Both the position numbers and the translations under genes were made by a program. A stretch of DNA of 64,000 nt from Campylobacterales bacterium (GTDB taxonomy: Bacteria > Campylobacterota > Campylobacteria > Campylobacterales > Sulfurimonadaceae). Of the stretch, positions 1 to 64,000 are shown piece after piece. The notes under the pieces were generated by a model. The model had not been told where the DNA came from. It worked only from the letters and a program-made list of their open reading frames with translations, and searched no databases. Where the stretch lies: the NCBI GenBank assembly GCA_016938735.1, contig JAFGUB010000015.1, forward strand, positions 4,806 through 68,805, written 5' to 3'. Each line of letters begins with the position of its first letter. Position 1 is the stretch's first letter.

Positions 1-2
1 GT

Positions 3-644
3 GGATACTGGATCATCGGCGACGCCCATGGCTGTTATTACACCGTTTTGGAGCTGATCGAGGCCATCGGAACGGATGATGGGCTGATCTTCACCGGCGA
101 CCTCGTCGATCGCGGATCGCACAGCCGCGCACTCGTGGGTATGGTGAAAGAGCGCGGCTACGGCTGCGTTATGGGCAACCACGAGCTGATGATGTTGCGC
201 CACTACGGTCACGCCGATGCCCCGCAGTGGGCGAGTTCCAAAGCGTGGGGCGGCGGCGCGACCATCAAGAGCTACGCCGGATTTGAGACGGAGCGCGAAG
301 CGCATCTGCGCTGGATCAAGTCACTGCCCTATTACCTGCTGCATGATCGGCTCTTTATCAGCCACGGCTTCGGGCTCCCCTACTTTGAACGCAAAGAGAC
401 TCCGCGCTACCGCGAACGGCTTGCATGGAGCCGTCTTGAAGAGCGCGATGCCAAAAGCGATTGGGAGGCGTTTGAAGCGTACGACCTCTTCAACGTCTTT
501 GGCCACACCGTCTACGATACGCCGCTAATGAGCGCTCAGTATGCGGGCATCGACACCGGATGCGCCTACGGACGGCGGCTCAGCGCCCTGCACTACCCTT
601 CACTCAAAACCTTGCATGTAAACGCCCATCGACTTGATCTGTGA
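3..644 (+). CDS. Metallophosphoesterase (PrpE/ApaH-like phosphatase), 5' end outside window
   Basis: The frame is open from nt 3 to the stop at 642-644. Translation GYWIIGDAHGC...GDLVDRG...GNHE carries the GDxHG, GDxxDR and GNHE metallophosphatase motifs. Track ORF 48..644 is the in-frame remainder. Confidence 0.75.
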   Translation, partial: GYWIIGDAHGCYYTVLELIEAIGTDDGLIFTGDLVDRGSHSRALVGMVKERGYGCVMGNHELMMLRHYGHADAPQWASSKAWGGGATIKSYAGFETEREAHLRWIKSLPYYLLHDRLFISHGFGLPYFERKETPRYRERLAWSRLEERDAKSDWEAFEAYDLFNVFGHTVYDTPLMSAQYAGIDTGCAYGRRLSALHYPSLKTLHVNAHRLDL

Positions 645-676
645 TGCGCTAAAATACACCTCTAAAAGGAGCCATT

Positions 677-901
677 ATGAGCGACATGATCCCCATCGAA
701 CAGTATGCGGCGGCTCAGCGCGTCAGTATCTATTCGGTCATCCAGAAGATCAATCGGGGCGAGCTGCAAGAGCATATCGAAACGGTTGAAGGGGTAAAAA
801 AGCGCTTTATTCTTCAGGCGCAACCTCAGCAGCACGACTACAAAGCGGCCTACGAAGCACTGCAAAAAGAGCTCGAAGCGCTCAAAGCCAAACAGCAATA
901 A
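677..901 (+). CDS. Small hypothetical protein, possible helix-turn-helix
   Basis: 74-aa ORF with AAAGGAG about 5 nt upstream of the ATG. Segment AAQRVSIYSVIQKINRGEL looks like an HTH. No family recognised. Confidence 0.4.
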   Translation: MSDMIPIEQYAAAQRVSIYSVIQKINRGELQEHIETVEGVKKRFILQAQPQQHDYKAAYEALQKELEALKAKQQ

Positions 902-911
902 AGCATCGACG

Positions 912-2240
912 ATGGAGCTTTTAGAGCGCATTTTTGGCATACGGTCTCGCCACTCGACCCTCTCAAACGAGCTGATCGGAGGAGTGAGCACCTACATGAC
1001 GCTCGCCTACATCCTCATCGTTCAGCCCATCGTTCTCTCGGCCGCCGGTATGGAGTTCGGCGCGGTACTCACGGCTACCGCGCTCGCCTCGGCGCTGGCT
1101 TGTTTTATCATGGGCTTTTACGCCAACTACCCCATCGCCCTCGCTCCCGCGATGGGTCACAACTTCTATTTTGCCTTTGCCGTCGTGCTGGGAATGGGGA
1201 TAGCCTGGCAAGAGGCACTGGCCGCCGTCTTTACGGCGGGCGTACTCTTTGTCGGGCTGACGCTGTTGGGGATTCGCCGCACGATCATGGATGCCCTGCC
1301 GCTCTCGCTGCTCAATGCCATCGGGGTGGGTATAGGACTGCTCATCGCTTTGGTGGGGCTGGAGTGGTCGGGGATCATCGTCGATGCCCAAGGCACCCTC
1401 GTGGGGCTAGGAGATCTCTCAAACGGTGCCACGCTGCTTTCGCTCTTTGGACTTGGCGGGCTTTCGATTCTCGCGGTGCGCGGTACGCGCGGTGCCATCT
1501 TGATCGCTATTGCCCTCAGCGCGCTTGCGGGGTTCGCATCGGGCCTTTTGGAGTACCGTGGGCTCTTTTCTGCGCCGCCTTCGCTCTCTCCCACCGCGTT
1601 TGCACTCGATTTTTCACTCTTTTGGAGCGCCGAGTTTTGGGTGATCGTAGCGGTTTTTATCTTTTTGGATCTCTTTGACACCATCGGCACCTTTGCCGCC
1701 GTTGCCCCCGAAGCGGGACTGACACGTTCTGACGGTACTCCCGATATCAGCAACAAAGCGATGCTCGCCGACAGCAGCGCTACGGTGATCGGCGCGCTAC
1801 TGGGCACCTCCACGATTACCTCGTACGTCGAAAGCGCTTCAGGCATCGCTGAGGGAGCACGCACAGGTCTTGCGGCCGTCGTAACGGGGGTGTTGCTGCT
1901 GCTAAGCCCGCTGCTCTATCCGCTGATCCAAAGCGTCGCGGGCGGGGTACAGGTCTCGCCCGCACTCACGCTCTACCCCGTAGCGGCGCCTGTTTTGATC
2001 TTCATCGGCGTCGTGATGATGAAGCGGGTACGCGGCATCGACTGGGAACGTATGAGCGAAGCGATACCCGCATTTTTGACGATTACGGTGATGATGCTCT
2101 CACTGAGCATCACGGAGGGAATCGCTTTTGGTATCATCAGCTACAGCCTGCTGAGCCTCTTTGAGCGCAGCACCAAAGTCCACATCCTTTTACATGTACT
2201 CGCGCTTATACTGCTTGGACGCTATCTTTTTCTGGTTTAA
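912..2240 (+). CDS. NCS2-family purine permease (AzgA/PbuG-like adenine/guanine/hypoxanthine transporter)
   Basis: 442-aa polytopic membrane protein. The N-terminal ELIGGVSTYMTLAYILIVQP block and overall hydrophobic pattern are typical of AzgA-type permeases. Confidence 0.8.
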   Translation: MELLERIFGIRSRHSTLSNELIGGVSTYMTLAYILIVQPIVLSAAGMEFGAVLTATALASALACFIMGFYANYPIALAPAMGHNFYFAFAVVLGMGIAWQEALAAVFTAGVLFVGLTLLGIRRTIMDALPLSLLNAIGVGIGLLIALVGLEWSGIIVDAQGTLVGLGDLSNGATLLSLFGLGGLSILAVRGTRGAILIAIALSALAGFASGLLEYRGLFSAPPSLSPTAFALDFSLFWSAEFWVIVAVFIFLDLFDTIGTFAAVAPEAGLTRSDGTPDISNKAMLADSSATVIGALLGTSTITSYVESASGIAEGARTGLAAVVTGVLLLLSPLLYPLIQSVAGGVQVSPALTLYPVAAPVLIFIGVVMMKRVRGIDWERMSEAIPAFLTITVMMLSLSITEGIAFGIISYSLLSLFERSTKVHILLHVLALILLGRYLFLV

Positions 2241-2835
2241 CAGCGCAGAGCAAAAAGATCGGATAGCCCCGTCCGCTCTCGCGTAGTACCGTGTGCGCGG
2301 TCTCGAACCTCACGTGCTCAAAACCCGCATCGGCGCAGAAAGACGCGAGTGCGTCACGTTGAAATCCGAAGTGAAAGACCCCGTCGTTGCCGTGGCTGTG
2401 AAAGGTGCCGTCTTCGGCGTCAAGATCACACAGCGCAATGAATCCGCCGGGATTGAGATGCTCGAAAAAGACCTTCATCAATTCGCGTGTATCCTCCACA
2501 TGGTGCAGCGCCATCGCGCTGACGATCCCGTCAAAATCCCCCTCCAGCGGATCGTGGAGAATGTTGCGGCAGTAGGGGGTGACCACCGCTTTGATCGACG
2601 CTTTTTGCTCCAGCTCGCCAAGCATTCCGGATGATACGTCCACGGCGGCGATACTGCGCACCAGCGGGGCGAGACGCTCGCTCAGCAGCCCCGTCCCTGC
2701 CCCAAAGTCCATCAGACGCATCGAAGGTCTGAGTGCGACATGGGTCTCTATGGCCTGCGCGATGGCACTGGAGAGGCGGGTACGGGTGTCGTTTTGGTCC
2801 CATGTTTTGGCCGCTTCGTCGAATCGTTTACTCAT
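2206..2835 (-). CDS. Class I SAM-dependent methyltransferase
   Basis: 209 aa with SAM-binding motif I LMDFGAGTGLLS and a downstream ALHHV block. It converges on and overlaps the permease 3' end. Confidence 0.75.
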   Translation of the reverse strand: MSKRFDEAAKTWDQNDTRTRLSSAIAQAIETHVALRPSMRLMDFGAGTGLLSERLAPLVRSIAAVDVSSGMLGELEQKASIKAVVTPYCRNILHDPLEGDFDGIVSAMALHHVEDTRELMKVFFEHLNPGGFIALCDLDAEDGTFHSHGNDGVFHFGFQRDALASFCADAGFEHVRFETAHTVLRESGRGYPIFLLCAVKPEKDSVQAV

Positions 2836-2938
2836 ATTGGCTCCTTAAAAATGATCGCGCATGATAGCCCAGTGAAGACTCCTGCAAGCTTACATGTAAG
2901 CCTTAGAAGATTATAATTGATTCAAAAAAAGGCTCTGT

Positions 2939-3493
2939 ATGCACTTTTTATGGCGCGCTGACAGCCACTTCAATCTGGCCAATCTTGTCACGATGATCAA
3001 TATCTCCGCCGGTCTGATCGCCGTTTACATGATTACGCAGCATCTCTTCGTCATCGCCATCGTCCTAGCATGGATCGGCGGTATTTGCGACATTATCGAC
3101 GGCAAAATCGCGCGGCGCTACAAGCTCTCCAACCCCTTTGGCATCCAGCTCGACTCTTTTGCCGACTTTCTCTCGTTTGTGCTTGTGCCCACCTTTTTGA
3201 TATTTGAGACCGTCTACGCTTCGGTAGAGTTTCCGGCACTCATTGTCTGCGCGGGGGTAAGCATCTACTACGTCATCTCCGGTCTGCGCCGTCTCATCGC
3301 TTTTAATCTAGGCAGCGTGAGCGGCGAAGTGGCCCGCTACTTTGTCGGTGTCCCTACGCCGCTGGGGGCGATTTTGCTCTGGCTGGTTTATCTGGGCTTT
3401 ATCTACGGCCTCATCCCGCAAGCAGGCGTGATGGCGCTGATGGTGGCCATCGGCTACCTGCTCAACTCCAAACTCAAAATCCCCCATCCCTAA
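2939..3493 (+). CDS. CDP-alcohol phosphatidyltransferase family protein
   Basis: 184-aa membrane protein. DIIDGKIARR...FGIQLDSFADFLS matches D(x)2DG(x)2AR...G(x)3D(x)3D. Confidence 0.7.
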   Translation: MHFLWRADSHFNLANLVTMINISAGLIAVYMITQHLFVIAIVLAWIGGICDIIDGKIARRYKLSNPFGIQLDSFADFLSFVLVPTFLIFETVYASVEFPALIVCAGVSIYYVISGLRRLIAFNLGSVSGEVARYFVGVPTPLGAILLWLVYLGFIYGLIPQAGVMALMVAIGYLLNSKLKIPHP

Positions 3494-3502
3494 GGAGCAC
3501 TT

Positions 3503-4204
3503 ATGAAAGAGGTCCTCAAAAATTTCACAATCCTCTACGTCGAAGATGAAGAGCCGGTGCGTAAAGCTGCCGCTGAGTATCTGCGCCGCATGTGCAAAGA
3601 GGTGCTCGAAGCCAAAGACGGCAAAGAGGCGATTGTGCTGTGGAAGAGCCACCACCCCGACATCATCATCACCGACATCAACATGCCCCGCCTGAGCGGC
3701 ATCGATATGGCCCGCTACATCCGCGCTCAAGATACCCAAACCCAGATCATCATCGCCACGGCCCACGCCGATACGGAGTACCTGATGGAGGCGGTGGAGC
3801 TGCAGCTGGTCAAATACCTCATCAAACCCATCACCAAAGAGAAGCTCATCGGCGCACTGGAGCAGTCGGTCAAACTCACCGAAAACAAGTCCAAATTCTC
3901 TATTTCGCTCTCCGATGAGTGCCGCTACAACGCCTTTACCCAAAGCGTTACATGTAACGACGTCGAGATCAAACTGACCAAAAATGAGCGCCTATTTATG
4001 GATCTGCTCGCCCACTACCACACCCGCGTCGTACGCTATGAGGAGATCGAATCGGCCATCTGGCCCTATGAGGGGATGAGCCAAGACGCTATCCGCTCCT
4101 TGGTGCGCGGTCTGCGCAAAAAGGTCCCTGAGCGCTGCATCGAAAATATCTCCGGCGTCGGCTACAAACTCAATCTTTACGATGCTTCGGAACCACAATC
4201 CTAA
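3503..4204 (+). CDS. Response regulator, receiver plus OmpR/PhoB-type winged helix
   Basis: 233 aa. Receiver motifs are LYVEDEE, DIIITDINMP and KP. C-terminal LTKNERLFMDLL...GVGYKL forms a winged helix. TAAGGAG lies upstream of the ATG. Confidence 0.85.
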   Translation: MKEVLKNFTILYVEDEEPVRKAAAEYLRRMCKEVLEAKDGKEAIVLWKSHHPDIIITDINMPRLSGIDMARYIRAQDTQTQIIIATAHADTEYLMEAVELQLVKYLIKPITKEKLIGALEQSVKLTENKSKFSISLSDECRYNAFTQSVTCNDVEIKLTKNERLFMDLLAHYHTRVVRYEEIESAIWPYEGMSQDAIRSLVRGLRKKVPERCIENISGVGYKLNLYDASEPQS

Positions 4205-6077
4205 AACAGGCGCCCTGCGCATCGTTGTAGGCTTCAAGCCGGCCCCCAAGATGCCCCTCGACGATGGTTTTGGACATGTACAGCCCCAAGCCCGTCCCCT
4301 GTGAAGCCGATTTAGTGGAGAAGTAGGGATCAAAAATACGCGGCAAAATCTCCTCGCCGATCCCTCCGGCATTGTCGCACACCTCGATAATGCACGCCTC
4401 TTCCTCTTCAAAGCTGCGCGCCCGCACGATAGGCACCGCCACATCGCGCTCGATCAAGACCTCTTTGGCATTTTTGAGCAAATTGAGCACCACCTGCATC
4501 AGCTCGTTACGGTAGAGCTCTAGCGACGTATGCGAAGCGTAGCTTACATGTAAGGCGATAGCGTCCACCTCAAAGGTCTGCTCAATGAGCGGCAGGGTCT
4601 GCGAGAGCACCTCCGATAGGGTCGTCTGGCTACGCGCCTTGTCGGGACGGAAATAGTTACGAAAATCATCGATGGTCTGCGACATAAACTCCAGCAGCCG
4701 TGTCCCCTCGCGCAGCTTATCCTCCATATACTGCGGGGTAAGTTCCTTGTACTCGTACGCCCCTTCGATGTTCATAAAGACATACGAGAGCTGATTGAGC
4801 GGCTGACGCCACTGATGCGCGATCATCGAGATCATGTCCCCCATTTCAGCCATTTTCGACTGCTGAATCAGCATCTTCTCTTTCTCTTGATGCTGAAATA
4901 GTGCCTCTTTGATCCGCTCCTCCAGCGACGCATTGAGTTCACGCAACTTCTGCTCGCGGTCGCGCAGTTTACGCTGATAGAGCAAAAAGAGCTTACTGGT
5001 GTGACGGGAGATCATCAGCGAGATCACGATACTGACCAAACTGATCATAAATGCACCGAAGATGATGCGCAGCATCTCCTGATCGATCCGCCGCTCCAGC
5101 CGCTTTTGGCTCTCAATCAGCCCCGTATCAAATCCGGAGTGTTCAAAACCGTACACCAACGTCCAGCCAAAGGGCTCAAAGTGCTTTACATGTACCATCG
5201 CATGCTGTCCTTCGATCTCGAACCACTCCTTTTGAGGCTCCTGCGCCATGCGATAGCGCATCTCGGCGTCGATATACCGCTCCGCACTGCCCGAGCGATA
5301 AGGCATCCGATCCTGCTCCAATACGGCAATAAAACCGCTGCGCTCATTGGGGAAAGAGCGGATCATCTCGATCATCCGCTTTTTAAGCGCCGATCTGGCC
5401 GCTTCGATCGCCATTGCACTCCCAAAAAACCACTCGTAAGGGCCGAAATTGCGCACATAGTGAATCTCCTCACCGACCGCTTCACTCCATCTGGTTTTGA
5501 TAAACCCCGCACCGCGCTTACGCGCCGTCTGTATCTGCTCCAGGACGATCGCGCGACCATCCGCGTCCACAAAATCAATAATATTGCCACTTGGCAAAGA
5601 GGGCTCCGCAGACAAGATCGTGTTGCCCTGATAGTCGGTGATACGGATGGAGTTGCGCTGCGTCCCCTCCCACACCATCCGCCGTAGCGAATCAACGATA
5701 TGACGCTGAATCACCGCTTCATGCGAGATATTTTGGTACTTTTCATGAATATACAAGGCCGTATCATAAGCCAGATCAACACGGCTTTTGAGCGTACTGC
5801 GGATACCCACTTCAAGATGCGCCTCTTCATACTCAAGCATCTGAACGGTCTGCTTGATCCAGTTCTCGCTTTGAAGCTGTCTGGTGGCGATGTAGGCTTT
5901 GAGATTGCGCTGCTGCTCGTCATGGTACGTTTCGCGAATACGCTTGACATAAAGATAGGTAGCCACCCCAACCACCAGCAACACGCTAAAAAGCGGCGTC
6001 AGCAGGATCAACTTGGCGATAGAGCGCTCCGAAATACGCATCATAGATTCTCTTTGGGCAAAATCAATCGCGCCCAT
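4170..6077 (-). CDS. Membrane sensor histidine kinase
   Basis: 635-aa ORF with TM segments, a coiled coil, H-box MIAHQWRQPL and HATPase_c blocks NLLKNA, DNAGGI, GTGLGLYMS. The 3' end overlaps the convergent regulator gene by 35 nt. The true start may be the internal MMRISERS (about 6044), because the ATG at 6077 is embedded in a TATAAT-like box. Confidence 0.85.
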   Translation of the reverse strand: MGAIDFAQRESMMRISERSIAKLILLTPLFSVLLVVGVATYLYVKRIRETYHDEQQRNLKAYIATRQLQSENWIKQTVQMLEYEEAHLEVGIRSTLKSRVDLAYDTALYIHEKYQNISHEAVIQRHIVDSLRRMVWEGTQRNSIRITDYQGNTILSAEPSLPSGNIIDFVDADGRAIVLEQIQTARKRGAGFIKTRWSEAVGEEIHYVRNFGPYEWFFGSAMAIEAARSALKKRMIEMIRSFPNERSGFIAVLEQDRMPYRSGSAERYIDAEMRYRMAQEPQKEWFEIEGQHAMVHVKHFEPFGWTLVYGFEHSGFDTGLIESQKRLERRIDQEMLRIIFGAFMISLVSIVISLMISRHTSKLFLLYQRKLRDREQKLRELNASLEERIKEALFQHQEKEKMLIQQSKMAEMGDMISMIAHQWRQPLNQLSYVFMNIEGAYEYKELTPQYMEDKLREGTRLLEFMSQTIDDFRNYFRPDKARSQTTLSEVLSQTLPLIEQTFEVDAIALHVSYASHTSLELYRNELMQVVLNLLKNAKEVLIERDVAVPIVRARSFEEEEACIIEVCDNAGGIGEEILPRIFDPYFSTKSASQGTGLGLYMSKTIVEGHLGGRLEAYNDAQGACFRIVVPKHRKD

Positions 6078-6106
6078 TATAACCCAAAGTCATCTTTGGT
6101 TATAAT
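6077..6106. promoter_or_regulatory. Inverted repeat TTATAACCCAAAG-tcat-CTTTGGTTATAA with back-to-back TATAAT-like boxes in the kinase/serS divergent region
   Basis: Left arm 6077-6089 and right arm 6094-6105 are complementary apart from one extra C. TATAAT at 6101-6106 faces serS and the reverse-strand TATAAT at 6076-6081 faces the kinase gene. A TTACATGTAA copy follows at 6115-6124. Confidence 0.3.
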
Positions 6107-6135
6107 CCAAGCCATTACATGTAAGCAGGAACCGC

Positions 6136-7380
6136 ATGATCGATCTTAAACTTCTACAAAAAGATTTCGACGCCATCTCAGGCGCGCTTAGCCGCAAAAA
6201 AGTAGACGCAACGCTCATCGAAGCACTCAAAGAGAAAAACGAAGCCCTCAAATCCGCCAAAGCCGCCTACGAACGCGCCCAAGCCGCCCAAAACGAAATG
6301 AGCAAGCAGTTCGGTCTCTACAAAAAAGAGGGCAAAGATACCGCGCAGCTCAAAGCCACGCTGGATGAAAACAAAAACCAAATCACCCGCTTGCTAGAAG
6401 AGCAGCGCGAAGCCGAAGCGGCGCTCGATACGCTGGCCATGAGTATCCCCAACCTTCCCGACGCAGACGTGCCCTATGGCCAAAGCGACACAGACAACGT
6501 CGAGCTACGCCGCGTCCTTGAGCCGCGCCGCTTCGACTTCACCCCCAAGGAGCACTGGGAACTGGCCGAGCACAACGGCTGGATCGATTTTGAACGCGGC
6601 GTCAAAGTGGCCAAAAGCCGCTTTAGCGTCACCTACGACATGGGGGCAAGACTCGAGCGTGCGCTGATCAACTTCATGCTCGATTTCAACCGGGCGCGCG
6701 GTTTTACCGAAATCAGCGTCCCTTCGCTGGTCAACCGCCGCACCCTGGAAGGGACGGGACAGCTGCCCAAATTTGAAGATGATCTTTTTAAAGTCGAAGG
6801 TGAAGAGCTCTTCTTGATCCCCACCGCCGAAGTGCCGCTCACCAACCTCTACCAAGACGAAATTTTAGAGTCCGAATCCCTGCCGCTGCTGATGACCGGC
6901 TACACCTCTTGCTTTCGTAAAGAGGCAGGCTCCGCCGGACGCGACACGCGCGGCATGATCCGCCAGCATCAGTTTCATAAAGTTGAACTGGTCGCCATCA
7001 CGACCCAAGAGCAGAGCGAGGCGGTCTTTGAGCAGATGGTACAGTGCGCTTCGGATCTGCTGAGCGCCCTTGAACTACCGCACCGGCTCATGCAGCTCTG
7101 CAGCGGCGATCTGGGCTTCTCCGCCGCGCGTACCGTTGATCTGGAGGTGTGGCTGCCGGGGCAGAACTGCTACCGTGAGATCAGCTCCGTCTCCAACACC
7201 CGCGACTTTCAGGCCAGACGCGCACGCATCCGCTACAAAGAGGGGGGCAAAAACATCCTCGCGCACACCCTCAACGGCTCTTCACTCGCTGTGGGGCGTA
7301 CTATGGTGGCCATTATGGAAAACTTCCAAAACAGCGACGGCTCCATCACCCTTCCGAGCGTACTGCAGCGCTACCTCTAA
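6136..7380 (+). CDS. serS: Seryl-tRNA synthetase
   Basis: 414 aa with an N-terminal coiled-coil arm. Class II core blocks are [24 protein letters not shown] and GSSLAVGRT. Confidence 0.95.
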
Positions 7381-7392
7381 AGCGAGCAACAG

Positions 7393-9726
7393 GTGGCACA
7401 AGAAGAGGAGATTATCATCATCGATGAGGCCGATCCTTCGGCCCCAAAAAGCGAGATCTCCGACGCTCCATCTGATGAAGAGGTGTTCAAGCGCAAGAAA
7501 AAACTCCTTTTGCTGATTGGTGGTGCCTTGATCGCACTTTTACTGATCATCGTCATCGTGCTGCTCATCTTCCGCTTGACGTCCAAAAGTGCTGCGACGA
7601 CGCAAGACATTGAAACACTCGGCGAAGAGTTCACCCAAAAAGCGCCCCAAGAGCTCCCCGCCTCACAACTTGAAAAGATGATTACCCGTGCCAATTTTCT
7701 TTATAGTAACGGCAACCAGATCGAAGCACTCAAGCTCTATGAAAAAATCGCCGTCTACTCCGAGGCGATTTCGCAATACAATCTCGGCGTAGCCCAGCTC
7801 AAAGAGGGCGAATATACCAAAGCACTGTACAACTTCAAACAGGCCATCAGCAAGGGTGAACACCGCTGTGTCAGCGCACTTAATGCGGCCGTCTGCTCGC
7901 TCTACCTCAACGATCATCAGAATTTTCGCTACTACATCGACATGGCGCACGCTTTTTTGCCTTATGAGTCCGGTTCGCCGCTTTACAGCTACTATTTTGC
8001 GTTAATCAACTATTACAAAGAGCACTACCTCGAAGCGCTGAGCGCACTGTTGCACCCTTCGTCCCAAGAGTATCCAAACGAGCGCTCAAACTTGCAAGCA
8101 AAAATTGACACCCTTTTTGGCAATTATCATCAAGCCATCGCCTCTCTTGAACCCATGAAATCGGAACAAAATGCTTTAATGCTGGGTTCTTTGTACGCAA
8201 ATATTGGCGATCTCACCCTGGCCAAAGAGCATCTACTTCAAGCTGTTCAGGAGGAGCCGGACAATTTAAGCGCGGCACTTTTTCTGACCTACGTCTATCT
8301 CAAATCCGGTCTTCACGATGATGCCGGAAAATTGCTGCGCTCACTGGGTGAACGATTTGGCGAAGCGCTCTATACGCAATATCCCATTCAAACCTATCTG
8401 CATCAAGACAAGTTTGAACCCGATAGAGTCCAAAACGCTTTTCGCGCTCAGATGAAACGCTCCCGTGTTATCCACTATCAGCAGATTTTCTATTTCGCAC
8501 CCTACAAAGTCTTTAACGCAGAACAGACCATCAGCTATATCCGTAAAGGCAACGCCAATATATACATTGACGACATCTCCTCCGCCAAAGAGTATTTACA
8601 AAAATCGACCCAAACGTCCAGTATCAATTACGGCATCGCACAGGGGATACAAAAGGCGCTGCTCTTCCGTCTTGATGAAGCCAACTCCATCTTTCTTGCA
8701 CTACATGAACAAAATCCGCGCCACTCGATTCTCAATTACAATCTAGCACTCAGCTTTGCCCAAAAAGGGGATCTCGTCAATGCCCATAACTACTTTCTCA
8801 AATCCTATTACCTTGACGCCAACAACTATATGGCAGGTATTTTCGCCATCATGAGCGCGGAACTTATCAATCAGGTGAACCCCAAGCTCGTCAGTATCAT
8901 CAAAGAGAATCTATCTCATGAAGAGGATAGCGAGGAGTTTGAGCTCTATCGTGCTTTGTTCAATTTCTCCCAGAATAATTTCGTTGCCACCCTGCCATGG
9001 CTTGAGAAGCAGTATAAAGAGCGCCCGTTGTATCTTGTACTGAACCATCTCATTGCTAGAGAAGTGGGGCGTGACACGGCTGCGCTGCAAGCGGCAGAAA
9101 AACTCAAAAATCGTCAAAACAGAGATATCCTGCCACACCTGATCTACGCCAATGCAAAATATGACTTATTAGCAACCAAAGACTATGCGAAAGCCCTCCT
9201 TAGCTATCTGCAAGAACAGTCGCTGAGTATGGAAGATCTTGAATTCGGTCCCTATCTAACCCGCCATCTCTATACCCAGGCAGCGCTCATGACCGGCACC
9301 ATACACCCGCTTAGAGTAATGCTTGAAAAAGACCTTGAAACGACAACCCAAAACCCAACCAGCCTCATCCAGGCTCTGGCCATGGTATCGCTCTACGATC
9401 AGCAGTTTGAAAATGCCTATCTGCTCTACAATCAACTCATCGACACCTACAAAGTGCTTGACTCACAAACCCTTTTTCTAGGTGCTATCGCCTCTATAGG
9501 CTCCGATCACCCAGCAAATGCCATCGCCCTGCTGGAGCTCGCAAAGCTTAAAAATCCAAATAACAAAGAGAGCCGTTTCGTCTTAGGCATGCTCTACCTG
9601 CAAAGCAAAAATGCAGAGGGAGCCGCCATTCAATTTCAACACATCGGTAACAGTGGGTTTATTTCTGATTTTATCAATTTCGAAATTGACACAAAAAAGA
9701 TGCTACTAAATAGACCGGGCACCTAG
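7393..9726 (+). CDS. Large membrane-anchored TPR-repeat protein
   Basis: 777 aa from a GTG. Acidic N-terminus, one TM helix (LLLLIGGALIALLLIIVIVLLIF), then many TPR-like A/L/Y-rich repeats. Visibly lower GC than its neighbours. Confidence 0.6.
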   Translation: MAQEEEIIIIDEADPSAPKSEISDAPSDEEVFKRKKKLLLLIGGALIALLLIIVIVLLIFRLTSKSAATTQDIETLGEEFTQKAPQELPASQLEKMITRANFLYSNGNQIEALKLYEKIAVYSEAISQYNLGVAQLKEGEYTKALYNFKQAISKGEHRCVSALNAAVCSLYLNDHQNFRYYIDMAHAFLPYESGSPLYSYYFALINYYKEHYLEALSALLHPSSQEYPNERSNLQAKIDTLFGNYHQAIASLEPMKSEQNALMLGSLYANIGDLTLAKEHLLQAVQEEPDNLSAALFLTYVYLKSGLHDDAGKLLRSLGERFGEALYTQYPIQTYLHQDKFEPDRVQNAFRAQMKRSRVIHYQQIFYFAPYKVFNAEQTISYIRKGNANIYIDDISSAKEYLQKSTQTSSINYGIAQGIQKALLFRLDEANSIFLALHEQNPRHSILNYNLALSFAQKGDLVNAHNYFLKSYYLDANNYMAGIFAIMSAELINQVNPKLVSIIKENLSHEEDSEEFELYRALFNFSQNNFVATLPWLEKQYKERPLYLVLNHLIAREVGRDTAALQAAEKLKNRQNRDILPHLIYANAKYDLLATKDYAKALLSYLQEQSLSMEDLEFGPYLTRHLYTQAALMTGTIHPLRVMLEKDLETTTQNPTSLIQALAMVSLYDQQFENAYLLYNQLIDTYKVLDSQTLFLGAIASIGSDHPANAIALLELAKLKNPNNKESRFVLGMLYLQSKNAEGAAIQFQHIGNSGFISDFINFEIDTKKMLLNRPGT

Positions 9727-10445
9727 CGCATCAGTTTGTGTCGGCTGTAAATGGTATAAACGGCGCGAATCGGGCCATAAAAAAGATACAAGCACAAAAG
9801 TAGCGCCAAAACCTCAATCGGATAGAGCAACACCAAAGAAGCCGTCAAAAGAAAAACAACCAATGTTCGCATAAAGTGAATGGAGTAGCGATCGATCTTT
9901 TTAAAGCTAGGATAACGTATGTTGCTGACCATCAACAAAGAGACTGCCATCATCATCACCATTAAAGTTGCTTTAAAAGAACCTGTTAGTGCGTATTTTT
10001 CTAGAAAAAGAACGGTAATCGATAAAAAAACTGCAGCCGTAGGAATAGGTACGCCGATAAAGACGGAGGGCTCCGTCTTCGCATTCATGACATTAAAACG
10101 TGCTAAACGAATGGCACCAAACATTACAAACAGAGCACACACAATAATACCCAATCGCCCGAAATCATGTGCGGCGTAGTTGTACATCAAAACAGCAGGT
10201 GCGGCACTAAACGCAATCACATCGGCCAAGGAATCAAATTCGACGCCGAACTGACTCGTCGTATGGGTCAATTGGGCGACGCGTCCATCTAAACCATCAA
10301 AAACCAGTGCCAAAAAGATCATCCATGCGGCGCTTGCGTAATCGCTCTCCATAGAAAAAACCATACTAAAGACACCCGAAAAAATAGAGGCTGCCGTAAA
10401 AAAATTCGGAATGAGATAAGCCGCCTTGGGCGGTCGGGTATTCAT
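9723..10445 (-). CDS. pssA: CDP-diacylglycerol--serine O-phosphatidyltransferase
   Basis: 240-aa membrane protein. DGLDGRVAQ...FGVEFDSLADVIAF is the CDP-alcohol transferase motif. It lies next to ftsH as in Helicobacter/Campylobacter. Confidence 0.85.
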   Translation of the reverse strand: MNTRPPKAAYLIPNFFTAASIFSGVFSMVFSMESDYASAAWMIFLALVFDGLDGRVAQLTHTTSQFGVEFDSLADVIAFSAAPAVLMYNYAAHDFGRLGIIVCALFVMFGAIRLARFNVMNAKTEPSVFIGVPIPTAAVFLSITVLFLEKYALTGSFKATLMVMMMAVSLLMVSNIRYPSFKKIDRYSIHFMRTLVVFLLTASLVLLYPIEVLALLLCLYLFYGPIRAVYTIYSRHKLMR

Positions 10446-10449
10446 TAAA

Positions 10450-12402
10450 CTACTCTCGACGGTGTTCGTTGTCTTCTTGGTGCTGCTTCTCTTTAGCGCT
10501 CAGCTCTTGCAAACGCGTCGGCATTCCAGACTCTTTTTCAAAAGCCTCAATTATGTCGCGCACCTGTCGACCGGTGATATTCTCTTTGGCATAAAGCAGC
10601 TCTACCATCGACTCAATCGCACCCCGATAGAGCTCAAGACGCGCCTTTACCAGCTCGTAGTGCTCCGCAAGAGAAGATTTAATAAAGTCGTCCATCGCCT
10701 TGGCCATAGACTCACTGTACTCGCGGCTCGACTGCATTCCGCCGCCTAGGAAGGATTGACGCTGTTTTTCTAGCACCATCAAGCCGGCGACGTCACTCAT
10801 GCCGTACACTTGAACCATCGCTTTGATGATATCGGTTGCGCGCTCCAAATCATTTCCGGCTCCGGTGGAGATCTCACCGATAAAGACCTCTTCGGCCGCG
10901 CGTCCGCCCAGCAATACATCTACCTCAGCCCAAAGTTCATGGCGCTGCATCAGATATTTATTCTCTTCAGGTGTGTTGAGGGTATAACCCAGAGCAGCCA
11001 ATCCACGCGGTACAATCGAGACCTTGGAGACCCGTTTCGCGCCTTTGGTGGTCTCCGCCATAAGCGCATGACCACTCTCATGGTAGGCAACGATACGCTT
11101 CTCTTTTTCGTCGATACGGCGGCTCTTTTTAGCCAGACCGGCAATGGCGCGCTCCACTGATTCGCGCAGATCGCTCTGTTTGACCCACTTCTGATTTTTA
11201 CGACCGGCAAGCAGTGCGGCCTCATTGATGACATTCGCCAGATCAGCTCCTGCTAGTCCCGCAGTAAGGCGCGCGATCTCTTCAATATCGACATCGTCAC
11301 CCACCTTGATATCACGTACATGTACCTTCAAAATAGCGATGCGCCCTTCAAAATCGGGCTTATCCACCAAGACCTGACGGTCAAAACGACCCGGGCGCAA
11401 AAGTGCCGGATCCAGCACCTCAGGACGATTGGTTGCCGCCAGGATGATAATCGGCGTATCGGTACCAAAGCCGTCCATCTCCGCAAGCAGCTGATTGAGC
11501 GTTTGTTCACGCTCGTCATTGCCGCCCATCATGCCGTTGGCCGCGCGGCTTTTTCCGATGGCATCGATCTCGTCGATAAAGATGATCGAAGGCGCATCTT
11601 TTTTAGCCTGCTCAAACAGATCACGCACGCGCGCCGCACCGACACCGACGAACATCTCAATAAAACTCGATCCCGAGACTGAGAAAAACGGTACGTCCGC
11701 TTCGCCGGCAACCGCCTTTGCCAGAAGAGTTTTACCCGTTCCCGGGCTTCCGACGAGCAAAACACCCTTGGGAATCTTGGCGCCAAGTTCAACATAGCGA
11801 TCGGGGTATTTGAGAAAATCGACGATCTCTAAAACTTCCTCTTTGGCTTCATCCGCTCCGGCAACGTCATCGAACTTGGTTTTTGGCTTTTCGGAGTTAA
11901 TAAGCTTCTTCGCATTCCCCATCCCCAAAATGCCTCCGCCCATGCTCTTTTGCATCCGTCCGGCAAAAAACATCCAGATGGCAATAATGATCAAAAACGG
12001 CAATAGCCATCCGAACATCTCGGTAAACCAGTTGGTTTCGGAAAAACCGCTGTAATCGATCTTCTTTTCATCCAGCAGAGGAATCAGAGCATCATCCACG
12101 CCCACTTTACGCGCAACATACGCTGTACGCATCCCCTCTTCATTGCCCATGGCGCGAATCAGCGTCTGACCTATGGCTACTTTTTCAATCTGTCCCGATT
12201 CGATTTTCTTTTTGAGCTCAGCATAACTCACCTCTTGTGTTCGGACATTTTGTTGTCCGCTCATCTGAGAGCCGCCCACACCGGAATTTTCTCCGATCAA
12301 CGCCTTAAAGAGCATAATGATAACAATCGAGAAAATCGCAAATGTGACAAGCGGATTTTTATTGAAAAAATTGTCTTCTTTTTTCGGTTCGGGGGCGCTC
12401 AT
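10450..12402 (-). CDS. ftsH: ATP-dependent zinc metalloprotease FtsH
   Basis: 650 aa with Walker A GSPGTGKT, Walker [10 protein letters not shown] and zinc site HESGH. N-terminal TM helices are present. Confidence 0.95.
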
Positions 12403-12412
12403 TGTACGTCCT

Positions 12413-13246
12413 TTATAATAGTTTTTCGCTCAATACCAAAGTCACCCATTCATCTTGCGCTATACGGTCGAGAGGGGCATAATCACTATATTTTTTGAGC
12501 ACTTTATCTTCGTATTTATCTAAAATGCCTGAGAGAATCAAAACCCCTGAGGGCTTTAATATCTTCTTCAAATCAGAGGCGATCATCACTAAAACATCGG
12601 CTACGATATTGGCGATCACGACATCATAAAGCGACGGCGCTATAGCAGCCGAGCCTTCCCATAGATGATCAAACTCGATTGCGTTGCGCTGCAGATTTTC
12701 TTTCGTACTCTCAATAGAGAACCCATCGGTGTCGCAGGCATCGACGCGAGCACCCAACTTGGCTGCCGCAATGCCTAAAATACCGCTGCCGCACCCCACA
12801 TCAATGACCGACACTTCGGGTTTGACATATTTTGCGATCGCTTCAAGGCAGGTGGAGGTGGTGGCGTGATGACCGGTACCAAAAGCCAAAGAGGGATCGA
12901 TCACGATATTCAGCGCCTGTTGTTTGGGCTCAAACCATGTCGGATGGATATAAAAAGGGCCCACACCGACCGGTTCGATGCTCTGTTGATACGCCCTGAT
13001 CCAATCCTCATTTTGGTGACGCTCTAGGATCAGTTCAACATCAATCGGCGTCGCGAGCGCTTTTTGCAGTGCTTCGGCAAACTGTTCAACGCCCCAACTG
13101 ATAGTCTCAAGCTCCTCTTCACTGCGAATCACAAACGCATCATCAAGCTCTTCATATCCGACGGGAACCGTATCGTCTAGAAAATCTCTGAAAAGATCAA
13201 AATGGGATGACGGGCGTACCGTCAAGGCATAGTAAAATTCCTGCAT
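12413..13246 (-). CDS. prmA: Ribosomal protein L11 methyltransferase
   Basis: 277 aa with the PrmA fold. SAM motif VIDVGCGSGILGIAA. The ftsH-prmA-cheY order is conserved. Confidence 0.9.
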   Translation of the reverse strand: MQEFYYALTVRPSSHFDLFRDFLDDTVPVGYEELDDAFVIRSEEELETISWGVEQFAEALQKALATPIDVELILERHQNEDWIRAYQQSIEPVGVGPFYIHPTWFEPKQQALNIVIDPSLAFGTGHHATTSTCLEAIAKYVKPEVSVIDVGCGSGILGIAAAKLGARVDACDTDGFSIESTKENLQRNAIEFDHLWEGSAAIAPSLYDVVIANIVADVLVMIASDLKKILKPSGVLILSGILDKYEDKVLKKYSDYAPLDRIAQDEWVTLVLSEKLL

Positions 13247-13249
13247 CGA

Positions 13250-13621
13250 TCAGTCGGTGCCGAGCACTGCGCCGAGCTTCTCTTTGAGGACTTGGGGGGT
13301 GAAAGGTTTGACGATGTAGTTATTGACGCCCGCTTTAAGCGCTGTGATGACTTCCGCTTTTCCGCCTTCAGTCGTAACCATGATGATAGGAAGGTCTTTA
13401 AATCTTGCATCGGCGCGCACTTTTTTGACCAGCTCCAATCCGTTCATCTCCGGCATGTTCCAGTCTGTAATCAGCATCCCGATGTCAGGATTGGTATCGA
13501 GGACATTCCAGCCCTGCACGCCGTCCTCGCCCTCTAGCACATCGTTGTACCCCAAGCGCGAAAGGGTATTTTTGATGATACGTCGCATGGTCGAACTGTC
13601 ATCTACAACCACTAGTTTCAA
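13250..13621 (-). CDS. cheY: Chemotaxis response regulator CheY
   Basis: 123-aa single receiver domain with VVDDSSTMRR, DWNMPEMNG (acceptor Asp) and IVKPF. Confidence 0.9.
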   Translation of the reverse strand: MKLVVVDDSSTMRRIIKNTLSRLGYNDVLEGEDGVQGWNVLDTNPDIGMLITDWNMPEMNGLELVKKVRADARFKDLPIIMVTTEGGKAEVITALKAGVNNYIVKPFTPQVLKEKLGAVLGTD

Positions 13622-13688
13622 GTCATGTCCTTTACGTTCTATCTGTGTAAGTGCGGCAATAATAGCAAATTCTTACTTTGCGCTTTCT

Positions 13689-14411
13689 TTAAAATAGAGC
13701 CCTAAGATCGATGGTTCCCTCATAGAAAGCTTTACCGATGATGACACCGCCCACTTCGCCCGTCGCACGTAATGCCTCGATGTCACGGTTGTCGCGCACG
13801 CCGCCGCTGGCGATGGTCATCACGCCGCTTGCGCGGGCGATCTCAAGCGTAAAATCGACGTTCACGCCGCTGAGTGTTCCATCTTTAGAAACGTCAGTGC
13901 AAATGATTGCCTCCACCCCAGCATCGGCAAAGGCGCGGGCAAGATCCGTAGCGCGCATACTGCTAAGCTCCCCCCACCCTTCAACCGCAACAAAGCCGTC
14001 GATGGCATCAATGCCGACGGCAATAGGGTATTTGGCTGCCATCGCTTTGACGAATTCCGGGTCTTTCACCGCAATAGAGCCTAAAATGATACGGTCGATA
14101 CCCAGATCAAGATAGCGTTTGATCGTCGCTTCGTCGCGGATACCTCCGCCAAGTTCAAGCTTTACATGTACATGTTTACGGATCAGTTCGATCTGCTCTA
14201 AATTCTTGGGCTCCCCCGCAAACGCGCCGTTGAGATCGACCAGATGCACCCATCTTGAGCCCATCTGCGCGAACGACTCCGCCAACCGCCAGGGCTCATC
14301 GGAGTAGATTTTGGCACTCTCCATCAGCCCTTTGGTCAGCCGCACGGCCTTTCCGTCTTTTAAATCGATTGCCGGCAATATCTCCACATCCGCTCCTTTA
14401 CAGCGATACAA
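13689..14411 (-). CDS. hisA: ProFAR isomerase HisA
   Basis: [16 protein letters not shown]-terminus followed by GGGIR and ASGGV phosphate-binding blocks. The real start may be the GTG giving VEILPAIDL (about 14387). Confidence 0.9.
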
Positions 14412-15009
14412 AATTCTTTAAAATGGCCAAACCGTTTCGGTGGCTCTTTTCAGGGTGGGGCTGAATCCCCAAAACGTTCTCATGTGCGACTGCGCTGGTG
14501 AAGCGGTAGCCGTACTCGCTCTCGCCGATGCTCTCTTTGGGATCACTGCACACGGCGTGATAGGAGTGGACGAAGTAGAGATAGTGCGCTTCATCAAGCC
14601 CCCCAAAGAGCGGATGTTCCTGCGTAAACATACGGTTCCAGCCCATGTGCGGTACTTTGAGCGGATGGGCAAAACGCGCCGCATCAAAAGCCTGCACATG
14701 CCCTTTGACAAGCCCCAAGCCCTCATGCGTTCCAAATTCACTCGAGGACTCAAAAAGCAGTTGCATCCCCAGGCAGATCCCGAGCATCCACTTGCCGCTT
14801 CGGGCGTATTCGCGAAGCGCCTCGTCCATGCCGCTGGTGCGCAGGTGATCCATCGCATCGCCAAACGCTCCGACTCCGGGCAAAACGATACGCTCGTACT
14901 GCGCCAAACGGTGCGGATCGGACTCGACGCGAAGATCGCATCCAAGCTGTGCAAAGGCATTTTTGACGCTTGAGAGGTTGCCGATATTGTAGTCGACGAT
15001 GGCTATCAT
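14398..15009 (-). CDS. hisH: Imidazole glycerol phosphate synthase, glutaminase subunit HisH
   Basis: 203 aa with LPGVGAFG, nucleophile block GICLGMQ and GIQPHPEKS. Confidence 0.9.
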
Positions 15010-15085
15010 AAGGACTCTTTACATGTAACTTTGGAGGCGGATTATAACACCCCGTGCTTTAATCATCCATGCGATATAGTGGCAC

Positions 15086-16078
15086 ATGCCAAACAGTTCA
15101 CCGCGTATCGCCATCATCCGACTCAGCGCCCTTGGCGACATCGTCAACAGCGCCGTCGTGTTGCAACTCATCAAACTGCATCTTCCGAACGCGCGCATTA
15201 CATGGATCGTCGAAGAGGCGTTTGCTCCGCTGCTGGAGCATCATCCGATGCTTGAAAAGGTGGTGGCCCTGCCGATGAAGCGGCTCAAAAAAGAGCGCAG
15301 CCCCAAAGTGCTCGCTACCATCGTCTCCACCCTCAGACGACTCGGACCGTATGATCACGTTATCGATATGCAGGGGCTGCTCAAATCGGCCATCGTCGGG
15401 CGTTTGTGCGGTGCTCGCCTGCACGGATTCGACCGCCGCTCCATCAAAGAGCGCGCCGCTTCGTATCTCTATGCCTCACACAGCGCGATTGCCTACGAAG
15501 CCAATATCATCACCCGCAACTGCCGCGTCGTCGCCGATGCGCTGGGCTTTACATGTAACCCCGAAGAGATTGCGCAAAAAGAGCCTCTCTTTCCGACGGT
15601 AGCACTACGAAAGCCGCTTTTTGAAGGGGTCAATATCGCCATCGTCATCGGTGCCTCATGGCCCTCAAAACGCTACCCTAACCACAAAATCGTCTCACTG
15701 TGCGAAGCGCTCCCGCATCCTTGCCATCTCGTATGGGGGACGCCGCAGGAGTACGACGACGCACTGTGGATCGCCGCACAATGCCCGAACGCCCATGTCG
15801 CGCCGAAGATGGATCTGGCGCAACTTGTGAGTTTTATCGCCGCGTGCGACCTCACCATCGGCAACGACACCGGCCCGACCCACATGGCCTGGGCCATGAA
15901 CCGCGCTTCGATCACCCTTTTTGGCCCCACGTCAGGGCGTATGATCGGGCTCACCCCGCACAACATCGCCATCGAAGCCAGAAGCGACGTCGATGTGCGC
16001 CGCATCGATCGGCACGACCGCTCCATTATGACCATCGAGGTAGAGAGCATCGTACACCGCGCGCTGGAGCTGCTGTGA
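15086..16078 (+). CDS. waaC: Lipopolysaccharide heptosyltransferase I (GT9)
   Basis: 330 aa with N-terminal RIAIIRLSALGDIV and C-terminal GNDTGPTHMA blocks, typical of WaaC/RfaC. Followed by lpxL as in Campylobacter. Confidence 0.8.
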   Translation: MPNSSPRIAIIRLSALGDIVNSAVVLQLIKLHLPNARITWIVEEAFAPLLEHHPMLEKVVALPMKRLKKERSPKVLATIVSTLRRLGPYDHVIDMQGLLKSAIVGRLCGARLHGFDRRSIKERAASYLYASHSAIAYEANIITRNCRVVADALGFTCNPEEIAQKEPLFPTVALRKPLFEGVNIAIVIGASWPSKRYPNHKIVSLCEALPHPCHLVWGTPQEYDDALWIAAQCPNAHVAPKMDLAQLVSFIAACDLTIGNDTGPTHMAWAMNRASITLFGPTSGRMIGLTPHNIAIEARSDVDVRRIDRHDRSIMTIEVESIVHRALELL

Positions 16079-16962
16079 TTCTGTTTCGGCTCTATCTGGT
16101 CTTGGAGTGGATTTTGATGCGCTTGCCTAGAGCCGCGCGTAAAGGTTTTTTCACCTTTTTAGGCGACGCGGCTTACCATCTCGATCCCAAACACCGCCGC
16201 GTCATCGCACAAAACGTCCGCTTCACCCTTGGCGACGTAAGCGACGCACAGCTACGACGTATCGGGCGCTACTGTTACCGCAACCTGATGCTCTCCGCGC
16301 TGCAGATCATGGAGAACCGCCGCAATACCCGCGACGATCTGGCCTTACATGTACGTTTTCAAAACCGCTCCTACGTCGATGACGCCCTTGCAAAGGGGCG
16401 CAAAATCGTCTTTATCTCCGCGCATTACGGCAACTGGGAACTGGGTGCTACGGCGCTCAGCGCCCTGATCACCCCGACCCACGCGGTCTATAAGGCACTC
16501 AGTAACCCCCATTTCGACCGCTATCTGCTGGAGTCCCGCTCGAAGCTTGGAATGCGGATGGTCGAGAAACACGGTGCCATCAAACAGATGACACGGGCGA
16601 TCAAAAACGGTGAAAGCGTCTCGTTTCTGATCGATCAAAATACCTCCAAACGCGAAGGCATCGAAGTGACGTTTTTTGGCCAAAAGGCCAGACAAAGCGC
16701 CGCGCCCGCCTATCTGGCCCGAAAATACGACGCGCTCATCATCCCGCTCTTTATCGATACGCAAAATGAGGAAGCGTACGTCATCACGTTTGAAACGCCG
16801 CTGGAGGTGGCCCATAGCGATGACGCCGAACGTGACATCCTTGAGACCACGCAGGCGCTGAGTGACCTGATCGAGCGCATGATCCGCCGTGAACCGAAGT
16901 TCTGGTTTTGGTGTCACCGCCGGTTTAAGAGCGAACACCCAGAAATTTACAGAGCCTCGTAA
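16075..16962 (+). CDS. lpxL: Lipid A biosynthesis lauroyl/myristoyl acyltransferase (LpxL/HtrB family)
   Basis: GTG at 16075 overlaps the waaC stop (GTGA). The 295-aa product starts VILFRLYL and carries the SAHYGNWE acyltransferase block. The upstream part of track ORF 15700..16962 lies inside waaC and is rejected. Confidence 0.8.
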   Translation: MILFRLYLVLEWILMRLPRAARKGFFTFLGDAAYHLDPKHRRVIAQNVRFTLGDVSDAQLRRIGRYCYRNLMLSALQIMENRRNTRDDLALHVRFQNRSYVDDALAKGRKIVFISAHYGNWELGATALSALITPTHAVYKALSNPHFDRYLLESRSKLGMRMVEKHGAIKQMTRAIKNGESVSFLIDQNTSKREGIEVTFFGQKARQSAAPAYLARKYDALIIPLFIDTQNEEAYVITFETPLEVAHSDDAERDILETTQALSDLIERMIRREPKFWFWCHRRFKSEHPEIYRAS

Positions 16963-17627
16963 CGGCGCTTAAGCCCTGCATAGAGCACTTCGGGGCTCAT
17001 CTGTGCGTCGCTCTCCCAAAGCTGTTTCATCACCGCGTTGTCTTCAAGACCGTTCCAAATTTTGACGTAATGGCCCTCTTTGTAGCCGTGGTCTTGACGG
17101 AACTGGTTAAGGATGTTTTTGCCCACATAGAGCCGATAAAGCGTCGCCATATCAAGCTTGGTAAGGCGGCAAAGCTCGAAAAAGTCAAAAAGCAGTTTGG
17201 TGAGGCTTGCCCTGATCTCCAGCGCGTCGCGCATCACCGCCTCGATGGTGATAAGAATCAGCATCTCCTCCTCAAAGGCTTCAAGCGGCTCTTGTAACAG
17301 CTCGAAGTTGGGCATCTGAGCGATCTGCTCGGCAAGTGTTTCGATGGAGCCTAGCTTGTTGGTTTTATAGGTTTCAAGCGCGAACGACATCACGAAATGC
17401 CACACGTCCACCACCTCGATCTGCAAGTTGTCGTAGTCGGGTTGGGCGTCGATGTTTTTCCAATGCTTCCACGCAAAACAGTCGATCATCTCGGCACACT
17501 CCATGTAGATACACCGCTTCCAGTTGATCTTCTTGCCGTTTTTGGTCGTTCCGACCTCCCAGTTGATCCCGTTGGTGGCATCGTTGAGCTGCTGCTGCAG
17601 CTTGAGCATCGTGCGTAACTTATCCAT
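16947..17627 (-). CDS. dut: Dimeric (all-alpha) dUTP diphosphatase
   Basis: 226 aa. Blocks INWKRCIYMECAEMIDCFAWKHWK and VDVWHFVMSF match the dimeric dUTPase family used by Campylobacter. Confidence 0.8.
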   Translation of the reverse strand: MDKLRTMLKLQQQLNDATNGINWEVGTTKNGKKINWKRCIYMECAEMIDCFAWKHWKNIDAQPDYDNLQIEVVDVWHFVMSFALETYKTNKLGSIETLAEQIAQMPNFELLQEPLEAFEEEMLILITIEAVMRDALEIRASLTKLLFDFFELCRLTKLDMATLYRLYVGKNILNQFRQDHGYKEGHYVKIWNGLEDNAVMKQLWESDAQMSPEVLYAGLKRRYEAL

Positions 17628-19152
17628 GCATCTCCTTCAAAAATTGTTGTATCCGCTCTTTAAACAGCGTCGCGCGCAAGGCTTTGGGCATCTGCGCGTC
17701 AAAAACGCTTCCCTCACGCAGGGGCTTAGCCCCCATCAAAACCGTTTTGGCGCGCGAACCGATCTTGTCGCGCACCTGCCGCACAAAACTCTCCGCACTC
17801 ACACCGCGCAATGCCTCATCTACCAGTATGAGCGTCACGGGATGCTTTTGCATCCAGGCAAACGCTTTCGCAGTATCGACATAGACCTGCGCTTCGATCG
17901 GCAAGGCGATCTGCGCGAAGAGCGATTTGAGCGTAAATGCCTCGTCCATATCGGCAGCTACAGCCACCACGCAGTCGCGCGTCATGCTCTCAAGGTAGTC
18001 ATAGAGTTTGAAAAGTTCGCGCTGTTCAGAGGAGATCTTCTCGGGGTCGAGCGAATTAAGATAGTATTTCAGATAGGTTTTGGAGGAGAAATCGCCCTGA
18101 ATGTGCGAGTGCTCGAAGAAGCGCTGAATCGCCTTGGACTTTTGCGCCTGCATCCAAAGCTGCTCGTCAAAGAGGTAGGCCTGAGCATCCAAAATGGTCA
18201 AAATCTGCTCGCGGTACGCTTTGGAAGCGGCGTGAAACACCTCGAAAAACGGCTCCTTGTAACTCTGCTCAAACGAGAGCATCAACTCCAGATCGTGATG
18301 GTAGATCTCATCAAGCGTCGCCATCATGTGTACCGTATCGACATAATCCGATTTGAGCTTTTTGTGCTCCTCACTGAGTTCATCATAGACCGGAGAGCTG
18401 CGCAGCGTGCGCTCTAAGACCGCCTCTTTTTCGGCAATGATTTCAGCCAGTTTCACCTCCGCATCGCGCAAACCGGCAAGCTTGGCGAAGGTGAGCGATG
18501 ACTCCTCGCGTACCTGTACATACTCCTCTTGGCGCACCAAAAAGACCTTCTCAAAAGCGATCTCCGGGTAGGTCGCCTTGGATTTGTAGTCGTCATACAC
18601 GGCGCTCATCTGCAGCAGATCGTCGCGCATCATTTTGATTTTGGGCGTCACGAAGTGCAGATCGAGTTCGGTGAGGTTGTTATACATCGTGAAGAGAAAG
18701 CGGCGCATTTTGAGAAAATCAAGCCGATATTTGGCGTCTCGGTAGCCGGTGCGCTCGTGGATGTCCTCTTCGATGTGCTTGAAGTACTGATCCACACACA
18801 CTTTGACGCTCACGCTAAGACGTATCTTATCGATGCTTCGGCGCCCCTTCTCCCACAGCGGCATGGAGCTGACCGGCGCTGTGGGTTGCGGCGCTGAAGG
18901 AGCGGAGGCATTTTTGGCGGGGGCTATGGAGGTAACGACCCCCTCCTCCACCTTACATGTAACCTCCATCGCCAAAGCGGGCAAAAGCTCGAAATCGTCC
19001 CACGAGGCGATCACAAATTCATACTTCTGACGCTCCAGGGTGATGACGATCCCTTTGCCGTCGTTTGGATTGTAAAAGAGGATTTTGGCACTGATTTGCA
19101 TAAAGCGGATTTTAACATACGCGGCTACAATTACCCGCATGAAACGCATCAA
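17620..19152 (-). CDS. Hypothetical protein with degenerate C-terminal receiver-like domain
   Basis: 510-aa ORF, with the probable start at MQISAKILFYNP (about 19098). The last ~120 aa (VAVAADMDEA...TLILVDEAL...VLMGAKP) resemble a receiver fold lacking clear acidic-pocket residues. No family recognised. Confidence 0.5.
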   Translation of the reverse strand: MMRFMRVIVAAYVKIRFMQISAKILFYNPNDGKGIVITLERQKYEFVIASWDDFELLPALAMEVTCKVEEGVVTSIAPAKNASAPSAPQPTAPVSSMPLWEKGRRSIDKIRLSVSVKVCVDQYFKHIEEDIHERTGYRDAKYRLDFLKMRRFLFTMYNNLTELDLHFVTPKIKMMRDDLLQMSAVYDDYKSKATYPEIAFEKVFLVRQEEYVQVREESSLTFAKLAGLRDAEVKLAEIIAEKEAVLERTLRSSPVYDELSEEHKKLKSDYVDTVHMMATLDEIYHHDLELMLSFEQSYKEPFFEVFHAASKAYREQILTILDAQAYLFDEQLWMQAQKSKAIQRFFEHSHIQGDFSSKTYLKYYLNSLDPEKISSEQRELFKLYDYLESMTRDCVVAVAADMDEAFTLKSLFAQIALPIEAQVYVDTAKAFAWMQKHPVTLILVDEALRGVSAESFVRQVRDKIGSRAKTVLMGAKPLREGSVFDAQMPKALRATLFKERIQQFLKEMHG

Positions 19153-19309
19153 CTGTATCCGCTGCCGCCACTACTTCGTCACCTGGGAAGCCGGACGTCC
19201 GCATGGCTGCAAAGCCTACGGTTTCAAATCACTCGCCCTCCCCTCCATCGTCGTCAAACAGTCCAGCGGCGCGGAGTGTAGCTTTTATGAGCCTAAGACG
19301 GCCACGTGA
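19139..19309 (+). CDS. Small Cys-rich conserved hypothetical protein
   Basis: The internal start MKRINCIRCRHYFVTWEAGRPHGCKAYGFKS gives a 56-aa zinc-ribbon-like protein. It is divergent from the 510-aa gene. Confidence 0.45.
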   Translation: MKRINCIRCRHYFVTWEAGRPHGCKAYGFKSLALPSIVVKQSSGAECSFYEPKTAT

Positions 19310-19700
19310 TTTTGGTACCGAAGCCCAGCGTATTGTCGGTCAGCTTCATGGCGCTTACATGTAAGCGCCAAAAGGTGGGACGCATCACGCGGGCGTAGCC
19401 AAAAGCGCGATAGTAGAGCGCCGCGTCCGCTTCGTCGTCGCTGCGCACCAATTCCCCTTTAAACTGCAGGCCCTGAATCTTCCCGACACTCTTCGTCTCT
19501 AGGGCAATCGCCCCCGCTACCTGCGGATTGGCCAAGGCGTTGCGCATGTGTTCGCTATTTGGATCGCTCGCAACGACAAAGAGCGCACGCTCGGGGTCAA
19601 AGACATAAAACAGCGTCGCGCACTGCGGCGCAGCGTCGTTACTTGTAGCGAGGGTAAGAATGTGGTGCTTGGCGATAAACGCCGCGATGCGCTCAGGCAT
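19293..19700 (-). CDS. Pyridoxamine 5'-phosphate oxidase family protein (YhbP-like)
   Basis: 135 aa. HHILTLATS...LFYVFD...IQGLQFKG fits the split-barrel FMN-binding fold pattern. Confidence 0.7.
   Translation of the reverse strand: MPERIAAFIAKHHILTLATSNDAAPQCATLFYVFDPERALFVVASDPNSEHMRNALANPQVAGAIALETKSVGKIQGLQFKGELVRSDDEADAALYYRAFGYARVMRPTFWRLHVSAMKLTDNTLGFGTKITWPS
19351..19368. repeat. 18-bp perfect palindrome GCGCTTACATGTAAGCGC (longest extended copy of the TTACATGTAA motif)
   Basis: Read directly from the sequence. It lies inside the PNPOx-family CDS, where it encodes ...RLHVSA... Confidence 0.95.
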
Positions 19701-20400
19701 CCAGATGCGCTTCGATCAAAGCGCCCAGCTCTTTGGCCGCTTCGACCGCCCCCTTTTGCATGAAGTGCGTAAAGTGCTCGTCGATGAAATAGCCAAAATA
19801 GCGCTCGCGGTTGGGGTTGATGAGGATCGAGCGCTCGAAGCGCTGCGCGATGGAGACGATGTCGATCACCTGACCGCTGGTGCCGACGGCCACAAAGCAG
19901 TCGCAAGTGTCCATCGCTTCGGCGATATGCCGATACATCGGCGCCGCTTCGCCGAACATCACGACATTGTGACGCACCTGCGCCGAGCCGCAATAGGGGC
20001 AAAGGTCATTCCCGTTTTGCGGTGCGTAGGCAACGTCCCACACCTCTTCACAGCGCTCGCAGCGCAGATCGCGCAGCGTGCCGTGTAGATGCACTACCTG
20101 CTTCACACCCGCTTTTTCCATCAGATCATCTACGTTTTGGGTCAGATGCACGATGCGATTACCGTATCGCCGCTCCAATCGTGTAAGCTCAAGGTGCATG
20201 GCGTTGGGCTGCTTGTCGCGCAAATCCTCACGCCGTGCATTGTAAAAGCGCGTCACCAGATCCCGATCGGCTTGCCACCCCTGCGTCGAGCATACCTGCA
20301 TCACGTCATACTGTTCCCACAATCCGTCGTGGTCACGGAAGGTGGAAATACCACTTTGCGCCGAGAGCCCCGCGCCGCTAAGCACCAGCACCCGACGCAT
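19693..20400 (-). CDS. cobB: NAD-dependent protein deacylase (Sir2 family)
   Basis: 235 aa with GAGLSAQSGISTFRD, Zn-ribbon cysteines CERC...CPYC and the HG catalytic block. Confidence 0.9.
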   Translation of the reverse strand: MRRVLVLSGAGLSAQSGISTFRDHDGLWEQYDVMQVCSTQGWQADRDLVTRFYNARREDLRDKQPNAMHLELTRLERRYGNRIVHLTQNVDDLMEKAGVKQVVHLHGTLRDLRCERCEEVWDVAYAPQNGNDLCPYCGSAQVRHNVVMFGEAAPMYRHIAEAMDTCDCFVAVGTSGQVIDIVSIAQRFERSILINPNRERYFGYFIDEHFTHFMQKGAVEAAKELGALIEAHLDA

Positions 20401-20633
20401 CAGCGCAGCGCCTCGATGTAGCGCTCCAGCAGATCACCGTCGCTAATAGCGCGTTTTTGCATCATCGCGCTTGAGAGCGGATCTTCCCTGAGCCACTCAA
20501 AAAGCCGATGCGCATCCGTGACGTTGTAGTAACTGCGCATAAAACCGATGAGCAATCCGAAATTGTCCAGCTTCTTGGGGTTAAGATGCTCTTGTTTGTA
20601 CTGTTTAAACTCGTCCCAGTTAATCGTTGCCAT
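20400..20633 (-). CDS. Hypothetical 77-aa protein
   Basis: The ORF's stop is adjacent to the cobB start. No recognisable motif. Confidence 0.4.
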   Translation of the reverse strand: MATINWDEFKQYKQEHLNPKKLDNFGLLIGFMRSYYNVTDAHRLFEWLREDPLSSAMMQKRAISDGDLLERYIEALR

Positions 20634-20704
20634 GGGCGCAAGGGTAGCATATCTGCTCTAAAAACAATCGCTATAATGACGCCCACATTTTTGAAAGGAG
20701 CAAG

Positions 20705-21679
20705 ATGCGCCCTCTTTGGTTGCTGCTGATTGCCCTTAGCCTTAGCGCTCAGGAGCATCACTTCAAGATCACACAACATTTCGCCATCGCACGCGACGCG
20801 GTCCGTCTGTGGATTCCGCTGCCGATGCGCACCGCTTATCAGCACTTCGGCGATCTGAAGGTATCGGGCAATTTCGCCTCTCAACAGCTCCAAGAAGGAG
20901 AGGCGCCGACGCTTTATCTCGCTTTTGAAGGCAGCGAAGCCAACGCTACGATCAGCTTCACGGTGGCGACGACGGATCGCTACGGCCCAACGCAAAGCGA
21001 TGAGAACGTCTCGCGCTTTTTGCTTCCCAGCACCCACATCCGCACCGACGGCATCGTGGCGCAAAAGGCGCACAGCATCACCCAAGGCGCACAAAGCCCC
21101 GCCGAAAAAGCGTCGCGCATCTTCGAGTGGATCGTTCAAAACATGTTCCGCGACCCAAAGGTGCGCGGCTGCGGTCTTGGCGACGCCGCCGCGACGCTGG
21201 AATCGGGCTATTTAGGCGGCAAATGCGCGGATGTGAGCGCCGTCTTTGTGGCGCTGCTGCGCGCAAGCGGCATACCCGCCCGCGAAGTATTCGGCATCCG
21301 CGCCGCGCCGTCGCGCTACGCCAAAGCCTACGGCGCAGAGGGTGACATCACCGCCGCGCAGCACTGCCGTGGCGAATACTACCTCGAAGATCAAGGGTGG
21401 ATTCCCGCCGATCCTGGCGACGTGACCAAGCTGATTTTGGTCGAAAATTTAGAGCGCAACGCCTCGAGGGTGCGCGAAGAGGCCGCACGCCAATCAAAGA
21501 GCTGGGAGATGAACTGATTTGCCTACAACCACGCACGCGACCTCATCCTCTCACCCCGCCCGATTCAATACCCCCTCTCGATCTTCTCCTACCCCTACGC
21601 CGAATCGGGTGATGAACCGCTCGATTTTTACAACGCCCGTGATTTTTCCTACCGCATCGTCTCGGAAGTGCTGCGATGA
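20705..21679 (+). pseudogene. Transglutaminase-like lipoprotein interrupted by an in-frame TGA at 21515-21517
   Basis: The signal peptide and Cys-His-Asp core (GKCADVS...HCRGEYY...ADP) lie in ORF 20705..21517. The same frame stays open after the TGA (FAYNHARDLILSPRP...DFSYRIVSEVLR) and ends at 21677-21679, overlapping the next ATG as ATGA. Confidence 0.7.
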
Positions 21680-21981
21680 GGAGCGAGTGGCTGGGGCTTG
21701 GGGCGCTCTTTTCGGCGCTGCTTGCCCTCTCATGCTGCGGCAGCGCCCTTCTTTTTTTGCTCTTTGGGGTTTCATTCGCATGGCTGGGGGCACTAGAGGC
21801 GCTTGCGCCGTACCGCATCTATTTTGAGCTGCTCGCGCTGACGCTGCTGGCTTGGGCGTGGATTCGGCTCTACCGCCGCCGCGCCTGCGCACTTGGCCGC
21901 AAAAGGACGGTCTTTTTTCTCAGCCTCATCACCCTCACACTCGGCGTCTTGCTCGCGCTGCCTTATCTGCCGTGGGCATGA
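21676..21981 (+). CDS. MerT-like membrane transport protein
   Basis: 101 aa with three hydrophobic helices. A CC pair sits in the first helix (ALLALSCCGSALL), as in mercuric transporter MerT. Confidence 0.6.
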   Translation: MRSEWLGLGALFSALLALSCCGSALLFLLFGVSFAWLGALEALAPYRIYFELLALTLLAWAWIRLYRRRACALGRKRTVFFLSLITLTLGVLLALPYLPWA

Positions 21982-22247
21982 TGAAGCTGCTTTTGCTGCT
22001 GCCGCTGGGGCTTTGGGCGCAGACGCTGAGCCTCTACGAAGTGCCCAAAATGCACTGCCCTCTCTGTACGGTCGCCATTAAAAAGAGCCTGCTCTCGCTT
22101 GAAGGGGTAGAGCAGGCGCAGGTACGTCTGGCCACCAAAGAGGCACATATCATCCACGACGACGCCATCGATGATGCGACGCTCAAAGCCGCCATAGAGC
22201 GTGTCGGCTACGAAGGGATTCTGCGCGAACGCACGGCGCTCCCCTGA
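21978..22247 (+). CDS. Periplasmic heavy-metal-associated (MerP-like) protein
   Basis: The start ATGATG overlaps the MerT-like stop. Signal peptide MMKLLLLLPLGLWA is followed by an HMA fold with the MHCPLC metal site. Confidence 0.6.
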   Translation: MMKLLLLLPLGLWAQTLSLYEVPKMHCPLCTVAIKKSLLSLEGVEQAQVRLATKEAHIIHDDAIDDATLKAAIERVGYEGILRERTALP

Positions 22248-22310
22248 TGCTGCCTATTATTTCATCCGCACGCCAAAGCGATCCCTACCGAATCCCCCTA
22301 TAATGAGCTC

Positions 22311-22955
22311 ATGCAGCCACTCTATCTTCAAACCCTCCGACGCGCCGACTATATCGATGCCATCGCTCAGATCGACGATGCGCCCACCCGCCGCTTCGCC
22401 GATCAGGCGCTGGCGTGGTGGGATCGCCACTACAGTTGGCGTGATGGCGGGTGTGTGGCGTTGTGCGATGTGCAGGGGGTGCATCTGTGCTACCTCTTTA
22501 GCGTGATTGATCGCTACCATGACTATCTCTCCATCCACAACCTCTTCACCCCTTATGCGATGCGTCGCCACGGCTATGCCAAAGTCCTGCTCTCCCTTAT
22601 CTTTGATCGGGCCAATGCCTTACATGTAAAGCGTTTTCGTCTGACGGGTATCTCCGAATCGCTCGATTTTTACCTCTCGCTGGGATGTCTGTTTTGGGGT
22701 GTGACGCACTGCGGAGACTACTATTGCGACCTGCCGATGCCGACATCAGGGCTTGAAGGGCTGGATGCAAGCCTCTTTGAGCGCTCCAACGCCCTACTGC
22801 TGGGCAGCCGCGCCGCAGCCATATTTGCCAAACTAGACGCCAGCCACGCGCACCTCTCTGCAGCCAAGCAGGCGCTGATCGAAGCCGATTGTCTGAAGAT
22901 GGAGTCACGCTACCGCTATACGTCGCTACGCGATTTCAACGCCTTCGTGCTATAG
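22311..22955 (+). CDS. Hypothetical protein, possible GNAT-like acetyltransferase fold
   Basis: 214 aa. The AMRRHGYAKVLLSLIF block is weakly reminiscent of GNAT motif A. Low certainty. Confidence 0.4.
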   Translation: MQPLYLQTLRRADYIDAIAQIDDAPTRRFADQALAWWDRHYSWRDGGCVALCDVQGVHLCYLFSVIDRYHDYLSIHNLFTPYAMRRHGYAKVLLSLIFDRANALHVKRFRLTGISESLDFYLSLGCLFWGVTHCGDYYCDLPMPTSGLEGLDASLFERSNALLLGSRAAAIFAKLDASHAHLSAAKQALIEADCLKMESRYRYTSLRDFNAFVL

Positions 22956-22962
22956 TAGGCAC

Positions 22963-24036
22963 ATGGAAAAATTATCGTTTCGTCGTCTACTCTTTAACCT
23001 GATGACATCAGGCATTCCTACCGATGAGCCGCTGCAGATTCGCAGATTGATGTTGCTCAATGCCTTTTTGATGATCGGCATCTTCGCCTTTAGTTTTTTT
23101 GCTCTGCTCAACATGCTTGAAGCGGAGCGCTATGTGATCGCCGCTCTGGATTTTGGCGGAGCGGCACTCTTTTCGTTCGGTTTTGCCGATCTTCGCTACA
23201 CCCGCAAGGAAAGCCGCGCACGGGCCATCGGGGCGACGGCACTGGTGCTGTTTATGGTGCTCTTCATGCCCTACAACCAAAACCACGATTTCGGGCTGAT
23301 CTGGACGATTTTTCCGCCTATTTTTCTCATCTCGCTTTATGGCCATGAGCGGGGACTTCGATGGTCGCTGCTCTATTACGGGGTGCTGTTCACGCTGGGG
23401 ATTTGGGGGCTGTTTCGGTGGGAGAACCCCGATTGGAACCTCATTGCGCTGATGCGCTTCATCGTCGCCTCGTTGGTCTTGCTGCTGGTCGTGTACGTGA
23501 CCGAATACGCCTTTGAACGGATGCAGCGCAATCTTGAGCGCCTCTCGATCATCGATCCGCTCACGGGGCTTTACAACCGCCGCAAAATCGACACCCTGCT
23601 CTCACAGGCGCTTGAAGAGTCGCTGCGCCACAACGCCCCCTTCTCGCTCTGCATTCTCGATATCGACAACTTCAAACAGATCAACGATACCTTCGGCCAC
23701 GTCGTGGGCGACCGCGTACTCCAACAGCTCTCCGCGCTGCTGCAAAACGAGCTTCGAACGCTCGATACCGTGGGGCGCTGGGGCGGGGAGGAGTTTATTA
23801 TCATTATGCGCCGCTGCGGCACCAAAGAGGCGCTTATGGTGCTTGAGCGCCTGCGCGCACACATCGAAACGTACCCTTTTGAATCGGCGCTCAAAGTGAC
23901 CTGCAGTTTCGGTCTACACGGCGTGATGCAGGGCAGCGGCGACAAGCAGCAGCTCATCTCCTGCGCCGACCGCGCCCTCTACAGCGCCAAATCAGAGGGC
24001 AAAAATCGCGTCGCGCTCTACGCTCCAGCCGCCTAA
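22963..24036 (+). CDS. Membrane-bound diguanylate cyclase (GGDEF domain)
   Basis: 357 aa. About 5 TM helices, then DPLTGLYNRR...DIDNFKQINDTFGH...GRWGGEEF (GGEEF active site). Confidence 0.85.
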   Translation: MEKLSFRRLLFNLMTSGIPTDEPLQIRRLMLLNAFLMIGIFAFSFFALLNMLEAERYVIAALDFGGAALFSFGFADLRYTRKESRARAIGATALVLFMVLFMPYNQNHDFGLIWTIFPPIFLISLYGHERGLRWSLLYYGVLFTLGIWGLFRWENPDWNLIALMRFIVASLVLLLVVYVTEYAFERMQRNLERLSIIDPLTGLYNRRKIDTLLSQALEESLRHNAPFSLCILDIDNFKQINDTFGHVVGDRVLQQLSALLQNELRTLDTVGRWGGEEFIIIMRRCGTKEALMVLERLRAHIETYPFESALKVTCSFGLHGVMQGSGDKQQLISCADRALYSAKSEGKNRVALYAPAA

Positions 24037-24037
24037 A

Positions 24038-24193
24038 TCAGTTCCAGATAATCTCTTCGATCACACTGGCCGCCGCCGCGATACACACGTAAGACGCTTC
24101 AAAACTGAGCATCGCTTCGTCACTCTCTTCGAAGTGGTGCAGGTAGTGGTTAAACCCGAACTCTTCAAGTTCAATGATCTCGGATGATTGCAT
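24038..24193 (-). CDS. Small acidic hypothetical protein (51 aa)
   Basis: AGGAGG lies 6 nt upstream of the internal ATG (MQSSEIIELEEFGF...). The longer track ORF to 24286 lacks an RBS. Confidence 0.25.
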   Translation of the reverse strand: MQSSEIIELEEFGFNHYLHHFEESDEAMLSFEASYVCIAAAASVIEEIIWN

Positions 24194-24345
24194 GGGATGC
24201 CTCCTAAAATAAGATAACCTCCTTAGAGCATTTCTTGTTCGCGCTTTTTTGCCCTGCAAACGGTAGCTTTTTGCATTTTGCGACAATTTTGTCGCTATAG
24301 GCTTACATGTAGAACACTATTTGCAATCAACCGCCTGAAATGCAA

Positions 24346-24403
24346 TCGTCGCCGCTTTTGGGTATGATATGCCAATTTATCCTATCTAAAGAGACGACGT
24401 GCC
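24346..24403 (+). promoter_or_regulatory. nuoA promoter/leader module (copy A of a duplicated ~80-bp element)
   Basis: TCGTCGCCGCTTTTGGGTATGATA contains a TATGAT -10-like box at 24363-24368. AAAGAGACGACGTGCC contains an RBS-like AAAGAGA plus the nuoA GTG at 24399. It is repeated at 38887-38944. Confidence 0.4.
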
Positions 24404-24758
24404 TTCGAACCTCCTGCTCGCCTCCGCCATCATTGCACTGCTGGTGATCGCCCTGCCGATTCTGTTTCACCTCACGCGCTACCTCGGCGCGCGTGAGGAC
24501 AACACCCGCAAAAACGAACCCTACGAGAGCGGCGTGCGCCTCACCCACCGCGACGCGTATGACAGCTTCAACATCCGTTTTTACACCGTAGGGATCATCT
24601 TTTTGCTTTTTGACGTGGAGGTGCTCTTTATGTTTCCGTGGGCGCTGAACCTGCGCGAGCTGGGGCTTTTTGCGATGATGGAGATGTTTGTCTTTATGGC
24701 TCTGCTCATTGCGGGGCTGATCTATGTCTATAAATCAAAGGTGCTCCAATGGACGTAA
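24399..24758 (+). CDS. nuoA: NADH-quinone oxidoreductase subunit A
   Basis: 119 aa from a GTG, with 3 TM helices and the NEPYESG block. Confidence 0.9.
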
Positions 24759-25279
24759 GTAACCATCTTTTAGGGGATGCCATCATCACCACACGCCTTG
24801 AGGCGGTGATCGACTGGGGACGTCAAAGCTCGCTTTGGCCGATGGTCTTTGACACGGCGTGCTGCGCCATCGAGTTTATGGCGGCGGCGGCGAGTCGCTA
24901 CGACGTTTCGCGTTTTGGGGCGGAGGTGCTGCGCTTCTCACCCCGCCAGGCCGATCTGCTGCTGGTTGCGGGCACCATCAGCTACAAGCAAGCCCCTATT
25001 TTGAAGATGATCTATGATCAGATGCCCCAGCCCAAATGGGTGATCGCTATGGGCGCGTGCGCTTCTAGCGGCGGCTTTTATGATAACTACACCACGCTTC
25101 AAGGCATTGACGAGATCGTCCCCGTGGATGTTTATATCGCAGGTTGTCCGCCGCGCCCCGAAGCGGTGCTCGATGCCATCGTGAAGATTCAGGAGAGTTT
25201 GTGGAAAGAGAGAGCGTGCGAAGAGCGCCACGCGGGGTTCAAGGGGCGGTTTGATGATGAGGCGCTAACTCAGCTCTAA
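24749..25279 (+). CDS. nuoB: NADH-quinone oxidoreductase subunit B
   Basis: 176 aa. Cluster N2 ligand blocks are [14 protein letters not shown] and GCPPRPE. It overlaps nuoA by 10 nt. Confidence 0.95.
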
Positions 25280-28200
25280 GGCGATCATCTCGGCCTGTTT
25301 GAGCACCGTTTCGGTCGCCAGTGCTTGCATGTCGGGCGGATAGCCGAACTGACGCAGCACCCTTTTGACGGCGATTTTGAGTTTTGCCCGTACGCTCTCT
25401 TTGATCGTCCAGTCGATGCTGGCATTTTCGCGCACCTTTTGGGTGAGCACCACGGCCAGCTCGCGCAGCACCTCTTTGCTCATCAGCTCTTTTGCACTCT
25501 CATTGTTTGCCACTGCCGTGTAAAAAGCGTACTCAAAATCCGTAAGGCCCAACTCACGCGGCTCTTGATCCATAGCCTGAATCTCTTTGCCGAGGTGGAT
25601 CAGCTCATCGATCACTTCCACCGCCGTGATGATTTTGTTGTGGTATCTTTTGATCGAATCTTCCAGCATCTGCATCAGCGATTTGCTTTGCACCAGATTG
25701 GTTTTTGATCTGGTTTTGATCTCGTCGCCCAGCAGTTTTTTGAGCACCTCAAGCGCGATATTTTTATGCTTCATATTTTTGACTTCCAGCAAAAACTCCT
25801 CTGAAAGTATCGAGATATCGGGCTTTTTGATCCCGCTTGCGTCAAAAATATCGATGACCTGCTCGGTGATGAGCGCTTTATCGATCACCTGACGAATCGT
25901 TGTCTCAATCTCTTCATCGCTTCGATCACCTGAGGGCTCAAACTTCACAAGACGCGCCTTGACGGCCTGAAAAAAGGCCACCTCGTCTTTGGCATCCATC
26001 GCCTGATCGTGCGGAATGGCGATGGCAAAGGCGCTTGAGAGCGCGTTTACCTCTTTGATGTACCTTTTTTTGCCCTCTTCGAGCCCTAAAATATGCTCTT
26101 CGGCTTCTAGTATCAGAGATAACTTTCCTCTTGTATCTTGCTCAAAGTAGTGCTCATACGCAAACCCGTGATACATCTGCGCAACGATTTCAAGTTTTTC
26201 CAGCATCAGCGCCACGGCCTTCTCCTGCGCCAGTGCGGGATCACCCCTGCCGCCGCTGTCGCTGTAAAACGAGAGCGCCGTTTTAAGATCGCTTGCAATG
26301 CCCAGATAGTCCACCACCAGCCCGCCCGGCTTGTCGCCATGCACCCGATTGACCCGCGCGATGGCCTGCATGAGGTTGTGCCCGCGCATGGGCTTGTCGA
26401 TGTAGAGCGTGTGCATTGAGGGCGCGTCAAAGCCCGTGAGCCACATATCGCGCACGATCACAAGGCGCAGCGGGTCATGATCGTCTTTCATGCGGCTCGC
26501 CAGGGCGCGTCTTTGCTCTTTGGTGGTGTGGTGTTTGGCCAGCGCCGCACCATCGGCACTGCTTGAGGTCATGATCACCTTGATGACCCCCTGACTCAAA
26601 TCATCGCTATGCCACGCAGGGCGCAGCGCGACAATCTCATCATACAGCGCAACGGCGATGCGGCGGCTCATGGAGACGATCATCCCCTTGCCCGCAAAGA
26701 CCTCCTGACGCAGTTCAAAGTGCGCGACGATATCGGCGGCGACCTCCTTGATGCGGTTGGCACTCCGATGAGGGCTTCTAGGCGCGTCCATTTCGCTTTA
26801 GCCTTCTGGCTCTCGTCTAGCTCCGATAGCTCCTCATCAAGCGCATGTACCAGCTCCTTGCCTTCCGCACTGAGGTTGATCTTTGCCAATCGGCTCTCGT
26901 AGTAGATCTTGACCGTTGCGCCGTCTTCGACCGCTTGGGCGATGTCGTAGATGTCCACATAATCCCCAAAGACCGCAGGCGTGTTGACGTCGCTGCTCTC
27001 AATCGGCGTGCCCGTAAACCCCAGATAGGTAGCATTGGGCAGGGCGTCGCGCAGATATTTGGCAAACCCGTAGGTGATCTCGCCCGTGTTTTTGTCTATT
27101 TTGGCGCGAAATCCGTACTGCGTGCGGTGGGCTTCATCGGCGATCACCACGATGTTGCGCCGATTTGAGAGCCGCTCATAGACGTTGCCCTCTTCAGGGG
27201 CGAACTTTTGAATGGTAGTGAAGATTACGCCGCCGCTTGCGACGCCCAGCTTCTCTTTGAGTTCGCTTCGCGTCTCGATCTGCACGGGTTCTTGTCTGAG
27301 CAGATTGGCGCAGCTTGCGAAGGTCTCAAAAAGCTGATCGTCGAGATCGTTTCTGTCGGTGATGACCAGCACGGTGGGGTTATCCAGCGCCAGAACGATT
27401 TTGCCCGTATAAAAGAGCATCGAAAGCGATTTGCCGCTCCCTTGCGTGTGCCATACGACCCCGCCTTTTTGATCTCCGCCTTCGCCGGCGGCTTTGAGCG
27501 TTCTCTCTACCGCTTTGTTGACGGCGTAGTATTGGTGATAGGCGGCGAGTTTTTTGACCGTCTCGATGGTGACGATGCCGTTTACATCCTCTTTTTTTGA
27601 TTGCTCAAAGACGATAAAACTACGCACCAGATCGAGCAGCACATGGGGCTGGAGCATCCCATTGATCAGGGTCTCTAGCTGCGGCGTCAGTCTGGAAACT
27701 TCGCTCACGCCGTCGCTGCTCTTCCACGCCATGTAGCGGCTAAGCCCCGCGCTGATTGTTCCCGCTTTGGCCTCGCAGCCGTCGCTGATGACACAAAAAG
27801 CGTTGTAGGTAAAGAGTGAGGGAATGAGCGATTTGTAGGTGCCGATCTGCTGGTGCGCGGAGGCGATGGTGGCGTTTTCGCCGGCGGCGTTTTTGAGCTC
27901 CATCACCACCAGCGGCAGACCGTTGACAAAAAGGATGATGTCGGGGCGTTTTTGATGGCCGTTTTCAATCATCGTGAATTGATTGACAACGACAAAATCA
28001 TTGCTATTCACATCGTCAAAATCTACCAGATGCACGATCTCGCCGCGCGTGATCCCCTCGCGCTGCACATCGACCTTGACCCCCTCCACCAAGAGCTTGT
28101 GAAAGGTCTCGTTGTCGCGCAGCAGTTCGCTTGATTTGATGCGCTCAAGTTGCTTGATGGCATCTTGCAGAGCGCTTACATGTAAGGAGGGGTTGATTTT

Positions 28201-28344
28201 TTCCAACGCGCCTAGCAGCCTCTCTTTGAGCAGAACCTCTTCATAGTTTCGCTCAAGATCGGGAGCGTACATGTAAGCGTAACCAAGCTGCTCAAAAAGC
28301 TCGATTGCGTAGAGTTCTATCTCATTTTCGGTGATTTTAGTCAT
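25265..28344 (-). pseudogene. hsdR: Type I restriction enzyme R subunit, split by a frameshift near 26760-26770
   Basis: The N-terminal ORF (26680..28359; likely start MTKITENEIE at 28344) has the DEAH box IADEAHRTQYG. The C-terminal ORF (25265..26791) has helicase motif [10 protein letters not shown]. The frames join as ...TRLEALIG / [13 protein letters not shown] with a 1-nt offset. Confidence 0.85.
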
Positions 28345-29288
28345 TTGTTCACTTCCCAATATCCGGATTTCAGGCTCCCGACTCTCTTGATAGCGCCTTC
28401 GTCTTTGAGCTTTTTGATCACTTTTTTGACCCCTGACTCGCTCATGGAGAGTTTCCCCATGAGCTCATTGATGGTAATGCGGCTGTTGTCTTTCATCAGT
28501 GCCAAAACTTTTTGATCACTTTTATAGTTACTTTTCTGGTCACTTTTGAGCGTATTGGCGATAGACTCCAAAATCATCTCAAGCATAAACTCGATAAACG
28601 GCGTGCTCTCTCCAAGAGCCGTGGACTCTTCTATGGCTTTATAGTACGCTTCTTGATGCTCCCTTACGATGCTTTCGGTCGGTAAAAGTGCAAAAATCGG
28701 ATTGAAGCTATGTAAAATCACACTTTGCCAAAGTCGCCCGATTCGACCGTTGCCGTCACCAAACGGATGAATAAACTCAAACTCATAGTGAAAGATGCAC
28801 GATTTCAAAAGCATATGCTCATCACTCGCTTTGAGCCATGCAAAAAGATCATCCATCAAATCATTTATCCTATTTGGCTGCGGGGCAATATGCGCTCCGA
28901 CGGATACATTGACGCTTCTAAACGTTCCTGCCGTCGTGAGTATCTCGCCCATCAAGATTTTATGTGCAAGCAACAGATCATTTAAGTCATCATACCTATA
29001 CGCTTCGAGTTTATCATAGGCTTTTATTGCGCCGTTGACTTCGGCAAGCTCTTTGAGTGTTCCTAAAACTCTTTTGCCATCCAAAATAGCGGTAATTTTT
29101 TCCTCACCCAGAAAATTACCCTCTATCTCCAAAGTACCCGCTAATGTTTTGATGCGGTTCTTTTTTCGTAGCATCGGGCTTACTTTTGTAGCGCCGCCAA
29201 CTTGAAGCTTGGTAAGTTCTTCACTGATTTGAGTAGAGAGTTTTAATATTTTTGAGGTTATTTTGTAGGGTGGGGTGTAGTTATTCAT
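28341..29288 (-). CDS. Fic family protein with C-terminal winged-helix domain
   Basis: 315 aa with Fic motif HPFGDGNGRIGR. The C-terminal block NSRITINELMGKLSMSESGVKKVIKKLKDEG is MarR-like. Its stop overlaps the hsdR ATG (ATGA). Confidence 0.85.
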   Translation of the reverse strand: MNNYTPPYKITSKILKLSTQISEELTKLQVGGATKVSPMLRKKNRIKTLAGTLEIEGNFLGEEKITAILDGKRVLGTLKELAEVNGAIKAYDKLEAYRYDDLNDLLLAHKILMGEILTTAGTFRSVNVSVGAHIAPQPNRINDLMDDLFAWLKASDEHMLLKSCIFHYEFEFIHPFGDGNGRIGRLWQSVILHSFNPIFALLPTESIVREHQEAYYKAIEESTALGESTPFIEFMLEMILESIANTLKSDQKSNYKSDQKVLALMKDNSRITINELMGKLSMSESGVKKVIKKLKDEGAIKRVGSLKSGYWEVNK

Positions 29289-30163
29289 TTTAGCCTCCCC
29301 AAAACGTCCAAAGCTCCCATCTCAAAGCGTGAAAACGCAAACCACTTTTTACCCAAGTCTTTCAAGCTTGCTCCGATATGGTAAATCTCTTGTTGGTCTA
29401 TGATCAAAAACCTATCATGAGCTTTTTTAAACTCTATGAGTTCTAGGTTTTGGTATTGCGCGCAGTACTTATGATAGTCAAGACGGAGCTGTTTTGAGAT
29501 GGTTTGCGTGTAGATTTTTATCTTTACATGTAAGTATTTGCTAAAGAGGGTAAAAACGGTGTCGTCTATGTAGTTGTCGATGAGCACCACTTCGTTTTTG
29601 GCACCCCCTAACAGCTCATTGACAAAAGCATACGCATCGTAAATCTGCCCGTCGTAGAAGATTCCATGTTTTGGTCGTATTGAGCTGTTTTCAAGGCCAT
29701 TTGAGATGTTTGCTACTTGTGATTTGAGTAGCGATACATCATTTTCTAGCTCTTTAAACCGTTCATGAGTGATTTTTTCGGAGTTGATGACATAGCCGTT
29801 TTGTACATAACTTGCGAGTACTGATGTTGCCCATTTTCTAAACTTTGTGGCGGTTATGGAATTAACTCTATAGCCGATAGAGATAATCATATCGAGGTTG
29901 TAATGCTCCAAGTTTCGCTCAACCATCCTATTACCTTCATTTTGAACTGTCAAGAAAAACTTGATAGTTGCGTCTTTGTCTAACTCATTGTCTTTGTATA
30001 TACGATTGACATGAAGGCTAATGTTTTGTTTTGTCACACCAAACAACTCGCCAAGTTGTTTTTGCGTCAGCCAAATAGTATTGTGGTTCACCGAAACATT
30101 CAGCTCTTGCTCACCGTCATTGTATATGACTACATTATGGCTTGGTATGGTTAGCTCATTCAT
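29285..30163 (-). CDS. RhuM-family protein
   Basis: 292 aa. LTQKQLGELFGVTKQNISLHVNRIY...ISIGYRVNSITATKFRKWAT is the RhuM signature region. It overlaps the Fic gene by 4 nt. Confidence 0.85.
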   Translation of the reverse strand: MNELTIPSHNVVIYNDGEQELNVSVNHNTIWLTQKQLGELFGVTKQNISLHVNRIYKDNELDKDATIKFFLTVQNEGNRMVERNLEHYNLDMIISIGYRVNSITATKFRKWATSVLASYVQNGYVINSEKITHERFKELENDVSLLKSQVANISNGLENSSIRPKHGIFYDGQIYDAYAFVNELLGGAKNEVVLIDNYIDDTVFTLFSKYLHVKIKIYTQTISKQLRLDYHKYCAQYQNLELIEFKKAHDRFLIIDQQEIYHIGASLKDLGKKWFAFSRFEMGALDVLGRLK

Positions 30164-30205
30164 CGCTTGCCTTTGGTTTGGTCATTTTAGGCTACCTTGC
30201 TTTGC

Positions 30206-30237
30206 TTACATGTAACGAAAGAAAAGCTTACATGTAA
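30206..30237. repeat. Two TTACATGTAA copies 22 bp apart (CTTACATGTAAC ... CTTACATGTAAT)
   Basis: Exact 10-mers at 30206-30215 and 30228-30237. They lie in the gap between rhuM and the AT-rich block. Confidence 0.95.
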
Positions 30238-30268
30238 TGCGGGGTTTGAATGATTGGTGGTGGTCATA

Positions 30269-30802
30269 TTATTTCCTGACTCCGTTTTCCTTGTCATCAA
30301 ATAAGCTTCTTTGATGTTCTTCTACCCATTTTTGATATTTTCGTTTTTTTCCAGCTTCTCGAAGTTTCAGTTTCCCGAGCTCTAGTTCTTGTGTTCCAAA
30401 TACTTGTAGCAGTCTATAACTTCTACTTTTCTCATCGCCAAATTCATCAAAAGTAATTTTTATTTCGAGATGGCAATTTATCAATGAACCATTAGAAAAT
30501 TTATGCTTTCCTTCAATAACCTCTTGTTTGAATTTTGAATCCGCCATACTAAAATCAATTTTTTCATTTTTGTATCTACCTCTCCAGTTATATTTCCCCT
30601 CTTTCAAAACTGGTGAAATTATTTCTATCATGGCATCGTCATCTTCTGACATAGTTGTGTCATCATGCAAAATAAAGCTTTTAAAATCTTTTCTCTCAAC
30701 TATATATTCATCTGCATCATCCTCTAAACTTCTATACCCTATCTTTTCTACTTTTTCATAAGCATCAATTTTTTTGTAAAAGTTTGAAATATATTTTTGC
30801 AC
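30269..30802 (-). CDS. Hypothetical protein (177 aa), very low GC
   Basis: Clean ORF in the AT-rich block downstream of the RloC-like gene. Lys/Glu-rich. No family recognised. Confidence 0.5.
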   Translation of the reverse strand: MQKYISNFYKKIDAYEKVEKIGYRSLEDDADEYIVERKDFKSFILHDDTTMSEDDDAMIEIISPVLKEGKYNWRGRYKNEKIDFSMADSKFKQEVIEGKHKFSNGSLINCHLEIKITFDEFGDEKSRSYRLLQVFGTQELELGKLKLREAGKKRKYQKWVEEHQRSLFDDKENGVRK

Positions 30803-30835
30803 GAGTTTATCATTGAGCTTTTTCTCTATTTGTTC

Positions 30836-31192
30836 TTATAGCTCTAAAGTTTTTTGTTGATTGTCTAACTCTAAATTTTGAAGTGTTGCTTCTTTGATTT
30901 TTTTATCTAAGGCTTCTGCTTGAGTATTTCTAGTAGCATAGTGAGTGATAATATCATTCAAAGCAGGTGATAAATAATGCAATGTAGGCAATACAATAGC
31001 CAATATTTCAATTAATCCGCCCTCTTGATAAGCTTCCGTTTCGATTTTTAACTCACTGTCTAAAAGCTCACCTATCCTTTTGACTGCTTCAAGAAAATCT
31101 TTTTCAGCCTTATTTCTCACAAAAGCATTCATAGCATGTGAGTTATCTTTTAGGTAATAATGAAGTTCAAATTTTTGAGTTAAGTTATTCAT
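30836..31192 (-). CDS. Hypothetical helical protein (118 aa), very low GC
   Basis: The start MNNLTQ at 31192 overlaps the RloC-like stop by 8 nt (ATGAATAA). The C-terminus is predicted helical/coiled. No family recognised. Confidence 0.5.
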   Translation of the reverse strand: MNNLTQKFELHYYLKDNSHAMNAFVRNKAEKDFLEAVKRIGELLDSELKIETEAYQEGGLIEILAIVLPTLHYLSPALNDIITHYATRNTQAEALDKKIKEATLQNLELDNQQKTLEL

Positions 31193-33380
31193 TAATAACT
31201 CCAATTTCAATATTCATCATTTTATTAAAATGTTTGATATTGCCTGATTCTTCAAAAATTTGTTTAAATGCTTCTTTAAATAAACTTACATCTATTTCTT
31301 TAACATCTGATATATTTATTTGGTCAGAATGAGACTCTCTATCAATGTATCTTAAAAAAGCACCGTATTTTATAGAATCAAGTTTATTTACTGATTCTTT
31401 CATCTTTTCATTGTCAATAAATCCAAAAAAATTCTCAAGTATATTTCGCATTGCATTTGCCAAAATATTGTCATGAGCGTTTCCATTTTCATGGTCTTTG
31501 AGTATTTTCCAATAAGCCTGATAATCATTTTGTATTTCATCTTGTAGCATTTCTAAAATTAAAGAAGATTTATCATTGCCTCTAACTATTCTAAAAAGCT
31601 TTTTATCCTTTTTATTGTGTATCTTACAAAGCTCATGAAAAAAATACATGCTATGAGTTAGTACAAAAACTTGTAAATAATTTTGACTTTCAAAAAATTC
31701 TTTTTTTGTAAGTTGTGCAACATTAAAAATATAATTATGCGATAAGCTTGATATTGGATCATCTATTACAACAATTTTATTTTTAATCTCTTCTGTTTCG
31801 CTTTCTTTTCCTTTGCAAAGTTCCACAAAGTAAAGAAAGCTTATTATCATTTTTTCACCTTCGCTTAACGATTTAAATTCTGGTTTACTTTCATTCTCCC
31901 TTACAATTCTGTAAAACTTATCTTCAAAAGGCTTTATCTCAAAACCATGCAACCCAAGCAAGGCTAATTGATAGTTAATTAATTCTATAACTTTTTCAAT
32001 ATTGATTGTTTTATCTTGATTTTCTTTGATAACATCTCTTTGAGCTTTTATATCATCTTTGATTTTTTGAAGTGCTAAATTTACCTTTGCTTCTTCTTTT
32101 TCTAAATCTTTTAAATCTTTTTCATATGACGAAATATGTACATCGTACTCCCATCTCATTATTTCCCAAAATTCTTTCTTTATAATCTCTTTAACATTTT
32201 TTTTATTTTTTATTTTTTCATTATGCTGCGTCATTTCTTGATTGATTTTTTCTACAAGTTCATTAAAGTTTTTCAATGCTTGACTAGAACCTTGAAGAGT
32301 CACTTTATTGCTTGGAAGTTTTATTTTATTGTCGATTGCAGTTATATTTTGAGATAAAACTGTAAGCAGTTTTGTATGTAAGCTTTCAAGTTCTATTTTT
32401 ACAGCATTTACATAATCATTTACTAAAAATGAGTCTATAGATGGAATATTATTTTTGATTGTCTCATATTTAGATTTTATTCCTTTCAATAAATTAATCT
32501 TATCCTCGTAAGTTTTATCAAAGTAGTTTTTTATCTCATCAGCTAAATTTTTTGTAACAGTTTCTTGTTGACAAAATGGGCAACTTGTGGCTTCATTTAT
32601 CTCATCTGGTAAATAGCCTAGACCCAGTTTTACCCAATCAGAATTTTGAAATTTTTCTATTAAACTTGCAACTGTACTATCTTTATTTCCTACAATAACT
32701 TCATCAAAAATACTGTTGTTTTCAAGTTCAATTACGCCACTTAAAACAATTTTTTGGAGAGGGTCTAAACTAATAGCATCATCACCTTCAATTTTTGAAA
32801 TCTCTTTTTTTAAATCATCTGTTGTTTTTGTAGGTTTAGTCAATGGCTTTACTAATGATTTAATATGATTAAATAGTGCATCTTTACTGCCTTTAACACC
32901 TTCTAAACAATAATCTAAAATTCTATCTCCACCGCTAAAGGTTGTTTTTATATTCCATATTTTTTCAGTCGCTTCTGACAATTTCTTTTTTTTCTTGCCA
33001 TTAGCTCCGTTTATTTCGTCTAGTTCTATTTTTTTTGCTTTTTCTTGAGTTTCTAATTTGTCAATTTCAGCTTTTGCATTTTTTACATTTTCTTCTGCTG
33101 TAACATTTGGCTCTGATATTGTAAAAACACCTTTTAAATCTTCTTTTTCATAAAAGTTTTCATTAATAAATTCTTGATTGTACACCAGTATTTTTGCTGT
33201 TTCTCCACCAGAAATTGAACAATCATTAAATTTACTATTGTTTTTATTTTTTAAAAAGTTTGATAAAGTTGTTTTTCCTGTTCCGTTTAGTCCATAAACA
33301 AGGTTTATTTTTTTATCTGTATTGAGTGTTCTTTCGCTTCTATAACTAGCGACATTTTTTAGTTTTATTAAAGTAATCAT
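31185..33380 (-). CDS. RloC/PrrC-like ABC-type ATPase (AAA_13 architecture), putative anticodon nuclease
   Basis: 731 aa with Walker A GLNGTGKTT and a long Lys/Glu-rich coiled-coil insert carrying CPFCQQ (zinc-hook-like CxxC). ABC signature SLSEGEK, Walker B IVVIDDPISSLS and H-loop VLTHS follow. The C-terminal R-x3-E (RNILENF) plus ESHSD resemble the PrrC nuclease triad. The gene is embedded in an hsd locus. Confidence 0.7.
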   Translation of the reverse strand: MITLIKLKNVASYRSERTLNTDKKINLVYGLNGTGKTTLSNFLKNKNNSKFNDCSISGGETAKILVYNQEFINENFYEKEDLKGVFTISEPNVTAEENVKNAKAEIDKLETQEKAKKIELDEINGANGKKKKKLSEATEKIWNIKTTFSGGDRILDYCLEGVKGSKDALFNHIKSLVKPLTKPTKTTDDLKKEISKIEGDDAISLDPLQKIVLSGVIELENNSIFDEVIVGNKDSTVASLIEKFQNSDWVKLGLGYLPDEINEATSCPFCQQETVTKNLADEIKNYFDKTYEDKINLLKGIKSKYETIKNNIPSIDSFLVNDYVNAVKIELESLHTKLLTVLSQNITAIDNKIKLPSNKVTLQGSSQALKNFNELVEKINQEMTQHNEKIKNKKNVKEIIKKEFWEIMRWEYDVHISSYEKDLKDLEKEEAKVNLALQKIKDDIKAQRDVIKENQDKTINIEKVIELINYQLALLGLHGFEIKPFEDKFYRIVRENESKPEFKSLSEGEKMIISFLYFVELCKGKESETEEIKNKIVVIDDPISSLSHNYIFNVAQLTKKEFFESQNYLQVFVLTHSMYFFHELCKIHNKKDKKLFRIVRGNDKSSLILEMLQDEIQNDYQAYWKILKDHENGNAHDNILANAMRNILENFFGFIDNEKMKESVNKLDSIKYGAFLRYIDRESHSDQINISDVKEIDVSLFKEAFKQIFEESGNIKHFNKMMNIEIGVINE

Positions 33381-34552
33381 ATCTCCACCCTTGCTTCCCC
33401 ACTCAACAGCTTTGGCAAGAGTGTATCTCGCAAGTTTTCAAGGGTTTGGATTTGTTTCGTATTGCTTTCTATTTTTGTGAAATATGGTTTCATCTCTTCT
33501 TCAAATTCCTTTACTGTTTTTTCATTCGGTAGAGTGATATTGTGTTCTTGGAATGTCTTTGTAGTAATAGTATCAAAAACACTGCCGTATGCAGCGGCTT
33601 GGAGCTCTTCCACTGAGTGTGAAATCAAAAGATATGTGAAAAAATAGCAGTCCTTAAATTTCGGCAAAACACCATAATTTGACTGGCTAAACGCCATAGG
33701 CTCCGCGAGTAAGCAATATTTCCCCACTGTTCCTCTAGCACTAATCACTGTGGCATATTTTGGTAAAAGCTTTGCCGAACTTTTTTCTAATCCCGTCTGT
33801 GTAATTGTTTTTTCTGTTTTGTGAATAAAACCTTTGTGATGCGAAGATATATCTCCTCCTGCCAACCATCCAATGCTCCCATCCCAATATTCCGCAACCG
33901 TAGTTTTTGGTGTACCCCCACCAACAAGAATAATGCTATCAAAAAGGCTTTGATCCTCCCACTCCTCTTTTGCTTCTTCGATAAACCATTGTCTAAAAAG
34001 CGTTTGGGCGAGGGATTCTAGGGTGTGGTTTTGGCGATGGAGAAGGTCTATCTTATCATCGAGGCTACTTAATACTTCTGCTATTGCTTTTTGTTCTTCA
34101 AGAGGTGGAAGGGAAATATCAATTTCATCAAATGTTGTTCTTGTTATGGTGTCAAATACTCCACCGTGAGATATTTGTATTAATTGATTTACTGTATCTT
34201 TTAAAAGGTAAAAAATATAATCATTTGTAGATTCATTTTCTTTTGCTCTAACTCCGTAACAAGATTGATTAAAAGTCATAGGTTTATCAAGCATTGCTAA
34301 AGCTCCAACAGTTCCACGAGCTGAAATGATTATGTCATTTTCTTGAAGTAGTTTTGTACTACTGTTTTTAAGTCCTTCTTCTGTTATAGTTTTTTCAGTT
34401 TTTGAAACATATTTTTTGCCAGTGTTAAAATCTACAACTGAAAGCCAAGGGATATCTCCATTCCAATATTCAGAAATAGCAGTTTTAGGAGTTCCACCTC
34501 CAATAATTTCTATTACCTCCCCCAACTTACACTCTCTCCAACTACTCATCAC
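33377..34552 (-). CDS. hsdS: Type I restriction-modification specificity subunit
   Basis: 391 aa. It has two target-recognition halves, each with GGGTPKT...ISARGTVG blocks, separated by conserved helical spacers. Confidence 0.85.
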   Translation of the reverse strand: MMSSWRECKLGEVIEIIGGGTPKTAISEYWNGDIPWLSVVDFNTGKKYVSKTEKTITEEGLKNSSTKLLQENDIIISARGTVGALAMLDKPMTFNQSCYGVRAKENESTNDYIFYLLKDTVNQLIQISHGGVFDTITRTTFDEIDISLPPLEEQKAIAEVLSSLDDKIDLLHRQNHTLESLAQTLFRQWFIEEAKEEWEDQSLFDSIILVGGGTPKTTVAEYWDGSIGWLAGGDISSHHKGFIHKTEKTITQTGLEKSSAKLLPKYATVISARGTVGKYCLLAEPMAFSQSNYGVLPKFKDCYFFTYLLISHSVEELQAAAYGSVFDTITTKTFQEHNITLPNEKTVKEFEEEMKPYFTKIESNTKQIQTLENLRDTLLPKLLSGEARVEI

Positions 34553-35234
34553 TCACCGCCTTTCTCACCCGCTCCATCAGCCCGAAGCTCTGCTCTTCTA
34601 GTAGTGAAAATGCAAACCACTTTTTGCCAAGGTCTTTGAGGGTTGATTCGTCGATATAGTTGTCTATAAGAACGATTGAACTTTTGGCTTTTTTGACAAG
34701 CTCACTCACGAGTGCATACGCATCAAAAATCTGCCCGTCGAAAAAGACGCCCTGTTTGGGGGTGGTGGATCTATTTTCAAGTGCATTTAGCACCGATTCT
34801 AGCTTTTGATTGGTCTGTTTTTGGTCTAGTTCAAGTTTTTCTACTCTTTGAAAAAGTGAAGCGTTCTGGAGGAGGTACTTGCGCATCTTGACGAAACTGT
34901 TGATGATATTGATGCTGGTTTGGATTGCCGTATCGCTTCGCAAGACTGCCGAGAGCATAGATACGCCTTGTTCGGTGAAGACATAAGGCAAAGCTGACGA
35001 ATGCTTGAGAGGTTGCAACCGGTCGCAATTTGCGACCAGTTCATTTTTTTCACTTTCATTTAACTGAAATCTAAACTCCTCGGGGAATCTCTCAATATTT
35101 CTTTTGACCTGTTCACCAAGTCTTTTTGGCTCCACACCGTACAGCTCCGCCAAATCTCTATCGATCATTACTTGCACACCGCGAATCGTAAAGATTTTGT
35201 GTTCGATGTTTTGCTGTATGCTCATTTCACTCAT
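34542..35234 (-). CDS. ORF6N (KilA-N-like) domain protein with truncated RhuM-type C-terminal module
   Basis: From MSEMSIQQNIEHKIFTIRGVQVMIDRDLAELYGVEPKRLGEQVKRN (ORF6N signature). The C-terminus matches the RhuM paralog tail but carries an internal deletion. Confidence 0.7.
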   Translation of the reverse strand: MSEMSIQQNIEHKIFTIRGVQVMIDRDLAELYGVEPKRLGEQVKRNIERFPEEFRFQLNESEKNELVANCDRLQPLKHSSALPYVFTEQGVSMLSAVLRSDTAIQTSINIINSFVKMRKYLLQNASLFQRVEKLELDQKQTNQKLESVLNALENRSTTPKQGVFFDGQIFDAYALVSELVKKAKSSIVLIDNYIDESTLKDLGKKWFAFSLLEEQSFGLMERVRKAVSDE

Positions 35235-36306
35235 CACCCACCCCCTCAAAATCATCTTCTAATTCCGCTTCTATTTGTTCCATGCTAGGAAGTGAGGATT
35301 GATACTCTTTGGGCAAGATCTCCATGAGTTCATATTCACTGACGCCTAAAGGCTTGTTGACATCTTTGAGCGCATACTCTACCACTACATTGTTTTTTGA
35401 TTTACAGATAAGTATGCCTATGGTCGGGTTGTCATTTTGATCTTTTAGCTCACCGTCGATTGCGCTCGTATAAAAGCTCAATTTTCCGGCAAACTCAAGC
35501 TTAAACTCACTCACTTTTAGCTCTACCACTACATAACATTTGAGCTTGATGTGATAAAAAAGCAAATCGATCCTAAACTCATCACCGCCAACGACAAGCT
35601 TATATTGTCTGCCGACAAAGGCAAATCCACTTCCAAGCTCTAGTAAAAACTTTGTAATGTTCTCTGTCAAAGCGTTTTCCAGCTCTCTCTCTTGATAGCC
35701 TTGCGTGAGGGTCAAGAAATCAAAGTTATAGGGATCTTTTGTGATCTCTTTTGCCAAGTCCGATTGAAGCGGTGGAAGTGTAGCCTCAAAGTTTGTGATA
35801 GCTTTGCCCTCTCTGGCGTAAAGATTTGTCTCTATTTGATGAATGAGCACATTTCTGCTGATACCGTTTTTGATGGTGTTTTGCACATAATAGAGAGCTT
35901 CTTGGGTGCTTTTGCACTTTTGGATGATGGCGATATTGTGCCCCCAAGGGATTTGTAAAACTTGCGAAACAACTTGTTTCGTATTTGTAACTTCCATTTG
36001 CGAAACAACTTGTTTCCAAAATAGATACCACTTTCTGATCAACTCTAAATTTCTTTTTGAAAACCCTTTTATATCTGGAAACTCTGCACTTAAGTCCTTG
36101 CTTAGTTGTTGCAAAAATCCGCTTCCCCAAGTGCTACTTTTTTGCTTTTCTACTATTTTACTTCCAAGATTCCAATAAAACTCCAGTAAAGCGCTATTTA
36201 TCTGTATGGAGGCTTTTATTTGCGAGCTTTGAAACCTTTGTTTTATCTCATTTAGCCACTCTTTATATTCTGTATTCAAAGAATTTTGAAGTTGTGTATT
36301 ACTCAT
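35227..36306 (-). CDS. YhcG/DUF1016-family PD-(D/E)XK nuclease-like protein
   Basis: From MSNTQLQ at 36306. The C-terminal block FRIDLLFYHIKLKCYVVVELKV has the D...ExK pattern. Confidence 0.75.
   Translation of the reverse strand: MSNTQLQNSLNTEYKEWLNEIKQRFQSSQIKASIQINSALLEFYWNLGSKIVEKQKSSTWGSGFLQQLSKDLSAEFPDIKGFSKRNLELIRKWYLFWKQVVSQMEVTNTKQVVSQVLQIPWGHNIAIIQKCKSTQEALYYVQNTIKNGISRNVLIHQIETNLYAREGKAITNFEATLPPLQSDLAKEITKDPYNFDFLTLTQGYQERELENALTENITKFLLELGSGFAFVGRQYKLVVGGDEFRIDLLFYHIKLKCYVVVELKVSEFKLEFAGKLSFYTSAIDGELKDQNDNPTIGILICKSKNNVVVEYALKDVNKPLGVSEYELMEILPKEYQSSLPSMEQIEAELEDDFEGVGDE
35962..36016. repeat. In-frame 36-bp tandem duplication carrying two GAAACAA-C-TTGTTTC hairpin-capable units
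   Basis: TTGCGAAACAACTTGTTTC occurs at 35962-35980 and again at 35998-36016. In the protein it encodes QVVSQ...QVVSQ. Confidence 0.8.
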
Positions 36307-37300
36307 CACCCACCGCCTCAAGGAGTCTTTGAAACTCTTCTTTGTTGGGCAGTACGGTGAGATATTTGCTGGCAAATATTTGGTTGTTGTCTCGTGGAAG
36401 GGTCATCTCTACAAGGGCTTTACTTTTGTCTTTGCACAAGATAATGCCCACCGTCGGGGCTTCGTCCTCTTGTTTTTCGACGCGGTCAAAGTAGTTGACA
36501 TACATCATCATCTGCCCGATGTCTTGATGTTTGAGTTCACCGATTTTGAGGTCTATGAGGACAAAACAATGCAAAAGGCGATTGTAAAATACCAAATCCA
36601 CCGCAAAGTGCTTTTCATCGATAGTAAGGCGTTTTTGTCTGGCGACAAAAGTAAAGCCTTTGCCAAGCTCCAGCAAAAATGCCTCTAGCTTATCGATGAG
36701 CTTTTGTTCTAAGTCGCTCTCAGAGTAGCTTGATAGCACGGGAAGTCCCACAAATTCGAGTATGTACGGGTCTTTTATGAGGTCTTGCACGGTTTCGATG
36801 ATATGCCCTTTTTGCGAAAGCTCTTTGACTTTTGTTTTGTCGATACTCAGGCTTAGCCGCTCATACAGCCCTGTGTCAAACTGCCTTTTGAGCTCTTTGA
36901 GCGTCCAGCCATTTTGTGCAGATTCTACCTCATAAAAATTTCGCTCATCTTCGCCGGTTATGCGAGACAAAAAGATGTAGTGGGAGTAGCTGAGGCTAAA
37001 TTGGTGAGACGCCGTCTCACTTTTTGAATAAGCCAAATAAAACCGTCTCATATTTTTGAGGTTATCTATTGAAAATCCACTGCCAAACTCCCTTGTAAGC
37101 TCATGTGAGAGATTTTTGATCAGCCCTTTGCCATACTCCGCCCTAGCTTCTCCGCCCTGCTCCTCTTCAACAATGCGCCGTCCTATCTCCCAGTAGGTTT
37201 GGGTCATGGTGGTATTGATGGTTTGGTAGATGCTGTTTCTGGCTTTTTGGAGAAGCTCTTTGATATCCGATACAAAATGGGTGTTTGAAAGATTACTCAT
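36299..37300 (-). CDS. YhcG/DUF1016-family PD-(D/E)XK nuclease-like protein
   Basis: 333 aa with N-terminal [30 protein letters not shown]...[14 protein letters not shown] and C-terminal [26 protein letters not shown]. Confidence 0.8.
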
Positions 37301-38813
37301 CCCCCACCGCCAAATTCACCTTCGCCAAATTTGCCAAAATACGCTCATTGAGCGCTTGTTCTTCCCTCATCTGCTCTTGAAGCGTTACATGTAAAGACTC
37401 AAACCGCTCTTTGAAATCAAACTCATCTTCCACATCTTCAAGCCCCACGTAGCGCCCGGGCGTGAGTACATAGTTAAGCTCTCGCACCTCTTGAAGGCTT
37501 GCGCTTTTGCAAAAGCCTTTGATGTCCTCATAGCGCACACTTTTGACCTTCCACTCATGATAGGTCTGCGCGATTTTGTCGGTATCTTTGGGGCTTAGCT
37601 CTTTAGTGCGGCGGTTGATGAGATGGCCCAGATTGCGCGCATCGATGAAGAGTATATCTTGCGTGGTGCGTCCGCGTTTCATAAACCAGAGCGAAGCGGG
37701 AATCTGGGTGTTGAGAAAGAGCTTTGCGGGCAGGTTCACGATGCAGTCAACAAGATTGGCCTCAATCAGCGCCTTGCGGATCTCCCCTTCGCCGCTGGTG
37801 TTGCTCGTGAGGCTCCCTTTTGCCAGAACAAACCCCGCCGTGCCTGTGGGTGCGAGGTGATACAAAAAGTGCTGTATCCACGCATAGTTGGCGTTGCCCG
37901 CAGGCGGTGCGCCGTATTGCCATCGGCCATCACTGCGCAGCAGCTCGCCGCTCCAGTCAGAGACGTTAAAGGGCGGATTGGCGATGATGAAGTCCGCTTT
38001 GAGGTCTTTGTGGGCATCGCTTAAAAATGAGCCTTCGTTGTTCCATTTAACCTGGCTAGAGTCGATGCCGCGAATGGCAAGGTTCATGCGGGCCAGCCGC
38101 CATGTGGTCTGGTTGGACTCTTGGCCGTAGATGGAGATGTCGTTGATGCGCCCTTGATGCTCCAGCACAAACTTTTCGCTCTGCACAAACATCCCGCCGC
38201 TGCCGCAACAGGGGTCAAACACGCGCCCCTTGTAAGGTTCTAGCATCTTCACCAGCAGTTCTACAACGCTTTTGGGCGTGTAAAACTGACCGCCCTGTTT
38301 GCCCTCGGCCAGCGCAAATTCACCCAGAAAATACTCAAACACATGCCCCAGCACATCAGCGCTGCGCGCTTTGGCATCACCCAGCGCGATATTGCCGATC
38401 AGATCGATCAGCCCGCCAAGCGCCTTGGCATCAAGATTGTCGCGGGCGTAGACCTTGGGCAGCACCCCTTTGAGCGTCGCGTTTTCACGCTCGATGGCGT
38501 CCATCGCTTCATCAACGAGCTTGCCGATGTGGGGGAGCTTGGCGCTGCCTTGCAGGGTGCTCCAGCGCGCGTTTTGCGGCACAAAAAAGACGTTTTCGGC
38601 GGCGTATTCGTCTTTGTCTTCGGGGTCGGCACCCTGATCAATCTGTGAGCGCAGCGTTACATGTAAAGCTTCAAAACTATCAGAGATGTATTTAAGAAAA
38701 ACCAGCCCCAGCACGACATGCTTGTATTCGGCGGCGTCGATGTTTTTGCGCAGCTTGTCGGCGGCTTTCCAAAGGGCGGTTTCAAGGGATTCTAGCGAAG
38801 CGGATTTGGCCAT
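37293..38813 (-). CDS. hsdM: Type I restriction-modification methyltransferase subunit
   Basis: From [22 protein letters not shown] (ATG at 38813). SAM motif DPCCGSGGM and catalytic NPPFN are present. The track ORF extension to 39017 crosses the promoter repeat and the nuoC start and is rejected. Confidence 0.9.
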
Positions 38814-38886
38814 AAGAGATGTTTCCGTGTGTGTTTTTGAAGCATAGATTGTAGCCAAAAGTTGATCCCCACACCTTGAAATCCAT

Positions 38887-38944
38887 TCGTCGCGGCTTTT
38901 GGGTATGATAGTGGCAATTTTTACCGACAAAGAGACGACGTGCC
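38887..38944 (+). promoter_or_regulatory. Copy B of the nuoA promoter/leader module, placed in front of nuoC
   Basis: TCGTCGCGGCTTTTGGGTATGATA has 1 mismatch to copy A, with TATGAT at 38904-38909. AAAGAGACGACGTGCC is exact. The GTG at 38940 opens an 11-codon remnant, [11 protein letters not shown], whose TGA overlaps the nuoC ATG (ATGA). Confidence 0.45.
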
Positions 38945-38971
38945 CCAAAATCTCCCGATACGGATTGATGG

Positions 38972-39208
38972 ATGAGTGAAGTACCCTACAGCGATCTTTT
39001 TGCCCACGCACAGTCACTCAAAAGCGAAGGCTACACCCTCCTACTCGACATCGTAGGCATCGATTACCTCTACCTGCCGCGCAAAGAAGCCAAGCGTTTT
39101 GGGGTGATCTACCATCTGCGCCATGGGGATTTCGACCGTGTGGTTTCTTTACATGTAAGCGTGAACGAAGATGAGCCGATAAGTAGCCTGTCCCCTTTAT
39201 TTAGATAA
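38972..39208 (+). pseudogene. nuoC: nuoC 5' fragment, terminated by a TAA created inside a tandem duplication
   Basis: The 78 codons encode a NuoC-like N-terminus (LLLDIVGIDYL...YHL). The stop at 39206-39208 lies in the duplicated copy of GATAAGTAGCC... Confidence 0.75.
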
Positions 39209-39241
39209 GTAGCCTGTCCCCTTTATTTGTCCCCTTTATTT
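39178..39241 (+). repeat. Nested tandem duplication (25 nt + A + 25 nt + 13 nt) inside nuoC
   Basis: GATAAGTAGCCTGTCCCCTTTATTT occurs at 39178-39202 and 39204-39228, followed by GTCCCCTTTATTT at 39229-39241. The net insertion is 39 nt, which is in frame. Confidence 0.9.
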
Positions 39242-40624
39242 GAGAGTGCGGATTGGTTGGAGCGGGAGGTGTTTGATCAGTTTGGGCTGCGTTTTAGCGG
39301 CCATCCCAACCTCAAACGTGTGCTCAACCATGAGGAGTTTATCGGCCATCCGCTGCGCAAAGATTATGCCATTACCAAAGGCCAATACTGCACCCAGACT
39401 CAGGATTTGATGGATGAGATGGCGCCGCTGCTTACATGTAAGCATCTGGATATGGAGCGTGACAACCTTATGCTGCTCAACCTCGGCCCCTCACACCCCG
39501 CCAGCCACGGCACGCTGCGCACCCTTGTGGCGCTTGACGGCGAAGAGATCAAGGCGGGGGTGAGCGAGATCGGCTATCTGCACCGGGGCTTTGAGAAGTC
39601 GTGCGAAAACCACACCTATAACCAGATCGTCCCCTACACCGACCGGCTCAACTACTGCTCGGCGCTCATGAACAACATCGGTTTTTGCAAGGCGGTAGAG
39701 GAGATGATGGGCATCAAGCTGCCGGATCGTGGGATCTTTATCCGTGTGATCCTAAGTGAGCTTTCGCGCATTATCGACCACCTCGTCTGCCTCGCGGCGG
39801 GGCTGCTGGATATGGGGGCGCAGACCAACTACTGGTACCTCTTCAACCCGCGCGGGCTGGCCTATGACTTTCTCAGCCGCCTTACGGGGGCGCGGCTCAC
39901 CAACTCTTTTATGCGCATCGGCGGCATGGCGCACGATCTGCACGCGGGGTGGGAAGCGGAGCTAGAAAGCGTGCTGCGCTCGGTCGAGAGTGGCGTGGAT
40001 GAGAGCCTGCGCATGAGTGAGCACAACCGCATTTTTATCGACCGAACCCAAAATGTCTCGTGTGTGAGTGGGGAGCGGGCAGTGAACATGGGCTGGAGCG
40101 GCCCCAATCTACGTGCGTGCGGCGTCGCGTACGATCTACGTTTTGCCGCGCCTTATGACTACTACGACACCTTTGATTTTTCGATGGTCGTAGGCTCTTC
40201 GGGGGACACCTATGATCGGCTGATGGTGCGCTTTGAAGAGATCAAAGAGAGCCTCAGCATCATTCGTCAGGCCATAAAACGCATCCCTCAAGGAGCGGTC
40301 AGCGTTGCCGATCACGCCGTGACGCTGCCTAGCAAAAGCGCCGTTTATGGCACGATTGAAGGGGCGATGAATCAGTTTAAACTTATCTTCGAGGGGGTCA
40401 AAGTGCCCAAAGGAACCCACTACGGCGCCACCGAAGCGGCCAACGGCGAGCTGGGATTTACCATCATCAGTGATGGCAGCGGCACGCCCTACCGCGTGAA
40501 AGTCCGTGCGCCCAGTTTCATCCACATGGCAAGCTACCCCAAGATCATCGAAGGAAGCCAAATCGGCGATGCTATTTTGACACTTGGAAGCCTCAATATC
40601 ATTGCCGGGGAGATGGATCGATAA
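39227..40624 (+). CDS. nuoD: NuoC C-terminal part fused to NuoD (NuoCD), downstream of the duplication
   Basis: The 465-aa ORF uses TTG in the track. [18 protein letters not shown] is the NuoC core. After a linker, [14 protein letters not shown] onward is full-length NuoD. Confidence 0.85.
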
Positions 40625-41094
40625 TGTTTACCTTTACGCCCCAAAACCTCCAAAAGATCGAAGCGCTAAAAAGCCGCTACCCCTCCCCCAACGCCCTAGC
40701 CCTGCCGCTGCTGTGGATGGTGCAGGAGCAAGAGGGCACTATCAGCCTAGAGGCGATGGAGGCCGCCGCCCCCTTTTGCGACCTACCCCCCATCGAACTC
40801 TACCGCATCGCCACCTTTTACACGATGTTCAAGCTCGCCCCCACAGGCCGCCACCACATACAGCTGTGCAAAACCCTCTCGTGTGCTCTGTGCGGCAAAG
40901 CGGAGATTTTGGCGCATCTGCAAGAGCGCCTCGGCATCGGTGTGGGCGAGATGACTCCCGATGGGCGCTTTAGCCTGGAGCAGGTGGAGTGCTTGGGCTC
41001 CTGCGGCACCGCGCCCGTGATGCAGATCAACGACGTCAATTTTGAAAACCTCACCCCCAAAAAGATTGATGAGATTTTAAAGGCACTGTCATGA
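40624..41094 (+). CDS. nuoE: NADH-quinone oxidoreductase subunit E
   Basis: 156 aa. The 2Fe-2S cysteines lie in CKTLSCALCG...CLGSCGTAPV. Confidence 0.9.
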   Translation: MFTFTPQNLQKIEALKSRYPSPNALALPLLWMVQEQEGTISLEAMEAAAPFCDLPPIELYRIATFYTMFKLAPTGRHHIQLCKTLSCALCGKAEILAHLQERLGIGVGEMTPDGRFSLEQVECLGSCGTAPVMQINDVNFENLTPKKIDEILKALS

Positions 41095-42329
41095 GAGACG
41101 CACGTATCGTCAGCCGCCGCTTTGAGCTTCCCCAAAGCCACACCCTCGAAGTGGCTCGTGCGCACGGAGCCTATACGCGACTAAGCGAGGCCTTCGATAA
41201 AACCCCTTCCGAGCTGATCGAGATCATCGATCAAAGCGGCCTGCGCGGCAAAGGGGGCGGGGGTGCCGGTGCGGGGGAGAAGTGGAAACTGATGCTGCCA
41301 CACGATCCTCGCCCCAAATACCTCGCGGTCAACTGCGACGAATCGGAACCCGGCACCTTCAAAGACCGTCAAATCATCACCAAAGATCCCCATCTGCTGA
41401 TTGAGGGGATCATCCTCACCTGCTACGCGATTGGGGCGCGCGCGGCTTATATCTACATTCGCGGCGAATACCGTGCGCATCAGCAGATTTTGCAAGCCGC
41501 GATTGATGAAGCCGAAGCGGCGGGGCTCTTACATGTAAAGGGTGCGCCGCTCCTCATCACCGTCCATCGCGGCGCGGGGGCTTACATCTGCGGCGAAAAA
41601 TCGGCGCTGCTCGAATCCATGGAGGGCAAACGGGGCCATCCGCGCCTCAAGCCCAAACAAAAAGAGTGCGAGTGGTATTTTGGCAACCCCACGCTGGTCA
41701 ACAACGTCGAAACCATCGCGTCCGTCCCCTTCATCCTCTATGAAGGTGCAGCGGCGTACCGCAGCTTCGGTACGGAAAAAAGCCCCGGCACCCTGCTCTT
41801 TGCCCTAAGCGGCCACGTGCAGCGCCCCGGCGTCTATGAGGCGGAGTTTGGCACCTCGATGATGGCGTACATTGAGCACTTCGGCGGCGGCATACGCAAA
41901 GGCAAAAAGCTCAAAGCGGTGATCCCCGGCGGCGCTTCGACGGCGGTGCTCACGGCGCAGGAAGCTCTTGAAGCGTGTCTGGATTATGAGAGTATGCAGA
42001 GCTTGTATAGCGCACTGGGCACGGGCGGTATGATCGTGATGGATGAGGATACCGATATGGTCTTGGCACTCAAAAACCTGCTGGAGTTTTACCGCCACGA
42101 GAGCTGCGGACAGTGTACGCCCTGTCGTGAGGGCACGGGGCTGGCCGATACCCTGCTATCGCGCGTGCTGGAGGGGCACGGCAACACTGGCGATATCGAC
42201 AAACTGCTCGAACTCGCCTCCACGATGGATGGTCAAACCATCTGCGTCTTCGCTCCGGCGGTCGCCATCGTGATTCGCGGCTTTTTGCTCAAGTTTAGAA
42301 GCGAATTTGAAGCGAGGATGCACGCATGA
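41091..42329 (+). CDS. nuoF: NADH-quinone oxidoreductase subunit F
   Basis: 412 aa with the GLRGKGGGGAG FMN/NADH site and the ESCGQCTPCREG 4Fe-4S site. Confidence 0.95.
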   Translation: MRDARIVSRRFELPQSHTLEVARAHGAYTRLSEAFDKTPSELIEIIDQSGLRGKGGGGAGAGEKWKLMLPHDPRPKYLAVNCDESEPGTFKDRQIITKDPHLLIEGIILTCYAIGARAAYIYIRGEYRAHQQILQAAIDEAEAAGLLHVKGAPLLITVHRGAGAYICGEKSALLESMEGKRGHPRLKPKQKECEWYFGNPTLVNNVETIASVPFILYEGAAAYRSFGTEKSPGTLLFALSGHVQRPGVYEAEFGTSMMAYIEHFGGGIRKGKKLKAVIPGGASTAVLTAQEALEACLDYESMQSLYSALGTGGMIVMDEDTDMVLALKNLLEFYRHESCGQCTPCREGTGLADTLLSRVLEGHGNTGDIDKLLELASTMDGQTICVFAPAVAIVIRGFLLKFRSEFEARMHA

Positions 42330-43591
42330 TCGAGATTTTTGTGAACGATCAGAGCTTACATGTAAACGAAGGAGTGCTGCTGATCGAAGCACTGATTCAA
42401 AACCGCATCGACATCCCCTACTTTTGCTACCACGAAGCGCTGGGGATGGATGGGAATTGCCGCATGTGCATGGTGGGCATCGAAGGGCAAAAACGCCCGC
42501 AAATCGCCTGCGACACCATCGTCAAAGCGGGGATGCGGGTGCACACTACGGGGGAGCGCATCGAAGATGTACGGCGGCGGATTTTGGAGCTCGAACTCGT
42601 CAACCACCCCGTCGATTGCCCCATCTGCGATCAGGCGGGCGAGTGCAAGCTGCAGGACTTTTATATGGATTACGGGCTTTATGATAGTGCCGTGAGCAAG
42701 GGTGAAAAAGTGCACGGTGCCAAACACGTCGATCTGGGCGCTAACGTCATGCTCGATCAGGAGCGCTGCGTGCTCTGCGCACGCTGCACGCGCTTTACAT
42801 GTAACATCACCAAAACCCATGAGCTGGGCATCATCGGACGGGGCGATCACGCCCGCATCAGCACCATGCCGGGCCGTAAGCTCTCCAACCCCTACGCCAT
42901 GAACGTGGTCGATCTCTGCCCCGTGGGGGCGCTCACAAGCAAAGATTTTCGCTTCGCCCAGCGTGTCTGGTTTCTTAGCTCCACCCCTTCGGTCTGTCAC
43001 AGCTGCGCGAAGGGGTGCAATATCTTCATCGATCACAACGCCCCCAAATACCAAAAAGAGCGCATCTACCGCTTCCGCCCTCGCCGCAACGACGCGGTGA
43101 ATGGACATTTTATCTGCGACGCGGGACGGCTGAGCTACAAAAGCTTAAACGACCACCGCCTTACATGTAACAACCCTGACGCAATGGATCGTGCCAAAGC
43201 GCTCATCCAAGCAGCGCACAATATCGCGCTGCTCGTCGATGCCAACCTCTACTGTGAGCAGCTCGACGCGCTGGTCGCTTTTGCGCAGCGCATCGGCGCA
43301 CAGCTCTACTGCCCCAACCAATGCTACTACGATGAGGGCTTCGGCGATGAGTGGCTCAGACGCCCTTGGCGCGCGGCCAATCTGGCCCATATCAACACGC
43401 TAGGCATCACACAAAGCACGCCAAGCGAAGCGCACGATCTGATCATCAGCTTCAACCACCCTGACCTAAGTAGCCTTACATGTAAGCATAAAATCGCCTT
43501 CTCGACCCATGAGGGCGTAGAAGCCGACGTGGTTTTGGCGCTGCGCTCATGGGCGGAGGAGGCGGGAACGCTGATCAATATCACGGCATAG
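42326..43591 (+). CDS. nuoG: NADH-quinone oxidoreductase subunit G (short form)
   Basis: 421 aa with CYHEALGMDGNCRMC, HPVDCPICDQAGEC, CVLCARCTRF and CPVGALT Fe-S blocks. The molybdopterin-like part is strongly shortened. A 3' frameshift is possible (see findings). Confidence 0.85.
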   Translation: MIEIFVNDQSLHVNEGVLLIEALIQNRIDIPYFCYHEALGMDGNCRMCMVGIEGQKRPQIACDTIVKAGMRVHTTGERIEDVRRRILELELVNHPVDCPICDQAGECKLQDFYMDYGLYDSAVSKGEKVHGAKHVDLGANVMLDQERCVLCARCTRFTCNITKTHELGIIGRGDHARISTMPGRKLSNPYAMNVVDLCPVGALTSKDFRFAQRVWFLSSTPSVCHSCAKGCNIFIDHNAPKYQKERIYRFRPRRNDAVNGHFICDAGRLSYKSLNDHRLTCNNPDAMDRAKALIQAAHNIALLVDANLYCEQLDALVAFAQRIGAQLYCPNQCYYDEGFGDEWLRRPWRAANLAHINTLGITQSTPSEAHDLIISFNHPDLSSLTCKHKIAFSTHEGVEADVVLALRSWAEEAGTLINITA

Positions 43592-43658
43592 CGCAGCACT
43601 GCCCTCAGACCCTGCAAAGCGATCTGAACACGCTTGAAGCTTATCTCAAGGCGCTCTT

Positions 43659-44954
43659 ATGAGTACCGCCGCGCTGATCGTTACCCTTGGCTCCGTCGTG
43701 CTCGCCGCGCTACTCGCACTCATGATGATCCCCGTGCTGGTGTGGCTGGAGCGGCGCATTGCGGGGCTGATCCAAGACCGCGTGGGGCCCAACCGCACCA
43801 ACATTATGGGCTTTCGCCTCGGCGGCGTGATCCAATCTTTTGCCGACGTGATCAAGCTGGTCTTTAAAGAGGAGTACTACCCCGGCCACATCCAAACGGG
43901 CCGCGCGCTTTACATCCTCGCCCCCGCCATCACCTTTAGCGCCGCGCTGCTGGCCTTTATGACCATCCCTTTTGCCGACACGTTACATGTAAGCGGTGAA
44001 GCGCTGCGTATTCAGGCGCTGCCGGTCGATTACGGCATCTTGTGGTACCTCGCCATCGGGGCGCTGGGGATCATCGGCGTGCTCTTTGGCGGCTGGCTGA
44101 GCCACAACAAATACGCCCTGCTTGGCACCCAGCGCGCGGGCTCCATGGGGCTGAGCTACGAACTGCCGCTGGGTCTTGCGGTGGTCTCGATGCTGCTGAC
44201 GTACAACACCATCGATTTTAATGCGATGGTGGCATGGCAGACCCAAACGGTGCTTGGGTTTTTACCCGCGTGGGGGGTGGTGGTGCAGCCGCTCGCCTTC
44301 ATCCTCTTTAGCGTCGCGCTCTTTGCCGAAACCAATCGCGCCCCCTTTAACGTCGTCGAAGGGGAGAGCGAGATCGTCTCGGGCCACATGACGGAGTTTT
44401 CGGCGATGAAATTCGCCCTCTATTTTATGGGCGAGTATATCGCCATGAACTCCGCCGCCGCCGTGATTATCACGATGTTTTTTGGCGGCTATCAGCTCCC
44501 CTATCTCTCCAGCGCAGAGCTGATCGAATCCTTTGGGACGTTTAGCCTCGCTTTGATGGTGATCACCCCCCTGATCATCTACGCCTTTATCCGCTGGATG
44601 CGCCGCAACAACGATGTGCGCTCCACGCTGAGCCATGATGGCGGGCGGCGCTTTGAAGCGCGGGTACTCACCATCGTACTGCTCATCAAGCTGGTGGTGT
44701 TGGAGCTGATTTTCGCCTACTTCGCCTTTGCGCAGCCCTCCGCGCTGCAGACACAAATAGCGGTCGCGGTGGTGCAGATCGCCGTTTTTATCGTGAAATT
44801 GATGCTCTTTAACATCTTCTTCATCGTCGTGCGCTGGACGCTGCCGCGCTTTCGTTTTGATCAGGTGCAGCGGCTTGGGTGGTACTACCTGCTGCCGCTT
44901 GGGCTACTCAATATCTTTATCACGGCCATCGTGATTGTGGGGGTGGGATCATGA
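43659..44954 (+). CDS. nuoH: NADH-quinone oxidoreductase subunit H
   Basis: 431-aa polytopic protein with the LERRIAGLIQDRVGPNR N-terminal block. Confidence 0.9.
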   Translation: MSTAALIVTLGSVVLAALLALMMIPVLVWLERRIAGLIQDRVGPNRTNIMGFRLGGVIQSFADVIKLVFKEEYYPGHIQTGRALYILAPAITFSAALLAFMTIPFADTLHVSGEALRIQALPVDYGILWYLAIGALGIIGVLFGGWLSHNKYALLGTQRAGSMGLSYELPLGLAVVSMLLTYNTIDFNAMVAWQTQTVLGFLPAWGVVVQPLAFILFSVALFAETNRAPFNVVEGESEIVSGHMTEFSAMKFALYFMGEYIAMNSAAAVIITMFFGGYQLPYLSSAELIESFGTFSLALMVITPLIIYAFIRWMRRNNDVRSTLSHDGGRRFEARVLTIVLLIKLVVLELIFAYFAFAQPSALQTQIAVAVVQIAVFIVKLMLFNIFFIVVRWTLPRFRFDQVQRLGWYYLLPLGLLNIFITAIVIVGVGS

Positions 44955-45448
44955 AAATCCGCGTCGTGCAGCGCCACGGAACTGCGCTGAAAGACCGACT
45001 CTACCTCCCCGCCATCTGGCAAGGGCTCAAGATCACCGCCACGCATCTGCTCAAAAACGTCGGCGACATCAAAAGCGTCGATGTGCTCGAATACCCCGAA
45101 GAGCAGCCCAGCGACATCACCAACCGCTACCGTGGGCTGCACCGCCTCACGCACCGAGAAGACGGCAGCGTACGCTGCGTGGCGTGTTACATGTGCGCCA
45201 CGGCCTGCCCGGCGGGCTGTATCTTTATCGAGGCCGCAGAACGTACCGACGGCGTCGATGAGAAGATGCCTTCTCGTTTTGCCATCGATACGCTCGAATG
45301 CGTCTTTTGCGGCTACTGCGTCGAAGCCTGCCCCTGTGACGCCATCCGCATGGACACCGGAATTTTCTCGCTGATCGGCTCACGGCGTGAGGATTTTGTG
45401 CTCGAAAAAGAGCAACTACTCGCCCATAAAGGAGCCTTTGATGAGTGA
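44951..45448 (+). CDS. nuoI: NADH-quinone oxidoreductase subunit I
   Basis: The ATG overlaps the nuoH stop (ATGA). There are two ferredoxin motifs, CVACYMCATACP and CVFCGYCVEACP. Confidence 0.9.
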   Translation: MKIRVVQRHGTALKDRLYLPAIWQGLKITATHLLKNVGDIKSVDVLEYPEEQPSDITNRYRGLHRLTHREDGSVRCVACYMCATACPAGCIFIEAAERTDGVDEKMPSRFAIDTLECVFCGYCVEACPCDAIRMDTGIFSLIGSRREDFVLEKEQLLAHKGAFDE

Positions 45449-45947
45449 ATCGATCATCTTTTACGTTTTGGCGCTTTTTCTCATCGGCGGCGCATCGGGG
45501 ATGATCACCGCGCGGCGCACCATCTTTAGCGCCGCTTCGTTTATGCTCGCCATGATCGCCCTTGCCGGAATGTTCGCGCTGCTAAACCAGAGCTTTCTCT
45601 TTTTGGCGCAACTGCTCGTGGCGGTAGGGGCGATCATCACGCTCTCGATGCTGGTGATCGTCTCGGTCAATATCTCTGAGCGCTACATCCCCAAAGAGCC
45701 GCATCTGGGGCGCGATCTTTTGCTGGGCGTAGTGATCGCCGCGCCCATCGTCGCACTCATCATCACGGCGCTGCGCACCCATTTTGCCGCCTCCTTCGCC
45801 CCGATACCCGACACCTTCGGCACCTTAGCCTCCATCGGCGCGACCCTTTTTGCCTCATGGGTGCTCCCTTTTGAGCTGATCAGTCTGCTGCTGCTCGCCG
45901 CGCTCATCGGCGCTGTGGTCATCTCGCGCAAAGGGGAGCGCTCATGA
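45441..45947 (+). CDS. nuoJ: NADH-quinone oxidoreductase subunit J
   Basis: The ATG at 45441 overlaps the nuoI stop by 8 nt. About 168 aa with 5 TM helices, in the position between nuoI and nuoK. Confidence 0.85.
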   Translation: MSESIIFYVLALFLIGGASGMITARRTIFSAASFMLAMIALAGMFALLNQSFLFLAQLLVAVGAIITLSMLVIVSVNISERYIPKEPHLGRDLLLGVVIAAPIVALIITALRTHFAASFAPIPDTFGTLASIGATLFASWVLPFELISLLLLAALIGAVVISRKGERS

Positions 45948-46251
45948 GCCCGCTGCACTTTTTACTCCTTGGCACCCTGCTCTTTGGCATCGGTCTGGTG
46001 GGTGTGATCGCCAGACGCAATCTCTTTGTGGTCTATATGTCCATCGAACTGATGCTCAGCGCCGTCAATCTGCTGCTCGCCACCTTTTCGCGCATTCGCG
46101 GCGATGAGGGCGGCGCGGTGCTCTCACTGCTGCTGATTGCCGTGATTGCGGCTGAAGCGGCGATCTTTTTAGCGATGATCATTGCTCTGTTTCGCGCCAA
46201 ACGCAGCATCGACGCGCACGACTTTACGCAGCTTTCTCAGGAGCACAACGC

Positions 46252-46255
<4 letters not shown>
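45944..46255 (+). CDS. nuoK: NADH-quinone oxidoreductase subunit K
   Basis: 103 aa with 3 TM helices and a conserved Glu in the helices (SIELML, AAEAA). Confidence 0.9.
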
Positions 46256-48116
<1,861 letters not shown>

Positions 48117-48117
<1 letters not shown>

Positions 48118-49562
48118 TGGATACCGTGCTAAGCTGGATCATCTTTATGCCCCTGCTGGGCATGGCGCTGGGCGGCGTGCTGCGTGCCTCGCTGAATCTG
48201 CTGCGGCTTTTGGCTTTTGGCTCATCGCTGCTGGTGCTCGCACTCGCGCTGGCGCTGGCGTGGCACTTCGATGCGGATGCGGGAATGCAGTTTGTCATGA
48301 TCGCGCCGTGGATCAAGAGCTACGGCGTCACCTACTACGTGGGGGTCGATGCCTTTTCGCTCATTTTGGTGCTGATCATCGCGCTGCTGATGCCGCTGCT
48401 CTATCTTTACATGTACCGCGAAGCGCGTCACGGTTACTGGTATCTGATGATGGCGCTGCAAACGGGGGTGATGGGCGCGGCGCTTTCGCTGGATCTGATG
48501 CTCTTTTATCTTTTTTGGGAGACGATGCTTTTGCCCGTGTTTATCATGATCGGGCGCTACGGCAGCAACAACCACCCCTTTTATGCGATGAAACTGCTGG
48601 TGATGACGGTCTTTGGCTCGATGGCCATGCTGCTCAGCATCCTCTACATGGGGTACGGTTTCTACGCCGAGCACGGATTTTGGAGCTTCGCGCTTAGCGA
48701 TTTGGCCCAAGACTCGCACGGGGCTCTGGTGGCGGCGGGCTTTTTGCTCGCCTTTGCCATCAAGATCCCCTTGCCGCTCTTTCACACCTGGATGGCGGGC
48801 AGCTACGGCTCTGCGCCCACACCGGCGGTGGTGATCATGTCTTCGGTGATGGCGAAGCTCGGCGCGTACGGCTTGTGGCGTTTTGGCTTCTCACTCTTTG
48901 AAGGGAGCCTGCACCACTTTGAGCCTTACCTCATCGCACTCGCCCTCTTTGGACTGCTCTTTTTTGCCCTGCACGCCGTGATGGAGCGCGATTTACGCCG
49001 TATGTTCGCCTACTCTTCAGGTTCGCACCTCTCGCTCATCGCTCTAGGCATCATGATCCAAAACCACTATGGCCTCTCCGGTGCGCTCTACCTCATCGCC
49101 ACCCACGCCCTCGCCTCGGCGGGGATCTTCTTGATGATCGGGCTGATCTTCGCGCGTGTGCGCACGCTGGAGATAGCCCAGCTCGGCGGCATCGCACAAT
49201 CGGCGCCGAAATTTGCCTTTTTCTTCGCTTTTTTTGCGCTGTGTATCGCGGGGGTGCCGGGCACCGGTGGTTTTGTCGCGGAGCTACTGATCATCATCGG
49301 TGCGTTTGAGTATGGCTTAGCTACGGGCGTGCTCGCCGCCACCACCATACTGGCGGCGATCCTCTTTATCTTCTGGATGCTTCAGCGCGTGCTTTTCGGG
49401 CCGCAAAGCCGTCAAACCGAAGGCTTTGTCGATCTGGGTGCGCGTGAAGTGGCGATGCTTGCCCCGTTGGTGCTTTTACTACTGCTCAGCGGGATTGCGC
49501 CGAACCTCTTTACGCCGCTTTTTGAACCTTCGCTCGCCTTGATGCTAGGAGGCCGCCCGTGA
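48117..49562 (+). CDS. nuoM: NADH-quinone oxidoreductase subunit M
   Basis: The ATG overlaps the nuoL TAA (TAATG). The alternative ATG is at 48105. It is an antiporter-like subunit with the FYLFWETMLLPVF block. Confidence 0.9.
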
Positions 49563-51040
49563 TCTATGAGCTCTTTTTGATTTTGCCGATGATGCTGATC
49601 GTTCTAGGAGCGCTGATGCTCATGCTGCTCAGCCACCGCGAAGCACCGCTAAACCGCAACATGCTGAGCGTGCTGATCCTTGCACTTGCGTTTGGCCTCA
49701 CCCTCTCGCGTCTGGGCGAAGCGCACAGCGTTTTTGTCTTTGAGGCCATCTTTGGGCGCAGTTTCATCGTCGATAGCTTCTCTACCCTCTTTGATCTGAT
49801 GATACTCGGCGGCGCAATGCTCACCCTGCTCATCAACCACGACTACTTCAAAAGCCGCCACTACTTTGATGGCGACTTCTTCGCGCTGGTGCTCTTTGCG
49901 GTGTTCGGGATGATGGCGCTCTCTCACGCGCATGAGCTGATCAGCGCCTTTATCTCGCTGGAGATCGCCAGCCTCAGCATCTACGCGCTGGTAGGCTACA
50001 ACAGTGACAACCCAAAAAGCCGCGAAGCGATGATGAAATATGTGGTGCTCGGCTCGCTCGCGGGGGCTTTGTTTATGCTGGGCCTGGCGCTGATCTACGG
50101 CGCGACGGGTTCTACTGAATTGGGAGCGATTGCCGCACACATCGCTGCGCACCCCCAAGACGCACACACGATGCTCATCATCGGCGGCTTTTTCGTGATG
50201 GTGACACTTTTCTTTAAGATCGGCGCCGTCCCTTTTCACGCTTGGGTCGTCGATGTCTACCACGGTGCACCGCTGCCGGTGACCATGCTGATGGCCTCAA
50301 CGTTTAAAATCGCCCTCTTTGCCGTGATCTTGCGGATCTACCTAGGCGACTTCGCCGCGCTGGGCGATTTTTGGTCACTGCCGCTGCAGATACTGTGTGT
50401 GCTTACCCTGATTGGCGGCTCATTTTTGGCCCTCTCCCAATCCAACATCAAGCGGATGCTCGCCGGCTCTTCGGTGGTGCATGCGGGTTATATGCTCATC
50501 GCCCTCAATGCGATCACGCTGGGAAATTTTAATGCCTCTGAGTCCATTCTTTTTTATCTTATGAGCTACTTTATCAGCTCCGTTGGGGCCTTCGGGATAC
50601 TAAGCTTTTTGGCCGCACACGAGCACAAACAGCTCACATTTGAAGACTTCAAAGGCTTTGGCTACAGCCACCCCTATCTTGCGGCGATGATGAGCATCTT
50701 CATGCTCTCGCTGGCGGGCTTTCCCTCGACCATCGGCTTTTTGGGCAAATTCTATATCTTCACCGGAGCCATCGAAGCGGGGCAGATCGCTTTGGCCGCA
50801 CTTGGGATCTTTGTCGCGTTTGTGTCGATCTTTTATTACTTCAGACTGATTGCGACGATGTACTTTTACGACACCCCAAAAACAGAGCAACACTTTGGTT
50901 TTGATACGACAACGGTATTGATTTTATTGATGGCGATTTTAAGTATTTGGGGCGGAATCGGTACGGCGCTGCTGCCCTACCTGCCGACGCCAGACGCGCT
51001 GATCGAGCTCTCCCGCCACGCGATTACCAGCCTCGATTAG
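49559..51040 (+). CDS. nuoN: NADH-quinone oxidoreductase subunit N
   Basis: 493 aa from a GTG overlapping the nuoM stop. It is an antiporter-like subunit and the last gene of the cluster. Confidence 0.9.
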   Translation: MIYELFLILPMMLIVLGALMLMLLSHREAPLNRNMLSVLILALAFGLTLSRLGEAHSVFVFEAIFGRSFIVDSFSTLFDLMILGGAMLTLLINHDYFKSRHYFDGDFFALVLFAVFGMMALSHAHELISAFISLEIASLSIYALVGYNSDNPKSREAMMKYVVLGSLAGALFMLGLALIYGATGSTELGAIAAHIAAHPQDAHTMLIIGGFFVMVTLFFKIGAVPFHAWVVDVYHGAPLPVTMLMASTFKIALFAVILRIYLGDFAALGDFWSLPLQILCVLTLIGGSFLALSQSNIKRMLAGSSVVHAGYMLIALNAITLGNFNASESILFYLMSYFISSVGAFGILSFLAAHEHKQLTFEDFKGFGYSHPYLAAMMSIFMLSLAGFPSTIGFLGKFYIFTGAIEAGQIALAALGIFVAFVSIFYYFRLIATMYFYDTPKTEQHFGFDTTTVLILLMAILSIWGGIGTALLPYLPTPDALIELSRHAITSLD

Positions 51041-51456
51041 AGGCGGCGGTCCAGCACTGTTTCGTCCTGGATACGCGCATCGGGAGTGGCTTTGGCGACG
51101 TCAAGAATCTGAGAAAGCCGCCCTAAAACGATCTGCACGGAGTTGGAAGGGTCAAAAAGATCAATCGCGATAGCGCTGCTGCGGTCGTTGAAGTAGTTGT
51201 CAAGGTTGAGCAATAAATTTTGCGACGCTTTGTAGGCATTGGCGGCATTGGTGTGGGCAAACACGATAAAGTAGTGGTGCGCATCATAGCGCACAAACTG
51301 ATCAGAAAGGCGTAAATAGCGCGCCAGCGTCTCGACACCGAGTGCTCCATGATGATACAGCAGTGCAAAAGCGGTCTCTACCTTGTACCGCTGATAGGTG
51401 TAATAACTTCGGTTAATCTGCACCCGAATCCGGTTGGGAATCTAATCATCCATCAT
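51037..51456 (-). pseudogene. Hypothetical protein gene with TAG at codon 5 after a strong SD-ATG
   Basis: AAGGAGGTG (51460-51468, minus strand) is followed 3 nt later by ATGATGGATGAT, then TAG (51442-51444). The same frame continues as IPNRIRVQINRSYY... (track ORF 51037..51423, GTG start without RBS). Confidence 0.45.
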
Positions 51457-51509
51457 GCGCACCTCCTTCTTATTGCGGGGATAATACCACAGTTCCCCGC
51501 GATTCTCAT

Positions 51510-52787
51510 TCATTGCGCCCAAAAATGGTAATTCATCACCATGCGTGCATGGTACGACGCCGCATCTTCCGCCGCGTCCTCCACACGGGCCGCTACGGCC
51601 ATCACGTCCCACGCCTCTTGATGCCCAAGGCTCACCATCAGATCGATCTCATCAATCTGCGCCTTTGTAGCGACGCCCGCAAAGCGCCCGTAACCAAGCA
51701 GCGCCTCGGCACTCCAGCCTTGAGCGAGCTCGGATGCCCAAACCACTGCGGTGTTGTAAGCAAGCGCTTCGCCTTCAACAGCGTCGATCGCCACCACCTC
51801 CATACTGGTCAGATAGGGACTACCGCCGATATACCCAAACGCCCCATGCTCAAAGGAGCGGTTCAACGCCGCATGAACGCTCAGCGCCGCACCTAAACCC
51901 ATGCGCAGCGCACCGCCGACGACCGAACCCTCCTGAGCGTGCGCAAGCGCTTTGCCGCTTGAACCGAAGGTGCTTGCCTGGATCGCCACAGAGCCTTCCA
52001 AGCCCGCCACATCGAAGCGCGCTTTGTGCTCCGCATAGAGCAGATCGGCAATATCCACAAAGCGGTACGCCCACAAAGAACTCATAGACTCCTCATGCAC
52101 TCCGTAGCGCACCCCCGCATAGAGCGCACCGCCCCTATCGCCGGAAGCTGCGAAGGTCTCGGCAACGGGTATAAAACGCTGCGTAGCGACACCGTTGCCC
52201 GATCCGGCCGAATCATGCACATACCCGGCGCGCCACCGCCACTGCTCGCCGGTGTGCGCCCACAGACTCACCGCGCTAAAGGCGTTGGGCATCATCACCC
52301 AGTCATCGCTGTCGATAAAGGGGGTATCGAAGGTTTGCCGCCCGATCAGCACCCTAAAGCCATCATGCCTATACCCCAGCGCCGCTTCACTGAGCTGCAC
52401 ATAAGCCTGACGATCAGGCTCCATCAGATAACTCATCGCCTCCTCGATCGGATCGCTTGACGCCATCGCATAGAGGATCGCCGATAGCTCGAATCCGCGG
52501 TAATTTTCGGTAATCAGATGCAGATGTCCGCCCGCCATCGCCACCGTTTGGCGCTTGCATGCCGAAGGCTCTTCCAAAAAAAGGCCGCCGCGCAGCGCCG
52601 AAGCGGAGTGCAGCCACGGCCTTTGCGCCGTCATCTCTTCGTGTACGCCCTGAACTTTGAACAGCGTCTCTTCGCCGCACGCCGATTGCCATAGAAGCAT
52701 TAGCGCCACGGCACCATACGCAAAAGCGTCAAAACGCAAACGCACCAACTCCAATACACTTGCGTTTACTTGTAAGGAGTGATTCAT
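51510..52787 (-). CDS. Hypothetical protein, possibly an outer-membrane beta-barrel/porin-like protein
   Basis: 425-aa ORF rich in alternating G/A/Y/S segments. The start codon is uncertain and no family is recognised with confidence. Confidence 0.35.
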   Translation of the reverse strand: MNHSLQVNASVLELVRLRFDAFAYGAVALMLLWQSACGEETLFKVQGVHEEMTAQRPWLHSASALRGGLFLEEPSACKRQTVAMAGGHLHLITENYRGFELSAILYAMASSDPIEEAMSYLMEPDRQAYVQLSEAALGYRHDGFRVLIGRQTFDTPFIDSDDWVMMPNAFSAVSLWAHTGEQWRWRAGYVHDSAGSGNGVATQRFIPVAETFAASGDRGGALYAGVRYGVHEESMSSLWAYRFVDIADLLYAEHKARFDVAGLEGSVAIQASTFGSSGKALAHAQEGSVVGGALRMGLGAALSVHAALNRSFEHGAFGYIGGSPYLTSMEVVAIDAVEGEALAYNTAVVWASELAQGWSAEALLGYGRFAGVATKAQIDEIDLMVSLGHQEAWDVMAVAARVEDAAEDAASYHARMVMNYHFWAQ

Positions 52788-52952
52788 GCTGTACCTTGGT
52801 GGAAAAATTCATACGGATATTGTAGGTAGCTGCCGCTGAAATCCAAGATACACTTAACCTATACGACGATGATCTCCAAAAAAAAGTATGACAGGGATAA
52901 GCTGCATCCGCAACACACACCCTGTTGATCGACTCTTTTTTACATCCTATTG

Positions 52953-54917
52953 TCAATAGCTCACCTTCAAACGTCCATCTTTGGCTGCTCCACTTGAAGC
53001 CCCCACCACTCCTTTGTCGCGAATAAAAGCAATAATCTCATTGCGATAGACTAAGTAGGTGTCGTGCATCTCTATTTGCGTCAGATCATATCCGGTCGGC
53101 CCACTTGGGTGGGCGGCACCTATTTTGGTACCGTTCCAATACTCAAATCCACCGCCGATATAGTTGCTAAAGGAGACGGTAAAAATCTGATTGAGCTGTT
53201 CATCGATGGGTTTCCCATGTAGCGTGATATTAATTGCATCAATGTCGTTGCGGCTGCTGCCCTTGATCTCGTAACGAAGTGCGCTCGAAAAGTGCAAAAA
53301 GCCCCAAGAGATAAATCCTGCCGTGTCGAAAGGTTGTCCCTCGGACGTTCTATCATCAGGCAACAAAACACGCTGAGCATTGCTGCGCACCATCGCTTTG
53401 ATTTGCGCGCCGCTCATCTGGGCAAGCTGAATCGAGTCGGCATAGGGCATAACACCATACCAATCTTGAAACGTGAGTTCTGAGGCTTCCGGCACCCCCG
53501 CAGAGAGACCCGAAGCGTTGAATACGGCAAAATCAATCATCTTTCCTTCGCTCCCAGGGAAGAGATGACTGCGCGCCACTACTGCATCATTCATAAAGTT
53601 GGCGATCGCACACTCTCCTACATAACGATCAGCAATCGTTTGCTCCGTACTGATAGCTTGATCATAAACAACCGAAGCGAGTCTCTCCGCTAGCTTGACG
53701 CTCAGCATCGCCATAATCGGATCGGTTACATTAATTTTGAAATCCATATCAATATCCGCATCGGTTTCATGCACCAAAGGATCATGTTTGCCGGCACGCT
53801 CTTCACGTGTTTTGATCGTGTAGAGTTTGGCATTGCCGAGCTCTAGGGTAGATGCATTGGCAGTGATTCTGAGGTTCGCCTCGATTTCACCGAGATATTT
53901 GCCGTTGGCACCGGCTTGAGCGATCAAAATCCCATTGACAATATTGTTCGCATCAATACCCGACGCATGGAGCACAGAGTGGGTATGGCCTCCAATGATG
54001 ATTACGGGTTTATCGCAAATCTCCGCAATACGTTGTGCCATATCGATATCGGCTGTTTCACTATCATGGCGAATCTGTCCGGTATCTCCGCCAAACCCTA
54101 CGTGAGAGAGAAGCAAAACCACATCGCTGTACTTGGCAACCACCGGTAGAATATTTTCAAGCGCATCCAGAGGATGGGTCACGATGCGGTCTGGGTCCTC
54201 TTCAGTCTTTTGTTTGGTCTCTGTATGCGTGGTGAGTCCGATCATACCGATGCGCACGCCTTTGGCCACACAGACGGCAGCCGGAACAACATGCGTGTAG
54301 TCAAGATAGCGTGAACCGCTGAGATTGGCTGAAAGCATCACCATATCAGAGTCGTTTGTGATCGATCGCGCCAAAAGCGCGGCACCTTTGTCAAGCTCAT
54401 GGTTGCCGATCGCGGCAGCGCAAAGCCCGAGCTTTGAATACATATGATAGGCCGAATCGATACGAAACGACTCCTCATCCCAGCCGCGCAACTCATCTAG
54501 AACATTACCTGTATGATCATCTCCGGCAGAGACAAACAGAACAATCTCATCCGATGCGGCGGATGCGTGTGCTTCACGATAGATCTTGGCCATCTGCGCC
54601 AAGCGGTTGGTATCCCCCTTGGAAGCGTGAGGGTCTACCATATGGTTGTGCATATCATTCAGGTGGAAAATACGCAGTTTTTTGGTGCCGTTGCTTAATG
54701 GGGCTTCGATCACTTTGCTGCCCTCAAAAGAGGCTTTGGTATATTTGTATTTTGACGGATTTCCTTCAAAACGGTACAAAGACTCTAAGGTGCTGGTGCT
54801 GTTTGGTGTCCCTTCGCGCACCGTAATCGCCCTTGACTCATCAGTGTCACCACAGCCTCCCGCCAACAAAACTACCGATGTGGCCATCGATAGTTTGATA
54901 AACTCTCTACGCTCCAT
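52953..54917 (-). CDS. Tat-exported bifunctional metallophosphatase / 5'-nucleotidase (UshA/SoxB superfamily)
   Basis: The start is taken at MERREFIKLSMATSVVLLAGGCG (twin-Arg signal plus lipobox). Metallophosphatase blocks are HLNDMHNH, GDDHTGN, GNHELD and GGHTHS. A C-terminal 5'-nucleotidase domain follows. Confidence 0.8.
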   Translation of the reverse strand: MERREFIKLSMATSVVLLAGGCGDTDESRAITVREGTPNSTSTLESLYRFEGNPSKYKYTKASFEGSKVIEAPLSNGTKKLRIFHLNDMHNHMVDPHASKGDTNRLAQMAKIYREAHASAASDEIVLFVSAGDDHTGNVLDELRGWDEESFRIDSAYHMYSKLGLCAAAIGNHELDKGAALLARSITNDSDMVMLSANLSGSRYLDYTHVVPAAVCVAKGVRIGMIGLTTHTETKQKTEEDPDRIVTHPLDALENILPVVAKYSDVVLLLSHVGFGGDTGQIRHDSETADIDMAQRIAEICDKPVIIIGGHTHSVLHASGIDANNIVNGILIAQAGANGKYLGEIEANLRITANASTLELGNAKLYTIKTREERAGKHDPLVHETDADIDMDFKINVTDPIMAMLSVKLAERLASVVYDQAISTEQTIADRYVGECAIANFMNDAVVARSHLFPGSEGKMIDFAVFNASGLSAGVPEASELTFQDWYGVMPYADSIQLAQMSGAQIKAMVRSNAQRVLLPDDRTSEGQPFDTAGFISWGFLHFSSALRYEIKGSSRNDIDAINITLHGKPIDEQLNQIFTVSFSNYIGGGFEYWNGTKIGAAHPSGPTGYDLTQIEMHDTYLVYRNEIIAFIRDKGVVGASSGAAKDGRLKVSY

Positions 54918-55014
54918 AACATGCCTCCTGAAAACAAAATGTGCAACCGTAGCATCCGCAAAGACTCTTTTTGGTCGCTTTTTTTCGTAATCGTAAAAAG
55001 CGACCGAATAGAGC

Positions 55015-55057
55015 TTACATGTAACTATTTTTTGTCTAAACCGTAGACTACATGTAA
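55015..55057. repeat. TTACATGTAA plus one-off copy CTACATGTAA, 33 bp apart, in a divergent intergenic region
   Basis: The exact copy is at 55015-55024 and the variant at 55048-55057. They lie between the 5'-nucleotidase start (54917) and the regulator start (55086). Confidence 0.95.
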
Positions 55058-55085
55058 CCTTGGGATGTGCTACAATCGCCCCATC

Positions 55086-55775
55086 ATGGAACATCGACAC
55101 CACACCATACTTAACCAAAGTCGAGTACTACTGGCAGAAGACAATTTAGAGGTAAGAGTTAAATTCGCCAAAATGCTCAGCCTCTTTTTTTGTGAAGTTA
55201 TAGAGGCAGCCAACGGTCGTGAAGCACTCGAATATTTTCATAGCAAAAAACCCGATGTCGTCATCACCGATGTGCGTATGCCGGAGACGGATGGCATCAC
55301 TTTGGTCCAAACGATTCGCAAAACTGACCGTGAAATCCCCATCATCATTACCAGCGCTTATAGTGACAAGGAGTATCTGCTTGAATCGACTCCCCTTTTA
55401 TTGGTCAACTATTTAATCAAGCCGATTCAGCATGCGCAGCTTCTTAGCTCACTAGAACAGTGTTCCGAACTGCTGCAGCAACGTAGACCGCTAGAGCCGA
55501 TTAGACTCACACCGCCATACATTTATGATGGTCTCAATAAGCGCATCTACCGCGCCGAACAAGAAATCAAGCTAACCCGAAAAGAGATTGCACTGATAGA
55601 GCTGCTCATCGAACATCGAGGTCGATTGCTCCATAAAGAGACGATCGAGAAACATCTCTATTCCAATGGAGAGGTACCCGCATCGGCAATCAAAAATATC
55701 ATGTTCAAACTGCGCCAAAAAATTGGAAACGAACTCATCGAAACCATTGATCAGCTTGGCTACACCATCGCATAA
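55086..55775 (+). CDS. Response regulator, OmpR/PhoB-type (paralog of 3503..4204)
   Basis: From MEHRHHTILNQSRVLLAEDN, with VVITDVRMP (acceptor Asp) and a C-terminal LTRKEIALIELL...QLGYTI winged helix. Confidence 0.85.
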   Translation: MEHRHHTILNQSRVLLAEDNLEVRVKFAKMLSLFFCEVIEAANGREALEYFHSKKPDVVITDVRMPETDGITLVQTIRKTDREIPIIITSAYSDKEYLLESTPLLLVNYLIKPIQHAQLLSSLEQCSELLQQRRPLEPIRLTPPYIYDGLNKRIYRAEQEIKLTRKEIALIELLIEHRGRLLHKETIEKHLYSNGEVPASAIKNIMFKLRQKIGNELIETIDQLGYTIA

Positions 55776-57664
55776 CGGGGTAAGTCAATCCTAAAACAGG
55801 CGCCGTTATCTACATTGTATGCCTCGATCTCCCCATGAAATTTTTCACGGATGATCAAACGGGACATATATAACCCCATCCCAGAAGAGCCTTTTTCTCC
55901 GCTGTATAATTCAAATATCTTCTCAATCGGTTCGATGGTAACTCCTCCGGCGTTATCACAAATCACAATGCGAACACACGATTCATAACTCTGAAGCACA
56001 ATGCGTAGTTGGGGCCCTGGGGTGTTGCGCATACGAAAGGCCTCTACACTGTTTTGAAAAATTGCCAATAAAACCTATGCGAAATAGTTACTCTGCCCAT
56101 GACAATGAATCGTCTCATCAAGCTCAAGCTTCAGCCCGACCTGTAGCAAATGACACGATGACTCAACCAACAACAACGCTCTTTTAATCGATTCGGCGGG
56201 TACGAACAGGTCACTTTTTCCCTCTTTGTAGAACTCCTCAAACGTCGTAATCGTCTGCGACATAAAAGCGACTAAGGCTTCATTGTTATTCAGCGTATCA
56301 CTCCACTGGCCCTGCTTAAGAACCTCCTTGAGGTACATCGTATTAAAATTCAGCTCACTGAGGGGTTGGCGCCATTGATGGGCGATCATACCGATCATCG
56401 CACCCATCTGTGCCATACGGCTCTGTTCAACGATCAGTTGGTGCTGTTGCTGATTCTGTTTTACCGCTTCATCAATGCGCAAAGCCAAATGCTGCTGATG
56501 TTCGGTCAAAGTGGCATTGGTCTCTTTGAGTTTATGCTCCATCGTGCGTTGACGATCAAGAAAATCATTGTAAATCCTAGCCAGTGCGCCAACTTCGTCG
56601 CGACTGCGCAACAGTCGAATATCATCAATCTTTTCGCCCTCTTGAATATGATAGAGCATCCTGCGAAAAGGACGGATAATCGTATACTCTAAAAGGATCA
56701 AAAAGAGCAGGAAAAAGAGAGAGCCAAATACCATCACATAAACAAAGTTTTCTCTAAGCTCTGCCAAAACCCTACTATAAAGGCGCGTATCAATACCGAT
56801 TTTAGCGATAATGGCCCAGCGATTGGGCTCTTCTTGAATGTAGGTGTAGAGCTCTGTCGTATGCTCATTTTGTATGAGATAGTCCTCCTTGTTTTGTGCG
56901 ACACGATGCACTCGCGACGCTTCTACATCATGAAAACGGCTCTGTTCTTGAAGATAGTACTGTTTGTTTGGTGCCGAGATATTGGGCATTTTATCGAGAC
57001 GCACCACATAGTTTTAAAAATCCGCGAAAACATCTACAGACTCTATCGGCGAATCAGTATAAGTGACGTGAATGCACTGCTGTTTGAGTGCGCTGATCTT
57101 CTCATCAAAAAAACCAAGCTCCAAAACACTCCCCGTTTTGGTATCTAGCACCCCATAACTATAGATGCGGTACTCCTTGGTCATCAAGTCAATCGATGGC
57201 ATACTCAAAACAATCATCTGATTGAGGCGTACCGATTCAATATCGCGCTTCGCTCCCGCAAGAGCATTCATATCTAATCCCATATCGAGCTGATAGGTGG
57301 TAGCTTCAACGCGATTGTCAGCATTGATCACAAAAAGATGCAGCTTGGTGTGGTTTGGAAGTTTTTGCTGAAGCCTAGTTTGAACATCAAAAAGATTACT
57401 CTGGGCACCACTTGCAAGCATAGCGCTTGCCGCTTCATGCAGTGCTCGATACTGGGCCGCCTGCTCCTCGACAAGAATCTGAATCATAGACTCACAGTGG
57501 GCAAATGTCTCTTGAATCCTATTTGTTGCTTCGGTAATCGTGGCGTCTTTGAGTAGGTCATAATGCTGTTTTGTCTGAGCATAATGACGATAAAAAGCCA
57601 AAGCCACCAGCATCATAAATAAAAGCTGCATCCAAAGAAACTTGGCTTTAAGCGTCATACGCAC
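55760..57664 (-). pseudogene. Sensor histidine kinase (paralog of 4170..6077) broken by two in-frame stops
   Basis: Three collinear ORFs lie in one frame. They are the sensor part (57014..57664), the HAMP/H-box part with MIAHQWRQPL (56075..57007) and the HATPase part with DNAGGV, GMGLYMS (55760..56068). They are separated by TAA at 57014-57016 and TAG at 56075-56077. Confidence 0.8.
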
Positions 57665-57678
57665 ACCTACATCTTATC

Positions 57679-58020
57679 TCACTCCAAAATCTCCCCGTCC
57701 ACATAGACCCATGCCCCTTTATAGCGGCGAAAACGGGAGCGTTCGTGATGGCGCAGGGTCTTGCCCTCTTGCTCATAAAAAGCGATGAACTCCACTTTGC
57801 CGACCTTATCTCCCTCTTTGCCTTGCGATACACCCAGAATCTCTAGCTCGGTATAGCGCACCTCCTCAAGTGTCTGCGCGATCTCGCGCTCCAAATGCTT
57901 GCTGCGGGTGTCCGGGTCGTGCGTACGCGCCAGATAGTCGATATCGCCACGCACAAAAGCGTCAAAACGCGAACGCATCAGCTCCAGTGCGGTAGGGCTT
58001 ACATGTAAGGCTTGGTTCAT
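57679..58020 (-). CDS. YchJ-family (UPF0225, NTF2-like) protein
   Basis: From MNQALHVSPTALELMRSRFDAFVRGDIDYL, typical of YchJ-like proteins. Confidence 0.7.
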   Translation of the reverse strand: MNQALHVSPTALELMRSRFDAFVRGDIDYLARTHDPDTRSKHLEREIAQTLEEVRYTELEILGVSQGKEGDKVGKVEFIAFYEQEGKTLRHHERSRFRRYKGAWVYVDGEILE

Positions 58021-58098
58021 GGGGCACCTTGATCGAGAAATACGTGCGGACATTGTAGGCACCTGAGGCTGAAAACCCTTACATGTAAGCCCATCCTC

Positions 58099-58785
58099 CT
58101 ACAACCCCACCTCAAAAATCAGCAGATGCGCCTCTTCAAGTGCTTCTAGATTCACGGCTTCGCCCTCGATCTGCGCTTCATCGCCACTGCGCAGCGTGAT
58201 CTCACCCAAACGCACCGCGCCGCTTGCCACCAGCATCAGCCTACCCCATCATGCAGCAGGTGCCTCCAGTACGATGCGCTGCTTGGGCTCCAAGATCAGC
58301 GAATCGATAGAGGCGTCTTGATCGATGGCGATGCCGCCCTCGCCCACCAGCCGCACGCACGTTCCGCGCTGCTCAAACGCATCAAAACGGCGCTGCTCGT
58401 AAGCGGGAGAGAGCCCTTTGGTTTTGGGGGAAATCCAGATCTGAAAAAGGTGCAGCGGCGTTTCACCCGCGTTGCGCTCGGAGTGGACGATGCCGCTGCC
58501 CGCGCGCATGAACTGCACCTCGTCGCGCCCGATGATGCCGCGATGCCCCTGATCGTCGGCGTGCTCTAGCTGCCCTTCAATCACCACCGTGATGATCTCC
58601 ATATCGCGGTGCGGGTGCATTCCAAAACCGCCGCCTTGCGCGATGATGTCGTCGTTGATGACACGCAGCGGCCCATAGCCCATACGCGCCCTATCGACAT
58701 AACGGTCAAAACTAAACGAAAAGCGGCTCTGCAGCCAGCCGTGATCGGCGCTACCGCGCGCGCTATGGGGGTGAATACGGATCAT
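58099..58785 (-). pseudogene. Pirin-family (YhhW-like) protein with in-frame TGA at 58249-58251
   Basis: The 178-aa ORF has the pirin cupin block GFGMHPHRDMEIITVVIEG...HSE. The same frame continues after the TGA for 49 codons (WGRLMLVASGAVRLGEITLRSGD...LLIFEVGL) to TAG at 58099-58101. This gives the usual ~228-codon length. Confidence 0.8.
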
Positions 58786-58815
58786 GGATACTCCTTGGGC
58801 CTATCTCAGCGCATT

Positions 58816-59268
58816 ATGGCAAAAAGTGCCGGTAAAAGGTACAATGCCGCTTCAAAAAACAAAAAACGGGGGCACGACTCTTTGGCTATTTTTGCGTTGC
58901 AGTCGCCTGCGGGCGGCTTTTTGGATGAAGATTTGGCGCACTTCAACAAGGGTTTTGATGAGTGGTGCGCACGGTTTGATACCTTTGAAGACGCCCGCAT
59001 CATCGCCGACAGCCTCCCCAAACGCAGCGAAGTCGAGATCGTCGAGATCACCCCGCTGAGCTACCCCAAATACTTTTTTCACCAGCTCCAAGGCACCATC
59101 TACGCCACCAAGGCAATCGACGTCGGGGTGCTGTGCATCGTCGAGCCGGTGATGGGGGCGCACTTTCGACTGGCCGTGTGCAACCTCTCCACCAAGCAAG
59201 TCCACCTGCTGCCCACACGTTACAAAAGTGCGCTGAGCGTCGAGAGCGCTTTTGCCGTCTTTATGTAA
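58816..59268 (+). CDS. Hypothetical protein (150 aa)
   Basis: The internal start MAKSAGKRYNAASKNKK is used. The upstream part of track ORF 58609..59268 is antisense to the pirin gene. No family recognised. Confidence 0.4.
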   Translation: MAKSAGKRYNAASKNKKRGHDSLAIFALQSPAGGFLDEDLAHFNKGFDEWCARFDTFEDARIIADSLPKRSEVEIVEITPLSYPKYFFHQLQGTIYATKAIDVGVLCIVEPVMGAHFRLAVCNLSTKQVHLLPTRYKSALSVESAFAVFM

Positions 59269-59287
59269 GCGCTAGAGCGCCTCGATA
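59269..59287. repeat. 19-bp direct repeat GCGCTAGAGCGCCTCGATA (copy 1; copy 2 at 63695-63713)
   Basis: The 19-mers match exactly. Copy 2 is the 3' end (stop plus last codons, ...YIEAL*) of the NadC/ModD-family gene, and copy 1 is an orphan. Confidence 0.85.
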
Positions 59288-59310
59288 AGCACCTTGTTAC
59301 ATGTAATCTT

Positions 59311-60264
59311 TCAATCGGTGAAACTCGGCACATAGGTTGTGTAGCTCACCTGCTGACCGACAGCGTCGTCGGCATAGACCGAACCCGCCTCGTTTTGCCA
59401 CACCGACACCGTAGTCCCTTCCGAACCGACCAGCCGAAGTTTAGTGCTCGTTTGTCCGTCTACCAAGCCGCTCTCGAGATACTGGTTTGAATTGAGCGCC
59501 ACCTTCCATTGCGGGGCGTTTAGGTTCATGGTCGTCTTAACGTAATAGAAGATGCCTTTGCTTTTGATCACTTCTCCAAAAAAGGCCACCGATCCAAGAT
59601 GTTTATCCGTAAAGGTCGCGTCCACGTCGTACTGTTGCGCATGCTGACCGTCCGAGAACGTCCCTTTAAAAACGGTGAAGTAGCTCACGCCCGTGCATCC
59701 GTAGTAATGCTCCTGTTTGTAGCTTAGATCCATCAGCGTGTTTTCGTTGTAGGTCAGATCAATATCGTTCCCCTCTCCGACCATTTTAAAACGAAAACCC
59801 TTTTCGATGGCTCCGGAGATACCGCGATAGCTTGCGTATTTGTCGGCTATATTGTATAGATAGGTGATATCTCTGGCATTCACGGTTCCGTGAAGGTAGA
59901 TACCAAGCGTGCCGAAGTTCATCTGGCACTTGTTAAAAACATGTTTACCGATCTGCTTCGTGGCATATTCGCTGTTGACGTAGGTGATATCGATTGTCCC
60001 GCCGTCGTTACATGTAAGCTGCTCCGCCATACCGCTGAAATTTTCGTGCAACAGCTCAAAAATGCCGGGTAGATAGGTTGAAACGCTCATGATACCGTAA
60101 GCGCGGAATCCGTTTTCGGCATTGGCCTGCGCCAGCTTCAAACCACCTCCACCTCCACCTCCACCTCCACCTCCACCTCCATCACCATCACCGCCGCCTC
60201 CACCGCCTCCGCATCCCGAGATCGCAAAAACGGTCAATAGGGAGATCAACCACTTTTTCATCAT
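59311..60264 (-). CDS. Lipoprotein with poly-Gly/Asp linker
   Basis: Signal peptide plus lipobox (LLTVFAISGC), followed by GGGGGGGDGDGGGGGGGGGGGG, then a ~270-aa beta-rich domain. No family recognised. Confidence 0.7.
   Translation of the reverse strand: MMKKWLISLLTVFAISGCGGGGGGGDGDGGGGGGGGGGGGGLKLAQANAENGFRAYGIMSVSTYLPGIFELLHENFSGMAEQLTCNDGGTIDITYVNSEYATKQIGKHVFNKCQMNFGTLGIYLHGTVNARDITYLYNIADKYASYRGISGAIEKGFRFKMVGEGNDIDLTYNENTLMDLSYKQEHYYGCTGVSYFTVFKGTFSDGQHAQQYDVDATFTDKHLGSVAFFGEVIKSKGIFYYVKTTMNLNAPQWKVALNSNQYLESGLVDGQTSTKLRLVGSEGTTVSVWQNEAGSVYADDAVGQQVSYTTYVPSFTD
60143..60210 (-). repeat. Hexanucleotide/trinucleotide simple repeat (CCACCT)6 plus degenerate GGN-type tail, encoding the poly-Gly linker
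   Basis: CCACCT occurs six times at 60143-60178, followed by CCATCACCATCACCGCCGCCTCCACCGCCTCC. Confidence 0.9.
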
Positions 60265-60324
60265 ACCCTCCTCTTCTAGGTTTCTAATACAACGCTACTC
60301 CGGCGCGGCTTAATAAGATGTAAA

Positions 60325-60422
60325 GTCGAGATCACTCCGCCAAGCCACCAAAGCAATCGACGTCGGGGTGCTGTGTATCGTTGAACCGGTGATGGGGGCG
60401 CGCTTTTGCCGTTTTTATGTAT
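60325..60422 (+). repeat. Decayed partial copy of the 3' part of the 150-aa gene (source 59041-59268)
   Basis: GTCGAGATCAC[T/C]CCGC, a 59-bp block (60344-60402 versus 59104-59162, about 55/59 identical) and GCGCTTTTGCCGT[T/C]TTTATGTA are collinear. Internal deletions separate them. Confidence 0.8.
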
Positions 60423-60441
60423 GTCGCGTCGATTCCGCTCC

Positions 60442-61443
60442 TTAGGGTTGAAGCGCAAAGACCGAATCGAGCTGCGCTTCGCTGAGGCGCACGCCCATGA
60501 AATGCTCATAAAAGAGGCGTGCTTCACGGCGCACATCCACATCCGCAAAGCGTTCTGGATAGAGCTTCGTCGCCATCCAGAGTCGCCCCAGCGGTTGTTC
60601 CGGAGTGTAGTGCGTCCAGAAGTGAGCGCCCATCGGCACGATATAGACCGCCTTATTTTGTACCGCTTTGAGCAAGGCGAATTTCGGCTCACGGTAGGCC
60701 AGTGCCACATCCTGCGCCGACCAAACGAAAAGCACATCCGGATTCCACGCATAGAGCTGCTCTAGAGTGATGTTAACGTGTTCCATCGGAACCTGCGCCG
60801 CAACGGCTGTACCTCCCGCGTCACGAATCATCGTATTGGCCGTTGAGACCATCGGCAAATTGAGCTGCCCCAGCCGCAGATAGAGTGCGCTAGAGCGCTC
60901 TCCTTGGTACTCCGCCATCGCTTGATCGATACGCTCCCTGATCGACTTCTCCCATGCGCGGTAGCGCACGACGCGCTCTTGCATTCCGAAAAGTTGACCC
61001 AAAAAAGCGACGCTCTGATCAATGCTCCGCTCGCCTTGCCAGTTGATGACGGCGAAGGTATAACCGCGTTTTTGGAGCACATCCGCCGCCAGCGTGTCAT
61101 TCACCAGCGCCACGTCTACATGTAAGGTCGAGAGTTTTTCAAAATCGGGCGTCCAGTCAGGCGGATTACGCGACACCTGCGGACGGCTAAGCACCTTAGG
61201 ATCGAACCATTGTTGATGCTTCCAAAAGGGCATTTTAGAGAGCGGCGGCTCTGCGCCGTTGACGAGTGTATCGGCTTTGCCGAAGAGATAGATGAAGCTG
61301 TTGAGCGCCGGAGTACCGCCGACCGTGGCAACATGCCTGACGTCCGCAGGTACGATCACTTCGCGCCCCGCCCTATCGACCAGCATCCTGCTTTCTGCGG
61401 ACAACCACAGCGCTGCGCTTAGCAGCAGTATCAGCGCACGCAT
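60442..61443 (-). CDS. ABC transporter periplasmic substrate-binding protein (iron-siderophore/cobalamin type)
   Basis: 333 aa with a signal peptide. The PBP type 8-like pattern is RHVATVGGTPALNS...PDVLFVW. It is adjacent to the TonB-dependent receptor. Confidence 0.8.
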   Translation of the reverse strand: MRALILLLSAALWLSAESRMLVDRAGREVIVPADVRHVATVGGTPALNSFIYLFGKADTLVNGAEPPLSKMPFWKHQQWFDPKVLSRPQVSRNPPDWTPDFEKLSTLHVDVALVNDTLAADVLQKRGYTFAVINWQGERSIDQSVAFLGQLFGMQERVVRYRAWEKSIRERIDQAMAEYQGERSSALYLRLGQLNLPMVSTANTMIRDAGGTAVAAQVPMEHVNITLEQLYAWNPDVLFVWSAQDVALAYREPKFALLKAVQNKAVYIVPMGAHFWTHYTPEQPLGRLWMATKLYPERFADVDVRREARLFYEHFMGVRLSEAQLDSVFALQP

Positions 61444-61444
61444 A

Positions 61445-63547
61445 TCAGTAGTGCAGATTCAGGCTTGCCACGACCGAAAAGGGGGCACCCTGATAGTAGT
61501 TTGTCGATCCCGGACGGGTGTCGTCTAGGCTGTTGGCGACCACGCCGACATATTTTTGGTTGGCGAGATTTTGTACGGCCAGCGTCACTTCGGCATGTTG
61601 CGGATCGATCACATAAGCGCCCGTCAGATCCACCACCGCATACGGATGAACCGTCTCTTTGTTTTCGGCGTCTCCGAAACGTTCGCCGACATAACGCAGC
61701 ATCGGACTCAGACGCCACCCTTGCGCTTTGAACGTCAGCCCCACTTTTGCGCCGACACGCGCCACATCGGGAATCTGCTTGCCTTTTGAAGCGAGATAGC
61801 GATCACTTGATAGCAAGATATCCTCATCAAAGGCGAAGCGGTTGTAATAACCCGAGGCAAACATCCCCAGCGCCTTGGAGAGTATCAGGTTCAGCTCGGC
61901 TTCGGCACCCATCGAAGTGGCCGAAGCGTTGCTTTTGTAGTAGCTCAGCTCCAGCGCCGGATCGTAGACCGTCACCTGTTTATGATCGTACGCGCCGTAA
62001 AAGAGGCCCACTTTGGCACCGACCGTATCGTCTGCGTAGCGCACGAAGAGCTCGACGTTATCCGAAGTCTCAAGCTTGAGCTCATCCCAAAGATCCTGCA
62101 GCGATATTCCTGCGGCGGTGAATTTAGCGGTATTGGAGTTATAGACCGACCATAGCGGCCCCTGCCACGGATTGGCGAAATTACGGCTGTAACCGCCGCC
62201 TAGAATAAGCGCGGAGGAGAGATAGCGCTCAACGATCAGGCTTGGCAACACGACCGCTTCGTCGCTTGCATCGACCTGCATTCCGGCATACAGATGCGTC
62301 TGATCGAAGGCCACATCGTAACTGAGATAGGGTGAACTTGATACACGCTGATCGATATCGTTGAGCATGGCGATACTTTTGTACTCAAGCGAACCGTTGG
62401 GTTTGATTGCAAACATCTTGGTCATCTTCGGCGGCGGCGTACTCTCTAGGCTCTGATACCACCACCCCGCCAGAAGCGTGCCGCCCAAAAGCGGATACTC
62501 CGCCTCGACGAGTGCGCCGTAGGCCTCTTGCGTCTGATCAATGCGCTGAACCATTTTGTTGGAAGGGTTGCCCGTATAACGCTCTCCTTCGTTGCCGAAC
62601 ATGTAGGGTTTGAAGTGCAGCGTCGCCTCACCCAGCGTTACATGTAAGCCCGCTTTGAGGGCGTATTCGTCAAACGACTGTCGGTAAAAATCGTAATAAT
62701 TGATGTCCTCAGCCGCATTGCCGGTGAGTTTGGTGTTGTAATCTTTGGCATAATTTTAGGAGAGTGCTTTGGTTTGCGCATAGGTGAGCGGGCGGTACTC
62801 ATGTCGTTCAAAACGGTTGTAGGCACCGAAGAGATCCGCTTTGACCGTATCGCCGAGATCCCACTCGATCATCGCCGAGAAGTTGTCGCGTTTGATATCG
62901 CCCTCCCCGCGCCACTTCTCATTCGACGCGCGTGAACCGGAAGCAAACAGACCAAATCCGCCATAAACGCCGCTGTCCAGACGCAAAAAGAGTTTGTTGT
63001 AGCGATCCGAACCCAGCGCGGCGGAAAAGTGCGCCGACGGTACGGCGGATGGGTGCTGAATCTTCATATCCAGCGCTCCGGCGGTACTGCCCAGACCCAA
63101 AGCGCGGTTGACGGGGATGATGCCGTTGGCAAACGATACCCCCTCGATATTCTCACGATCTACGACGTAGCCCGATCCGCTCTGACCGACGTTAACCGCG
63201 AAAGGGACGCCGTCGATCGTCGTGGAGATGCGGCTGAATGTATCTCCTACCTGTCCGCGAACCCGTAGAATATTCTGATCGACGGTGAGCGCGTAGGGGT
63301 CATGCGTCTCGACGTTGACTGATGGCAGCATCAGCAAACTCTTAAAATAGTTGGTCGATGTCGTCGCTTGCAGGGTCTCTAGCATCTGCGCACTGACCGT
63401 ACGTTCCATCACGCCGTCACTGCCCGAAAACGGCTCTTGCAACGCTCCGCTGACACTCACCGGAGCAATCTCAACACTCTGAGCCTGCAGCAGTGTTGCG
63501 GCGACCAGAGAGCCAAAAGCCGCTCTGCTTACTGAAAATCCAAACAT
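61445..63547 (-). pseudogene. TonB-dependent outer-membrane receptor with in-frame TAA at 62756-62758
   Basis: The signal peptide and plug domain lie in ORF 62756..63547. The same frame continues after the TAA (NYAKDYNTKLTG...) into the barrel ORF 61445..62602. The total is about 700 codons. Confidence 0.8.
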
Positions 63548-63697
63548 ACCTTATCCTTGTATCTATTTTGATATAACGAATCATGCCCTAAATTAGGCTC
63601 TTTAAAAATAAACATCCCGCTTTTGAATGTTTAGTTTTTAACCAAACGGAGTGGCTTACATGTAACATGCGGAGAATGTCAGCGCATCACCAGGGCG

Positions 63698-64000
63698 CTA
63701 GAGCGCCTCGATATACACTTTCACGTCGCTACTAGGGGCGCCGTAGGGGGCGGAAGTGACGATGATGTCGGCTCCGCACGCCGCGTATTCGCGCACGTTT
63801 TGTAGGGTGATGCCGCCGGTGGCGATCAGTTTGAGATGGACGAACTCCGTCTGAAGCGCCTGCACGCTCTGACGCAAACGCTCAATCGGAAACTTCTCAA
63901 GCTGCAGAATGTCCGCGCCCATACGGGCGAATTTTTGGGCCTCTTCGAGCGAATGCACCTCAATAACCAGCGGTTTTTCGGGGGCGTGGCGCTTTACATG
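63698..64000 (-). CDS. NadC/ModD-family phosphoribosyltransferase, 3' part (5' end outside window)
   Basis: C-terminal blocks GADILQLEKF, LIATGGI and GADIIVTSAPY are typical of the QPRTase/ModD fold. The frame is open to the window edge. Confidence 0.7.
   Translation of the reverse strand, partial: HVKRHAPEKPLVIEVHSLEEAQKFARMGADILQLEKFPIERLRQSVQALQTEFVHLKLIATGGITLQNVREYAACGADIIVTSAPYGAPSSDVKVYIEAL

What the first reader, a model, noticed from the sequence alone, without database searches (positions are those of the whole stretch)
2890..64000. 10-bp palindrome TTACATGTAA at uptake-sequence-like density (at least 32 exact copies in 64 kb)
By eye I find 32 complete exact copies. They start at 2890, 3948, 4544, 6115, 15019, 15549, 18953, 19355, 22620, 28176, 29524, 30206, 30228, 37385, 38657, 39149, 39432, 41529, 42356, 42795, 43161, 43476, 43983, 46432, 47590, 55015, 57999, 58079, 59297, 60008, 62638 and 63656. 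One more is cut by the window end (63994). At least 11 further sites differ at a single base: 612 TTGCATGTAA; 2190, 5186, 14162, 16345 and 48407 TTACATGTAC; 24303 TTACATGTAG; 28267 GTACATGTAA; 55048 and 61116 CTACATGTAA; 52765 TTACTTGTAA. The flanking bases are biased (C before in 19/32, G after in 16/32), so the consensus is the 12-14-bp palindrome (G)CTTACATGTAAG(C). There are 10 exact CTTACATGTAAG copies and one 18-bp perfect palindrome at 19351-19368. Beyond that the flanks are unrelated, so these are not copies of a longer element. For a 10-mer with 8 A/T positions in ~55% GC DNA, my rough expectation is 64000 x 0.225^8 x 0.275^2, or about 0.03 copies. The excess is therefore about three orders of magnitude. 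Twenty-three copies sit inside CDSs of unrelated genes on both strands, including regulator, kinase, waaC, hsdR, hsdM, rhuM, nuoC/D/F/G/H/L, lipoprotein and TonB receptor genes. They always use one of the only two frames that avoid the internal TAA, encoding L-H-V (15 times) or x-T-C-N/K (8 times). Nine copies are intergenic, which is more than the roughly 10% non-coding fraction would predict. Selection therefore acts on the DNA word, not on a peptide. The density is about 1 per 2 kb, or 1 per 1.4 kb with variants. That is the same order as Neisseria DUS and Pasteurellaceae USS. Campylobacterota are naturally competent, and C. jejuni is known to discriminate self DNA through a short methylated motif. 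A palindromic uptake or self-recognition signal centred on CATG/ACATGT is therefore an attractive hypothesis that I cannot match to any described system. Alternatives are a dense binding site for a nucleoid or chromosome-organisation protein, or a methyltransferase target maintained for epigenetic reasons.
Basis: partly seen in the sequence, partly recalled or inferred. Interest (0 to 1): 0.92.

Follow-up and report, generated by a model that had tools for sequence, protein, structure and literature searches.

The report
Hyper-abundant palindrome TACATGTA in Campylobacterota genomes
This bacterial chromosome, like those of several related sulfur bacteria, carries the exact palindromic DNA word TTACATGTAA about once every 2 kb, actively kept even though it changes proteins. 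It is a previously undescribed counterpart of the long-unexplained cyanobacterial HIP1 repeat, and it occurs in culturable species where its function can be tested.

Summary
TTACATGTAA occurs 32 times in 64 kb against 0.04 expected. The core octamer TACATGTA occurs 42 times and is the commonest 8-mer in the window.

- **A DNA word, not a peptide or a mobile repeat.** Sites arise by substitution. They use only the two stop-free frames and force L-H-V or x-T-C-N/K into unrelated proteins. One-mismatch variants sit at background.
- **Widespread but patchy.** The window is from a Campylobacterales MAG. The same word is hyper-abundant in related MAG lineages, in many metagenome contigs, and in the cultured species Sulfurospirillum multivorans, Sulfurospirillum sp. 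T05 and Hydrocurvibacter mobilis.
- **Actively maintained.** Sites stay at orthologous positions far beyond background sequence conservation.
- **Lost at least twice.** One Sulfurovum lineage nested among carriers has none. H. sulfurireducens keeps 1 of 7 sites shared by H. mobilis and a more distant relative; one- or two-mismatch relics mark the other six. Maintenance therefore depends on a dispensable trans-acting factor.

The closest known thing is cyanobacterial HIP1 (GCGATCGC); USS/DUS are looser analogues. The function is untested. My best guess, about 0.4, is a self-DNA tag read during natural transformation, at uptake and/or recombination, possibly in methylated form. I found no description of it in the searchable literature.

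The parts
2890..2899 (.). TTACATGTAA, intergenic between divergent genes (2206-2835 minus, 2939-3493 plus)
3948..3957 (.). TTACATGTAA in response-regulator gene, frame V-T-C-N
4544..4553 (.). TTACATGTAA in histidine-kinase gene, frame L-H-V
6115..6124 (.). TTACATGTAA, intergenic, 12 bp upstream of serS start
15019..15028 (.). TTACATGTAA, intergenic between divergent hisH-like and heptosyltransferase genes
15549..15558 (.). TTACATGTAA in heptosyltransferase gene, frame F-T-C-N
18953..18962 (.). TTACATGTAA in gene 17620-19152 (no Pfam family), frame V-T-C-K
19355..19364 (.). TTACATGTAA in gene 19293-19700, frame L-H-V; centre of a 22-bp perfect palindrome 19349-19370
22620..22629 (.). TTACATGTAA in gene 22311-22955, frame L-H-V
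28176..28185 (.). TTACATGTAA in hsdR (island gene with host-like GC), frame L-H-V
29524..29533 (.). TTACATGTAA in rhuM-family gene, frame L-H-V
30206..30215 (.). TTACATGTAA, intergenic; first of a pair 22 bp apart
30228..30237 (.). TTACATGTAA, intergenic; second of the pair
37385..37394 (.). TTACATGTAA in hsdM, frame L-H-V; none of 120 close HsdM homologues has LHV here, so the site was made in situ
38657..38666 (.). TTACATGTAA in hsdM, frame L-H-V; likewise absent from 120 homologues
39149..39158 (.). TTACATGTAA in the N-terminal part of nuoC (S-L-H-V-S); orthologous site in L002 and L007
39432..39441 (.). TTACATGTAA in nuoCD, frame L-T-C-K; specific to this lineage
41529..41538 (.). TTACATGTAA in nuoF, frame L-H-V; specific to this lineage
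42356..42365 (.). TTACATGTAA in nuoG, frame L-H-V; conserved at the orthologous position in all five motif-bearing lineages
42795..42804 (.). TTACATGTAA in nuoG, frame F-T-C-N; shared with L002
43161..43170 (.). TTACATGTAA in nuoG, frame L-T-C-N; probably the same site as in L002, L007 and L253 (alignment gap)
43476..43485 (.). TTACATGTAA in nuoG, frame L-T-C-K; shared with L002
43983..43992 (.). TTACATGTAA in nuoH, frame L-H-V; shared with L002, L007 and L253
46432..46441 (.). TTACATGTAA in nuoL, frame L-H-V; shared with L002 and L255
47590..47599 (.). TTACATGTAA in nuoL, frame L-H-V; shared with L002 and L007
55015..55024 (.). TTACATGTAA in 5'-nucleotidase-like gene, frame V-T-C-K
57999..58008 (.). 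TTACATGTAA in YchJ-like gene, frame L-H-V
58079..58088 (.). TTACATGTAA, intergenic, 17 bp upstream of gene 57679-58062
59297..59306 (.). TTACATGTAA, intergenic between convergent genes
60008..60017 (.). TTACATGTAA in gene 59311-60264, frame L-T-C-N
62638..62647 (.). TTACATGTAA in the TonB-receptor reading frame (G-L-H-V-T), which is interrupted upstream by one in-frame TAA
63656..63665 (.). TTACATGTAA, intergenic
63994..64000 (.). TTACATG, a copy cut by the window end
2190..2199 (.). Core TACATGTA with one non-consensus flank (TTACATGTAC), frame L-H-V-L
5186..5195 (.). Core with one non-consensus flank (TTACATGTAC), read V-H-V-K on the gene strand
11316..11325 (.). Core with both flanks non-consensus (GTACATGTAC) in ftsH, V-H-V-R
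14162..14171 (.). Core with one non-consensus flank (TTACATGTAC), V-H-V-K
16345..16354 (.). Core with one non-consensus flank (TTACATGTAC), L-H-V-R
24303..24312 (.). Core with one non-consensus flank (TTACATGTAG), intergenic
28267..28276 (.). Core in the third frame in hsdR: TAC-ATG-TAC (Y-M-Y), the closest spelling that avoids the TAA stop
48407..48416 (.). Core in the third frame in nuoM: Y-M-Y, the stop-avoiding spelling
55048..55057 (.). Core with one non-consensus flank (CTACATGTAA), V-T-C-S
61116..61125 (.). Core with one non-consensus flank (CTACATGTAA), L-H-V-D

Best explanation
SHOWN. The chromosome carries a highly iterated palindrome. The core is the exact octamer TACATGTA, usually extended to TTACATGTAA, and in this genome preferably flanked by C/G. 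It occurs about once per 1.5-2 kb. Copies arise by base substitution in resident DNA, in genes and between them, and they override codon preference and amino-acid sequence. The word is read with restriction-enzyme-like exactness, because one-mismatch neighbours are not enriched. Copies persist at the same orthologous positions through deep divergence. When a lineage loses the ability to maintain them, they decay like neutral sequence. Maintenance therefore needs a trans-acting, dispensable, lineage-specific factor.

INFERRED, my preferred mechanism. The word is a self-DNA tag used in natural transformation. A symmetric, probably dimeric, reader recognises it on incoming DNA or during recombination, possibly only when an inner CATG/ACATGT is methylated by a resident methyltransferase. 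Fragments that carry the word are then taken up or recombined preferentially. Alleles that gain a copy spread and alleles that lose one are replaced; this is molecular drive, with or without added selection.

I rate the descriptive part at about 0.9 and the transformation mechanism at about 0.35-0.4.
For: Abundance and exactness:
- 32 10-mers against 0.04 expected, and 42 cores.
- Pooled over 342 kb of motif-bearing DNA: 217 cores against 5.25 expected, while the 24 one-mismatch variants total 132 against 135 expected.

DNA-level force:
- LHV occurs 18 times against 3.9 expected, 16 of them spelled TTACATGTA. TC[NK] occurs 9 times against 0.83, all spelled ACATGTAA. No site lies in the TAA frame; where the core falls in that frame it is spelled TAC-ATG-TAC.

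Origin by substitution and continuing gain:
- Orthologues without the word have unrelated residues of the same length at site positions, and there are lineage-specific sites.
- Both hsdM sites are absent from 120 homologues of 76-86% identity.

Active maintenance:
- nuo operon: 6 of 8 sites conserved window to L002 (background 10.6%, P = 3e-5); 3 of 8 window to L007 (background 2.2%); 4 of 7 L002 to L007 (background 2.3%).
- The nuoG site is shared by all five motif-bearing lineages.
- 7 of 7 sites conserved between H. mobilis and the L217 relative at 77.5% nucleotide identity (P = 2e-6).

Dependence on a factor that can be lost:
- The motif-less L005/L256 lineage nests inside the motif-bearing clade (bootstraps 91-100%) and has 0 cores in 21 kb.
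- H. sulfurireducens, 82% identical to H. mobilis, keeps 1 of 7 sites (background 23%, P = 0.83) and has one- or two-mismatch relics at the other six.
- No replacement word appears in the motif-less lineages.

Self versus foreign DNA:
- The low-GC block 30269-37300 has 0 cores in 7.2 kb, while the host-like hsdR and hsdM have 2 each.

Precedents for the inferred function:
- Methylated HIP1 raises natural transformation of Synechococcus by up to more than 100-fold (bioRxiv 10.1101/2024.09.10.611283).
- HIP1 abundance correlates with DNA-uptake machinery (bioRxiv 10.64898/2026.06.24.733823).
- Campylobacter jejuni takes up only DNA methylated at the palindrome RAATTY (PMC8468864 and PMC10046745).
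Against: - No experiment and no gene links the word to uptake, recombination or methylation.
- No competence gene or orphan DNA methyltransferase was found in the window or in 459 kb of motif-bearing DNA.
- Known uptake sequences (USS, DUS) are asymmetric and their one-mismatch variants are enriched; here they are not.
- Natural competence is not documented, in what I could search, for Sulfurospirillum, Hydrocurvibacter or these MAG lineages.
- The foreign-block gap is not significant as a post hoc largest gap; comparable gaps of 5.2-6.6 kb occur in core DNA.
- Positional conservation and erosion after loss are equally predicted by a repair ratchet or by a structural binding protein.
- The phylogenies are neighbour-joining trees of one operon from MAGs.
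Confidence: 0.4

Rival explanations
1. By-product of biased repair, with no selected function. A methyltransferase marks an inner site (CATG or ACATGT), and a very-short-patch-type or methyl-directed repair activity corrects mismatches in and near the word towards the word. This is the one-way ratchet Elhai proposed for HIP1. It both creates copies and protects existing ones.
For: - The word is razor-sharp, as expected for recognition by a methyltransferase or endonuclease.
- It has a nested palindrome structure CATG < ACATGT < TACATGTA, analogous to GATC < CGATCG < GCGATCGC (PMC4390886).
- Sites appeared in situ in an acquired hsdM through several amino-acid-changing substitutions.
- Sites decay neutrally once maintenance is lost.
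- Copies impose Cys and His on proteins, which looks costly rather than adaptive.
Against: - One-mismatch neighbours are neither depleted, as a fast ratchet would predict, nor enriched. The deamination product TATATGTA/TACATATA is 0.63 of expectation, which is not significant.
- The relics in H. sulfurireducens show a mixed mutation spectrum, not one signature change.
- No candidate methyltransferase or Vsr-like gene was seen in the DNA held.
- Such a ratchet has never been demonstrated for HIP1 (PMC5861425).
Confidence: 0.2
2. Binding sites for a chromosome-organising or nucleoid-associated protein. A dimeric protein binds the palindrome all along the chromosome and shapes domains, segregation or compaction. 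This is the function Xu, Lawrence and Durand proposed for HIP1. Selection keeps the sites.
For: - The word is genome-wide, orientation-free and dense, and its positions are conserved.
- Close pairs 14-36 bp apart recur in several lineages.
- Sites are enriched between genes in this window.
- Phage contigs carry operator-like arrays of an extended version, (A)ACTTTACATGTAAAGT(T). So proteins that bind this palindrome exist.
Against: - Nucleoid proteins usually tolerate degenerate sites; here one mismatch abolishes enrichment.
- An essential architectural role fits poorly with two clean losses in close relatives and no replacement word.
- Periodicity could not be tested on 64 kb.
Confidence: 0.15
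3. Operator of a global transcription regulator, or an RNA-level signal. Every transcript through a site carries UUACAUGUAA, which contains an AUG-UAA start-stop and UACAU.
For: - 8 of 32 sites are intergenic, mostly within 10-130 bp upstream of starts, and several lie between divergent genes.
- There are operator-like arrays in phages.
- Being a palindrome, the word reads the same in RNA whichever way it is transcribed.
Against: - About three quarters of sites are inside genes, spread evenly along them, in unrelated genes.
- Pooled relatives show almost no intergenic enrichment: 17% of sites against 14% non-coding.
- The density of one per 1-2 kb, and the amino-acid cost, are far beyond any regulon.
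- The 10-mer alone cannot form a stable hairpin.
- For HIP1, gene-level and RNA-level roles were tested and not supported (PMC5861425).
Confidence: 0.05
4. Remnants or target sites of a mobile element (a MITE- or REP-like repeat), or selection for the peptides L-H-V / T-C-K.
For: Many dispersed identical copies; recurrent tripeptides.
Against: - Similarity ends at 12-14 bp and flanks are unrelated.
- Sites replace sequence of the same length in orthologues rather than being insertions.
- Most sites are in coding DNA.
- Two different peptides from two frames, plus intergenic copies, share only the DNA.
- 16 of 18 LHV use rare codons.
Confidence: 0.01

Closest known systems
HIP1 (Highly Iterated Palindrome 1, GCGATCGC) and its variants in cyanobacteria
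   Same: - It is an exact 8-bp palindrome, tens to hundreds of times over-represented, found inside and between genes.
- It is conserved at orthologous positions beyond background.
- Some lineages carry a variant word or flanks, and some have lost it.
- It contains nested shorter palindromes that could be methyltransferase targets.
- Its function is unresolved (PMC4390886, PMC5861425).
   Different: - The word is different (TACATGTA, A/T-rich, with a preferred 10-bp extension) and the phylum is different.
- No cognate methyltransferases have been identified here.
- HIP1's one-mismatch variants are reported as conserved or enriched; here they are at background.
- Periodicity was not testable.
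- Here two recent, phylogenetically nested losses, one between cultured sister species, are documented.
DNA uptake sequences: USS of Pasteurellaceae and DUS of Neisseriaceae
   Same: - The density is about one per 1-2 kb and the word occurs in coding and non-coding DNA.
- It is placed in permissive frames and in variable parts of proteins.
- Positions are shared among related species, as would be expected if accumulation is by molecular drive.
   Different: - USS and DUS are asymmetric words.
- Their mismatched variants are enriched.
- DUS often form inverted pairs at terminators.
- Preferential uptake has been demonstrated for USS and DUS, and a pilin receptor (ComP) is known for DUS.
Methylation-dependent DNA discrimination in Campylobacter jejuni (CtsM, RAATTY)
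   Same: Same phylum. A short palindrome marks self DNA for uptake (PMC8468864, PMC10046745).
   Different: RAATTY is a degenerate 6-mer that is common by composition and not hyper-abundant. Its signal is the methyl group, not an accumulated word. No CtsM-like gene was identified here.
Chi sites (RecBCD/AddAB recombination hotspots)
   Same: A short over-represented chromosomal word that distinguishes self DNA during recombination. A Chi-like role has been suggested for HIP1.
   Different: Chi is asymmetric and oriented with replication, and its over-representation is modest. A palindrome cannot carry orientation.
REP/BIME elements and MITEs
   Same: Dispersed, palindromic and numerous.
   Different: These are 20-300 bp imperfect units confined to intergenic DNA and spread by transposition. 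Here the unit is 8-10 bp, exact, mostly inside genes, and made by substitution.

Membership tests
HIP (highly iterated palindrome) class | Exact short palindrome (octamer) over-represented at least about 15-fold genome-wide | tested here: met
   42 cores against 0.45 expected in the window. 217 against 5.25 in 342 kb of pooled DNA. 8 against 0.38 in 21 kb of S. multivorans and 14 against 0.22 in Sulfurospirillum sp. T05. Only samples of these genomes were tested, not whole genomes.
HIP (highly iterated palindrome) class | Copies lie inside and between genes of unrelated function; they are not part of a longer repeat | tested here: met
   24 coding and 8 intergenic sites, with unrelated flanks.
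HIP (highly iterated palindrome) class | Copies conserved at orthologous positions above background | tested here: met
   with P from 2e-6 to 5e-4 in motif-bearing pairs.
HIP (highly iterated palindrome) class | Inner sub-palindromes are methylated by orphan methyltransferases | not testable with these tools
   There are no methylome data, and no candidate gene in the DNA held.
HIP1 proper | The word is GCGATCGC (or a one- or two-base variant) in a cyanobacterium | tested here: not met
   The word is TACATGTA and the organisms are Campylobacterota. It is therefore HIP-like, not HIP1.
DNA uptake sequence (USS/DUS) | DNA carrying the word is preferentially taken up by competent cells | not testable with these tools
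   This needs uptake or transformation assays.
DNA uptake sequence (USS/DUS) | Density of about one per kb on both strands, with frame-biased placement in genes | tested here: met
DNA uptake sequence (USS/DUS) | Graded recognition: singly mismatched copies also enriched | tested here: not met
   132 observed against 135 expected.
Chi-type recombination hotspot | Asymmetric word with strand or replichore orientation bias | tested here: not met
   The word is its own reverse complement.
REP / MITE mobile repeats | A longer conserved unit, intergenic, present as an insertion relative to empty sites | tested here: not met
Restriction-modification target | The target palindrome is avoided in the host genome | tested here: not met
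   The word is enriched, not avoided. ACATGT outside the core is mildly depleted in both motif-bearing (0.61) and motif-less (0.41) relatives, so it does not discriminate.

The most novel reading that the evidence does not exclude
TACATGTA is written and policed by a dedicated sequence-specific conversion system: a reader or methyltransferase coupled to short-patch repair that turns near-cognate DNA into the exact word and restores damaged copies. It would be a selfish or domesticated word-writing drive that works without transformation. It would be identifiable as the gene set present in H. mobilis but lost in H. sulfurireducens and in the L005/L256 lineage. It would be the first demonstrated mechanism of its kind and would probably also explain HIP1.
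Probability: 0.15. Interest if true: 0.95.

Novelty: new variant of a known kind. Interest (0 to 1): 0.82.

Why it matters
Hyper-abundant exact palindromes have so far been treated as a peculiarity of cyanobacteria. After three decades HIP1 still has no agreed function.

An independent case, with a different word in a different phylum, shows the phenomenon is convergent and general. It also comes with what HIP1 research has lacked:
- Losses nested within carrier clades. One is between two cultured sister species with complete genomes: H. mobilis CP147917 keeps the word, and H. sulfurireducens CP147918 is letting it decay.
- A well-studied cultured carrier, S. multivorans.

A simple gene presence/absence comparison should name the trans-acting factor. 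Methylome, uptake and binding experiments can then decide between transformation tag, repair ratchet and chromosome architecture.

Practical uses:
- The word is a marker of long-resident versus newly acquired DNA in these genomes.
- It may be needed for efficient genetic manipulation of these environmentally important sulfur-cycling and organohalide-respiring bacteria.

Tried and rejected
- **Mobile repeat or peptide selection:** rejected.
- **Phage origin or phage-wide presence:** the IMG/VR scan with GCTTACATGTAAGC gave 51 essentially single hits. The scan with CTTTACATGTAAAG gave mostly single hits plus a few operator-like clusters and one inovirus-like region with dispersed copies. This does not explain the chromosomal word.
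- **A replacement word in motif-less relatives:** none found.
- **ACATGT/CATG avoidance as an R-M signature:** depletion is similar in motif-bearing and motif-less relatives, so it is uninformative.
- **Taxonomy of metagenome contigs by tblastn with window proteins:** no useful hits. This was solved instead through named 90%-identity cluster mates.
- **Candidate reader, methyltransferase or competence genes:** Pfam on about 50 window genes, plus a catalytic-motif screen of 459 kb of motif-bearing DNA, found only the type I hsdM, a small MTS-family (TrmN6-like) methyltransferase and a HerA-like ATPase.
- **Island inserted at a motif site:** no. It sits exactly at the nuoB stop / nuoC start junction.
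- **Excess of short spacings:** only slight, 19 observed against about 14 expected below 100 bp.
- **Literature:** no paper in the library links TTACATGTAA or TACATGTA to bacterial genome composition.
- **Not attempted:** structure prediction and Rfam searches. The feature is a DNA word, not a gene or a structured RNA.

Full report
**1. Checking the observation**

TTACATGTAA occurs at exactly the 32 listed positions. One hundred dinucleotide-preserving shuffles gave a mean of 0.04 and never more than 1. Allowing one mismatch gives 43 sites against 0.88 expected, and the window ends inside a further copy.

Window GC is 51.7%. The most frequent 8-mer in the window is the core TACATGTA, with 42 copies. 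Thirty-two of these have T..A flanks, and each single-base variant of the core occurs only 0-3 times. Beyond the 10-mer the two adjoining positions prefer C/G: position -1 is C in 35 of 64 half-sites and A in 3. Further out the flanks are unrelated.

**2. The word acts at the DNA level**

With my gene calls and two corrections, 24 sites are coding and 8 are intergenic. The corrections are that 39149 lies in the N-terminal part of nuoC and that 62638 lies in a TonB-receptor frame broken by one stop. Fifteen coding sites read L-H-V, nine read x-T-C-N/K, and none uses the frame that would give TAA.

- The tripeptide LHV occurs 18 times against 3.9 expected; its permutations occur 2-7 times.
- Sixteen of those 18 are spelled TTACATGTA, although TTA is 6.6% of Leu codons and GTA is 15% of Val codons.
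- TC[NK] occurs 9 times against 0.83 expected, always spelled ACATGTAA.
- Where the core falls in the forbidden frame it is spelled TAC-ATG-TAC (Y-M-Y), the nearest stop-free version.

In 278 kb of related motif-bearing DNA the same holds: 84 L-H-V, 56 x-T-C-K/N, 6 Y-M-x and 29 intergenic. Intergenic enrichment is strong in this window, with 8 of 32 sites in 2.8% non-coding DNA (P = 2e-6), but weak in the pooled set.

**3. Organism and gene context**

The window's NuoG is identical to a protein of an NCBI MAG labelled Campylobacterales bacterium, on a 70-kb contig. The nearest species representative is a Sulfurimonadaceae MAG at 80% NuoF identity.

The window carries housekeeping genes and the nuo operon. 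The operon is split exactly at the nuoB/nuoC junction by a 13.8-kb type I restriction-modification and defence island. No competence gene or orphan DNA methyltransferase is present in the window.

**4. Distribution among relatives**

In 20-kb nuo loci of 80 species representatives, only two have the word: L002 with 10 copies and L007 with 8. These have GC of 55% and 42%. All other Campylobacterota and outgroup loci have none.

Among the 120 nearest NuoG homologues, only six carry the motif-encoded peptides. Their DNA confirmed two more motif-bearing lineages, L253/L254 and L255, and a second assembly of the motif-less lineage, L256.

About 29 of the 120 stretches had multiple copies, at GC 33-51%. 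One lineage (L163) has 11 cores mostly flanked C..G. So the octamer is the unit and the flank preference is lineage-specific.

Named cluster mates placed these contigs in Sulfurimonas, Hydrocurvibacter and Sulfurospirillum. Direct inspection of cultured genomes confirmed this:

| Genome | DNA inspected | Cores observed | Cores expected |
|---|---|---|---|
| S. multivorans CP042966 | 21 kb | 8 | 0.38 |
| H. mobilis CP147917 | 21 kb | 8 | 0.36 |
| Sulfurospirillum sp. T05 | 14 kb | 14 | 0.22 |
| Sulfurimonas sp. HSL1-2 | 21 kb | 0 | 0.07 |
| A Sulfurimonas sp. contig (Ga0256840_1000065) | 21 kb | 2 | 0.47 |

The word therefore occurs, patchily, in two named families, Sulfurospirillaceae and Sulfurimonadaceae, and in a MAG clade whose members carry mixed labels (Campylobacterales, Sulfurimonadaceae, Sulfurovum).

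**5. Exactness**

In 342 kb of pooled motif-bearing DNA the core occurs 217 times against 5.25 expected. The 24 one-mismatch variants together occur 132 times against 135 expected; individual ratios range from 0.58 to 1.76. Whatever reads the word discriminates every base.

**6. How sites evolve**

- **Origin.** Codon alignments of the nuo genes show that sites replace unrelated sequence of the same length in motif-less orthologues. They are substitutions at variable protein positions, not insertions.
- **Retention.** Sites are kept far beyond background. Window to L002: 6 of 8 exact, against 10.6% of all 10-mers (P = 3e-5). Window to L007: 3 of 8 against 2.2%. L002 to L007: 4 of 7 against 2.3%. 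One nuoG site is shared by all five motif-bearing lineages.
- **Gain.** Lineage-specific sites show that gain continues. The two sites in the horizontally spread hsdM are absent from all 120 homologues of 76-86% identity: SFEELYNSLKA against [11 protein letters not shown], and RFTSLQQELKE against [11 protein letters not shown]. They were made in situ.
- **Foreign DNA.** The compositionally foreign part of the island, 30269-37300 at GC 27-44%, has no core in 7.2 kb. The host-like hsdR and hsdM have two each. This is suggestive only: as a post hoc largest gap it is not significant.

**7. Two losses**

*First loss.* A neighbour-joining tree was built from about 3,750 Nuo residues with the motif codons masked. 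It places the motif-less Sulfurovum lineage L005/L256 inside the motif-bearing clade. That lineage is sister to window+L002 with 91% bootstrap, and the whole clade has 100% support. L005/L256 has no core and almost no ACATGT.

*Second loss.* In Hydrocurvibacter, H. mobilis and the more distant metagenome relative L217 (77.5% nucleotide identity) share 7 of 7 H. mobilis cores (background 15%, P = 2e-6). The closer H. sulfurireducens (82% identity) keeps 1 of 7 (background 23%, P = 0.83). At the other six positions it has one- or two-mismatch relics: TGCATGTA twice, TAGATGTA, TACATATA, TTCATGTA and TACATGGA.

No other word takes over in the motif-less lineages. Maintenance therefore depends on a dispensable trans-acting factor, and without it the sites drift like neutral sequence.

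**8. What it most likely is and does**

Shown: this is a highly iterated palindrome, factor-dependent, actively maintained and created in resident DNA.

Inferred: the function. I favour a self-DNA tag acting in natural transformation, at uptake and/or recombination, perhaps read when methylated. Three precedents support this:
- Methylated HIP1 boosts transformation of Synechococcus.
- HIP1 abundance tracks uptake machinery.
- C. jejuni, in the same phylum, takes up only DNA methylated at a palindrome.

Such a drive explains accumulation, conservation, amelioration of acquired genes and decay after loss.

Two rivals predict the same patterns and are not excluded: Elhai's repair ratchet and a chromosome-structuring protein. 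A regulon or RNA signal is unlikely, and a mobile repeat or peptide selection is refuted.

**9. Comparison with known systems**

The word meets the testable defining features of the HIP class: an exact octamer palindrome, tens-fold excess, presence in and between genes, positional conservation, and lineages with variants or loss. It is not HIP1 itself, because the word and the phylum differ.

It resembles USS/DUS in density and coding behaviour. It differs in symmetry and in the lack of enriched mismatched copies. It fails the definitions of Chi, REP/MITE and restriction targets.

Nine full-text searches found no description of this word in bacterial genomes.

**10. Caveats**

- Only samples of each genome were available, not whole genomes.
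- Several lineages are MAGs.
- The trees rest on one operon.
- ORF calls in the pooled contigs are crude.
- Function was not tested.

Noticed in passing
window 25265-39017: The nuo operon is split exactly at the nuoB stop / nuoC start by a 13.8-kb minus-strand defence island. It carries hsdR, Fic, RhuM, two small ORFs, an AAA_13 ATPase, hsdS, ORF6N, two YhcG/DUF1016 nucleases and hsdM. In all relatives examined, nuoB is followed directly by nuoC.
   Followed up: partly
window 30269-37300: The inner part of the island has GC of 27-44% against 52-57% for the host, so it is compositionally foreign. It holds the largest motif-free gap in the window (7.16 kb).
   Followed up: partly
window 25265-28359: hsdR is in two overlapping ORFs (25265-26791 and 26680-28359). 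This is a frameshift or an assembly error, so the restriction subunit may be inactive.
   Followed up: no
window 39178-39242: A perfect 26-bp tandem duplication (plus a 13-bp sub-repeat) interrupts nuoC just after the motif site at 39149. It splits NuoC/D into ORFs of 78 aa and 451 aa. The same split is seen in an independent Logan assembly of SRR13394436.
   Followed up: partly
window 61445-63547: A TonB-dependent receptor is broken into plug and barrel ORFs by a single in-frame TAA near 62756. The reading frame continues through the motif site at 62638.
   Followed up: partly
L286 358-545; L288 6686/6831 (same as L336); L303 6754/6894; L279; L271 (IMG/VR contigs): Several phage contigs carry tight clusters of an extended palindrome, (A)ACTTTACATGTAAAGT(T). 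One has up to 5 copies in 180 bp, and pairs sit 140-145 bp apart. They look like repressor operators, so proteins that bind this palindrome exist in phages.
   Followed up: partly
L337 (IMGVR_UViG_2558860208_000001) 1396-6040: An inovirus-like region (Zot-like ATPase, pIV-like secretin, transposase) from an isolate genome has 7 dispersed cores in 11.9 kb at GC 33%. That is host-like density in integrated mobile DNA.
   Followed up: partly
L086, L117, L128 (IMGVR_UViG_3300020042_006565, 55 kb, GC 59%): Three dispersed copies of CGCTTACATGTAAGC occur in one viral contig that otherwise has no motif enrichment.
   Followed up: no
L163 (Ga0256845_1000966) 2466-12309: A GC-33% lineage has 11 TACATGTA cores, mostly flanked C..G (CTACATGTAG, encoding Leu as CTA). 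This shows that flank preference differs between lineages.
   Followed up: partly
window 37385 and 38657 (hsdM): The two hsdM sites share a longer context on the gene strand, F-E-x-L-H-V-T-L, with about 24 nt of similar DNA. Both replaced helix segments of the form F-[ET]-x-L-x-x-x-L in homologues.
   Followed up: partly
window 30206/30228; L217 3543/3564; L246 5554/5577; L244 816/835; L220 13002/13018; L146 74/88: Pairs of copies 14-23 bp apart recur in different lineages, and pairs of 33-36 bp also occur. The window pair is intergenic; I did not check where the others lie. Overall the excess of short spacings is small.
   Followed up: partly
pooled loci (342 kb motif-bearing, 320 kb motif-less Campylobacterota): Several palindromic hexamers are under-represented in both sets: GCATGC 0.42-0.45, ACATGT 0.41-0.61, GTATAC about 0.4, TCTAGA 0.2-0.36 of expectation. 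This may reflect generic restriction avoidance in the group.
   Followed up: no
L246 7223-8537 (minus strand); same protein cluster as Sulfurospirillum sp. T05 WP_205459893.1: A single 437-aa glycosyltransferase carries five motif-encoded peptides (three LHVK and two TCK). It shows how heavily the word can load one protein.
   Followed up: no
every site: The word contains ATG-TAA, a start codon followed directly by a stop, on both strands. It also contains UACAU, which I recall as a cleavage pentad of some MazF-type toxins. No significance could be attached to either.
   Followed up: no

What the first reader, a model, noticed from the sequence alone, without database searches (positions are those of the whole stretch)
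20705..63547. Unusually high load of nonsense codons in recognisable genes, compatible with C-to-T / G-to-A transitions
Among roughly 60 genes I count seven in-frame stops. They are in the transglutaminase-like gene (TGA), nuoC (TAA inside a duplication), the 128-aa gene (TAG), the kinase (TAA and TAG), the pirin (TGA) and the TonB receptor (TAA). hsdR adds a frameshift, and nuoG may add a 3' frameshift. Core genes (serS, ftsH, his, nuoD-N) are intact. Base-substitution stops are not the typical signature of sequencing errors, which are mostly indels. At least one stop aligns to Gln (CAG to TAG). The others can all arise by single transitions (CAA to TAA, TGG or CGA to TGA). Possible explanations are ongoing genome decay after a bottleneck, a mutator or deamination-type mutational episode, or deliberate inactivation of accessory functions.
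Basis: inference. Interest (0 to 1): 0.6.

Follow-up and report, generated by a model that had tools for sequence, protein, structure and literature searches.

The report
Many recent nonsense mutations, one lineage
This Sulfuricurvum-like sulfur bacterium carries about thirty genes cut by single premature stop codons, while a sister species has none in the same gene set, and two leads (a newly acquired cytosine methylase and a broken MutS-HNH repair gene) point to how they arose.

Summary
So are the hsdR frameshift and the suspected nuoG 3' frameshift. Six truncated products occur letter for letter in an independent (Logan) assembly, so the assembler did not create them.

The load is genome-wide and specific to this lineage. 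A reciprocal tblastn census against 92% of a same-genus genome gives about 21 clean interior stops in 1678 tested genes here and 0 in 1784 there (P=2e-7). Only 2-3 frameshifts turned up.

The spectrum leans to G:C>A:T. 15 of 27 stops align to Gln, Trp or Arg, and TAG is over-represented. This exceeds equal rates but fits an ordinary strong transition bias. Several window stops (pirin, TonB receptor, the 128-aa gene) are not supported as transitions, and the nuoC stop lies in a 39-bp repeat-type insertion.

Two new leads emerged:
- Four stops sit at the inner C of CCWGG, a roughly 40-fold hotspot. The genome alone among 21 relatives has an EcoRII-type C5-methylase, and no Vsr.
- The MutS7 (MutS-HNH) gene is intact in nearly all relatives but broken twice here.

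The parts
20705..21679 (+). Transglutaminase-like gene with a premature TGA at 21515-21517 (codon 271 of 324).
   Evidence: PF01841 hit on the N-terminal part. The in-frame continuation reads 'EMN*FAYNHARD...'. Intact 324-345-aa homologs have an invariant Trp at the stop, and the tail after the stop is 97% identical to the closest homolog. The 270-aa product is present in both the NCBI and Logan assemblies.
25265..28359 (-). hsdR (type I restriction R subunit) with a 1-nt frameshift in the ORF overlap at 26680-26791. The site is not in a homopolymer.
   Evidence: Two overlapping ORFs. The G001 HsdR aligns across the junction in two frames.
38972..40624 (+). Fused nuoC-nuoD gene. It is interrupted by a 39-bp insertion (39203-39241) that preserves the frame but carries a TAA at 39206-39208.
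   Evidence: Sequence. NuoC/NuoD profile hits on both sides of the insertion. G003, G002, G011 and G016 read '...ISTLSPLYEAADWLERE' without the 39 bp. The insertion copies the staggered 'AAGTAGCCTGTCCCC+N7' repeat architecture that occurs 28 times in the genome. The 78-aa product is present in the NCBI and Logan assemblies.
42326..43662 (+). nuoG with a 3'-terminal -1 frameshift near 43583-43587 (G3->G2). The conserved last ~25 residues are read in another frame.
   Evidence: G002 NuoG continues '...EGVVQHCAQAV...LERLS*'. The window encodes '...GIAQHCPQTL...LKALL*' in a different frame, ending at the nuoH start.
51037..51456 (-). Hypothetical gene (the '128-aa gene') with a TAG at codon 5 (51442-51444).
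   Evidence: Read-through 'MMDD*IPNRIRVQIN' aligns to the G001 ortholog 'MMNKTIQNRIAVQIK' at 52% identity over 139 aa.
55760..57664 (-). Sensor histidine kinase (~634 codons) with two in-frame stops: TAA at 57014-57016 and TAG at 56075-56077.
   Evidence: Three ORFs share one frame. HATPase_c lies after the second stop. The TAG aligns to the N-box Gln in ~35 paralogs and G001 kinases.
58099..58785 (-). Pirin/quercetinase-like gene with a TGA at 58249-58251.
   Evidence: Pirin domain before the stop and Pirin_C_2 after it. An intact 88%-identical gene exists in a Sulfuricurvum MAG, with Leu (CTC) at the site. G001 has Gly there.
61445..63547 (-). TonB-dependent receptor with a TAA at 62756-62758 between the plug and the barrel. 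It also lacks ~39 aa in frame relative to homologs.
   Evidence: Plug and barrel Pfam hits on the two ORFs. 736-744-aa homologs align across the stop, with D, S or V at the site, and show the missing segment. The fragments are present in the NCBI and Logan assemblies.

Best explanation
The stops are real mutations. They are recent and specific to this lineage.

Shown:
- This Sulfuricurvum-like genome has accumulated about 30 single-nucleotide nonsense mutations. Most hit genes carry only one lesion, and the sequence after the stop is still well conserved.
- The hit genes are dispensable sensory, respiratory and accessory genes: kinases, MCP, EAL and HD-GYP proteins, a response regulator, SoxB, a NiFe-hydrogenase large subunit, Fdh-like and TtrB-like subunits, carbonic anhydrase, pirin, a TonB receptor, a transglutaminase-like protein, and the EcoRII-like endonuclease itself.
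- A same-genus genome has none in the same orthologs.
- Part of the supply is deamination of 5-methylcytosine at the inner C of CCWGG.
- One of the seven window stops (nuoC) has a different origin: a 39-bp repeat-type insertion.

Inferred:
- The mutations come mainly from base damage or misincorporation that yields G:C>A:T changes, not from replication slippage. That would explain why frameshifts are about ten times rarer than nonsense codons.
- The 5mC is made by a lineage-specific EcoRII-type methylase, in a clade that has no Vsr to correct the resulting T:G mismatches.
- The mutations persisted because selection on these functions is relaxed, or because drift was strong (a constant niche, a bottleneck or long cultivation).
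For: Presence and continuity of every window stop.

The same truncated products occur in two independent assemblies.

Census: ~21 interior stops in 1678 tested genes in G000 against 0 in 1784 in G001. There are only 2 credible frameshifts in the census, plus the nuoG 3' end. The reference-free screen gives 42 junctions against 12, with TAG at 12 against 0.

Spectrum: 15 of 27 stops align to Q, W or R. TAG accounts for 15 of 27 against 28% among natural terminators.

CCWGG hotspot: 4 events fall at sites that make up 0.76% of possible G:C>A:T nonsense sites (P~4e-6). This is the classic behaviour of 5mC at CCAGG (PMC11603525, citing Coulondre 1978).

Methylase context: an HTH-C5 methylase plus an EcoRII-C endonuclease is inserted between genes that are adjacent in G001. 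EcoRII-C is found in 1 of 21 relatives. No Vsr is found in 13 genomes.

Single lesions in genes 75-93% identical to G001. No informational genes are among the hits. The three UDG genes are intact.
Against: - No reads could be inspected.
- The Logan assembly may derive from the same reads as the NCBI assembly.
- Only 4 of ~28 stops are explained by CCWGG. The source of the rest is inferred, not shown.
- About 12 stops align to residues that do not fit a G:C>A:T origin, although alignment to a ~70%-identical ortholog is a weak guide to the ancestral codon.
- Hit genes are only weakly less conserved than the background (P=0.05). They include the only SoxB copy (83% identical to G001), so the 'dispensable' label is an assumption.
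- The control is a single genome.
- The long-term CCWGG depletion is mostly W>S change, not deamination products.
- The specificity of the methylase was not measured.
Confidence: 0.58

Rival explanations
1. Loss of the MutS7 (MutS-HNH) repair protein made the lineage a mutator, and the nonsense load is its footprint. For this to work, MutS7 would have to act mainly on base-base mismatches (G:T), not on insertion/deletion loops.
For: - G000:C36 ~69504-72496(-) encodes MutS_I, MutS_III, MutS_V and HNH domains. It is broken by a T5->T4 frameshift and by a TAG aligned to Gln.
- Every one of 12 relatives has a ~975-1026-aa open frame, and 142 of 151 family genomes have the gene, nearly always ~1000 aa open.
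- No MutS1, MutL or Vsr exists in the clade, so this is the only candidate mismatch sensor.
- Two lesions in one gene suggest early inactivation.
- MutS7 is proposed to be a self-contained mismatch repair enzyme (PMC3166940).
Against: - Classical mismatch-repair loss raises homopolymer indels strongly, and only a small share of transitions create stops. It therefore predicts far more frameshifted than nonsense-cut genes (own knowledge of mutation-accumulation studies). The observed ratio is the reverse, ~27 to 3.
- MutS7 function has never been shown in bacteria.
- With ~1% of genes hit, MutS7 could simply be one of the casualties.
- This is one genome only, so it is a correlation.
Confidence: 0.2
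2. The stops are consensus errors. The cause would be low coverage or damaged (deaminated) template DNA, or modification-related miscalls at methylated CCWGG sites in a long-read assembly.
For: - No read-level check was possible.
- The lesions are single and base-substitution-only, and they occur in otherwise well-conserved genes.
- Some hit genes look important, for example the only SoxB.
- Nanopore consensus errors are known to concentrate in CCAGG/CCTGG motifs (PMC6591954).
Against: - Identical truncated products appear in an independently built assembly.
- Frameshifts are almost absent, which excludes an unpolished long-read assembly, where homopolymer errors come next after Dcm-motif errors (PMC6591954). 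The 62 contigs ending in repeats look like a short-read assembly.
- No ribosomal, tRNA-synthetase, polymerase or other informational genes are hit.
- Signalling genes are over-represented among the hits.
- Two genes carry two or more lesions, including a 39-aa deletion.
- A ~40-fold CCWGG hotspot is what uncorrected 5mC deamination produces in vivo. Random read damage would not produce it.
Confidence: 0.12
3. An external or episodic mutagen produced a burst of G:C>A:T changes. Candidates are alkylating or nitrosating chemistry, an interbacterial cytosine-deaminase toxin, or laboratory mutagenesis.
For: - The pattern is base-substitution-only, enriched for G:C>A:T.
- The lesions are recent and single.
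Against: - About 40% of stops align to residues that do not fit G:C>A:T, whereas alkylating mutagens give nearly pure G:C>A:T (own knowledge).
- Apart from CCWGG there is no shared flanking motif such as the TC context of deaminases.
- Ogt-like genes are present.
- Nothing is known about the history of the sample.
Confidence: 0.07
4. The stops, above all TAG, are read through by a suppressor tRNA or by recoding, so the genes are still functional.
For: TAG accounts for 15 of 27 internal stops but only 28% of natural terminators. All six Gln-aligned stops are TAG.
Against: - All three stop codons occur internally.
- ARAGORN finds no tRNA with a CUA, UCA or UUA anticodon among the 39 tRNAs found. 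The tRNA set is incomplete.
- TAG remains a common terminator of conserved genes, 399 of 1431.
- The TAG excess is what CAG>TAG and TGG>TAG transitions predict.
Confidence: 0.03

Closest known systems
5-methylcytosine deamination hotspots at Dcm/EcoRII sites (lacI amber hotspots at CCAGG in E. coli; Coulondre et al. 1978, as cited in PMC11603525)
   Same: Stops are created at the inner C of CCWGG: CAG>TAG on one strand and TGG>TAG through the other. The per-site enrichment is about 40-fold. A C5-methylase of the EcoRII type is present.
   Different: - Here it is seen as fixed natural pseudogenes, not as selected mutants.
- The clade has no Vsr very-short-patch repair at all.
- The methylase specificity is inferred from the partner endonuclease family and from CCWGG avoidance. 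It was not measured.
- The hotspot explains only about one seventh of the stops.
Mismatch-repair-deficient mutator lineages (mutS/mutL mutants in Pseudomonas, E. coli, Salmonella)
   Same: The only MutS1-like gene is inactivated. There is an elevated load of inactivating point mutations, with transitions prominent.
   Different: - The gene is a MutS7 (MutS-HNH) of untested function.
- There is no MutL.
- Frameshifts are rare, whereas they dominate in classical mutators.
Pseudogene accumulation in recently niche-restricted or bottlenecked bacteria (e.g. Mycobacterium leprae, Shigella, Salmonella Typhi)
   Same: Many accessory, sensory and metabolic genes are cut while the core machinery is intact. 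The lesions are young.
   Different: - The scale is far smaller: about 1% of conserved genes.
- The genome is not reduced (2.85 Mb) and its GC (52%) is higher than in relatives.
- IS expansion is not evident.
- Nonsense codons outnumber frameshifts about ten to one, the reverse of the usual pattern (own knowledge).
MutS7 lineage (epsilonproteobacteria, giant viruses, octocoral mitochondria; PMC3166940)
   Same: The domain set is MutS I + III + V plus a C-terminal HNH, about 1000 aa, and the gene is conserved across the family.
   Different: This copy is a pseudogene. No functional data exist for bacterial members.

Membership tests
Nonsense-interrupted pseudogene (each of the six point stops in the window) | Homologs align continuously across the stop, with recognisable coding sequence or a domain on both sides in the same frame. 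| tested here: met
   - Transglutaminase-like gene.
- Kinase TAG.
- Pirin.
- TonB receptor.
- 128-aa gene.
- Kinase TAA: supported only by the shared frame and the length of the paralog. No homolog spans it.
G:C>A:T transition origin of the stops | The stop aligns to Gln (CAA/CAG), Trp (TGG) or Arg (CGA) in homologs. | tested here: inconclusive
   15 of 27 stops meet this, including the window's transglutaminase gene (W) and kinase TAG (Q). 12 do not: K x3, Y x2, E, V, L/G, D/S/V, T, R>TAA and W>TAA. The orthologs are too distant for firm polarity.
5mC (Dcm/EcoRII-type) deamination hotspot | Mutations are concentrated at the second C of CCWGG. | tested here: met
   4 events fall at 0.76% of candidate sites (P~4e-6).
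5mC (Dcm/EcoRII-type) deamination hotspot | A C5-cytosine methyltransferase specific for CCWGG is present and active. | tested here: inconclusive
   PF00145 methylase with an N-terminal HTH, next to an EcoRII-C endonuclease. CCWGG O/E is 0.14. Specificity and activity cannot be tested with these tools.
5mC (Dcm/EcoRII-type) deamination hotspot | Very-short-patch (Vsr) repair is absent or failing. | tested here: met
   There is no PF03852 match in G000 or 12 relatives. The control genomes do give matches.
MutS7 lineage | [quoted passage not shown] | tested here: met
   Pfam finds MutS_I, MutS_III, MutS_V and HNH_2/DUF968 on the three fragments. The G001 ortholog is 1006 aa.
Mismatch-repair mutator genome | The mismatch-recognition gene is inactivated. 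| tested here: met
   A frameshift plus a TAG. The open frame is 333 aa here against ~1000 aa in relatives.
Mismatch-repair mutator genome | An excess of homopolymer frameshifts accompanies the transitions. | tested here: not met
   Only mutS7 (T5>T4), nuoG (G3>G2) and hsdR are frameshifted, against ~27 nonsense codons.
Stop-codon reassignment or suppression | A suppressor tRNA is present, or one stop codon is absent from gene ends. | tested here: not met
   There is no CUA, UCA or UUA tRNA. All three stops terminate conserved genes.

The most novel reading that the evidence does not exclude
This genome is a natural knock-out of the bacterial MutS7 (MutS-HNH) protein. Its substitution-rich, frameshift-poor mutation load would then be the first phenotype attributable to that enzyme. 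MutS7 would be a self-contained repair system for base-base (G:T-type) mismatches, including those from 5mC deamination, in a clade that has no MutL, MutH or Vsr.
Probability: 0.2. Interest if true: 0.75.

Novelty: new member of a known kind. Interest (0 to 1): 0.5.

Why it matters
- The finding shows that a free-living chemolithoautotroph can carry a young wave of gene-killing point mutations. The hits include its only SoxB and a hydrogenase, so metabolic predictions from this genome should not count those genes as functional.
- It gives a natural example of how a newly acquired cytosine methylase, in a clade without Vsr, creates mutation hotspots that destroy host genes.
- It supplies a testable lead for the long-unknown function of MutS7. 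That family is shared by epsilonproteobacteria, giant viruses and octocoral mitochondria.

Tried and rejected
- Same-species relatives for polarising the changes. The metagenome scan found nothing closer than 56% aa. The genome-contig scan gave one Sulfuricurvum MAG at 88% aa.
- First census without a frame filter. It was swamped by shadow-frame ORFs and was replaced by a best-frame filter.
- Suppressor tRNA: none found.
- Nanopore Dcm-motif artefact: rejected, because homopolymer frameshifts are lacking (PMC6591954).
- The idea that the genome's strong CCWGG depletion reflects mass deamination. Rejected: G001 CCWGG sites mostly correspond to CCSGG here. Deamination products make up 5% in both directions.
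- Test that hit genes are less conserved than the background: only marginal (P=0.05).
- Other repair genes. The three UDG genes are intact and Ogt-like genes are present. MutL and Vsr are absent clade-wide, so they do not explain a lineage-specific effect.
- No homolog was found that spans the kinase TAA.

Full report
**Context**

The window is C54:4806-68805 of a 2.85-Mb, 62-contig, 52%-GC genome estimated 99.7% complete. The closest public hit to its pirin gene is a Sulfuricurvum MAG at 88% aa identity. The relatives have the small genomes of Campylobacterales. I therefore treat the organism as a Sulfuricurvum-like member of that order; assigning it to Sulfurimonadaceae is my inference from the Sulfuricurvum hit.

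**The observation**

- Transglutaminase-like gene. It ends at a TGA (21515-17). The frame then continues for 53 codons. Full-length homologs of 324-345 aa align straight across the stop, with an invariant Trp at that position. The tail after the stop is 97% identical to the nearest homolog.
- Kinase. Three consecutive ORFs share one frame. The TAG at 56075-77 replaces the near-invariant Gln of the N-box in about 35 paralogs. The ATPase domain follows it. Nothing spans the TAA at 57014-16.
- Pirin. The TGA separates the Pirin domain from Pirin_C_2. The intact Sulfuricurvum ortholog has Leu (CTC) at that position and G001 has Gly.
- TonB receptor. The TAA lies between the plug and the barrel. 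Homologs have Asp, Ser or Val there. The gene also lacks about 39 residues in frame.
- 128-aa gene. It has a TAG at codon 5, where its G001 ortholog has Thr.
- nuoC. The TAA is of another kind. It lies in a 39-bp insertion (39203-41) that four relatives lack. The insertion repeats a staggered 'AAGTAGCCTGTCCCC + 7 nt' architecture found 28 times in the genome.
- Frameshifts. The hsdR frameshift is real. So is the suspected nuoG 3' frameshift: G002 reads the conserved C-terminus in frame, while the window encodes it one frame off after a G3->G2 change.

**Are the stops in the data or made by the assembler?**

As a substitute I looked up the truncated products by exact sequence. Six of them are recorded from both the NCBI assembly and the independently built Logan assembly:

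- the 270-aa transglutaminase fragment
- the 178-aa pirin fragment
- the 263-aa plug
- the 78-aa NuoC head, which ends in the insertion
- the 128-aa product
- the 421-aa NuoG

This excludes an assembler or polishing artefact. It does not exclude an error present in the reads themselves.

**Is the load unusual?**

I fetched 2.40 Mb (about 92%) of a same-genus genome, G001. I then ran reciprocal tblastn of all ORFs, keeping only the best-scoring frame at each place.

- G000 shows about 21-22 clean, single, interior stops in conserved context among 1678 tested genes.
- G001 shows none among 1784. All of its 'events' are N-terminal ORF over-extension or multi-stop shadow frames.
- The difference gives Fisher P=2e-7.

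A reference-free screen gives the same picture. It looks for stops with coding signal on both sides and no start within 12 codons. It finds 42 such junctions in G000 and 12 in G001. TAG accounts for 12 against 0.

Credible frameshifts are few: mutS7 and hsdR in the census, plus the nuoG 3' end.

The window holds a quarter of the verified stops. This is partly because I examined it more closely, and partly because 51-63.5 kb is accessory DNA. The Sulfuricurvum MAG lacks 59.3-63.7 kb.

**What is hit?**

Family searches on the intact G001 orthologs, together with the alignments, identify:

- the only SoxB
- a NiFe-hydrogenase large subunit
- a formate-dehydrogenase-like molybdoenzyme
- a TtrB/PsrB-like Fe-S subunit
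- an alpha carbonic anhydrase
- an MFS transporter
- an MQO-like flavoprotein
- chemotaxis, EAL and HD-GYP signalling proteins
- a response regulator
- an integrase
- a methyltransferase

No ribosomal, tRNA-synthetase, polymerase or similar gene is affected. Most hit genes have a single lesion and remain 55-93% identical to G001. The events therefore look young.

The hit genes are only marginally less conserved than the background (P=0.05). The case for a selective filter therefore rests on function, not on conservation.

**Spectrum**

Of 27 point stops, 15 align to Gln, Trp or Arg.

| Model | Expected share from Gln, Trp or CGA-Arg codons | P for 15 of 27 |
|---|---|---|
| Equal rates | 18% | 1.6e-5 |
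| Transition/transversion ratio per path = 2 | 31% | 0.007 |
| Transition/transversion ratio per path = 4 | 47% | 0.25 |

TAG makes up 15 of 27 internal stops, against 28% of natural terminators (P=0.002). This is as expected from CAG>TAG and TGG>TAG changes.

So the data are compatible with a strong G:C>A:T bias, but they are not beyond what a transition-biased spontaneous spectrum could give. Several stops, three of them in the window, do not look like transitions. ARAGORN finds no suppressor tRNA.

**A specific hotspot**

Four stops lie exactly at the inner C of CCWGG. Two are CAG>TAG in CCAGG. Two are TGG>TAG in CCTGG, hitting the hydrogenase and SoxB. Such positions are 0.76% of all possible G:C>A:T nonsense sites (P about 4e-6). 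This is the textbook signature of 5-methylcytosine deamination at Dcm/EcoRII sites (PMC11603525, citing Coulondre 1978).

- The genome has one C5-methylase, with an N-terminal HTH, next to an EcoRII-C family endonuclease.
- The pair is inserted between genes that are adjacent in G001.
- The endonuclease family occurs in none of 20 other relatives.
- The endonuclease itself carries an in-frame TAG 27 codons before its end.
- No Vsr homolog exists in G000 or 12 relatives.
- CCWGG is seven-fold under-represented. Comparison with G001 shows this is mostly W>S change rather than deamination products, so I do not use it as evidence for deamination.
- A nanopore Dcm-motif artefact (PMC6591954) is unlikely, because homopolymer frameshifts are nearly absent.

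**Repair genes**

The census turned up a MutS-family gene with a frameshift (T5->T4) and a TAG aligned to Gln.

- Its domains are MutS I, III, V plus HNH, which is the definition of the MutS7 lineage (PMC3166940).
- Each of 12 relatives has this gene with a 975-1026-aa open frame, plus a MutS2. None has a MutS1.
- 142 of 151 family genomes have the gene, almost always about 1000 aa open.
- MutL is absent from the clade.
- The three UDG genes are intact, and Ogt-like genes are present.

The broken MutS7 is an attractive cause. However, classical mismatch-repair loss should produce many more frameshifted than nonsense-cut genes, and the opposite is seen. MutS7 would have to be specific for base-base mismatches. 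I keep this as the novel reading at about 0.2.

**Conclusion**

The best-supported reading is a recent, lineage-specific accumulation of real base-substitution nonsense mutations in dispensable genes. It is enriched for G:C>A:T changes. The hotspot at CCWGG sites is demonstrated; its attribution to methylation by the lineage-specific EcoRII-type methylase is inferred. One stop is due to a repeat-type insertion. The ultimate driver of the majority is inferred, not shown. Candidates are time-dependent base damage under relaxed selection or drift, MutS7 loss, or an episodic mutagen. Sequencing error is not formally excluded without reads, but it fits the evidence poorly.

Noticed in passing
window 39178-39241; also G000 C1, C5, C9, C15, C28, C31, C40, C42, C44, C45, C48, C56: There are 28 copies of the motif AAGTAGCCTGTCCC(C), each followed by a variable ~7-nt word that is then re-duplicated in staggered fashion (unit, unit, partial unit). 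Copies often lie at contig ends. In C56 and C42 they occur as inverted pairs about 1.1 kb apart around a small low-GC ORF. The motif also occurs in other genera (G001, G006, G014, G025). The native nuoC coding sequence happens to match the motif, and the 39-bp insertion there has the same architecture. This suggests off-target action of an unidentified site-specific recombination or transposition system.
   Followed up: partly
window 25265-39017: A 13.7-kb type I restriction-modification island lies between nuoB and nuoC. It holds the frameshifted hsdR, hsdS, hsdM and two YhcG-like genes, and has 36% GC at 28-36 kb. In G003 nuoB abuts nuoC directly. About 45 bp upstream of nuoA (24359-24403) recurs upstream of nuoC (38900-38944) at 83% identity.
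   Followed up: partly
window 24399-51040 (nuo cluster): This NDH-1 operon looks degenerate as a whole. It is split by the island, nuoC is interrupted, and nuoG is frameshifted at its 3' end. A second, divergent NuoCD-like gene exists on contig C62 (32% identity).
   Followed up: no
G000:C36:69504-72496 (-), locus L278: The MutS7 (MutS I/III/V + HNH) gene is broken by a T5>T4 frameshift and a TAG. It is intact in nearly all of 150 family genomes.
   Followed up: yes
G000:C40:2558-5096: An EcoRII-type restriction-modification pair (HTH-C5 methylase plus EcoRII-C endonuclease) is inserted between thioredoxin/Crp-like genes and hsp20. It is unique among 21 relatives. The endonuclease has an in-frame TAG 27 codons before its end.
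   Followed up: yes
G000:C47:36741; C4:38925; C3:55229; C13:43520; C9:42774: Energy-metabolism genes are cut by single stops: the only SoxB, a NiFe-hydrogenase large subunit, a TtrB/PsrB-like Fe-S subunit, an Fdh-alpha-like molybdoenzyme and an alpha carbonic anhydrase.
   Followed up: partly
window 59294-63697: The lipoprotein, ABC-binding-protein and TonB-receptor segment is absent from the syntenic contig of the closest Sulfuricurvum MAG (L011). In that MAG the pirin region is joined directly to the NadC-like gene's end.
   Followed up: partly
window 61445-62755: Besides the stop, the TonB receptor lacks about 39 residues in frame relative to its 736-744-aa homologs. The missing segment lies between '...THLYAG' and 'MQVDASD...'.
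   Followed up: no
whole genome G000: ARAGORN finds only 39 tRNAs, with none for Phe, His or Ile. Some tRNA and rRNA regions are therefore missing from the assembly.
   Followed up: no

Follow-up and report, generated by a model that had tools for sequence, protein, structure and literature searches.

A type I restriction-modification locus inserted between nuoB and nuoC, with the nuoA upstream element repeated ahead of nuoC, in a Sulfuricurvum-like bacterium

Gene content of the divided nuo operon

The window, i.e. the whole stretch of 64,000 nucleotides that was analysed, comes from a Sulfuricurvum-like member of the Campylobacterota with about 57% GC, and its genes for respiratory complex I fall into two plus-strand blocks, nuoA-nuoB (24399-25279) and nuoC-N (38972-51040), which are parted by minus-strand genes of a type I restriction-modification (R-M) and defence locus. 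This split had been proposed by an earlier interpretation of the DNA letters (the sequence-only reading), and the coordinates, derived anew, agree with it. The features of the locus are the following:

24334-24398, plus strand: P, the native nuoA upstream element, with a conserved 34-nt block at 24336-24369
24399-24758, plus strand: nuoA (Pfam Oxidored_q4, E = 9.8e-30)
24749-25279, plus strand: nuoB (Pfam Oxidored_q6)
25247-25257, plus strand: left copy of the target end, CGGTTTGATGA, in the nuoB 3' end, where empty-site homology stops in the alignment with the closest relative
25265-28359, minus strand: hsdR (Pfam HSDR_N, SWI2_SNF2, T1R_D3-like and T1RH-like_C), in two ORFs, 26680-28359 and 25265-26791
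28341-29288, minus strand: fic with an HTH domain, SoFic-like (Pfam Fic and HTH_24; PADLOC SoFic, E = 1e-41)
29285-30163, minus strand: rhuM (PADLOC PDC-S05)
30269-31210, minus strand: PDC-S42 defence-candidate gene, split (N half 30836-31210, C half 30269-30802)
31185-33380, minus strand: AAA_13 ATPase gene, RloC/PrrC-like (PADLOC PDC-S06, E = 4e-241)
33377-34552, minus strand: hsdS (Pfam Methylase_S, two domains; PADLOC Specificity_I)
34542-35255, minus strand: ORF6N-domain gene (PDC-S05)
35227-37300, minus strand: two yhcG/DUF1016 PD-(D/E)XK genes (PDC-S02), about 35227-36307 and 36299-37300
37293-38813, minus strand: hsdM (Pfam HsdM_N and N6_Mtase)
38848-38859, minus strand: -10-like TTTGGCTACAAT ahead of hsdM, back to back with P'
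38875-38939, plus strand: P', diverged second copy of the nuoA upstream element (repeat family D15, alignments)
38940-38975, plus strand: leader mini-ORF of 11 codons with a GTG start, in which nuoA codons 1 to about 7 continue in frame into the final 4 codons of nuoB and its stop
38972-40624, plus strand: nuoCD fusion, interrupted
40624-51040, plus strand: nuoE, F, G (short, 421 aa), H, I, J, K, L, M and N

The insert measures 13,617 bp (about 13.6 kb) and is antisense to nuo. Its gene order from hsdM to hsdR, embedded defence genes included, is that of the sequence-only reading and agrees with the Pfam and PADLOC profile matches, and the 15-nt overlap of the hsdR and nuoB 3' ends is present at 25265-25279. 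The absence of mobility genes also held up, as every minus-strand gene could be assigned and no integrase or transposase domain was found with Pfam and PADLOC profiles in any island ORF; no terminal inverted repeat of the island was found in the repeat search, and there is likewise no tRNA. The integrase, tRNA/att site and att repeats of integrase-type genomic islands are thus not seen. The nuo cluster contains nuoE and nuoF and therefore is not of the Campylobacter/Helicobacter type with which it had initially been compared; all subunits (nuoA-N) are present and all are intact except nuoC, so that the operon falls short of complete. As a separate observation, the palindrome TTACATGTAA was counted 32 times in the window, where 0.04 occurrences would be expected.

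Within the R-M genes, hsdM and hsdS are intact and hsdR carries a -1 frameshift at about 26764, where a tblastn search with an intact 1031-aa homologue as query switches frame, and which is also present in Logan contig L112. The locus as it stands accordingly lacks the intact set of HsdR, HsdM and HsdS that a functional type I R-M system has: restriction has probably been lost, and methylation may persist. The two ORFs that had been listed as unknown do exist as reading frames, but they are really halves of one PDC-S42 gene, both matching PADLOC profile PDLC05016 (positions 2-123 and 148-319). The AAA_13 gene matches Pfam AAA_13 over its full length (3-713 of 713, E = 1e-120) and the PADLOC PrrC profile over residues 469-720 (E = 2e-17), and it lies in an hsd locus; full-length AAA_13, a PrrC-related C-terminal nuclease region and an hsd setting together place it with the RloC/PrrC type. 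It bears the motifs CPFC at residue 267, RNILE (R-x3-E) at 645 and RESHSD at 681, which may be counterparts of the zinc-hook CxxC and the catalytic Arg/Glu/His residues of RloC or PrrC. The ORF6N gene and rhuM have a common C-terminal domain, and the ORF6N copy has an internal deletion (repeats D1 and D9).

The hsdM product shares 80-86% identity with its counterparts in Sulfurovum, Arcobacteraceae and Francisella, and homologous hsd shells elsewhere carry other cargo (Hachiman-like HamA plus helicase, GmrSD, KAP NTPase) in unrelated chromosomal contexts. The island core at 30.3-37.3 kb has 26-39% GC and is free of the palindrome TTACATGTAA. The hsdR/hsdM shell has host-like GC and contains the host's iterated palindrome, which suggests that it has been resident for a long time, and the low-GC core looks like a later replacement of cargo.

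The empty site in relatives and support for the assembly

In the closest relative found, a Sulfuricurvum metagenome-assembled genome (L002) with 99% identical NuoB, the nuoB stop overlaps the nuoC start (ATGACTGA), and in 37 further relatives with enough flanking sequence nuoC or nuoCD lies within about 350 nt after nuoB. Because of this empty site and the adjacency in 37 relatives, the split is derived and not ancestral, and was caused by insertion; an ancestral operon of two units, which the sequence-only reading had named as the outcome that would undo its finding, did not emerge from the synteny comparison. Two more distant relatives (L004 and L036) have non-nuo genes after nuoB. The pair nuoB-nuoC is thus adjacent and co-oriented in relatives, and separated yet nearby here, as in operon death by insertion. 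The junction itself has left traces in the nuoB coding sequence: NuoB of L002 ends in ...GRFDD*, and NuoB of the window ends differently, its last 6 codons (EALTQL) and stop being supplied by island DNA, antisense to the hsdR 3' end. Searches found neither a second genome carrying the island at the nuoB/nuoC site, which counts against the explanation preferred below, nor an intermediate with a full second nuoAB copy.

An artefact of assembly, in which nuo contigs had been fused with an hsd locus from a different organism, or in which the low-GC core belonged to another genome, would be conceivable in a metagenome sample where GC drops from 57% to 26% within the island, and where Logan contigs break within hsdR and hsdM and leave the interior 29371-35023 without Logan confirmation. 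Such a chimera is nevertheless highly improbable. Logan contigs of SRR13394436 contain both junctions without a mismatch (100% identity); the reads behind them are probably those from which the window was assembled, so that the contigs represent an independent assembler and not an independent sample; L001 alone spans nuoB into hsdR, L111 alone spans hsdM, P' and nuoC-K, and both GC transitions are spanned by L112 and L113. Furthermore, the nuoB frame enters island DNA and nuo-derived remnants occur at the right end, features that a chimeric join would not make.

The second nuoA upstream element and its origin

How nuoC-N could be expressed behind the island had been raised as a question by the sequence-only reading, and a candidate answer lies directly upstream of nuoC, where the promoter, leader and start of nuoA recur. 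The native element P contains a -10-like TTTGGGTATGAT at 24357-24368 and the RBS/start block AAAGAGACGACGTGCC at 24388-24403, and is conserved in L002 although the DNA farther upstream is not syntenic. P' repeats these parts in the same order, with the 34-nt block at 38877-38910 (3 mismatches), TTTGGGTATGAT at 38898-38909 and the RBS/start at 38929-38944 (16/16 identical). When up to 3 mismatches are allowed, the 34-mer occurs in the window only in P and P' (0 expected), and the 16-mer likewise only at both sites; P' was matched by the nuoA upstream region of L002 alone and was not seen beside hsd cassettes elsewhere; the TTTGGNTANNAT motif occurs 4 times against 0.3 expected, always upstream of gene starts and in the correct orientation, two of these occurrences being P and P'. 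In relatives, -10-like boxes lie equally far from nuoA. P' may therefore be presumed to act as a promoter. A sigma-70 consensus scan flagged neither P nor P', both of which are without a good -35, and this counts against the preferred explanation. A test for site-specific constraint on P' likewise gave no significant result (Fisher p = 0.5), and the block pattern had been recognised only in hindsight.

In the mini-ORF that follows P', the nuoB-end remnant CGGATTGATGGATGA agrees with CGGTTTGATGACTGA of L002 at 12/15 positions and shares its frame and stop, and the TGA of the mini-ORF overlaps the nuoC ATG as ATGA. Direct repeats of target sequence hence stand on both sides of the island and had escaped the sequence-only reading, its statement that terminal inverted repeats are absent remaining valid. 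In the right repeat (38875-38975), about 82 nt of P and the nuoA 5' end are followed by 15 nt from the nuoB 3' end; the left copy extends over 24334-25257, the two are about 80% identical, and positions 1945-2872 of L002 align to both. Among the sites that distinguish P from its L002 counterpart, P' has the L002 letter at 8 and the letter of P at 4, and since P' sides mainly with L002 the duplication is, by this comparison, old and not a fresh copy of the present P.

At the structural level the locus displays an insertion, an empty site, a duplicated promoter/leader, nuoB-end remnants and the mini-ORF geometry. The explanation that we prefer, and judge to be somewhat more probably right than wrong, is a transposase-independent insertion with long target duplication, followed by deletion of the redundant nuoAB copy, leaving two units with paralogous promoters. 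A bare type I R-M operon (hsdM-cargo-hsdS-cargo-hsdR) would have entered a contiguous nuoA-N at the overlap of the nuoB stop and nuoC start, by the transposase-independent route of R-M cassettes in naturally competent bacteria or, formally equivalent, by Campbell-type integration of a circle bearing target homology; entry would have been by transformation. The duplicated target would comprise promoter-nuoA-nuoB, about 0.92 kb, and an in-frame deletion of about 0.83 kb would subsequently have removed most of the downstream duplicate, leaving the promoter, 5' UTR, RBS, GTG, about 7 nuoA codons and the last 4 nuoB codons with stop. The outcome would be two transcription units, P-nuoAB and P'-miniORF-nuoC...N. 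As the mini-ORF stop overlaps the nuoC ATG, the translational coupling formerly given by nuoB would be kept, and paralogous promoters together with kept coupling would allow co-regulation without read-through of 13.6 kb of antisense DNA.

The features by which such insertions have been recognised (Furuta 2010) recur here: R and M homologues lie in the insert (hsdR, hsdM and hsdS), it is shorter than 20 kb and free of other mobile-element genes, a target direct repeat of more than 30 bp stands at its flanks, and both repeats align to one empty-site sequence. Two points weigh against this explanation: with a right repeat that is composite and matches the left at no more than about 80% identity, one has to postulate a further deletion and a long elapsed time, and a 0.92-kb duplication exceeds the published examples.

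Alternatively, the second promoter could have been carried in. A donor hsd cassette might have lain directly upstream of nuoA, with hsdM divergent from nuoA, and hsdR...hsdM plus P' and the first nuoA codons would have been taken up and joined to the nuoB/nuoC boundary by illegitimate recombination, an 11-nt direct repeat (CGGTTTGATGA / CGGATTGATGG) representing microhomology or a short target duplication. That this repeat (9/11) lies exactly at both boundaries, that identity to L002 drops near both junctions, and that among the three promoter copies P' sits on the longest branch and is not nearest to the window's own P, would all fit. On the other hand, none of the hsd-family loci examined adjoins nuo, none of 80 NuoB loci has hsd upstream of nuoA, and a cassette bearing a nuo promoter would by coincidence have had to land in the same operon; the site pattern of P, P' and L002 is equally well explained by an old in-place duplication. 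This origin is unlikely, although it retains some weight. It is also conceivable that a polar insertion came first and that a later, separate duplication or gene conversion, favoured by selection, placed the nuoA promoter and leader before nuoC; the same end state would result, and selection for complex I expression is plausible given a dN/dS of about 0.06. However, two independent rearrangements at the same few bases would be needed, and an in-frame nuoB-end remnant behind nuoA codons fits a deletion within a full duplicate and not a promoter-only transfer, so that we regard this sequence of events as decidedly improbable. Under the preferred insertion with target duplication, duplication would have preceded deletion.

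Present state of nuoC-N and comparison with known systems

The nuoC gene carries a 39-nt insertion (39203-39241) made of 26-nt and 13-nt tandem duplications, with an in-frame TAA at 39206-39208, and the identical sequence is found in Logan contig L111. Because of this stop, the current function of the downstream unit appears doubtful, which counts against the preferred explanation. The view that insertion into an essential-type respiratory operon is unusual stands in part: the island does lie inside the nuo operon, but this is less unusual than had been supposed, since R-M cassettes are known to do so, and "essential-type" is unproven for an operon whose nuoC has an in-frame stop. Between the window and L002, dN/dS is about 0.06 for nuoCD and about 0.03 for nuoB at dS of 0.5-0.7, and the low nuoCD value indicates that the downstream genes stayed under purifying selection. 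It could still be argued that the locus is a decaying remnant, with downstream nuo genes and restriction non-functional and P' without a present role, given the nuoC stop, the hsdR frameshift, the split PDC-S42 gene and the internally deleted ORF6N gene, and two relatives in which nuoAB has no adjacent nuoC-N. Against this stand the other nuo genes, all of them intact, and the low dN/dS; the lesion in nuoC amounts to one net in-frame event and may be recent, a population variant or tolerated. Decay is therefore considered improbable, and it would question only the present use of P', not its origin.

The locus thus offers an operon caught being split, with a base-pair view of how the downstream half may have kept expression, and it links two literatures, on R-M cassette mobility by long target duplication and on the operon life-cycle. 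If the preferred explanation is right, transcription should start at two sites that have a -10 motif in common, and nuoAB and nuoC-N should be co-regulated. Target duplication at R-M insertion might even be a built-in means of avoiding polarity that allows settlement in essential coupled operons, with redundant coding sequence trimmed to promoter and coupling mini-ORF; this broader proposal is speculative and rather unlikely to hold. If it were general, many unnoticed pairs of paralogous promoters should flank defence cassettes, and the splitting of operons by defence islands would regularly give rise to new transcription units that are still co-regulated.

Compared with known systems, the locus neatly exemplifies a known way of cassette movement, and neither its defence nor its mobility is of a new kind. 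Genes embedded in type I hsd loci are known from C. jejuni (rlo/mlo) and from EcoprrI-PrrC. Like the PADLOC PDC-S and rlo-type loci, the island has an hsdM...hsdS...hsdR shell with variable cargo (yhcG/DUF1016, ORF6N/RhuM, Fic and an AAA_13 RloC/PrrC-like ATPase); the content is essentially the same, and the difference is that hsdR and one cargo gene are broken here. IS elements and islands with outward-facing promoters relieve polarity, and here too a promoter at the end of the inserted block would drive downstream genes, although this one is paralogous to the promoter of the very operon that was interrupted and is accompanied by an RBS, a start codon and a mini-ORF for coupling.

Insertion with long target duplication (Nobusato et al. 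2000 Gene 259:99) has been described for R-M systems of types I-IV, for the most part in competent species, H. pylori and Campylobacter among them, and R-M cassettes insert in this way without mobility genes in bacteria that are naturally competent, epsilon-proteobacteria included (Furuta, Abe & Kobayashi 2010, PMC2853133). As in those cases, R, M and S genes were inserted as a unit of less than 20 kb without integrase or transposase, the direct-repeat flanks align to a single-copy empty-site sequence in a related genome, and the repeats span the stop/start site so that target genes are intact; the host clade (epsilon-proteobacteria / Campylobacterota) is moreover the one where this mode was first seen. 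Unlike the published repeats, which are contiguous, 46-423 bp long and at least 90% identical, the repeats here are about 80% identical, the duplicated target would be a whole promoter plus the first two genes of the operon, the downstream copy would have been cut to promoter and leader mini-ORF, and the insertion lies inside a 13-gene respiratory operon. With regard to operon death, energy-production operons of E. coli were counted as 31 alive and 0 dead (Price, Arkin & Alm 2006, PMC1480536). As in operon death by insertion, the ancestral pair nuoB-nuoC is still nearby and parted by inserted genes, whereas here the downstream half bears a copy of the original promoter, and co-regulation may survive.

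An R-M cassette between nuoB and nuoC

A sequence-only reading had described a respiratory complex I operon split by an inverted type I restriction-modification (R-M) and defence island, and its gene order and coordinates were borne out by Pfam and PADLOC. From 25265 to 38813 all genes lie on the minus strand, in the order hsdR, fic, rhuM, two small ORFs, an AAA_13 gene, hsdS, an ORF6N gene, two yhcG/DUF1016 genes and hsdM.

Annotated features of the split locus (PDC-S numbers are PADLOC defence-candidate profiles)
24399-24758, plus strand, nuoA (Pfam)
24749-25279, plus strand, nuoB (Pfam)
minus strand, fic with an HTH domain (PADLOC SoFic)
29285-30163, minus strand, rhuM (PDC-S05)
30269-31210, minus strand, PDC-S42 gene split in two ORFs (profile positions 2-123 and 148-319)
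minus strand, full-length AAA_13 ATPase (PDC-S06, plus a PrrC-profile match)
minus strand, hsdS, between the AAA_13 and ORF6N genes
34542-35255, minus strand, ORF6N gene (PDC-S05)
minus strand, two yhcG/DUF1016 genes (PDC-S02)
38972 (nuoC start) to 51040, nuoCD, E, F, G, H, I, J, K, L, M and N

The 15-nt tail-to-tail overlap of hsdR with nuoB, and the lack within the island of a tRNA, an integrase or transposase domain or a terminal inverted repeat, are also as first described; two ORFs listed as unknown are indeed present, but represent the N and C halves of a single PDC-S42 profile rather than separate unknowns. Overlooked at that stage were a frameshift in hsdR, the split of the PDC-S42 gene, an interruption of the nuoCD fusion and the copies of target sequence that flank the island. 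The nuo cluster itself (24399-51040), when set against loci L009-L033, includes nuoE and nuoF, has nuoC and nuoD fused and carries a short nuoG (421 aa). The similarity of its NuoB to Desulfobulbaceae (70-76%) is as close as that to many Campylobacterota (64-79%), which points to a cluster type shared by lateral transfer and perhaps to a second complex I.

A NuoB-based scan using one genome per species retrieved 80 loci, the nearest of which, L002 from a Sulfuricurvum sp. MAG of a sulfidic cave, encodes a NuoB 99% identical to that of the window and has its nuoB end and nuoC start overlapping as GATGACTGA. Among the first 40 loci tabulated, L002 counted, nuoC or nuoCD lies within ~350 nt of nuoB in 38, and by the synteny comparison proposed for this junction the island is a genuine insertion, a defence-laden type I R-M cassette placed within a respiratory operon. 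Homology to L002 continues on the left until 25257 (...CGGTTTGATGA) and picks up again on the right at ~38961 (CGGATTGATGGATGAGTGAAG...), and the insertion added to the NuoB C-terminus six residues (EALTQL) that are encoded antisense to the hsdR end. For the window versus L002, dS is 0.27-0.99 and dN/dS at most 0.13; the two are related species rather than strains. Identity to L002 along a sliding profile is mosaic, with dips near both junctions, and does not delimit a donor tract. In two farther relatives nuoB precedes unrelated genes, namely a comF-like gene and then trpB in L004 (Sulfurovum MAG, 1-2945) and, following nuoA-nuoB, a CHASE2 cyclase gene in opposite orientation in L036 (Campylobacterota MAG, 1-3745); these are independent breaks of the linkage, so that the nuoB/nuoC boundary has been broken more than once in the phylum. 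No near match to the island was found in the plasmid and phage collections searched, and the closest hsdM match (P0001, L082), at ~70% DNA identity and adjoining dnaN, was set aside as a guide to the island boundary.

The possibility of a chimeric assembly, which the earlier reading had raised for either junction, is countered by Logan contigs of run SRR13394436, which are 100% identical to the window. Single contigs span each junction, L001 (14749-25502) passing from nuoB into hsdR and L111 (37975-46973) from hsdM, by way of the element P' described below, into nuoC-K, and both GC transitions are covered by L112 and L113. Logan is an independent assembler rather than an independent sample, the reads being probably the same as those behind the window. 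Exact-protein look-ups for hsdM, the AAA_13 gene, hsdS and rhuM returned no record, which leaves the island interior (29371-35023) without second-assembly confirmation.

A second copy of the nuoA upstream element ahead of nuoC

A repeat search of the window revealed a 34-nt direct repeat (family D15) at 24336-24369 and 38877-38910, and alignment extended it to a copy of 24334-24416 at 38875-38957. The native element upstream of nuoA (P, 24334-24398) hence has a diverged counterpart ahead of nuoC (P', 38875-38939), which includes the conserved block TGAAAT..TCGTCG.GGCTTTTGGGTATGATA, a diverged spacer of equal length and, identical in both copies, the 16-mer AAAGAGACGACGTGCC, which is the nuoA RBS plus GTG start. 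The 34-mer (with up to three mismatches) and the 16-mer occur at these two sites only in 64 kb, with 0 expected by chance. The copy continues with ~7 nuoA-like codons that run directly into CGG ATT GAT GGA TGA, which matches at 12 of 15 positions, and in a shared frame, the last four nuoB codons plus stop of L002 (CGG TTT GAT GAC TGA). The resulting mini-ORF (38940-38975) comprises 11 codons and its TGA overlaps the nuoC ATG as ATGA. The sole match of P' is the nuoA upstream region of L002, with none beside other hsd cassettes.

Several observations point to the conserved block as a putative promoter. Upstream of nuoA, homology between the window and L002 starts exactly at this block, the genes beyond it being different (the window has GGDEF and a small ORF, L002 a different gene), and farther relatives carry -10-like boxes at a similar distance from nuoA. 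The motif TTTGGNTANNAT, present four times in the window versus 0.3 expected (6095, 24357, 38848 on the minus strand, and 38898), is in each case correctly oriented just upstream of a start, i.e. those of an ORF at ~6106, nuoA, hsdM and nuoC, and it may be an extended -10 promoter motif used by this organism; its placement ahead of hsdM and nuoC predicts back-to-back divergent promoters ~40 nt apart. A generic sigma-70 scan, with counts no higher than in shuffles, missed P and P' because neither has a good -35. Weak -35 elements are usual in epsilon-proteobacteria. An Rfam scan of the window gave no match at the gathering threshold, so the block is not explained by a known leader RNA or riboswitch, and a terminator scan, its counts likewise no higher than in shuffles, found no convincing terminator after nuoB or hsdR. 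In metagenomes a strict pattern of the promoter block had no match, while the 28 loci recovered with a relaxed pattern were all chance matches lacking nuo or hsd genes.

Decay, possible cargo turnover and an iterated palindrome

The nuoC gene carries a 39-nt insertion (39203-39241, within 39179-39245) consisting of a 26-nt plus 13-nt tandem duplication of ...GATAAGTAGCCTGTCCCCTTTATTT..., which is net in frame yet adds a TAA at 39206-39208, and the SPLF segment is retained in both halves. The sequence is identical in contig L111 of the same run. The insertion might be a true inactivating mutation, might amount to gene fission or might be a variant within the population, and whether the cluster still supports complex I function is uncertain.

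In hsdR, tblastn with an intact 1031-aa homologue located a single-base deletion (-1 frameshift at ~26764, between helicase domains) that recurs in contig L112; with no homopolymer tract present there, it is not an obvious phase-variation switch, and that reading was rejected. The two ORFs matching halves of one PDC-S42 profile are probably a pseudogene. The rhuM and ORF6N genes have a C-terminal domain in common (74-81% DNA identity, repeats D1 and D9), and the ORF6N copy has lost ~55 mid-domain codons relative to rhuM by internal deletion. With these lesions restriction is probably off, while methylation may persist. A ~21-nt junction, ...GTGGGTGATGAGT on the coding strand, is repeated at 34544, 35229, 36301 and 37295, at minus-strand gene junctions formed by the 3' ends of hsdM, both yhcG genes and the ORF6N gene; these genes end ...VGDE* or ...VSDE*, overlapping the ATGAGT start of the next gene, and it looks as if cargo cassettes were stacked behind copies of the hsdM 3' end. 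The 7-mer GATGAGT, found at cassette junctions and the nuoC start, was considered as a recombination-site mark and taken as a coincidence of stop/start overlaps.

A separate feature of the window is the palindrome TTACATGTAA, by far its commonest 10-mer, with 32 copies in 64 kb versus 0.04 expected (e.g. 2890, 15019, 28176, 30206, 30228, 38657, 39149, 43161 and 63656). It occupies 32 of 48 ACATGT sites, is often lengthened to GC-TTACATGTAA-GC and lies within long ORFs in 25 of 32 cases, in the two frames that avoid a TAA stop. It is also enriched in L002 and two Sulfurospirillum loci (L035 and L038) and not in other relatives, being absent from the Sulfurovum, Sulfurimonas and Desulfobulbaceae loci. 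Within the island it occurs in hsdR, rhuM, an intergenic spacer and hsdM, with none in 30238-37384; the spacer between rhuM and the PDC-S42 gene (30164-30268) has two copies 22 nt apart, bordering the segment of lowest GC, and may mark a boundary of cargo exchange. The literature searched gave no account of the palindrome as a bacterial repeat. It is reminiscent of cyanobacterial HIP1 or of a DNA-uptake sequence, behaves as a highly iterated palindrome or uptake-type sequence would, and merits its own follow-up.

Age, mode of insertion and known counterparts

P, P' and the corresponding L002 element are about equidistant (~71-80% identity ungapped; ~80-83% by hand count, allowing one spacer indel). 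Of the 16 sites at which P and L002 differ, P' has the L002 base at 8, the P base at 4 and another base at 4, and it carries 12 private changes. By this rough equidistance and site pattern, P' did not arise recently from the present P; most simply, the duplication would have followed shortly upon divergence from the L002 lineage, the alternative being a copy imported from a third lineage. An old event agrees with the GC of the hsdR/hsdM shell (54%, host-like, against window flanks of ~56-58% and a core falling to 27-39%), with the distribution of the palindrome within the island and with strong purifying selection on nuoCD (dN/dS ~0.06, window vs L002), which would be unexpected had the downstream genes been silent since insertion. 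Constraint on P' at sites conserved between orthologues was not significant (p = 0.5); a claim of site-specific constraint was accordingly dropped, and the conserved blocks with a diverged spacer are a descriptive pattern.

Furuta et al. 2010 (PMC2853133), after Nobusato et al. 2000, described R-M units of types I-IV whose insertion is accompanied by long target duplications of variable size (46-423 bp). These insertions involve no mobility genes, and most of them come from naturally competent bacteria, H. pylori and Campylobacter among them. Frequently the repeats cover a start or stop codon, so that the target genes survive, and insertion into an operon-like structure is also on record (PMC2853133). 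By the features used in that work, nuoB/nuoC has R and M genes in an insert of <20 kb and a repeat of >30 bp, and its repeats can be aligned to an empty site. Elsewhere, hsd shells homologous to this one occur with different cargo and in unrelated contexts, in agreement with cassette mobility.

The duplicated target would have been the whole P-nuoA-nuoB segment (~0.92 kb), its downstream duplicate later shortened by an in-frame deletion of ~0.83 kb; these two steps would account for all three remnants, i.e. promoter/leader, nuoA start and nuoB end. Alternatively, the promoter may have come along from a donor in which hsdM lay directly beside nuoA, and have been joined through the direct repeat (9 of 11 positions) that the island boundaries share. 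As a further alternative, a later compensatory duplication may have placed the promoter copy. Under target duplication, the duplicated segment includes promoter, RBS and gene ends, and the downstream nuo half would thereby keep a paralogous putative promoter and a coupling mini-ORF.

Among known categories, the locus fits best as a variant of R-M insertion with long target duplication, and it also exemplifies operon death by insertion. In the data of Price et al. 2006 (PMC1480536), the genes of 11 of 66 dead operon pairs were still nearby, probably split by insertion, and no energy-production operon was among the dead operons. Rather than a new kind of system, nuoB/nuoC offers a clean, testable natural experiment, in which the new twist relative to known long-target-duplication insertions is that the duplicated target holds the operon promoter, RBS and gene ends.

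Follow-up and report, generated by a model that had tools for sequence, protein, structure and literature searches.

A type I restriction-modification (R-M) operon of a Campylobacterales bacterium probably carries an intact RloC-family gene and, directly behind it, an unrelated and broken PDC-S42 gene, both recently imported. The operon lies in the window, a stretch of 64,000 nucleotides, for which a sequence-only reading had proposed an RloC/PrrC-like anticodon-nuclease candidate with two partner ORFs of no assignable family in a very AT-rich imported block. The 731-aa ORF was found with all motifs quoted for it at 33380-31185(-), and its position between hsdS and hsdR was borne out by the ORF map and Pfam (Table 1). 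The hsdS stop overlaps the start of the 731-aa gene by ATGA. Judged from this arrangement, translation of the gene is coupled to that of hsdS, within a ten-gene, co-directional type I R-M operon. A promoter and terminator scan of positions 28000-39200 stayed at chance level.

Table 1. Coordinates of the operon genes, lesions and protein motifs in the window
Feature	Position	Strand	Remarks
hsdM	37293..39017	-	Pfam N6_Mtase 6e-109 and HsdM_N; intact
Upstream cargo between hsdM and hsdS	34542..37300	-	two DUF1016/YhcG PD-(D/E)xK genes and ORF6N; PADLOC PDC-S02, PDC-S05
DUF1016/YhcG PD-(D/E)xK genes	37300-36299 and 36375-35227	-	upstream cargo
ORF6N gene	35255-34542	-	upstream cargo
hsdS	33377..34552	-	Pfam Methylase_S 5e-55; two target-recognition domains; intact
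RloC-family gene	31185..33380	-	intact 731-aa ORF; predicted Rad50-like ABC ATPase head, coiled-coil/zinc-hook insert and C-terminal helical (HEPN-type) anticodon-nuclease domain
Walker A / P-loop GLNGTGKTT, aa 30-38	33267..33293	-	G30, L31, N32, G35, K36, T38 invariant in 25 homologues
Candidate zinc hook CPFCQQ, aa 267-272	32565..32582	-	C267, P268, F269, C270, Q271 invariant in 25 homologues
ABC signature SLSEGEK, aa 504-510	31851..31871	-	L505 to K510 invariant in 25 homologues
Walker B and D-loop IVVIDDPISS, aa 536-545	31746..31775	-	I536, V538, I539, D540, D541, P542, S544, S545 invariant in 25 homologues
H-loop / switch VLTHS, aa 573-577	31650..31664	-	T575, H576 invariant in 25 homologues
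R645-N-I-L-E649, first two residues of candidate nuclease triad	31434..31448	-	R645, N646, I647, E649 invariant in 25 homologues
E682-S683-H684, candidate catalytic His after Ser	31329..31337	-	E682, H684 invariant, S683 at least 90% conserved in 25 homologues
PDC-S42 / LAPAL gene, ~307 codons	30269..31192	-	split into 118-aa and 177-aa ORFs; probably pseudogene
124-aa ORF (118 aa from ATG at 31192)	31210-30836	-	N half of PDC-S42 gene
Nonsense codon TAA in frame	30836-30838	-	splits PDC-S42 gene
177-aa ORF	30802-30269	-	C half of PDC-S42 gene
RhuM-family gene, downstream cargo	29285..30163	-	Pfam Virulence_RhuM 2e-24; PADLOC PDC-S05 3e-99
Fic and winged-HTH gene (SoFic-like), downstream cargo	28341..29288	-	Pfam Fic 5e-22, HTH_24; PADLOC SoFic 1e-41
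hsdR	25265..28359	-	1-nt frameshift near 26755-26765, giving 559-aa and 508-aa ORFs

By its profile matches, the 731-aa gene is an intact, ordinary member of the known RloC family (Pfam AAA_13, PADLOC PDC-S06). AAA_13 matched with 1.2e-120 and 404.8 bits (cut-off 36) over model positions 3-713 of 713, PDC-S06 matched with 4.4e-241, and secondary Pfam matches were to SMC_N, AAA_21 and AAA_23. The PADLOC PrrC model also matched (2.1e-17), its best-scoring stretch covering only aa 469-720, including the nuclease region. Homologues carry the JGI name "wobble nucleotide-excising tRNase", and a prophage "translation-disabling ACNase RloC" aligned end to end (E 9e-54) with CPYCQQ opposite CPFCQQ; the His position was unmatched in that alignment. 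Motif conservation was judged on 25 homologues with 45-89% identity. The C-terminal R-x3-E, contained in RNILENF (aa 645-651), fits the RloC/PrrC triad as defined in PMC2610378. The candidate His follows in ESHSD (aa 682-686); E649 and H684 are spaced 34 residues apart in this subfamily, with a spacing 2 residues longer in many other aligned homologues. Searches of PDB sequences with the protein and with the 25-sequence profile gave no meaningful match and led to no solved structure of this family.

The AF2 model of the protein (pLDDT 81.8) has a split head and long helices flanking CPFCQQ, and its top Foldseek matches were Rad50/SMC/LmuB/AriA, so the predicted fold class is Rad50/SMC-like. 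In the model, the two halves of the ATPase head are separated by a long helical insert (aa ~90-474, ~385 aa), near the middle of which the invariant CPFC forms a candidate zinc hook. Profiles (AAA_13, PDC-S06, PrrC), invariant motifs and fold together support the earlier proposal of an RloC/PrrC-like ATPase and anticodon-nuclease candidate. AAA_13 is a broad family, however, and assays cover only GkaRloC and a few relatives; moreover, H684 falls in a loop modelled at low confidence (pLDDT <50 at 682-691). The protein might thus be an AAA_13 ATPase that does not cleave tRNA, either sensing DNA ends with a C-terminal domain that lacks catalysis or targeting another RNA. This is improbable, as R645, E649 and H684 never vary among the homologues of 45-89% identity and the PrrC profile match spans the nuclease region.

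The described biochemical properties of RloC are wobble-nucleotide excision from tRNA and an ATPase switch that responds to zinc and DNA (PMC2610378, PMC3458546). By homology with Geobacillus RloC, tRNA cleavage, its trigger and abortive infection may be ascribed to the 731-aa protein as well. A zinc-hook/ATPase switch would keep the nuclease silent until ATP and DNA ends release it, or until restriction is disturbed in some way in the course of an infection. The released nuclease would then cut tRNA anticodon loops, translation would stop and the infection would be aborted.

The claim of a very AT-rich imported block held. G+C is 0.266 in the 731-aa gene and 0.311 in the small ORFs versus 0.54 in both flanks, hsdR and hsdM, and positions 32161-32220 contain exactly 9 G+C, as had been counted. 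The block spans 3.1 kb at 27-31% G+C, shares 83-91% nucleotide identity with low-GC loci of Campylobacterota (Sulfurimonas, Sulfurovum, Arcobacter) and is colinear with one other locus, L011, across both genes. From this identity, the colinearity and the drop in G+C (0.27-0.31 versus 0.54), it is concluded that the 731-aa gene and its PDC-S42 neighbour came in together, in a recent import of a single low-GC block whose donor was Sulfurimonas/Sulfurovum/Arcobacter-like. A chimeric assembly was considered as the source of the G+C drop and rejected, because related R-M operons share this order of the AT-rich genes and the hsd genes on both sides show graded G+C.

The two small ORFs downstream turned out to be a single gene. 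They share one frame, which the sequence-only reading had missed, with only a single TAA between them, and are thus two halves of one gene. Both are catalogued: in the 320-position PADLOC profile PDC-S42, the 118-aa ORF matches positions 2-123 (N half, 6.7e-29) and the 177-aa ORF positions 148-319 (C half, 1.7e-57). Jointly they cover this whole profile, which corresponds to NCBIfam NF053583, "LAPAL motif-containing putative phage structural protein". An intact homologue (P0003) scored 70 bits against a LAPAL_fam cut-off of 60, and the LSPAL motif lies at aa 74-78. Members of the family have a single frame of ~300-320 aa, in contrast to the interrupted copy in the window. All 16 intact aligned homologues are single proteins of 298-324 aa, and most of the best 150 of 693 PDC-S42 representative clusters are ~300-350 aa long. 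The column aligned with the TAA holds E, Q or K in 16/16 intact homologues, mostly E, which agrees with a change from GAA to TAA. The PDC-S42 gene was thus probably inactivated by a nonsense mutation and is probably a pseudogene.

The operon has a second lesion in hsdR, which is contiguous in two relatives (L009 and L032), and the source record lists no protein accession between NuoB (MBN2895322) and Fic (MBN2895323). With hsdM and hsdS intact but hsdR frameshifted, this genome probably has a working methyltransferase and has probably lost restriction; with the frameshift, any R-M-dependent control may be lost, too. For hsdM, an ATG near 38813 is probably the true start, since the alignment with homologues begins only at residue ~68. 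The sequence is from a MAG contig and three lesions fall within 14 kb, so that the TAA, the hsdR frameshift and a 26-nt nuoC duplication within 39170-39245 could be assembly or consensus errors and PDC-S42 really intact. This is unlikely, given that the TAA is a base substitution and not a homopolymer indel, that the hsdR frameshift lies outside any homopolymer run and that the NCBI annotation also lists the 177-aa piece on its own.

The model of the PDC-S42 protein reached a mediocre pLDDT of 64, with N-terminal aa 44-115 below 40, and Foldseek against the PDB returned nothing below E 0.03. Weak OB-fold matches recurred (HIN-200, Stn1, LysRS N-domain) and are a lead, not a result. Among viral models, only uncharacterised phage proteins matched, one of them a DUF6575 protein (4.6e-8). 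A conserved hydrophobic segment at aa ~60-82 has a Kyte-Doolittle value of 1.0-1.8, borderline for a membrane helix. A literature search on "PDC-S42" and "LAPAL motif" found no paper. The "phage structural" label of NF053583 has no support in these R-M contexts.

Gene context separated the two neighbours. PDC-S42 was counted in 36 other loci, with hsdS directly upstream in 17 and various other genes in the remainder, among them an AAA_13 gene in 6. Homologues of the 731-aa protein (46-88% identity), in turn, were without PDC-S42 in 6/6 independently sampled contexts and were followed by Mrr/nSTAND3, RhuM, a 191-aa ORF and then DUF2971, Fic, or none. From these counts, PDC-S42 is independent cargo, normally just after hsdS in such operons, and not a partner of the 731-aa gene.

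These context data largely refute the three-gene module of the sequence-only reading, a dedicated abortive-infection system in which the ATPase-nuclease would act with the downstream ORFs and the small proteins would serve as regulator or antitoxin. The overlap of the 731-aa stop with the next ATG, which that reading had described, is real (8 nt, ATGAATAA). The same gene pair is colinear in L007 and L011, and AAA_13 genes of other subfamilies precede PDC-S42 in L002, L027, L028 and L035. The co-occurrence check proposed earlier came out positive for adjacency in six loci, but the association is only facultative, as the other 30/36 PDC-S42 loci have no AAA_13 gene and the genes behind the nuclease homologues vary. 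Moreover, the supposed partners are one broken gene beside an intact nuclease gene, whereas losing an antitoxin should kill the cell or favour a subsequent loss of the toxin, and RloC is documented with an internal silencer of its own (PMC3458546). A dedicated module is thus highly improbable.

A looser connection, in which PDC-S42 is a facultative accessory of whichever NTPase lies upstream (AAA_13, SMC_N, HerA, SF1 helicase), is also improbable, if less so. At the 19 loci with a gene other than hsdS upstream, this gene is usually an NTPase (6 AAA_13, 2 SMC_N, 2 HerA and 1 SF1 helicase), and the window and L011 both show start/stop overlaps. However, the loci with hsdS directly upstream have no extra NTPase, embedded defence genes are most often NTPases anyway, and the PADLOC label is PDC-S, not PDC-M, taken here as a single-gene candidate. 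There is a similarly small chance that PDC-S42/LAPAL genuinely serves defence or regulation in linkage with R-M and can couple functionally to upstream ABC/ASCE NTPases such as RloC-like ones. Its hallmarks would be the hydrophobic LSPAL segment, which is conserved, and a C-terminal domain that is rich in beta structure and possibly OB-like; its nonsense loss and the hsdR frameshift would then be traces of selection, in a new high-GC host, against an imported module that is toxic. An intact RloC-family gene beside an unrelated, broken and recently imported PDC-S42 gene remains the preferred explanation.

The locus itself has little discovery value: RloC-like ABC-HEPN genes that share R-M operons with RhuM and Fic/Doc were reported already in 2013 (PMC3710099), and both families are already in PADLOC. 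It does, however, illustrate cleanly how cargo modules are exchanged in the hsdS-hsdR slot, with a block of 27-31% G+C lying in an hsd operon in which hsdM and hsdR are at the 54% of the host. The PDC-S42 family, with its 693 representative clusters and nearly always embedded in R-M operons in the surveyed loci, is a reasonable target for phage-defence screening.

GkaRloC and EcoPrrC were compared with the 731-aa protein via published descriptions and profiles. RloC (Geobacillus kaustophilus; C. jejuni rloC/rloE/rloG) has the ABC-ATPase motifs in common with the 731-aa protein, as well as a coiled-coil insert with a CxxC at ~36% of the length (C288/C291 of 804 versus C267 of 731). Its C-terminal R-x3-E...S-H nuclease triad has candidate counterparts in the 731-aa protein, for which a nuclease domain is predicted. 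The published RloC triad is Arg-x3-Glu-x36-52-(Ser)His, with an E-to-H spacing of 31 in PrrC (PMC2610378), so that the 34 residues of the 731-aa protein fall just below the RloC range. The origin in Campylobacterota and the insertion into a type I R-M locus are shared with the original C. jejuni rlo genes, and both are low-GC, laterally transferred cargo genes. RloC is longer (804 aa versus 731 aa) and is described as rarely R-M-linked, whereas the 731-aa subfamily appears to be regularly coupled to an upstream hsdS or MmeI gene, the latter being overlapped by homologues in the same manner as hsdS is here.

PrrC comprises ~400 aa without a coiled-coil/zinc-hook insert and is placed between hsdM and hsdS of a type Ic locus, where the R-M protein is its silencer. 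Like EcoPrrC, which occurs with EcoprrI, the 731-aa gene lies within a type I hsd operon, here in the hsdS-hsdR slot. PrrC combines an ABC NTPase with a C-terminal nuclease that has an Arg-Glu-His triad, and the 731-aa protein has matching candidate residues. The compact PrrC layout is not matched, given the long insert of the 731-aa protein. The obligate linkage of PrrC to type I R-M fits the gene in the window, yet homologues also adjoin MmeI or stand alone.

At the level of the fold, Lamassu LmuB, PARIS AriA and Septu/retron PtuA are relatives of the modelled protein (Foldseek E 2e-4 to 4e-4), and the PADLOC profiles of LmuB and AriA matched it weakly. These three act together with a separate effector protein, whereas in the 731-aa protein the predicted effector domain is fused to the ATPase in one chain.

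From 39017 to 25265, the ORF map shows all genes of the restriction-modification (R-M) island on the minus strand and running in one direction. The start of the 731-aa gene overlaps the hsdS stop (ATGA), and the ATGAATAA overlap at its 3' end was confirmed. The G+C content is 0.266 in the 731-aa gene and 0.311 in the two small ORFs that follow it, 0.37-0.44 in hsdS, RhuM, Fic, ORF6N and DUF1016, and 0.54 in hsdR, hsdM and both flanks. The sequence-only reading had described the locus accurately in ORFs, motifs, overlap and composition: the motifs it quoted were all found in the 731-aa protein where it had placed them, and the 60-nt line it had counted holds exactly 9 G+C.

Features of the R-M island, listed in array order from hsdM to hsdR, and of the adjoining nuo genes
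Feature	Position	Strand	Remark
R-M island, type I	25265-39017	-	13.7 kb
hsdM		-	
DUF1016/YhcG, two genes	35227-37300	-	between hsdM and hsdS
ORF6N	34542-35255	-	237 aa
hsdS		-	
731-aa ORF	33380-31185	-	
124-aa ORF		-	118 aa when counted from ATG at 31192
TAA	30836-30838		
177-aa ORF	30802-30269	-	
RhuM		-	
Fic/wHTH		-	
hsdR		-	two overlapping ORFs
hsdR frameshift	26755-26765	-	1 nt, ATCGG-AGTGCC
nuoB stop	25279		
nuoC start	38972		
nuoC repeat	39170-39245	+	26-nt unit
nuoC/nuoCD, 78-aa ORF	38972-39208		
nuoC/nuoCD, 465-aa ORF	39227-40624		

The small ORFs had been taken for two partner genes, which did not hold. Translation of 31210-30266 in a single frame reads '...KTLEL*EQIEKKLNDKLVQKYISNFY...', and therefore both ORFs lie in the same frame, parted only by one TAA. 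They match positions 2-123 and 148-319 of one 320-position PADLOC profile, PDC-S42. The search gave 485 homologues; the top ones, with few exceptions, are single proteins (about 303-310 aa, identities up to 93%) that come from Arcobacter, Aliarcobacter, Sulfurimonas and Sulfurospirillum. An exhaustive profile search returned 693 representative clusters, and most of the best 150 are about 300-350 aa long and span most of the profile. When 17 sequences were aligned, 16 of 16 homologues had E, Q or K, mostly E, at the position of the stop. Frame, profile, homologue lengths and stop column thus identify the supposed partners, at the level of sequence, as one gene with a nonsense mutation. This gene is probably inactive here, as the only in-frame start of the C-terminal piece is a GTG without an evident ribosome-binding site.

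The structure model of the PDC-S42 protein is moderate (pLDDT 64 overall, 70-85 across most of the C-terminal beta-rich domain). It had no significant match in the PDB, with OB-fold proteins recurring among the insignificant ones, and its viral structure matches were uncharacterised proteins, one of them a DUF6575 protein. A conserved hydrophobic segment is borderline as a membrane helix. LSPAL is found at aa 74-78, and the intact homologue P0003 exceeds the NCBIfam LAPAL_fam cut-off (70 bits vs 60).

A distinct three-gene system had also been proposed as a possibility; the gene contexts do not support it. In six of six independently sampled contexts, homologues of the 731-aa protein occur without PDC-S42: in Aliarcobacter butzleri (88% identity), Francisella philomiragia (81%) and a Sulfurimonas MAG (83%) as MmeI-AAA_13 followed by Mrr/nSTAND3 or other genes, in a Sulfurimonadaceae MAG (89%) between an MmeI remnant and RhuM, and in two more distant homologues (46-47%) as AAA_13-Fic or AAA_13 alone. 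Neighbours of PDC-S42 were identified by tblastn and Pfam at 36 other loci. The gene directly upstream was hsdS in 17, an AAA_13 ATPase of several subfamilies in six (L002, L007, L011, L027, L028, L035), SMC_N ATPase, HerA/DUF87, MmeI or housekeeping in two each, SF1 helicase or Schlafen/AlbA_2 in one each, and unknown in three. The pair is colinear only in the close relatives L007 (88% nucleotide identity) and L011 (82.8% over 2,972 nt), and equally close relatives of either gene also occur separately. The locus is an RloC-family gene of known kind plus a decayed neighbour.

Downstream of PDC-S42, most informative loci among L001-L040 (the PDC-S42 loci) carry RhuM, ORF6N, KilA-N or Fic, a linkage tighter than that to any upstream gene; others carry DUF6933+Abi_2+DUF4268, TIR, Schlafen, HNH, reverse transcriptase, DUF6088/AbiEi-like genes or hsdR. 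Truncated Fic 5' fragments directly 3' of PDC-S42 (L006, L007, L019, L027) suggest that this junction has recombined repeatedly. In Campylobacter jejuni, Campylobacter sp. and Helicobacter spp. (L015-L018), homologues of 38-48% identity lie between type I hsdS and hsdR and may represent a historical 'rlo' gene (restriction-linked ORF); in C. jejuni (L015), the copy contains stop codons.

Close RloC-like homologues lie directly 3' of an MmeI-type (type IIL) R-M gene in L041, L043, L046 and L011 (of an MmeI remnant in L044), overlapping its stop by 4 nt in L041, L046 and L011 and by 1 nt in L043. The recurring scaffold is MmeI, AAA_13, variable cargo, DEAD/ResIII helicase and T5orf172, with Mrr/nSTAND3, DUF2971+Fic or PDC-S42+RhuM in the variable slot. 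The 81%-identical protein of the gammaproteobacterium F. philomiragia (L043) is encoded in an island adjoining a phage-type integrase, which indicates that the gene moved across phyla recently.

The window comes from a contig of a MAG labelled 'Campylobacterales bacterium'. Compared with low-GC relatives, hsdM and hsdR share 70-85% protein identity but only 66-74% DNA identity and have the G+C content of the host. The RloC-like and PDC-S42 genes are donor-like in composition and share 83-91% DNA identity with donor-like loci. These sequence comparisons indicate that the cargo slot was exchanged recently, through recombination at gene boundaries; the L011 alignment stops exactly at the RloC-like start codon.

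With hsdR frameshifted, methylation is probably all that is left of the R-M arm in this genome. The frameshift lies outside any homopolymer run. The gene is unbroken in the relatives L009 and L032, and the source record appears to have no protein entry for it. Measured against the 306-position profile PDC-S05 and the window's own RhuM protein, the ORF6N-family protein seems to lack about 65-70 internal residues through an in-frame deletion, '...LIDNYIDES' running directly into 'LKDLGKKWFAF...'. The two tandem, divergent DUF1016_N + YhcG PD-(D/E)xK nuclease genes (PADLOC PDC-S02) compare with only one in L009.

The island is inserted between nuoB and nuoC in antisense orientation to the nuo genes, with a 15-nt overlap between the hsdR stop and the 3' end of nuoB; this site within a respiratory operon is unusual. 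Within nuoC, the unit GATAAGTAGCCTGTCCCCTTTATTTA is tandemly duplicated, followed by a third partial copy, GTCCCCTTTATTT. The duplication creates a stop that splits nuoC/nuoCD; either complex I is genuinely disrupted or the assembly is in error here.

The 731-aa protein is an intact member of the RloC family, as the sequence-only reading had assigned it. It matches Pfam AAA_13 (1.2e-120, model positions 3-713 of 713) and PADLOC PDC-S06 (4.4e-241), and more weakly the PADLOC PrrC model (2.1e-17, aa 469-720). A database search gave 581 relatives, and those named by JGI carry the RloC name, 'wobble nucleotide-excising tRNase'. Across 25 relatives (45-89% identity), the P-loop residues, C267-P-F-C270-Q, L505-SEGEK, I536/V538-IDDP/S544-SLSH548, T575-H576, R645-N-I-x-E649 and E682-S-H684 are invariant or nearly so. 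In the AlphaFold model (pLDDT 81.8), the nucleotide-binding head is split between aa 1-77 and aa 480-611, the insert of about 385 aa is mostly helical and carries the CxxC roughly halfway along, and aa 613-722 form a C-terminal domain made up of helices only. In the PDB, the model best matches Rad50, SMC heads, Lamassu LmuB, PARIS AriA and retron Ec83; sequence search of the PDB detected no solved structure. The protein can be aligned from end to end with a prophage protein annotated as 'translation-disabling ACNase RloC' (E 9e-54), whose CPYCQQ faces CPFCQQ. RloC-like AAA_13 proteins of 24-32% identity (PHROG 2801, 7.5e-126) are also encoded by Enterobacter phage ENT4, Streptococcus Javan prophages and gut phages (phage collection matches H1-H9).

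By analogy with Geobacillus kaustophilus RloC (PMC2610378, PMC3458546), the dimer would be silenced by zinc-hook joints, and ATP and DNA ends would switch on the C-terminal nuclease, which would then excise the tRNA wobble nucleotide, halt translation and abort the infection. That the gene is translationally coupled to hsdS in this locus, and to MmeI in relatives, suggests that it is co-expressed with a specificity or methylase subunit of R-M, with which it may also engage in PrrC-like cross-talk.

PDC-S42 and PDC-S06 are among the 'phage defence candidates' that a guilt-by-embedding approach identified (bioRxiv 10.1101/2024.01.29.577857). A 2013 paper (PMC3710099) had noted RloC-like genes alongside RhuM and Fic/Doc genes in R-M operons. 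A PrrC identity was rejected because PrrC has no insert. The published definition of RloC (PMC2610378) comprises ABC motifs, a coiled-coil insert with CxxC, and Arg-x3-Glu-x36-52-His at the C-terminus, where Ser often precedes the His. The conserved motifs of the 731-aa protein match this definition. Its Glu-His spacing is 34 instead of 36-52, and many other aligned homologues have two more residues there.
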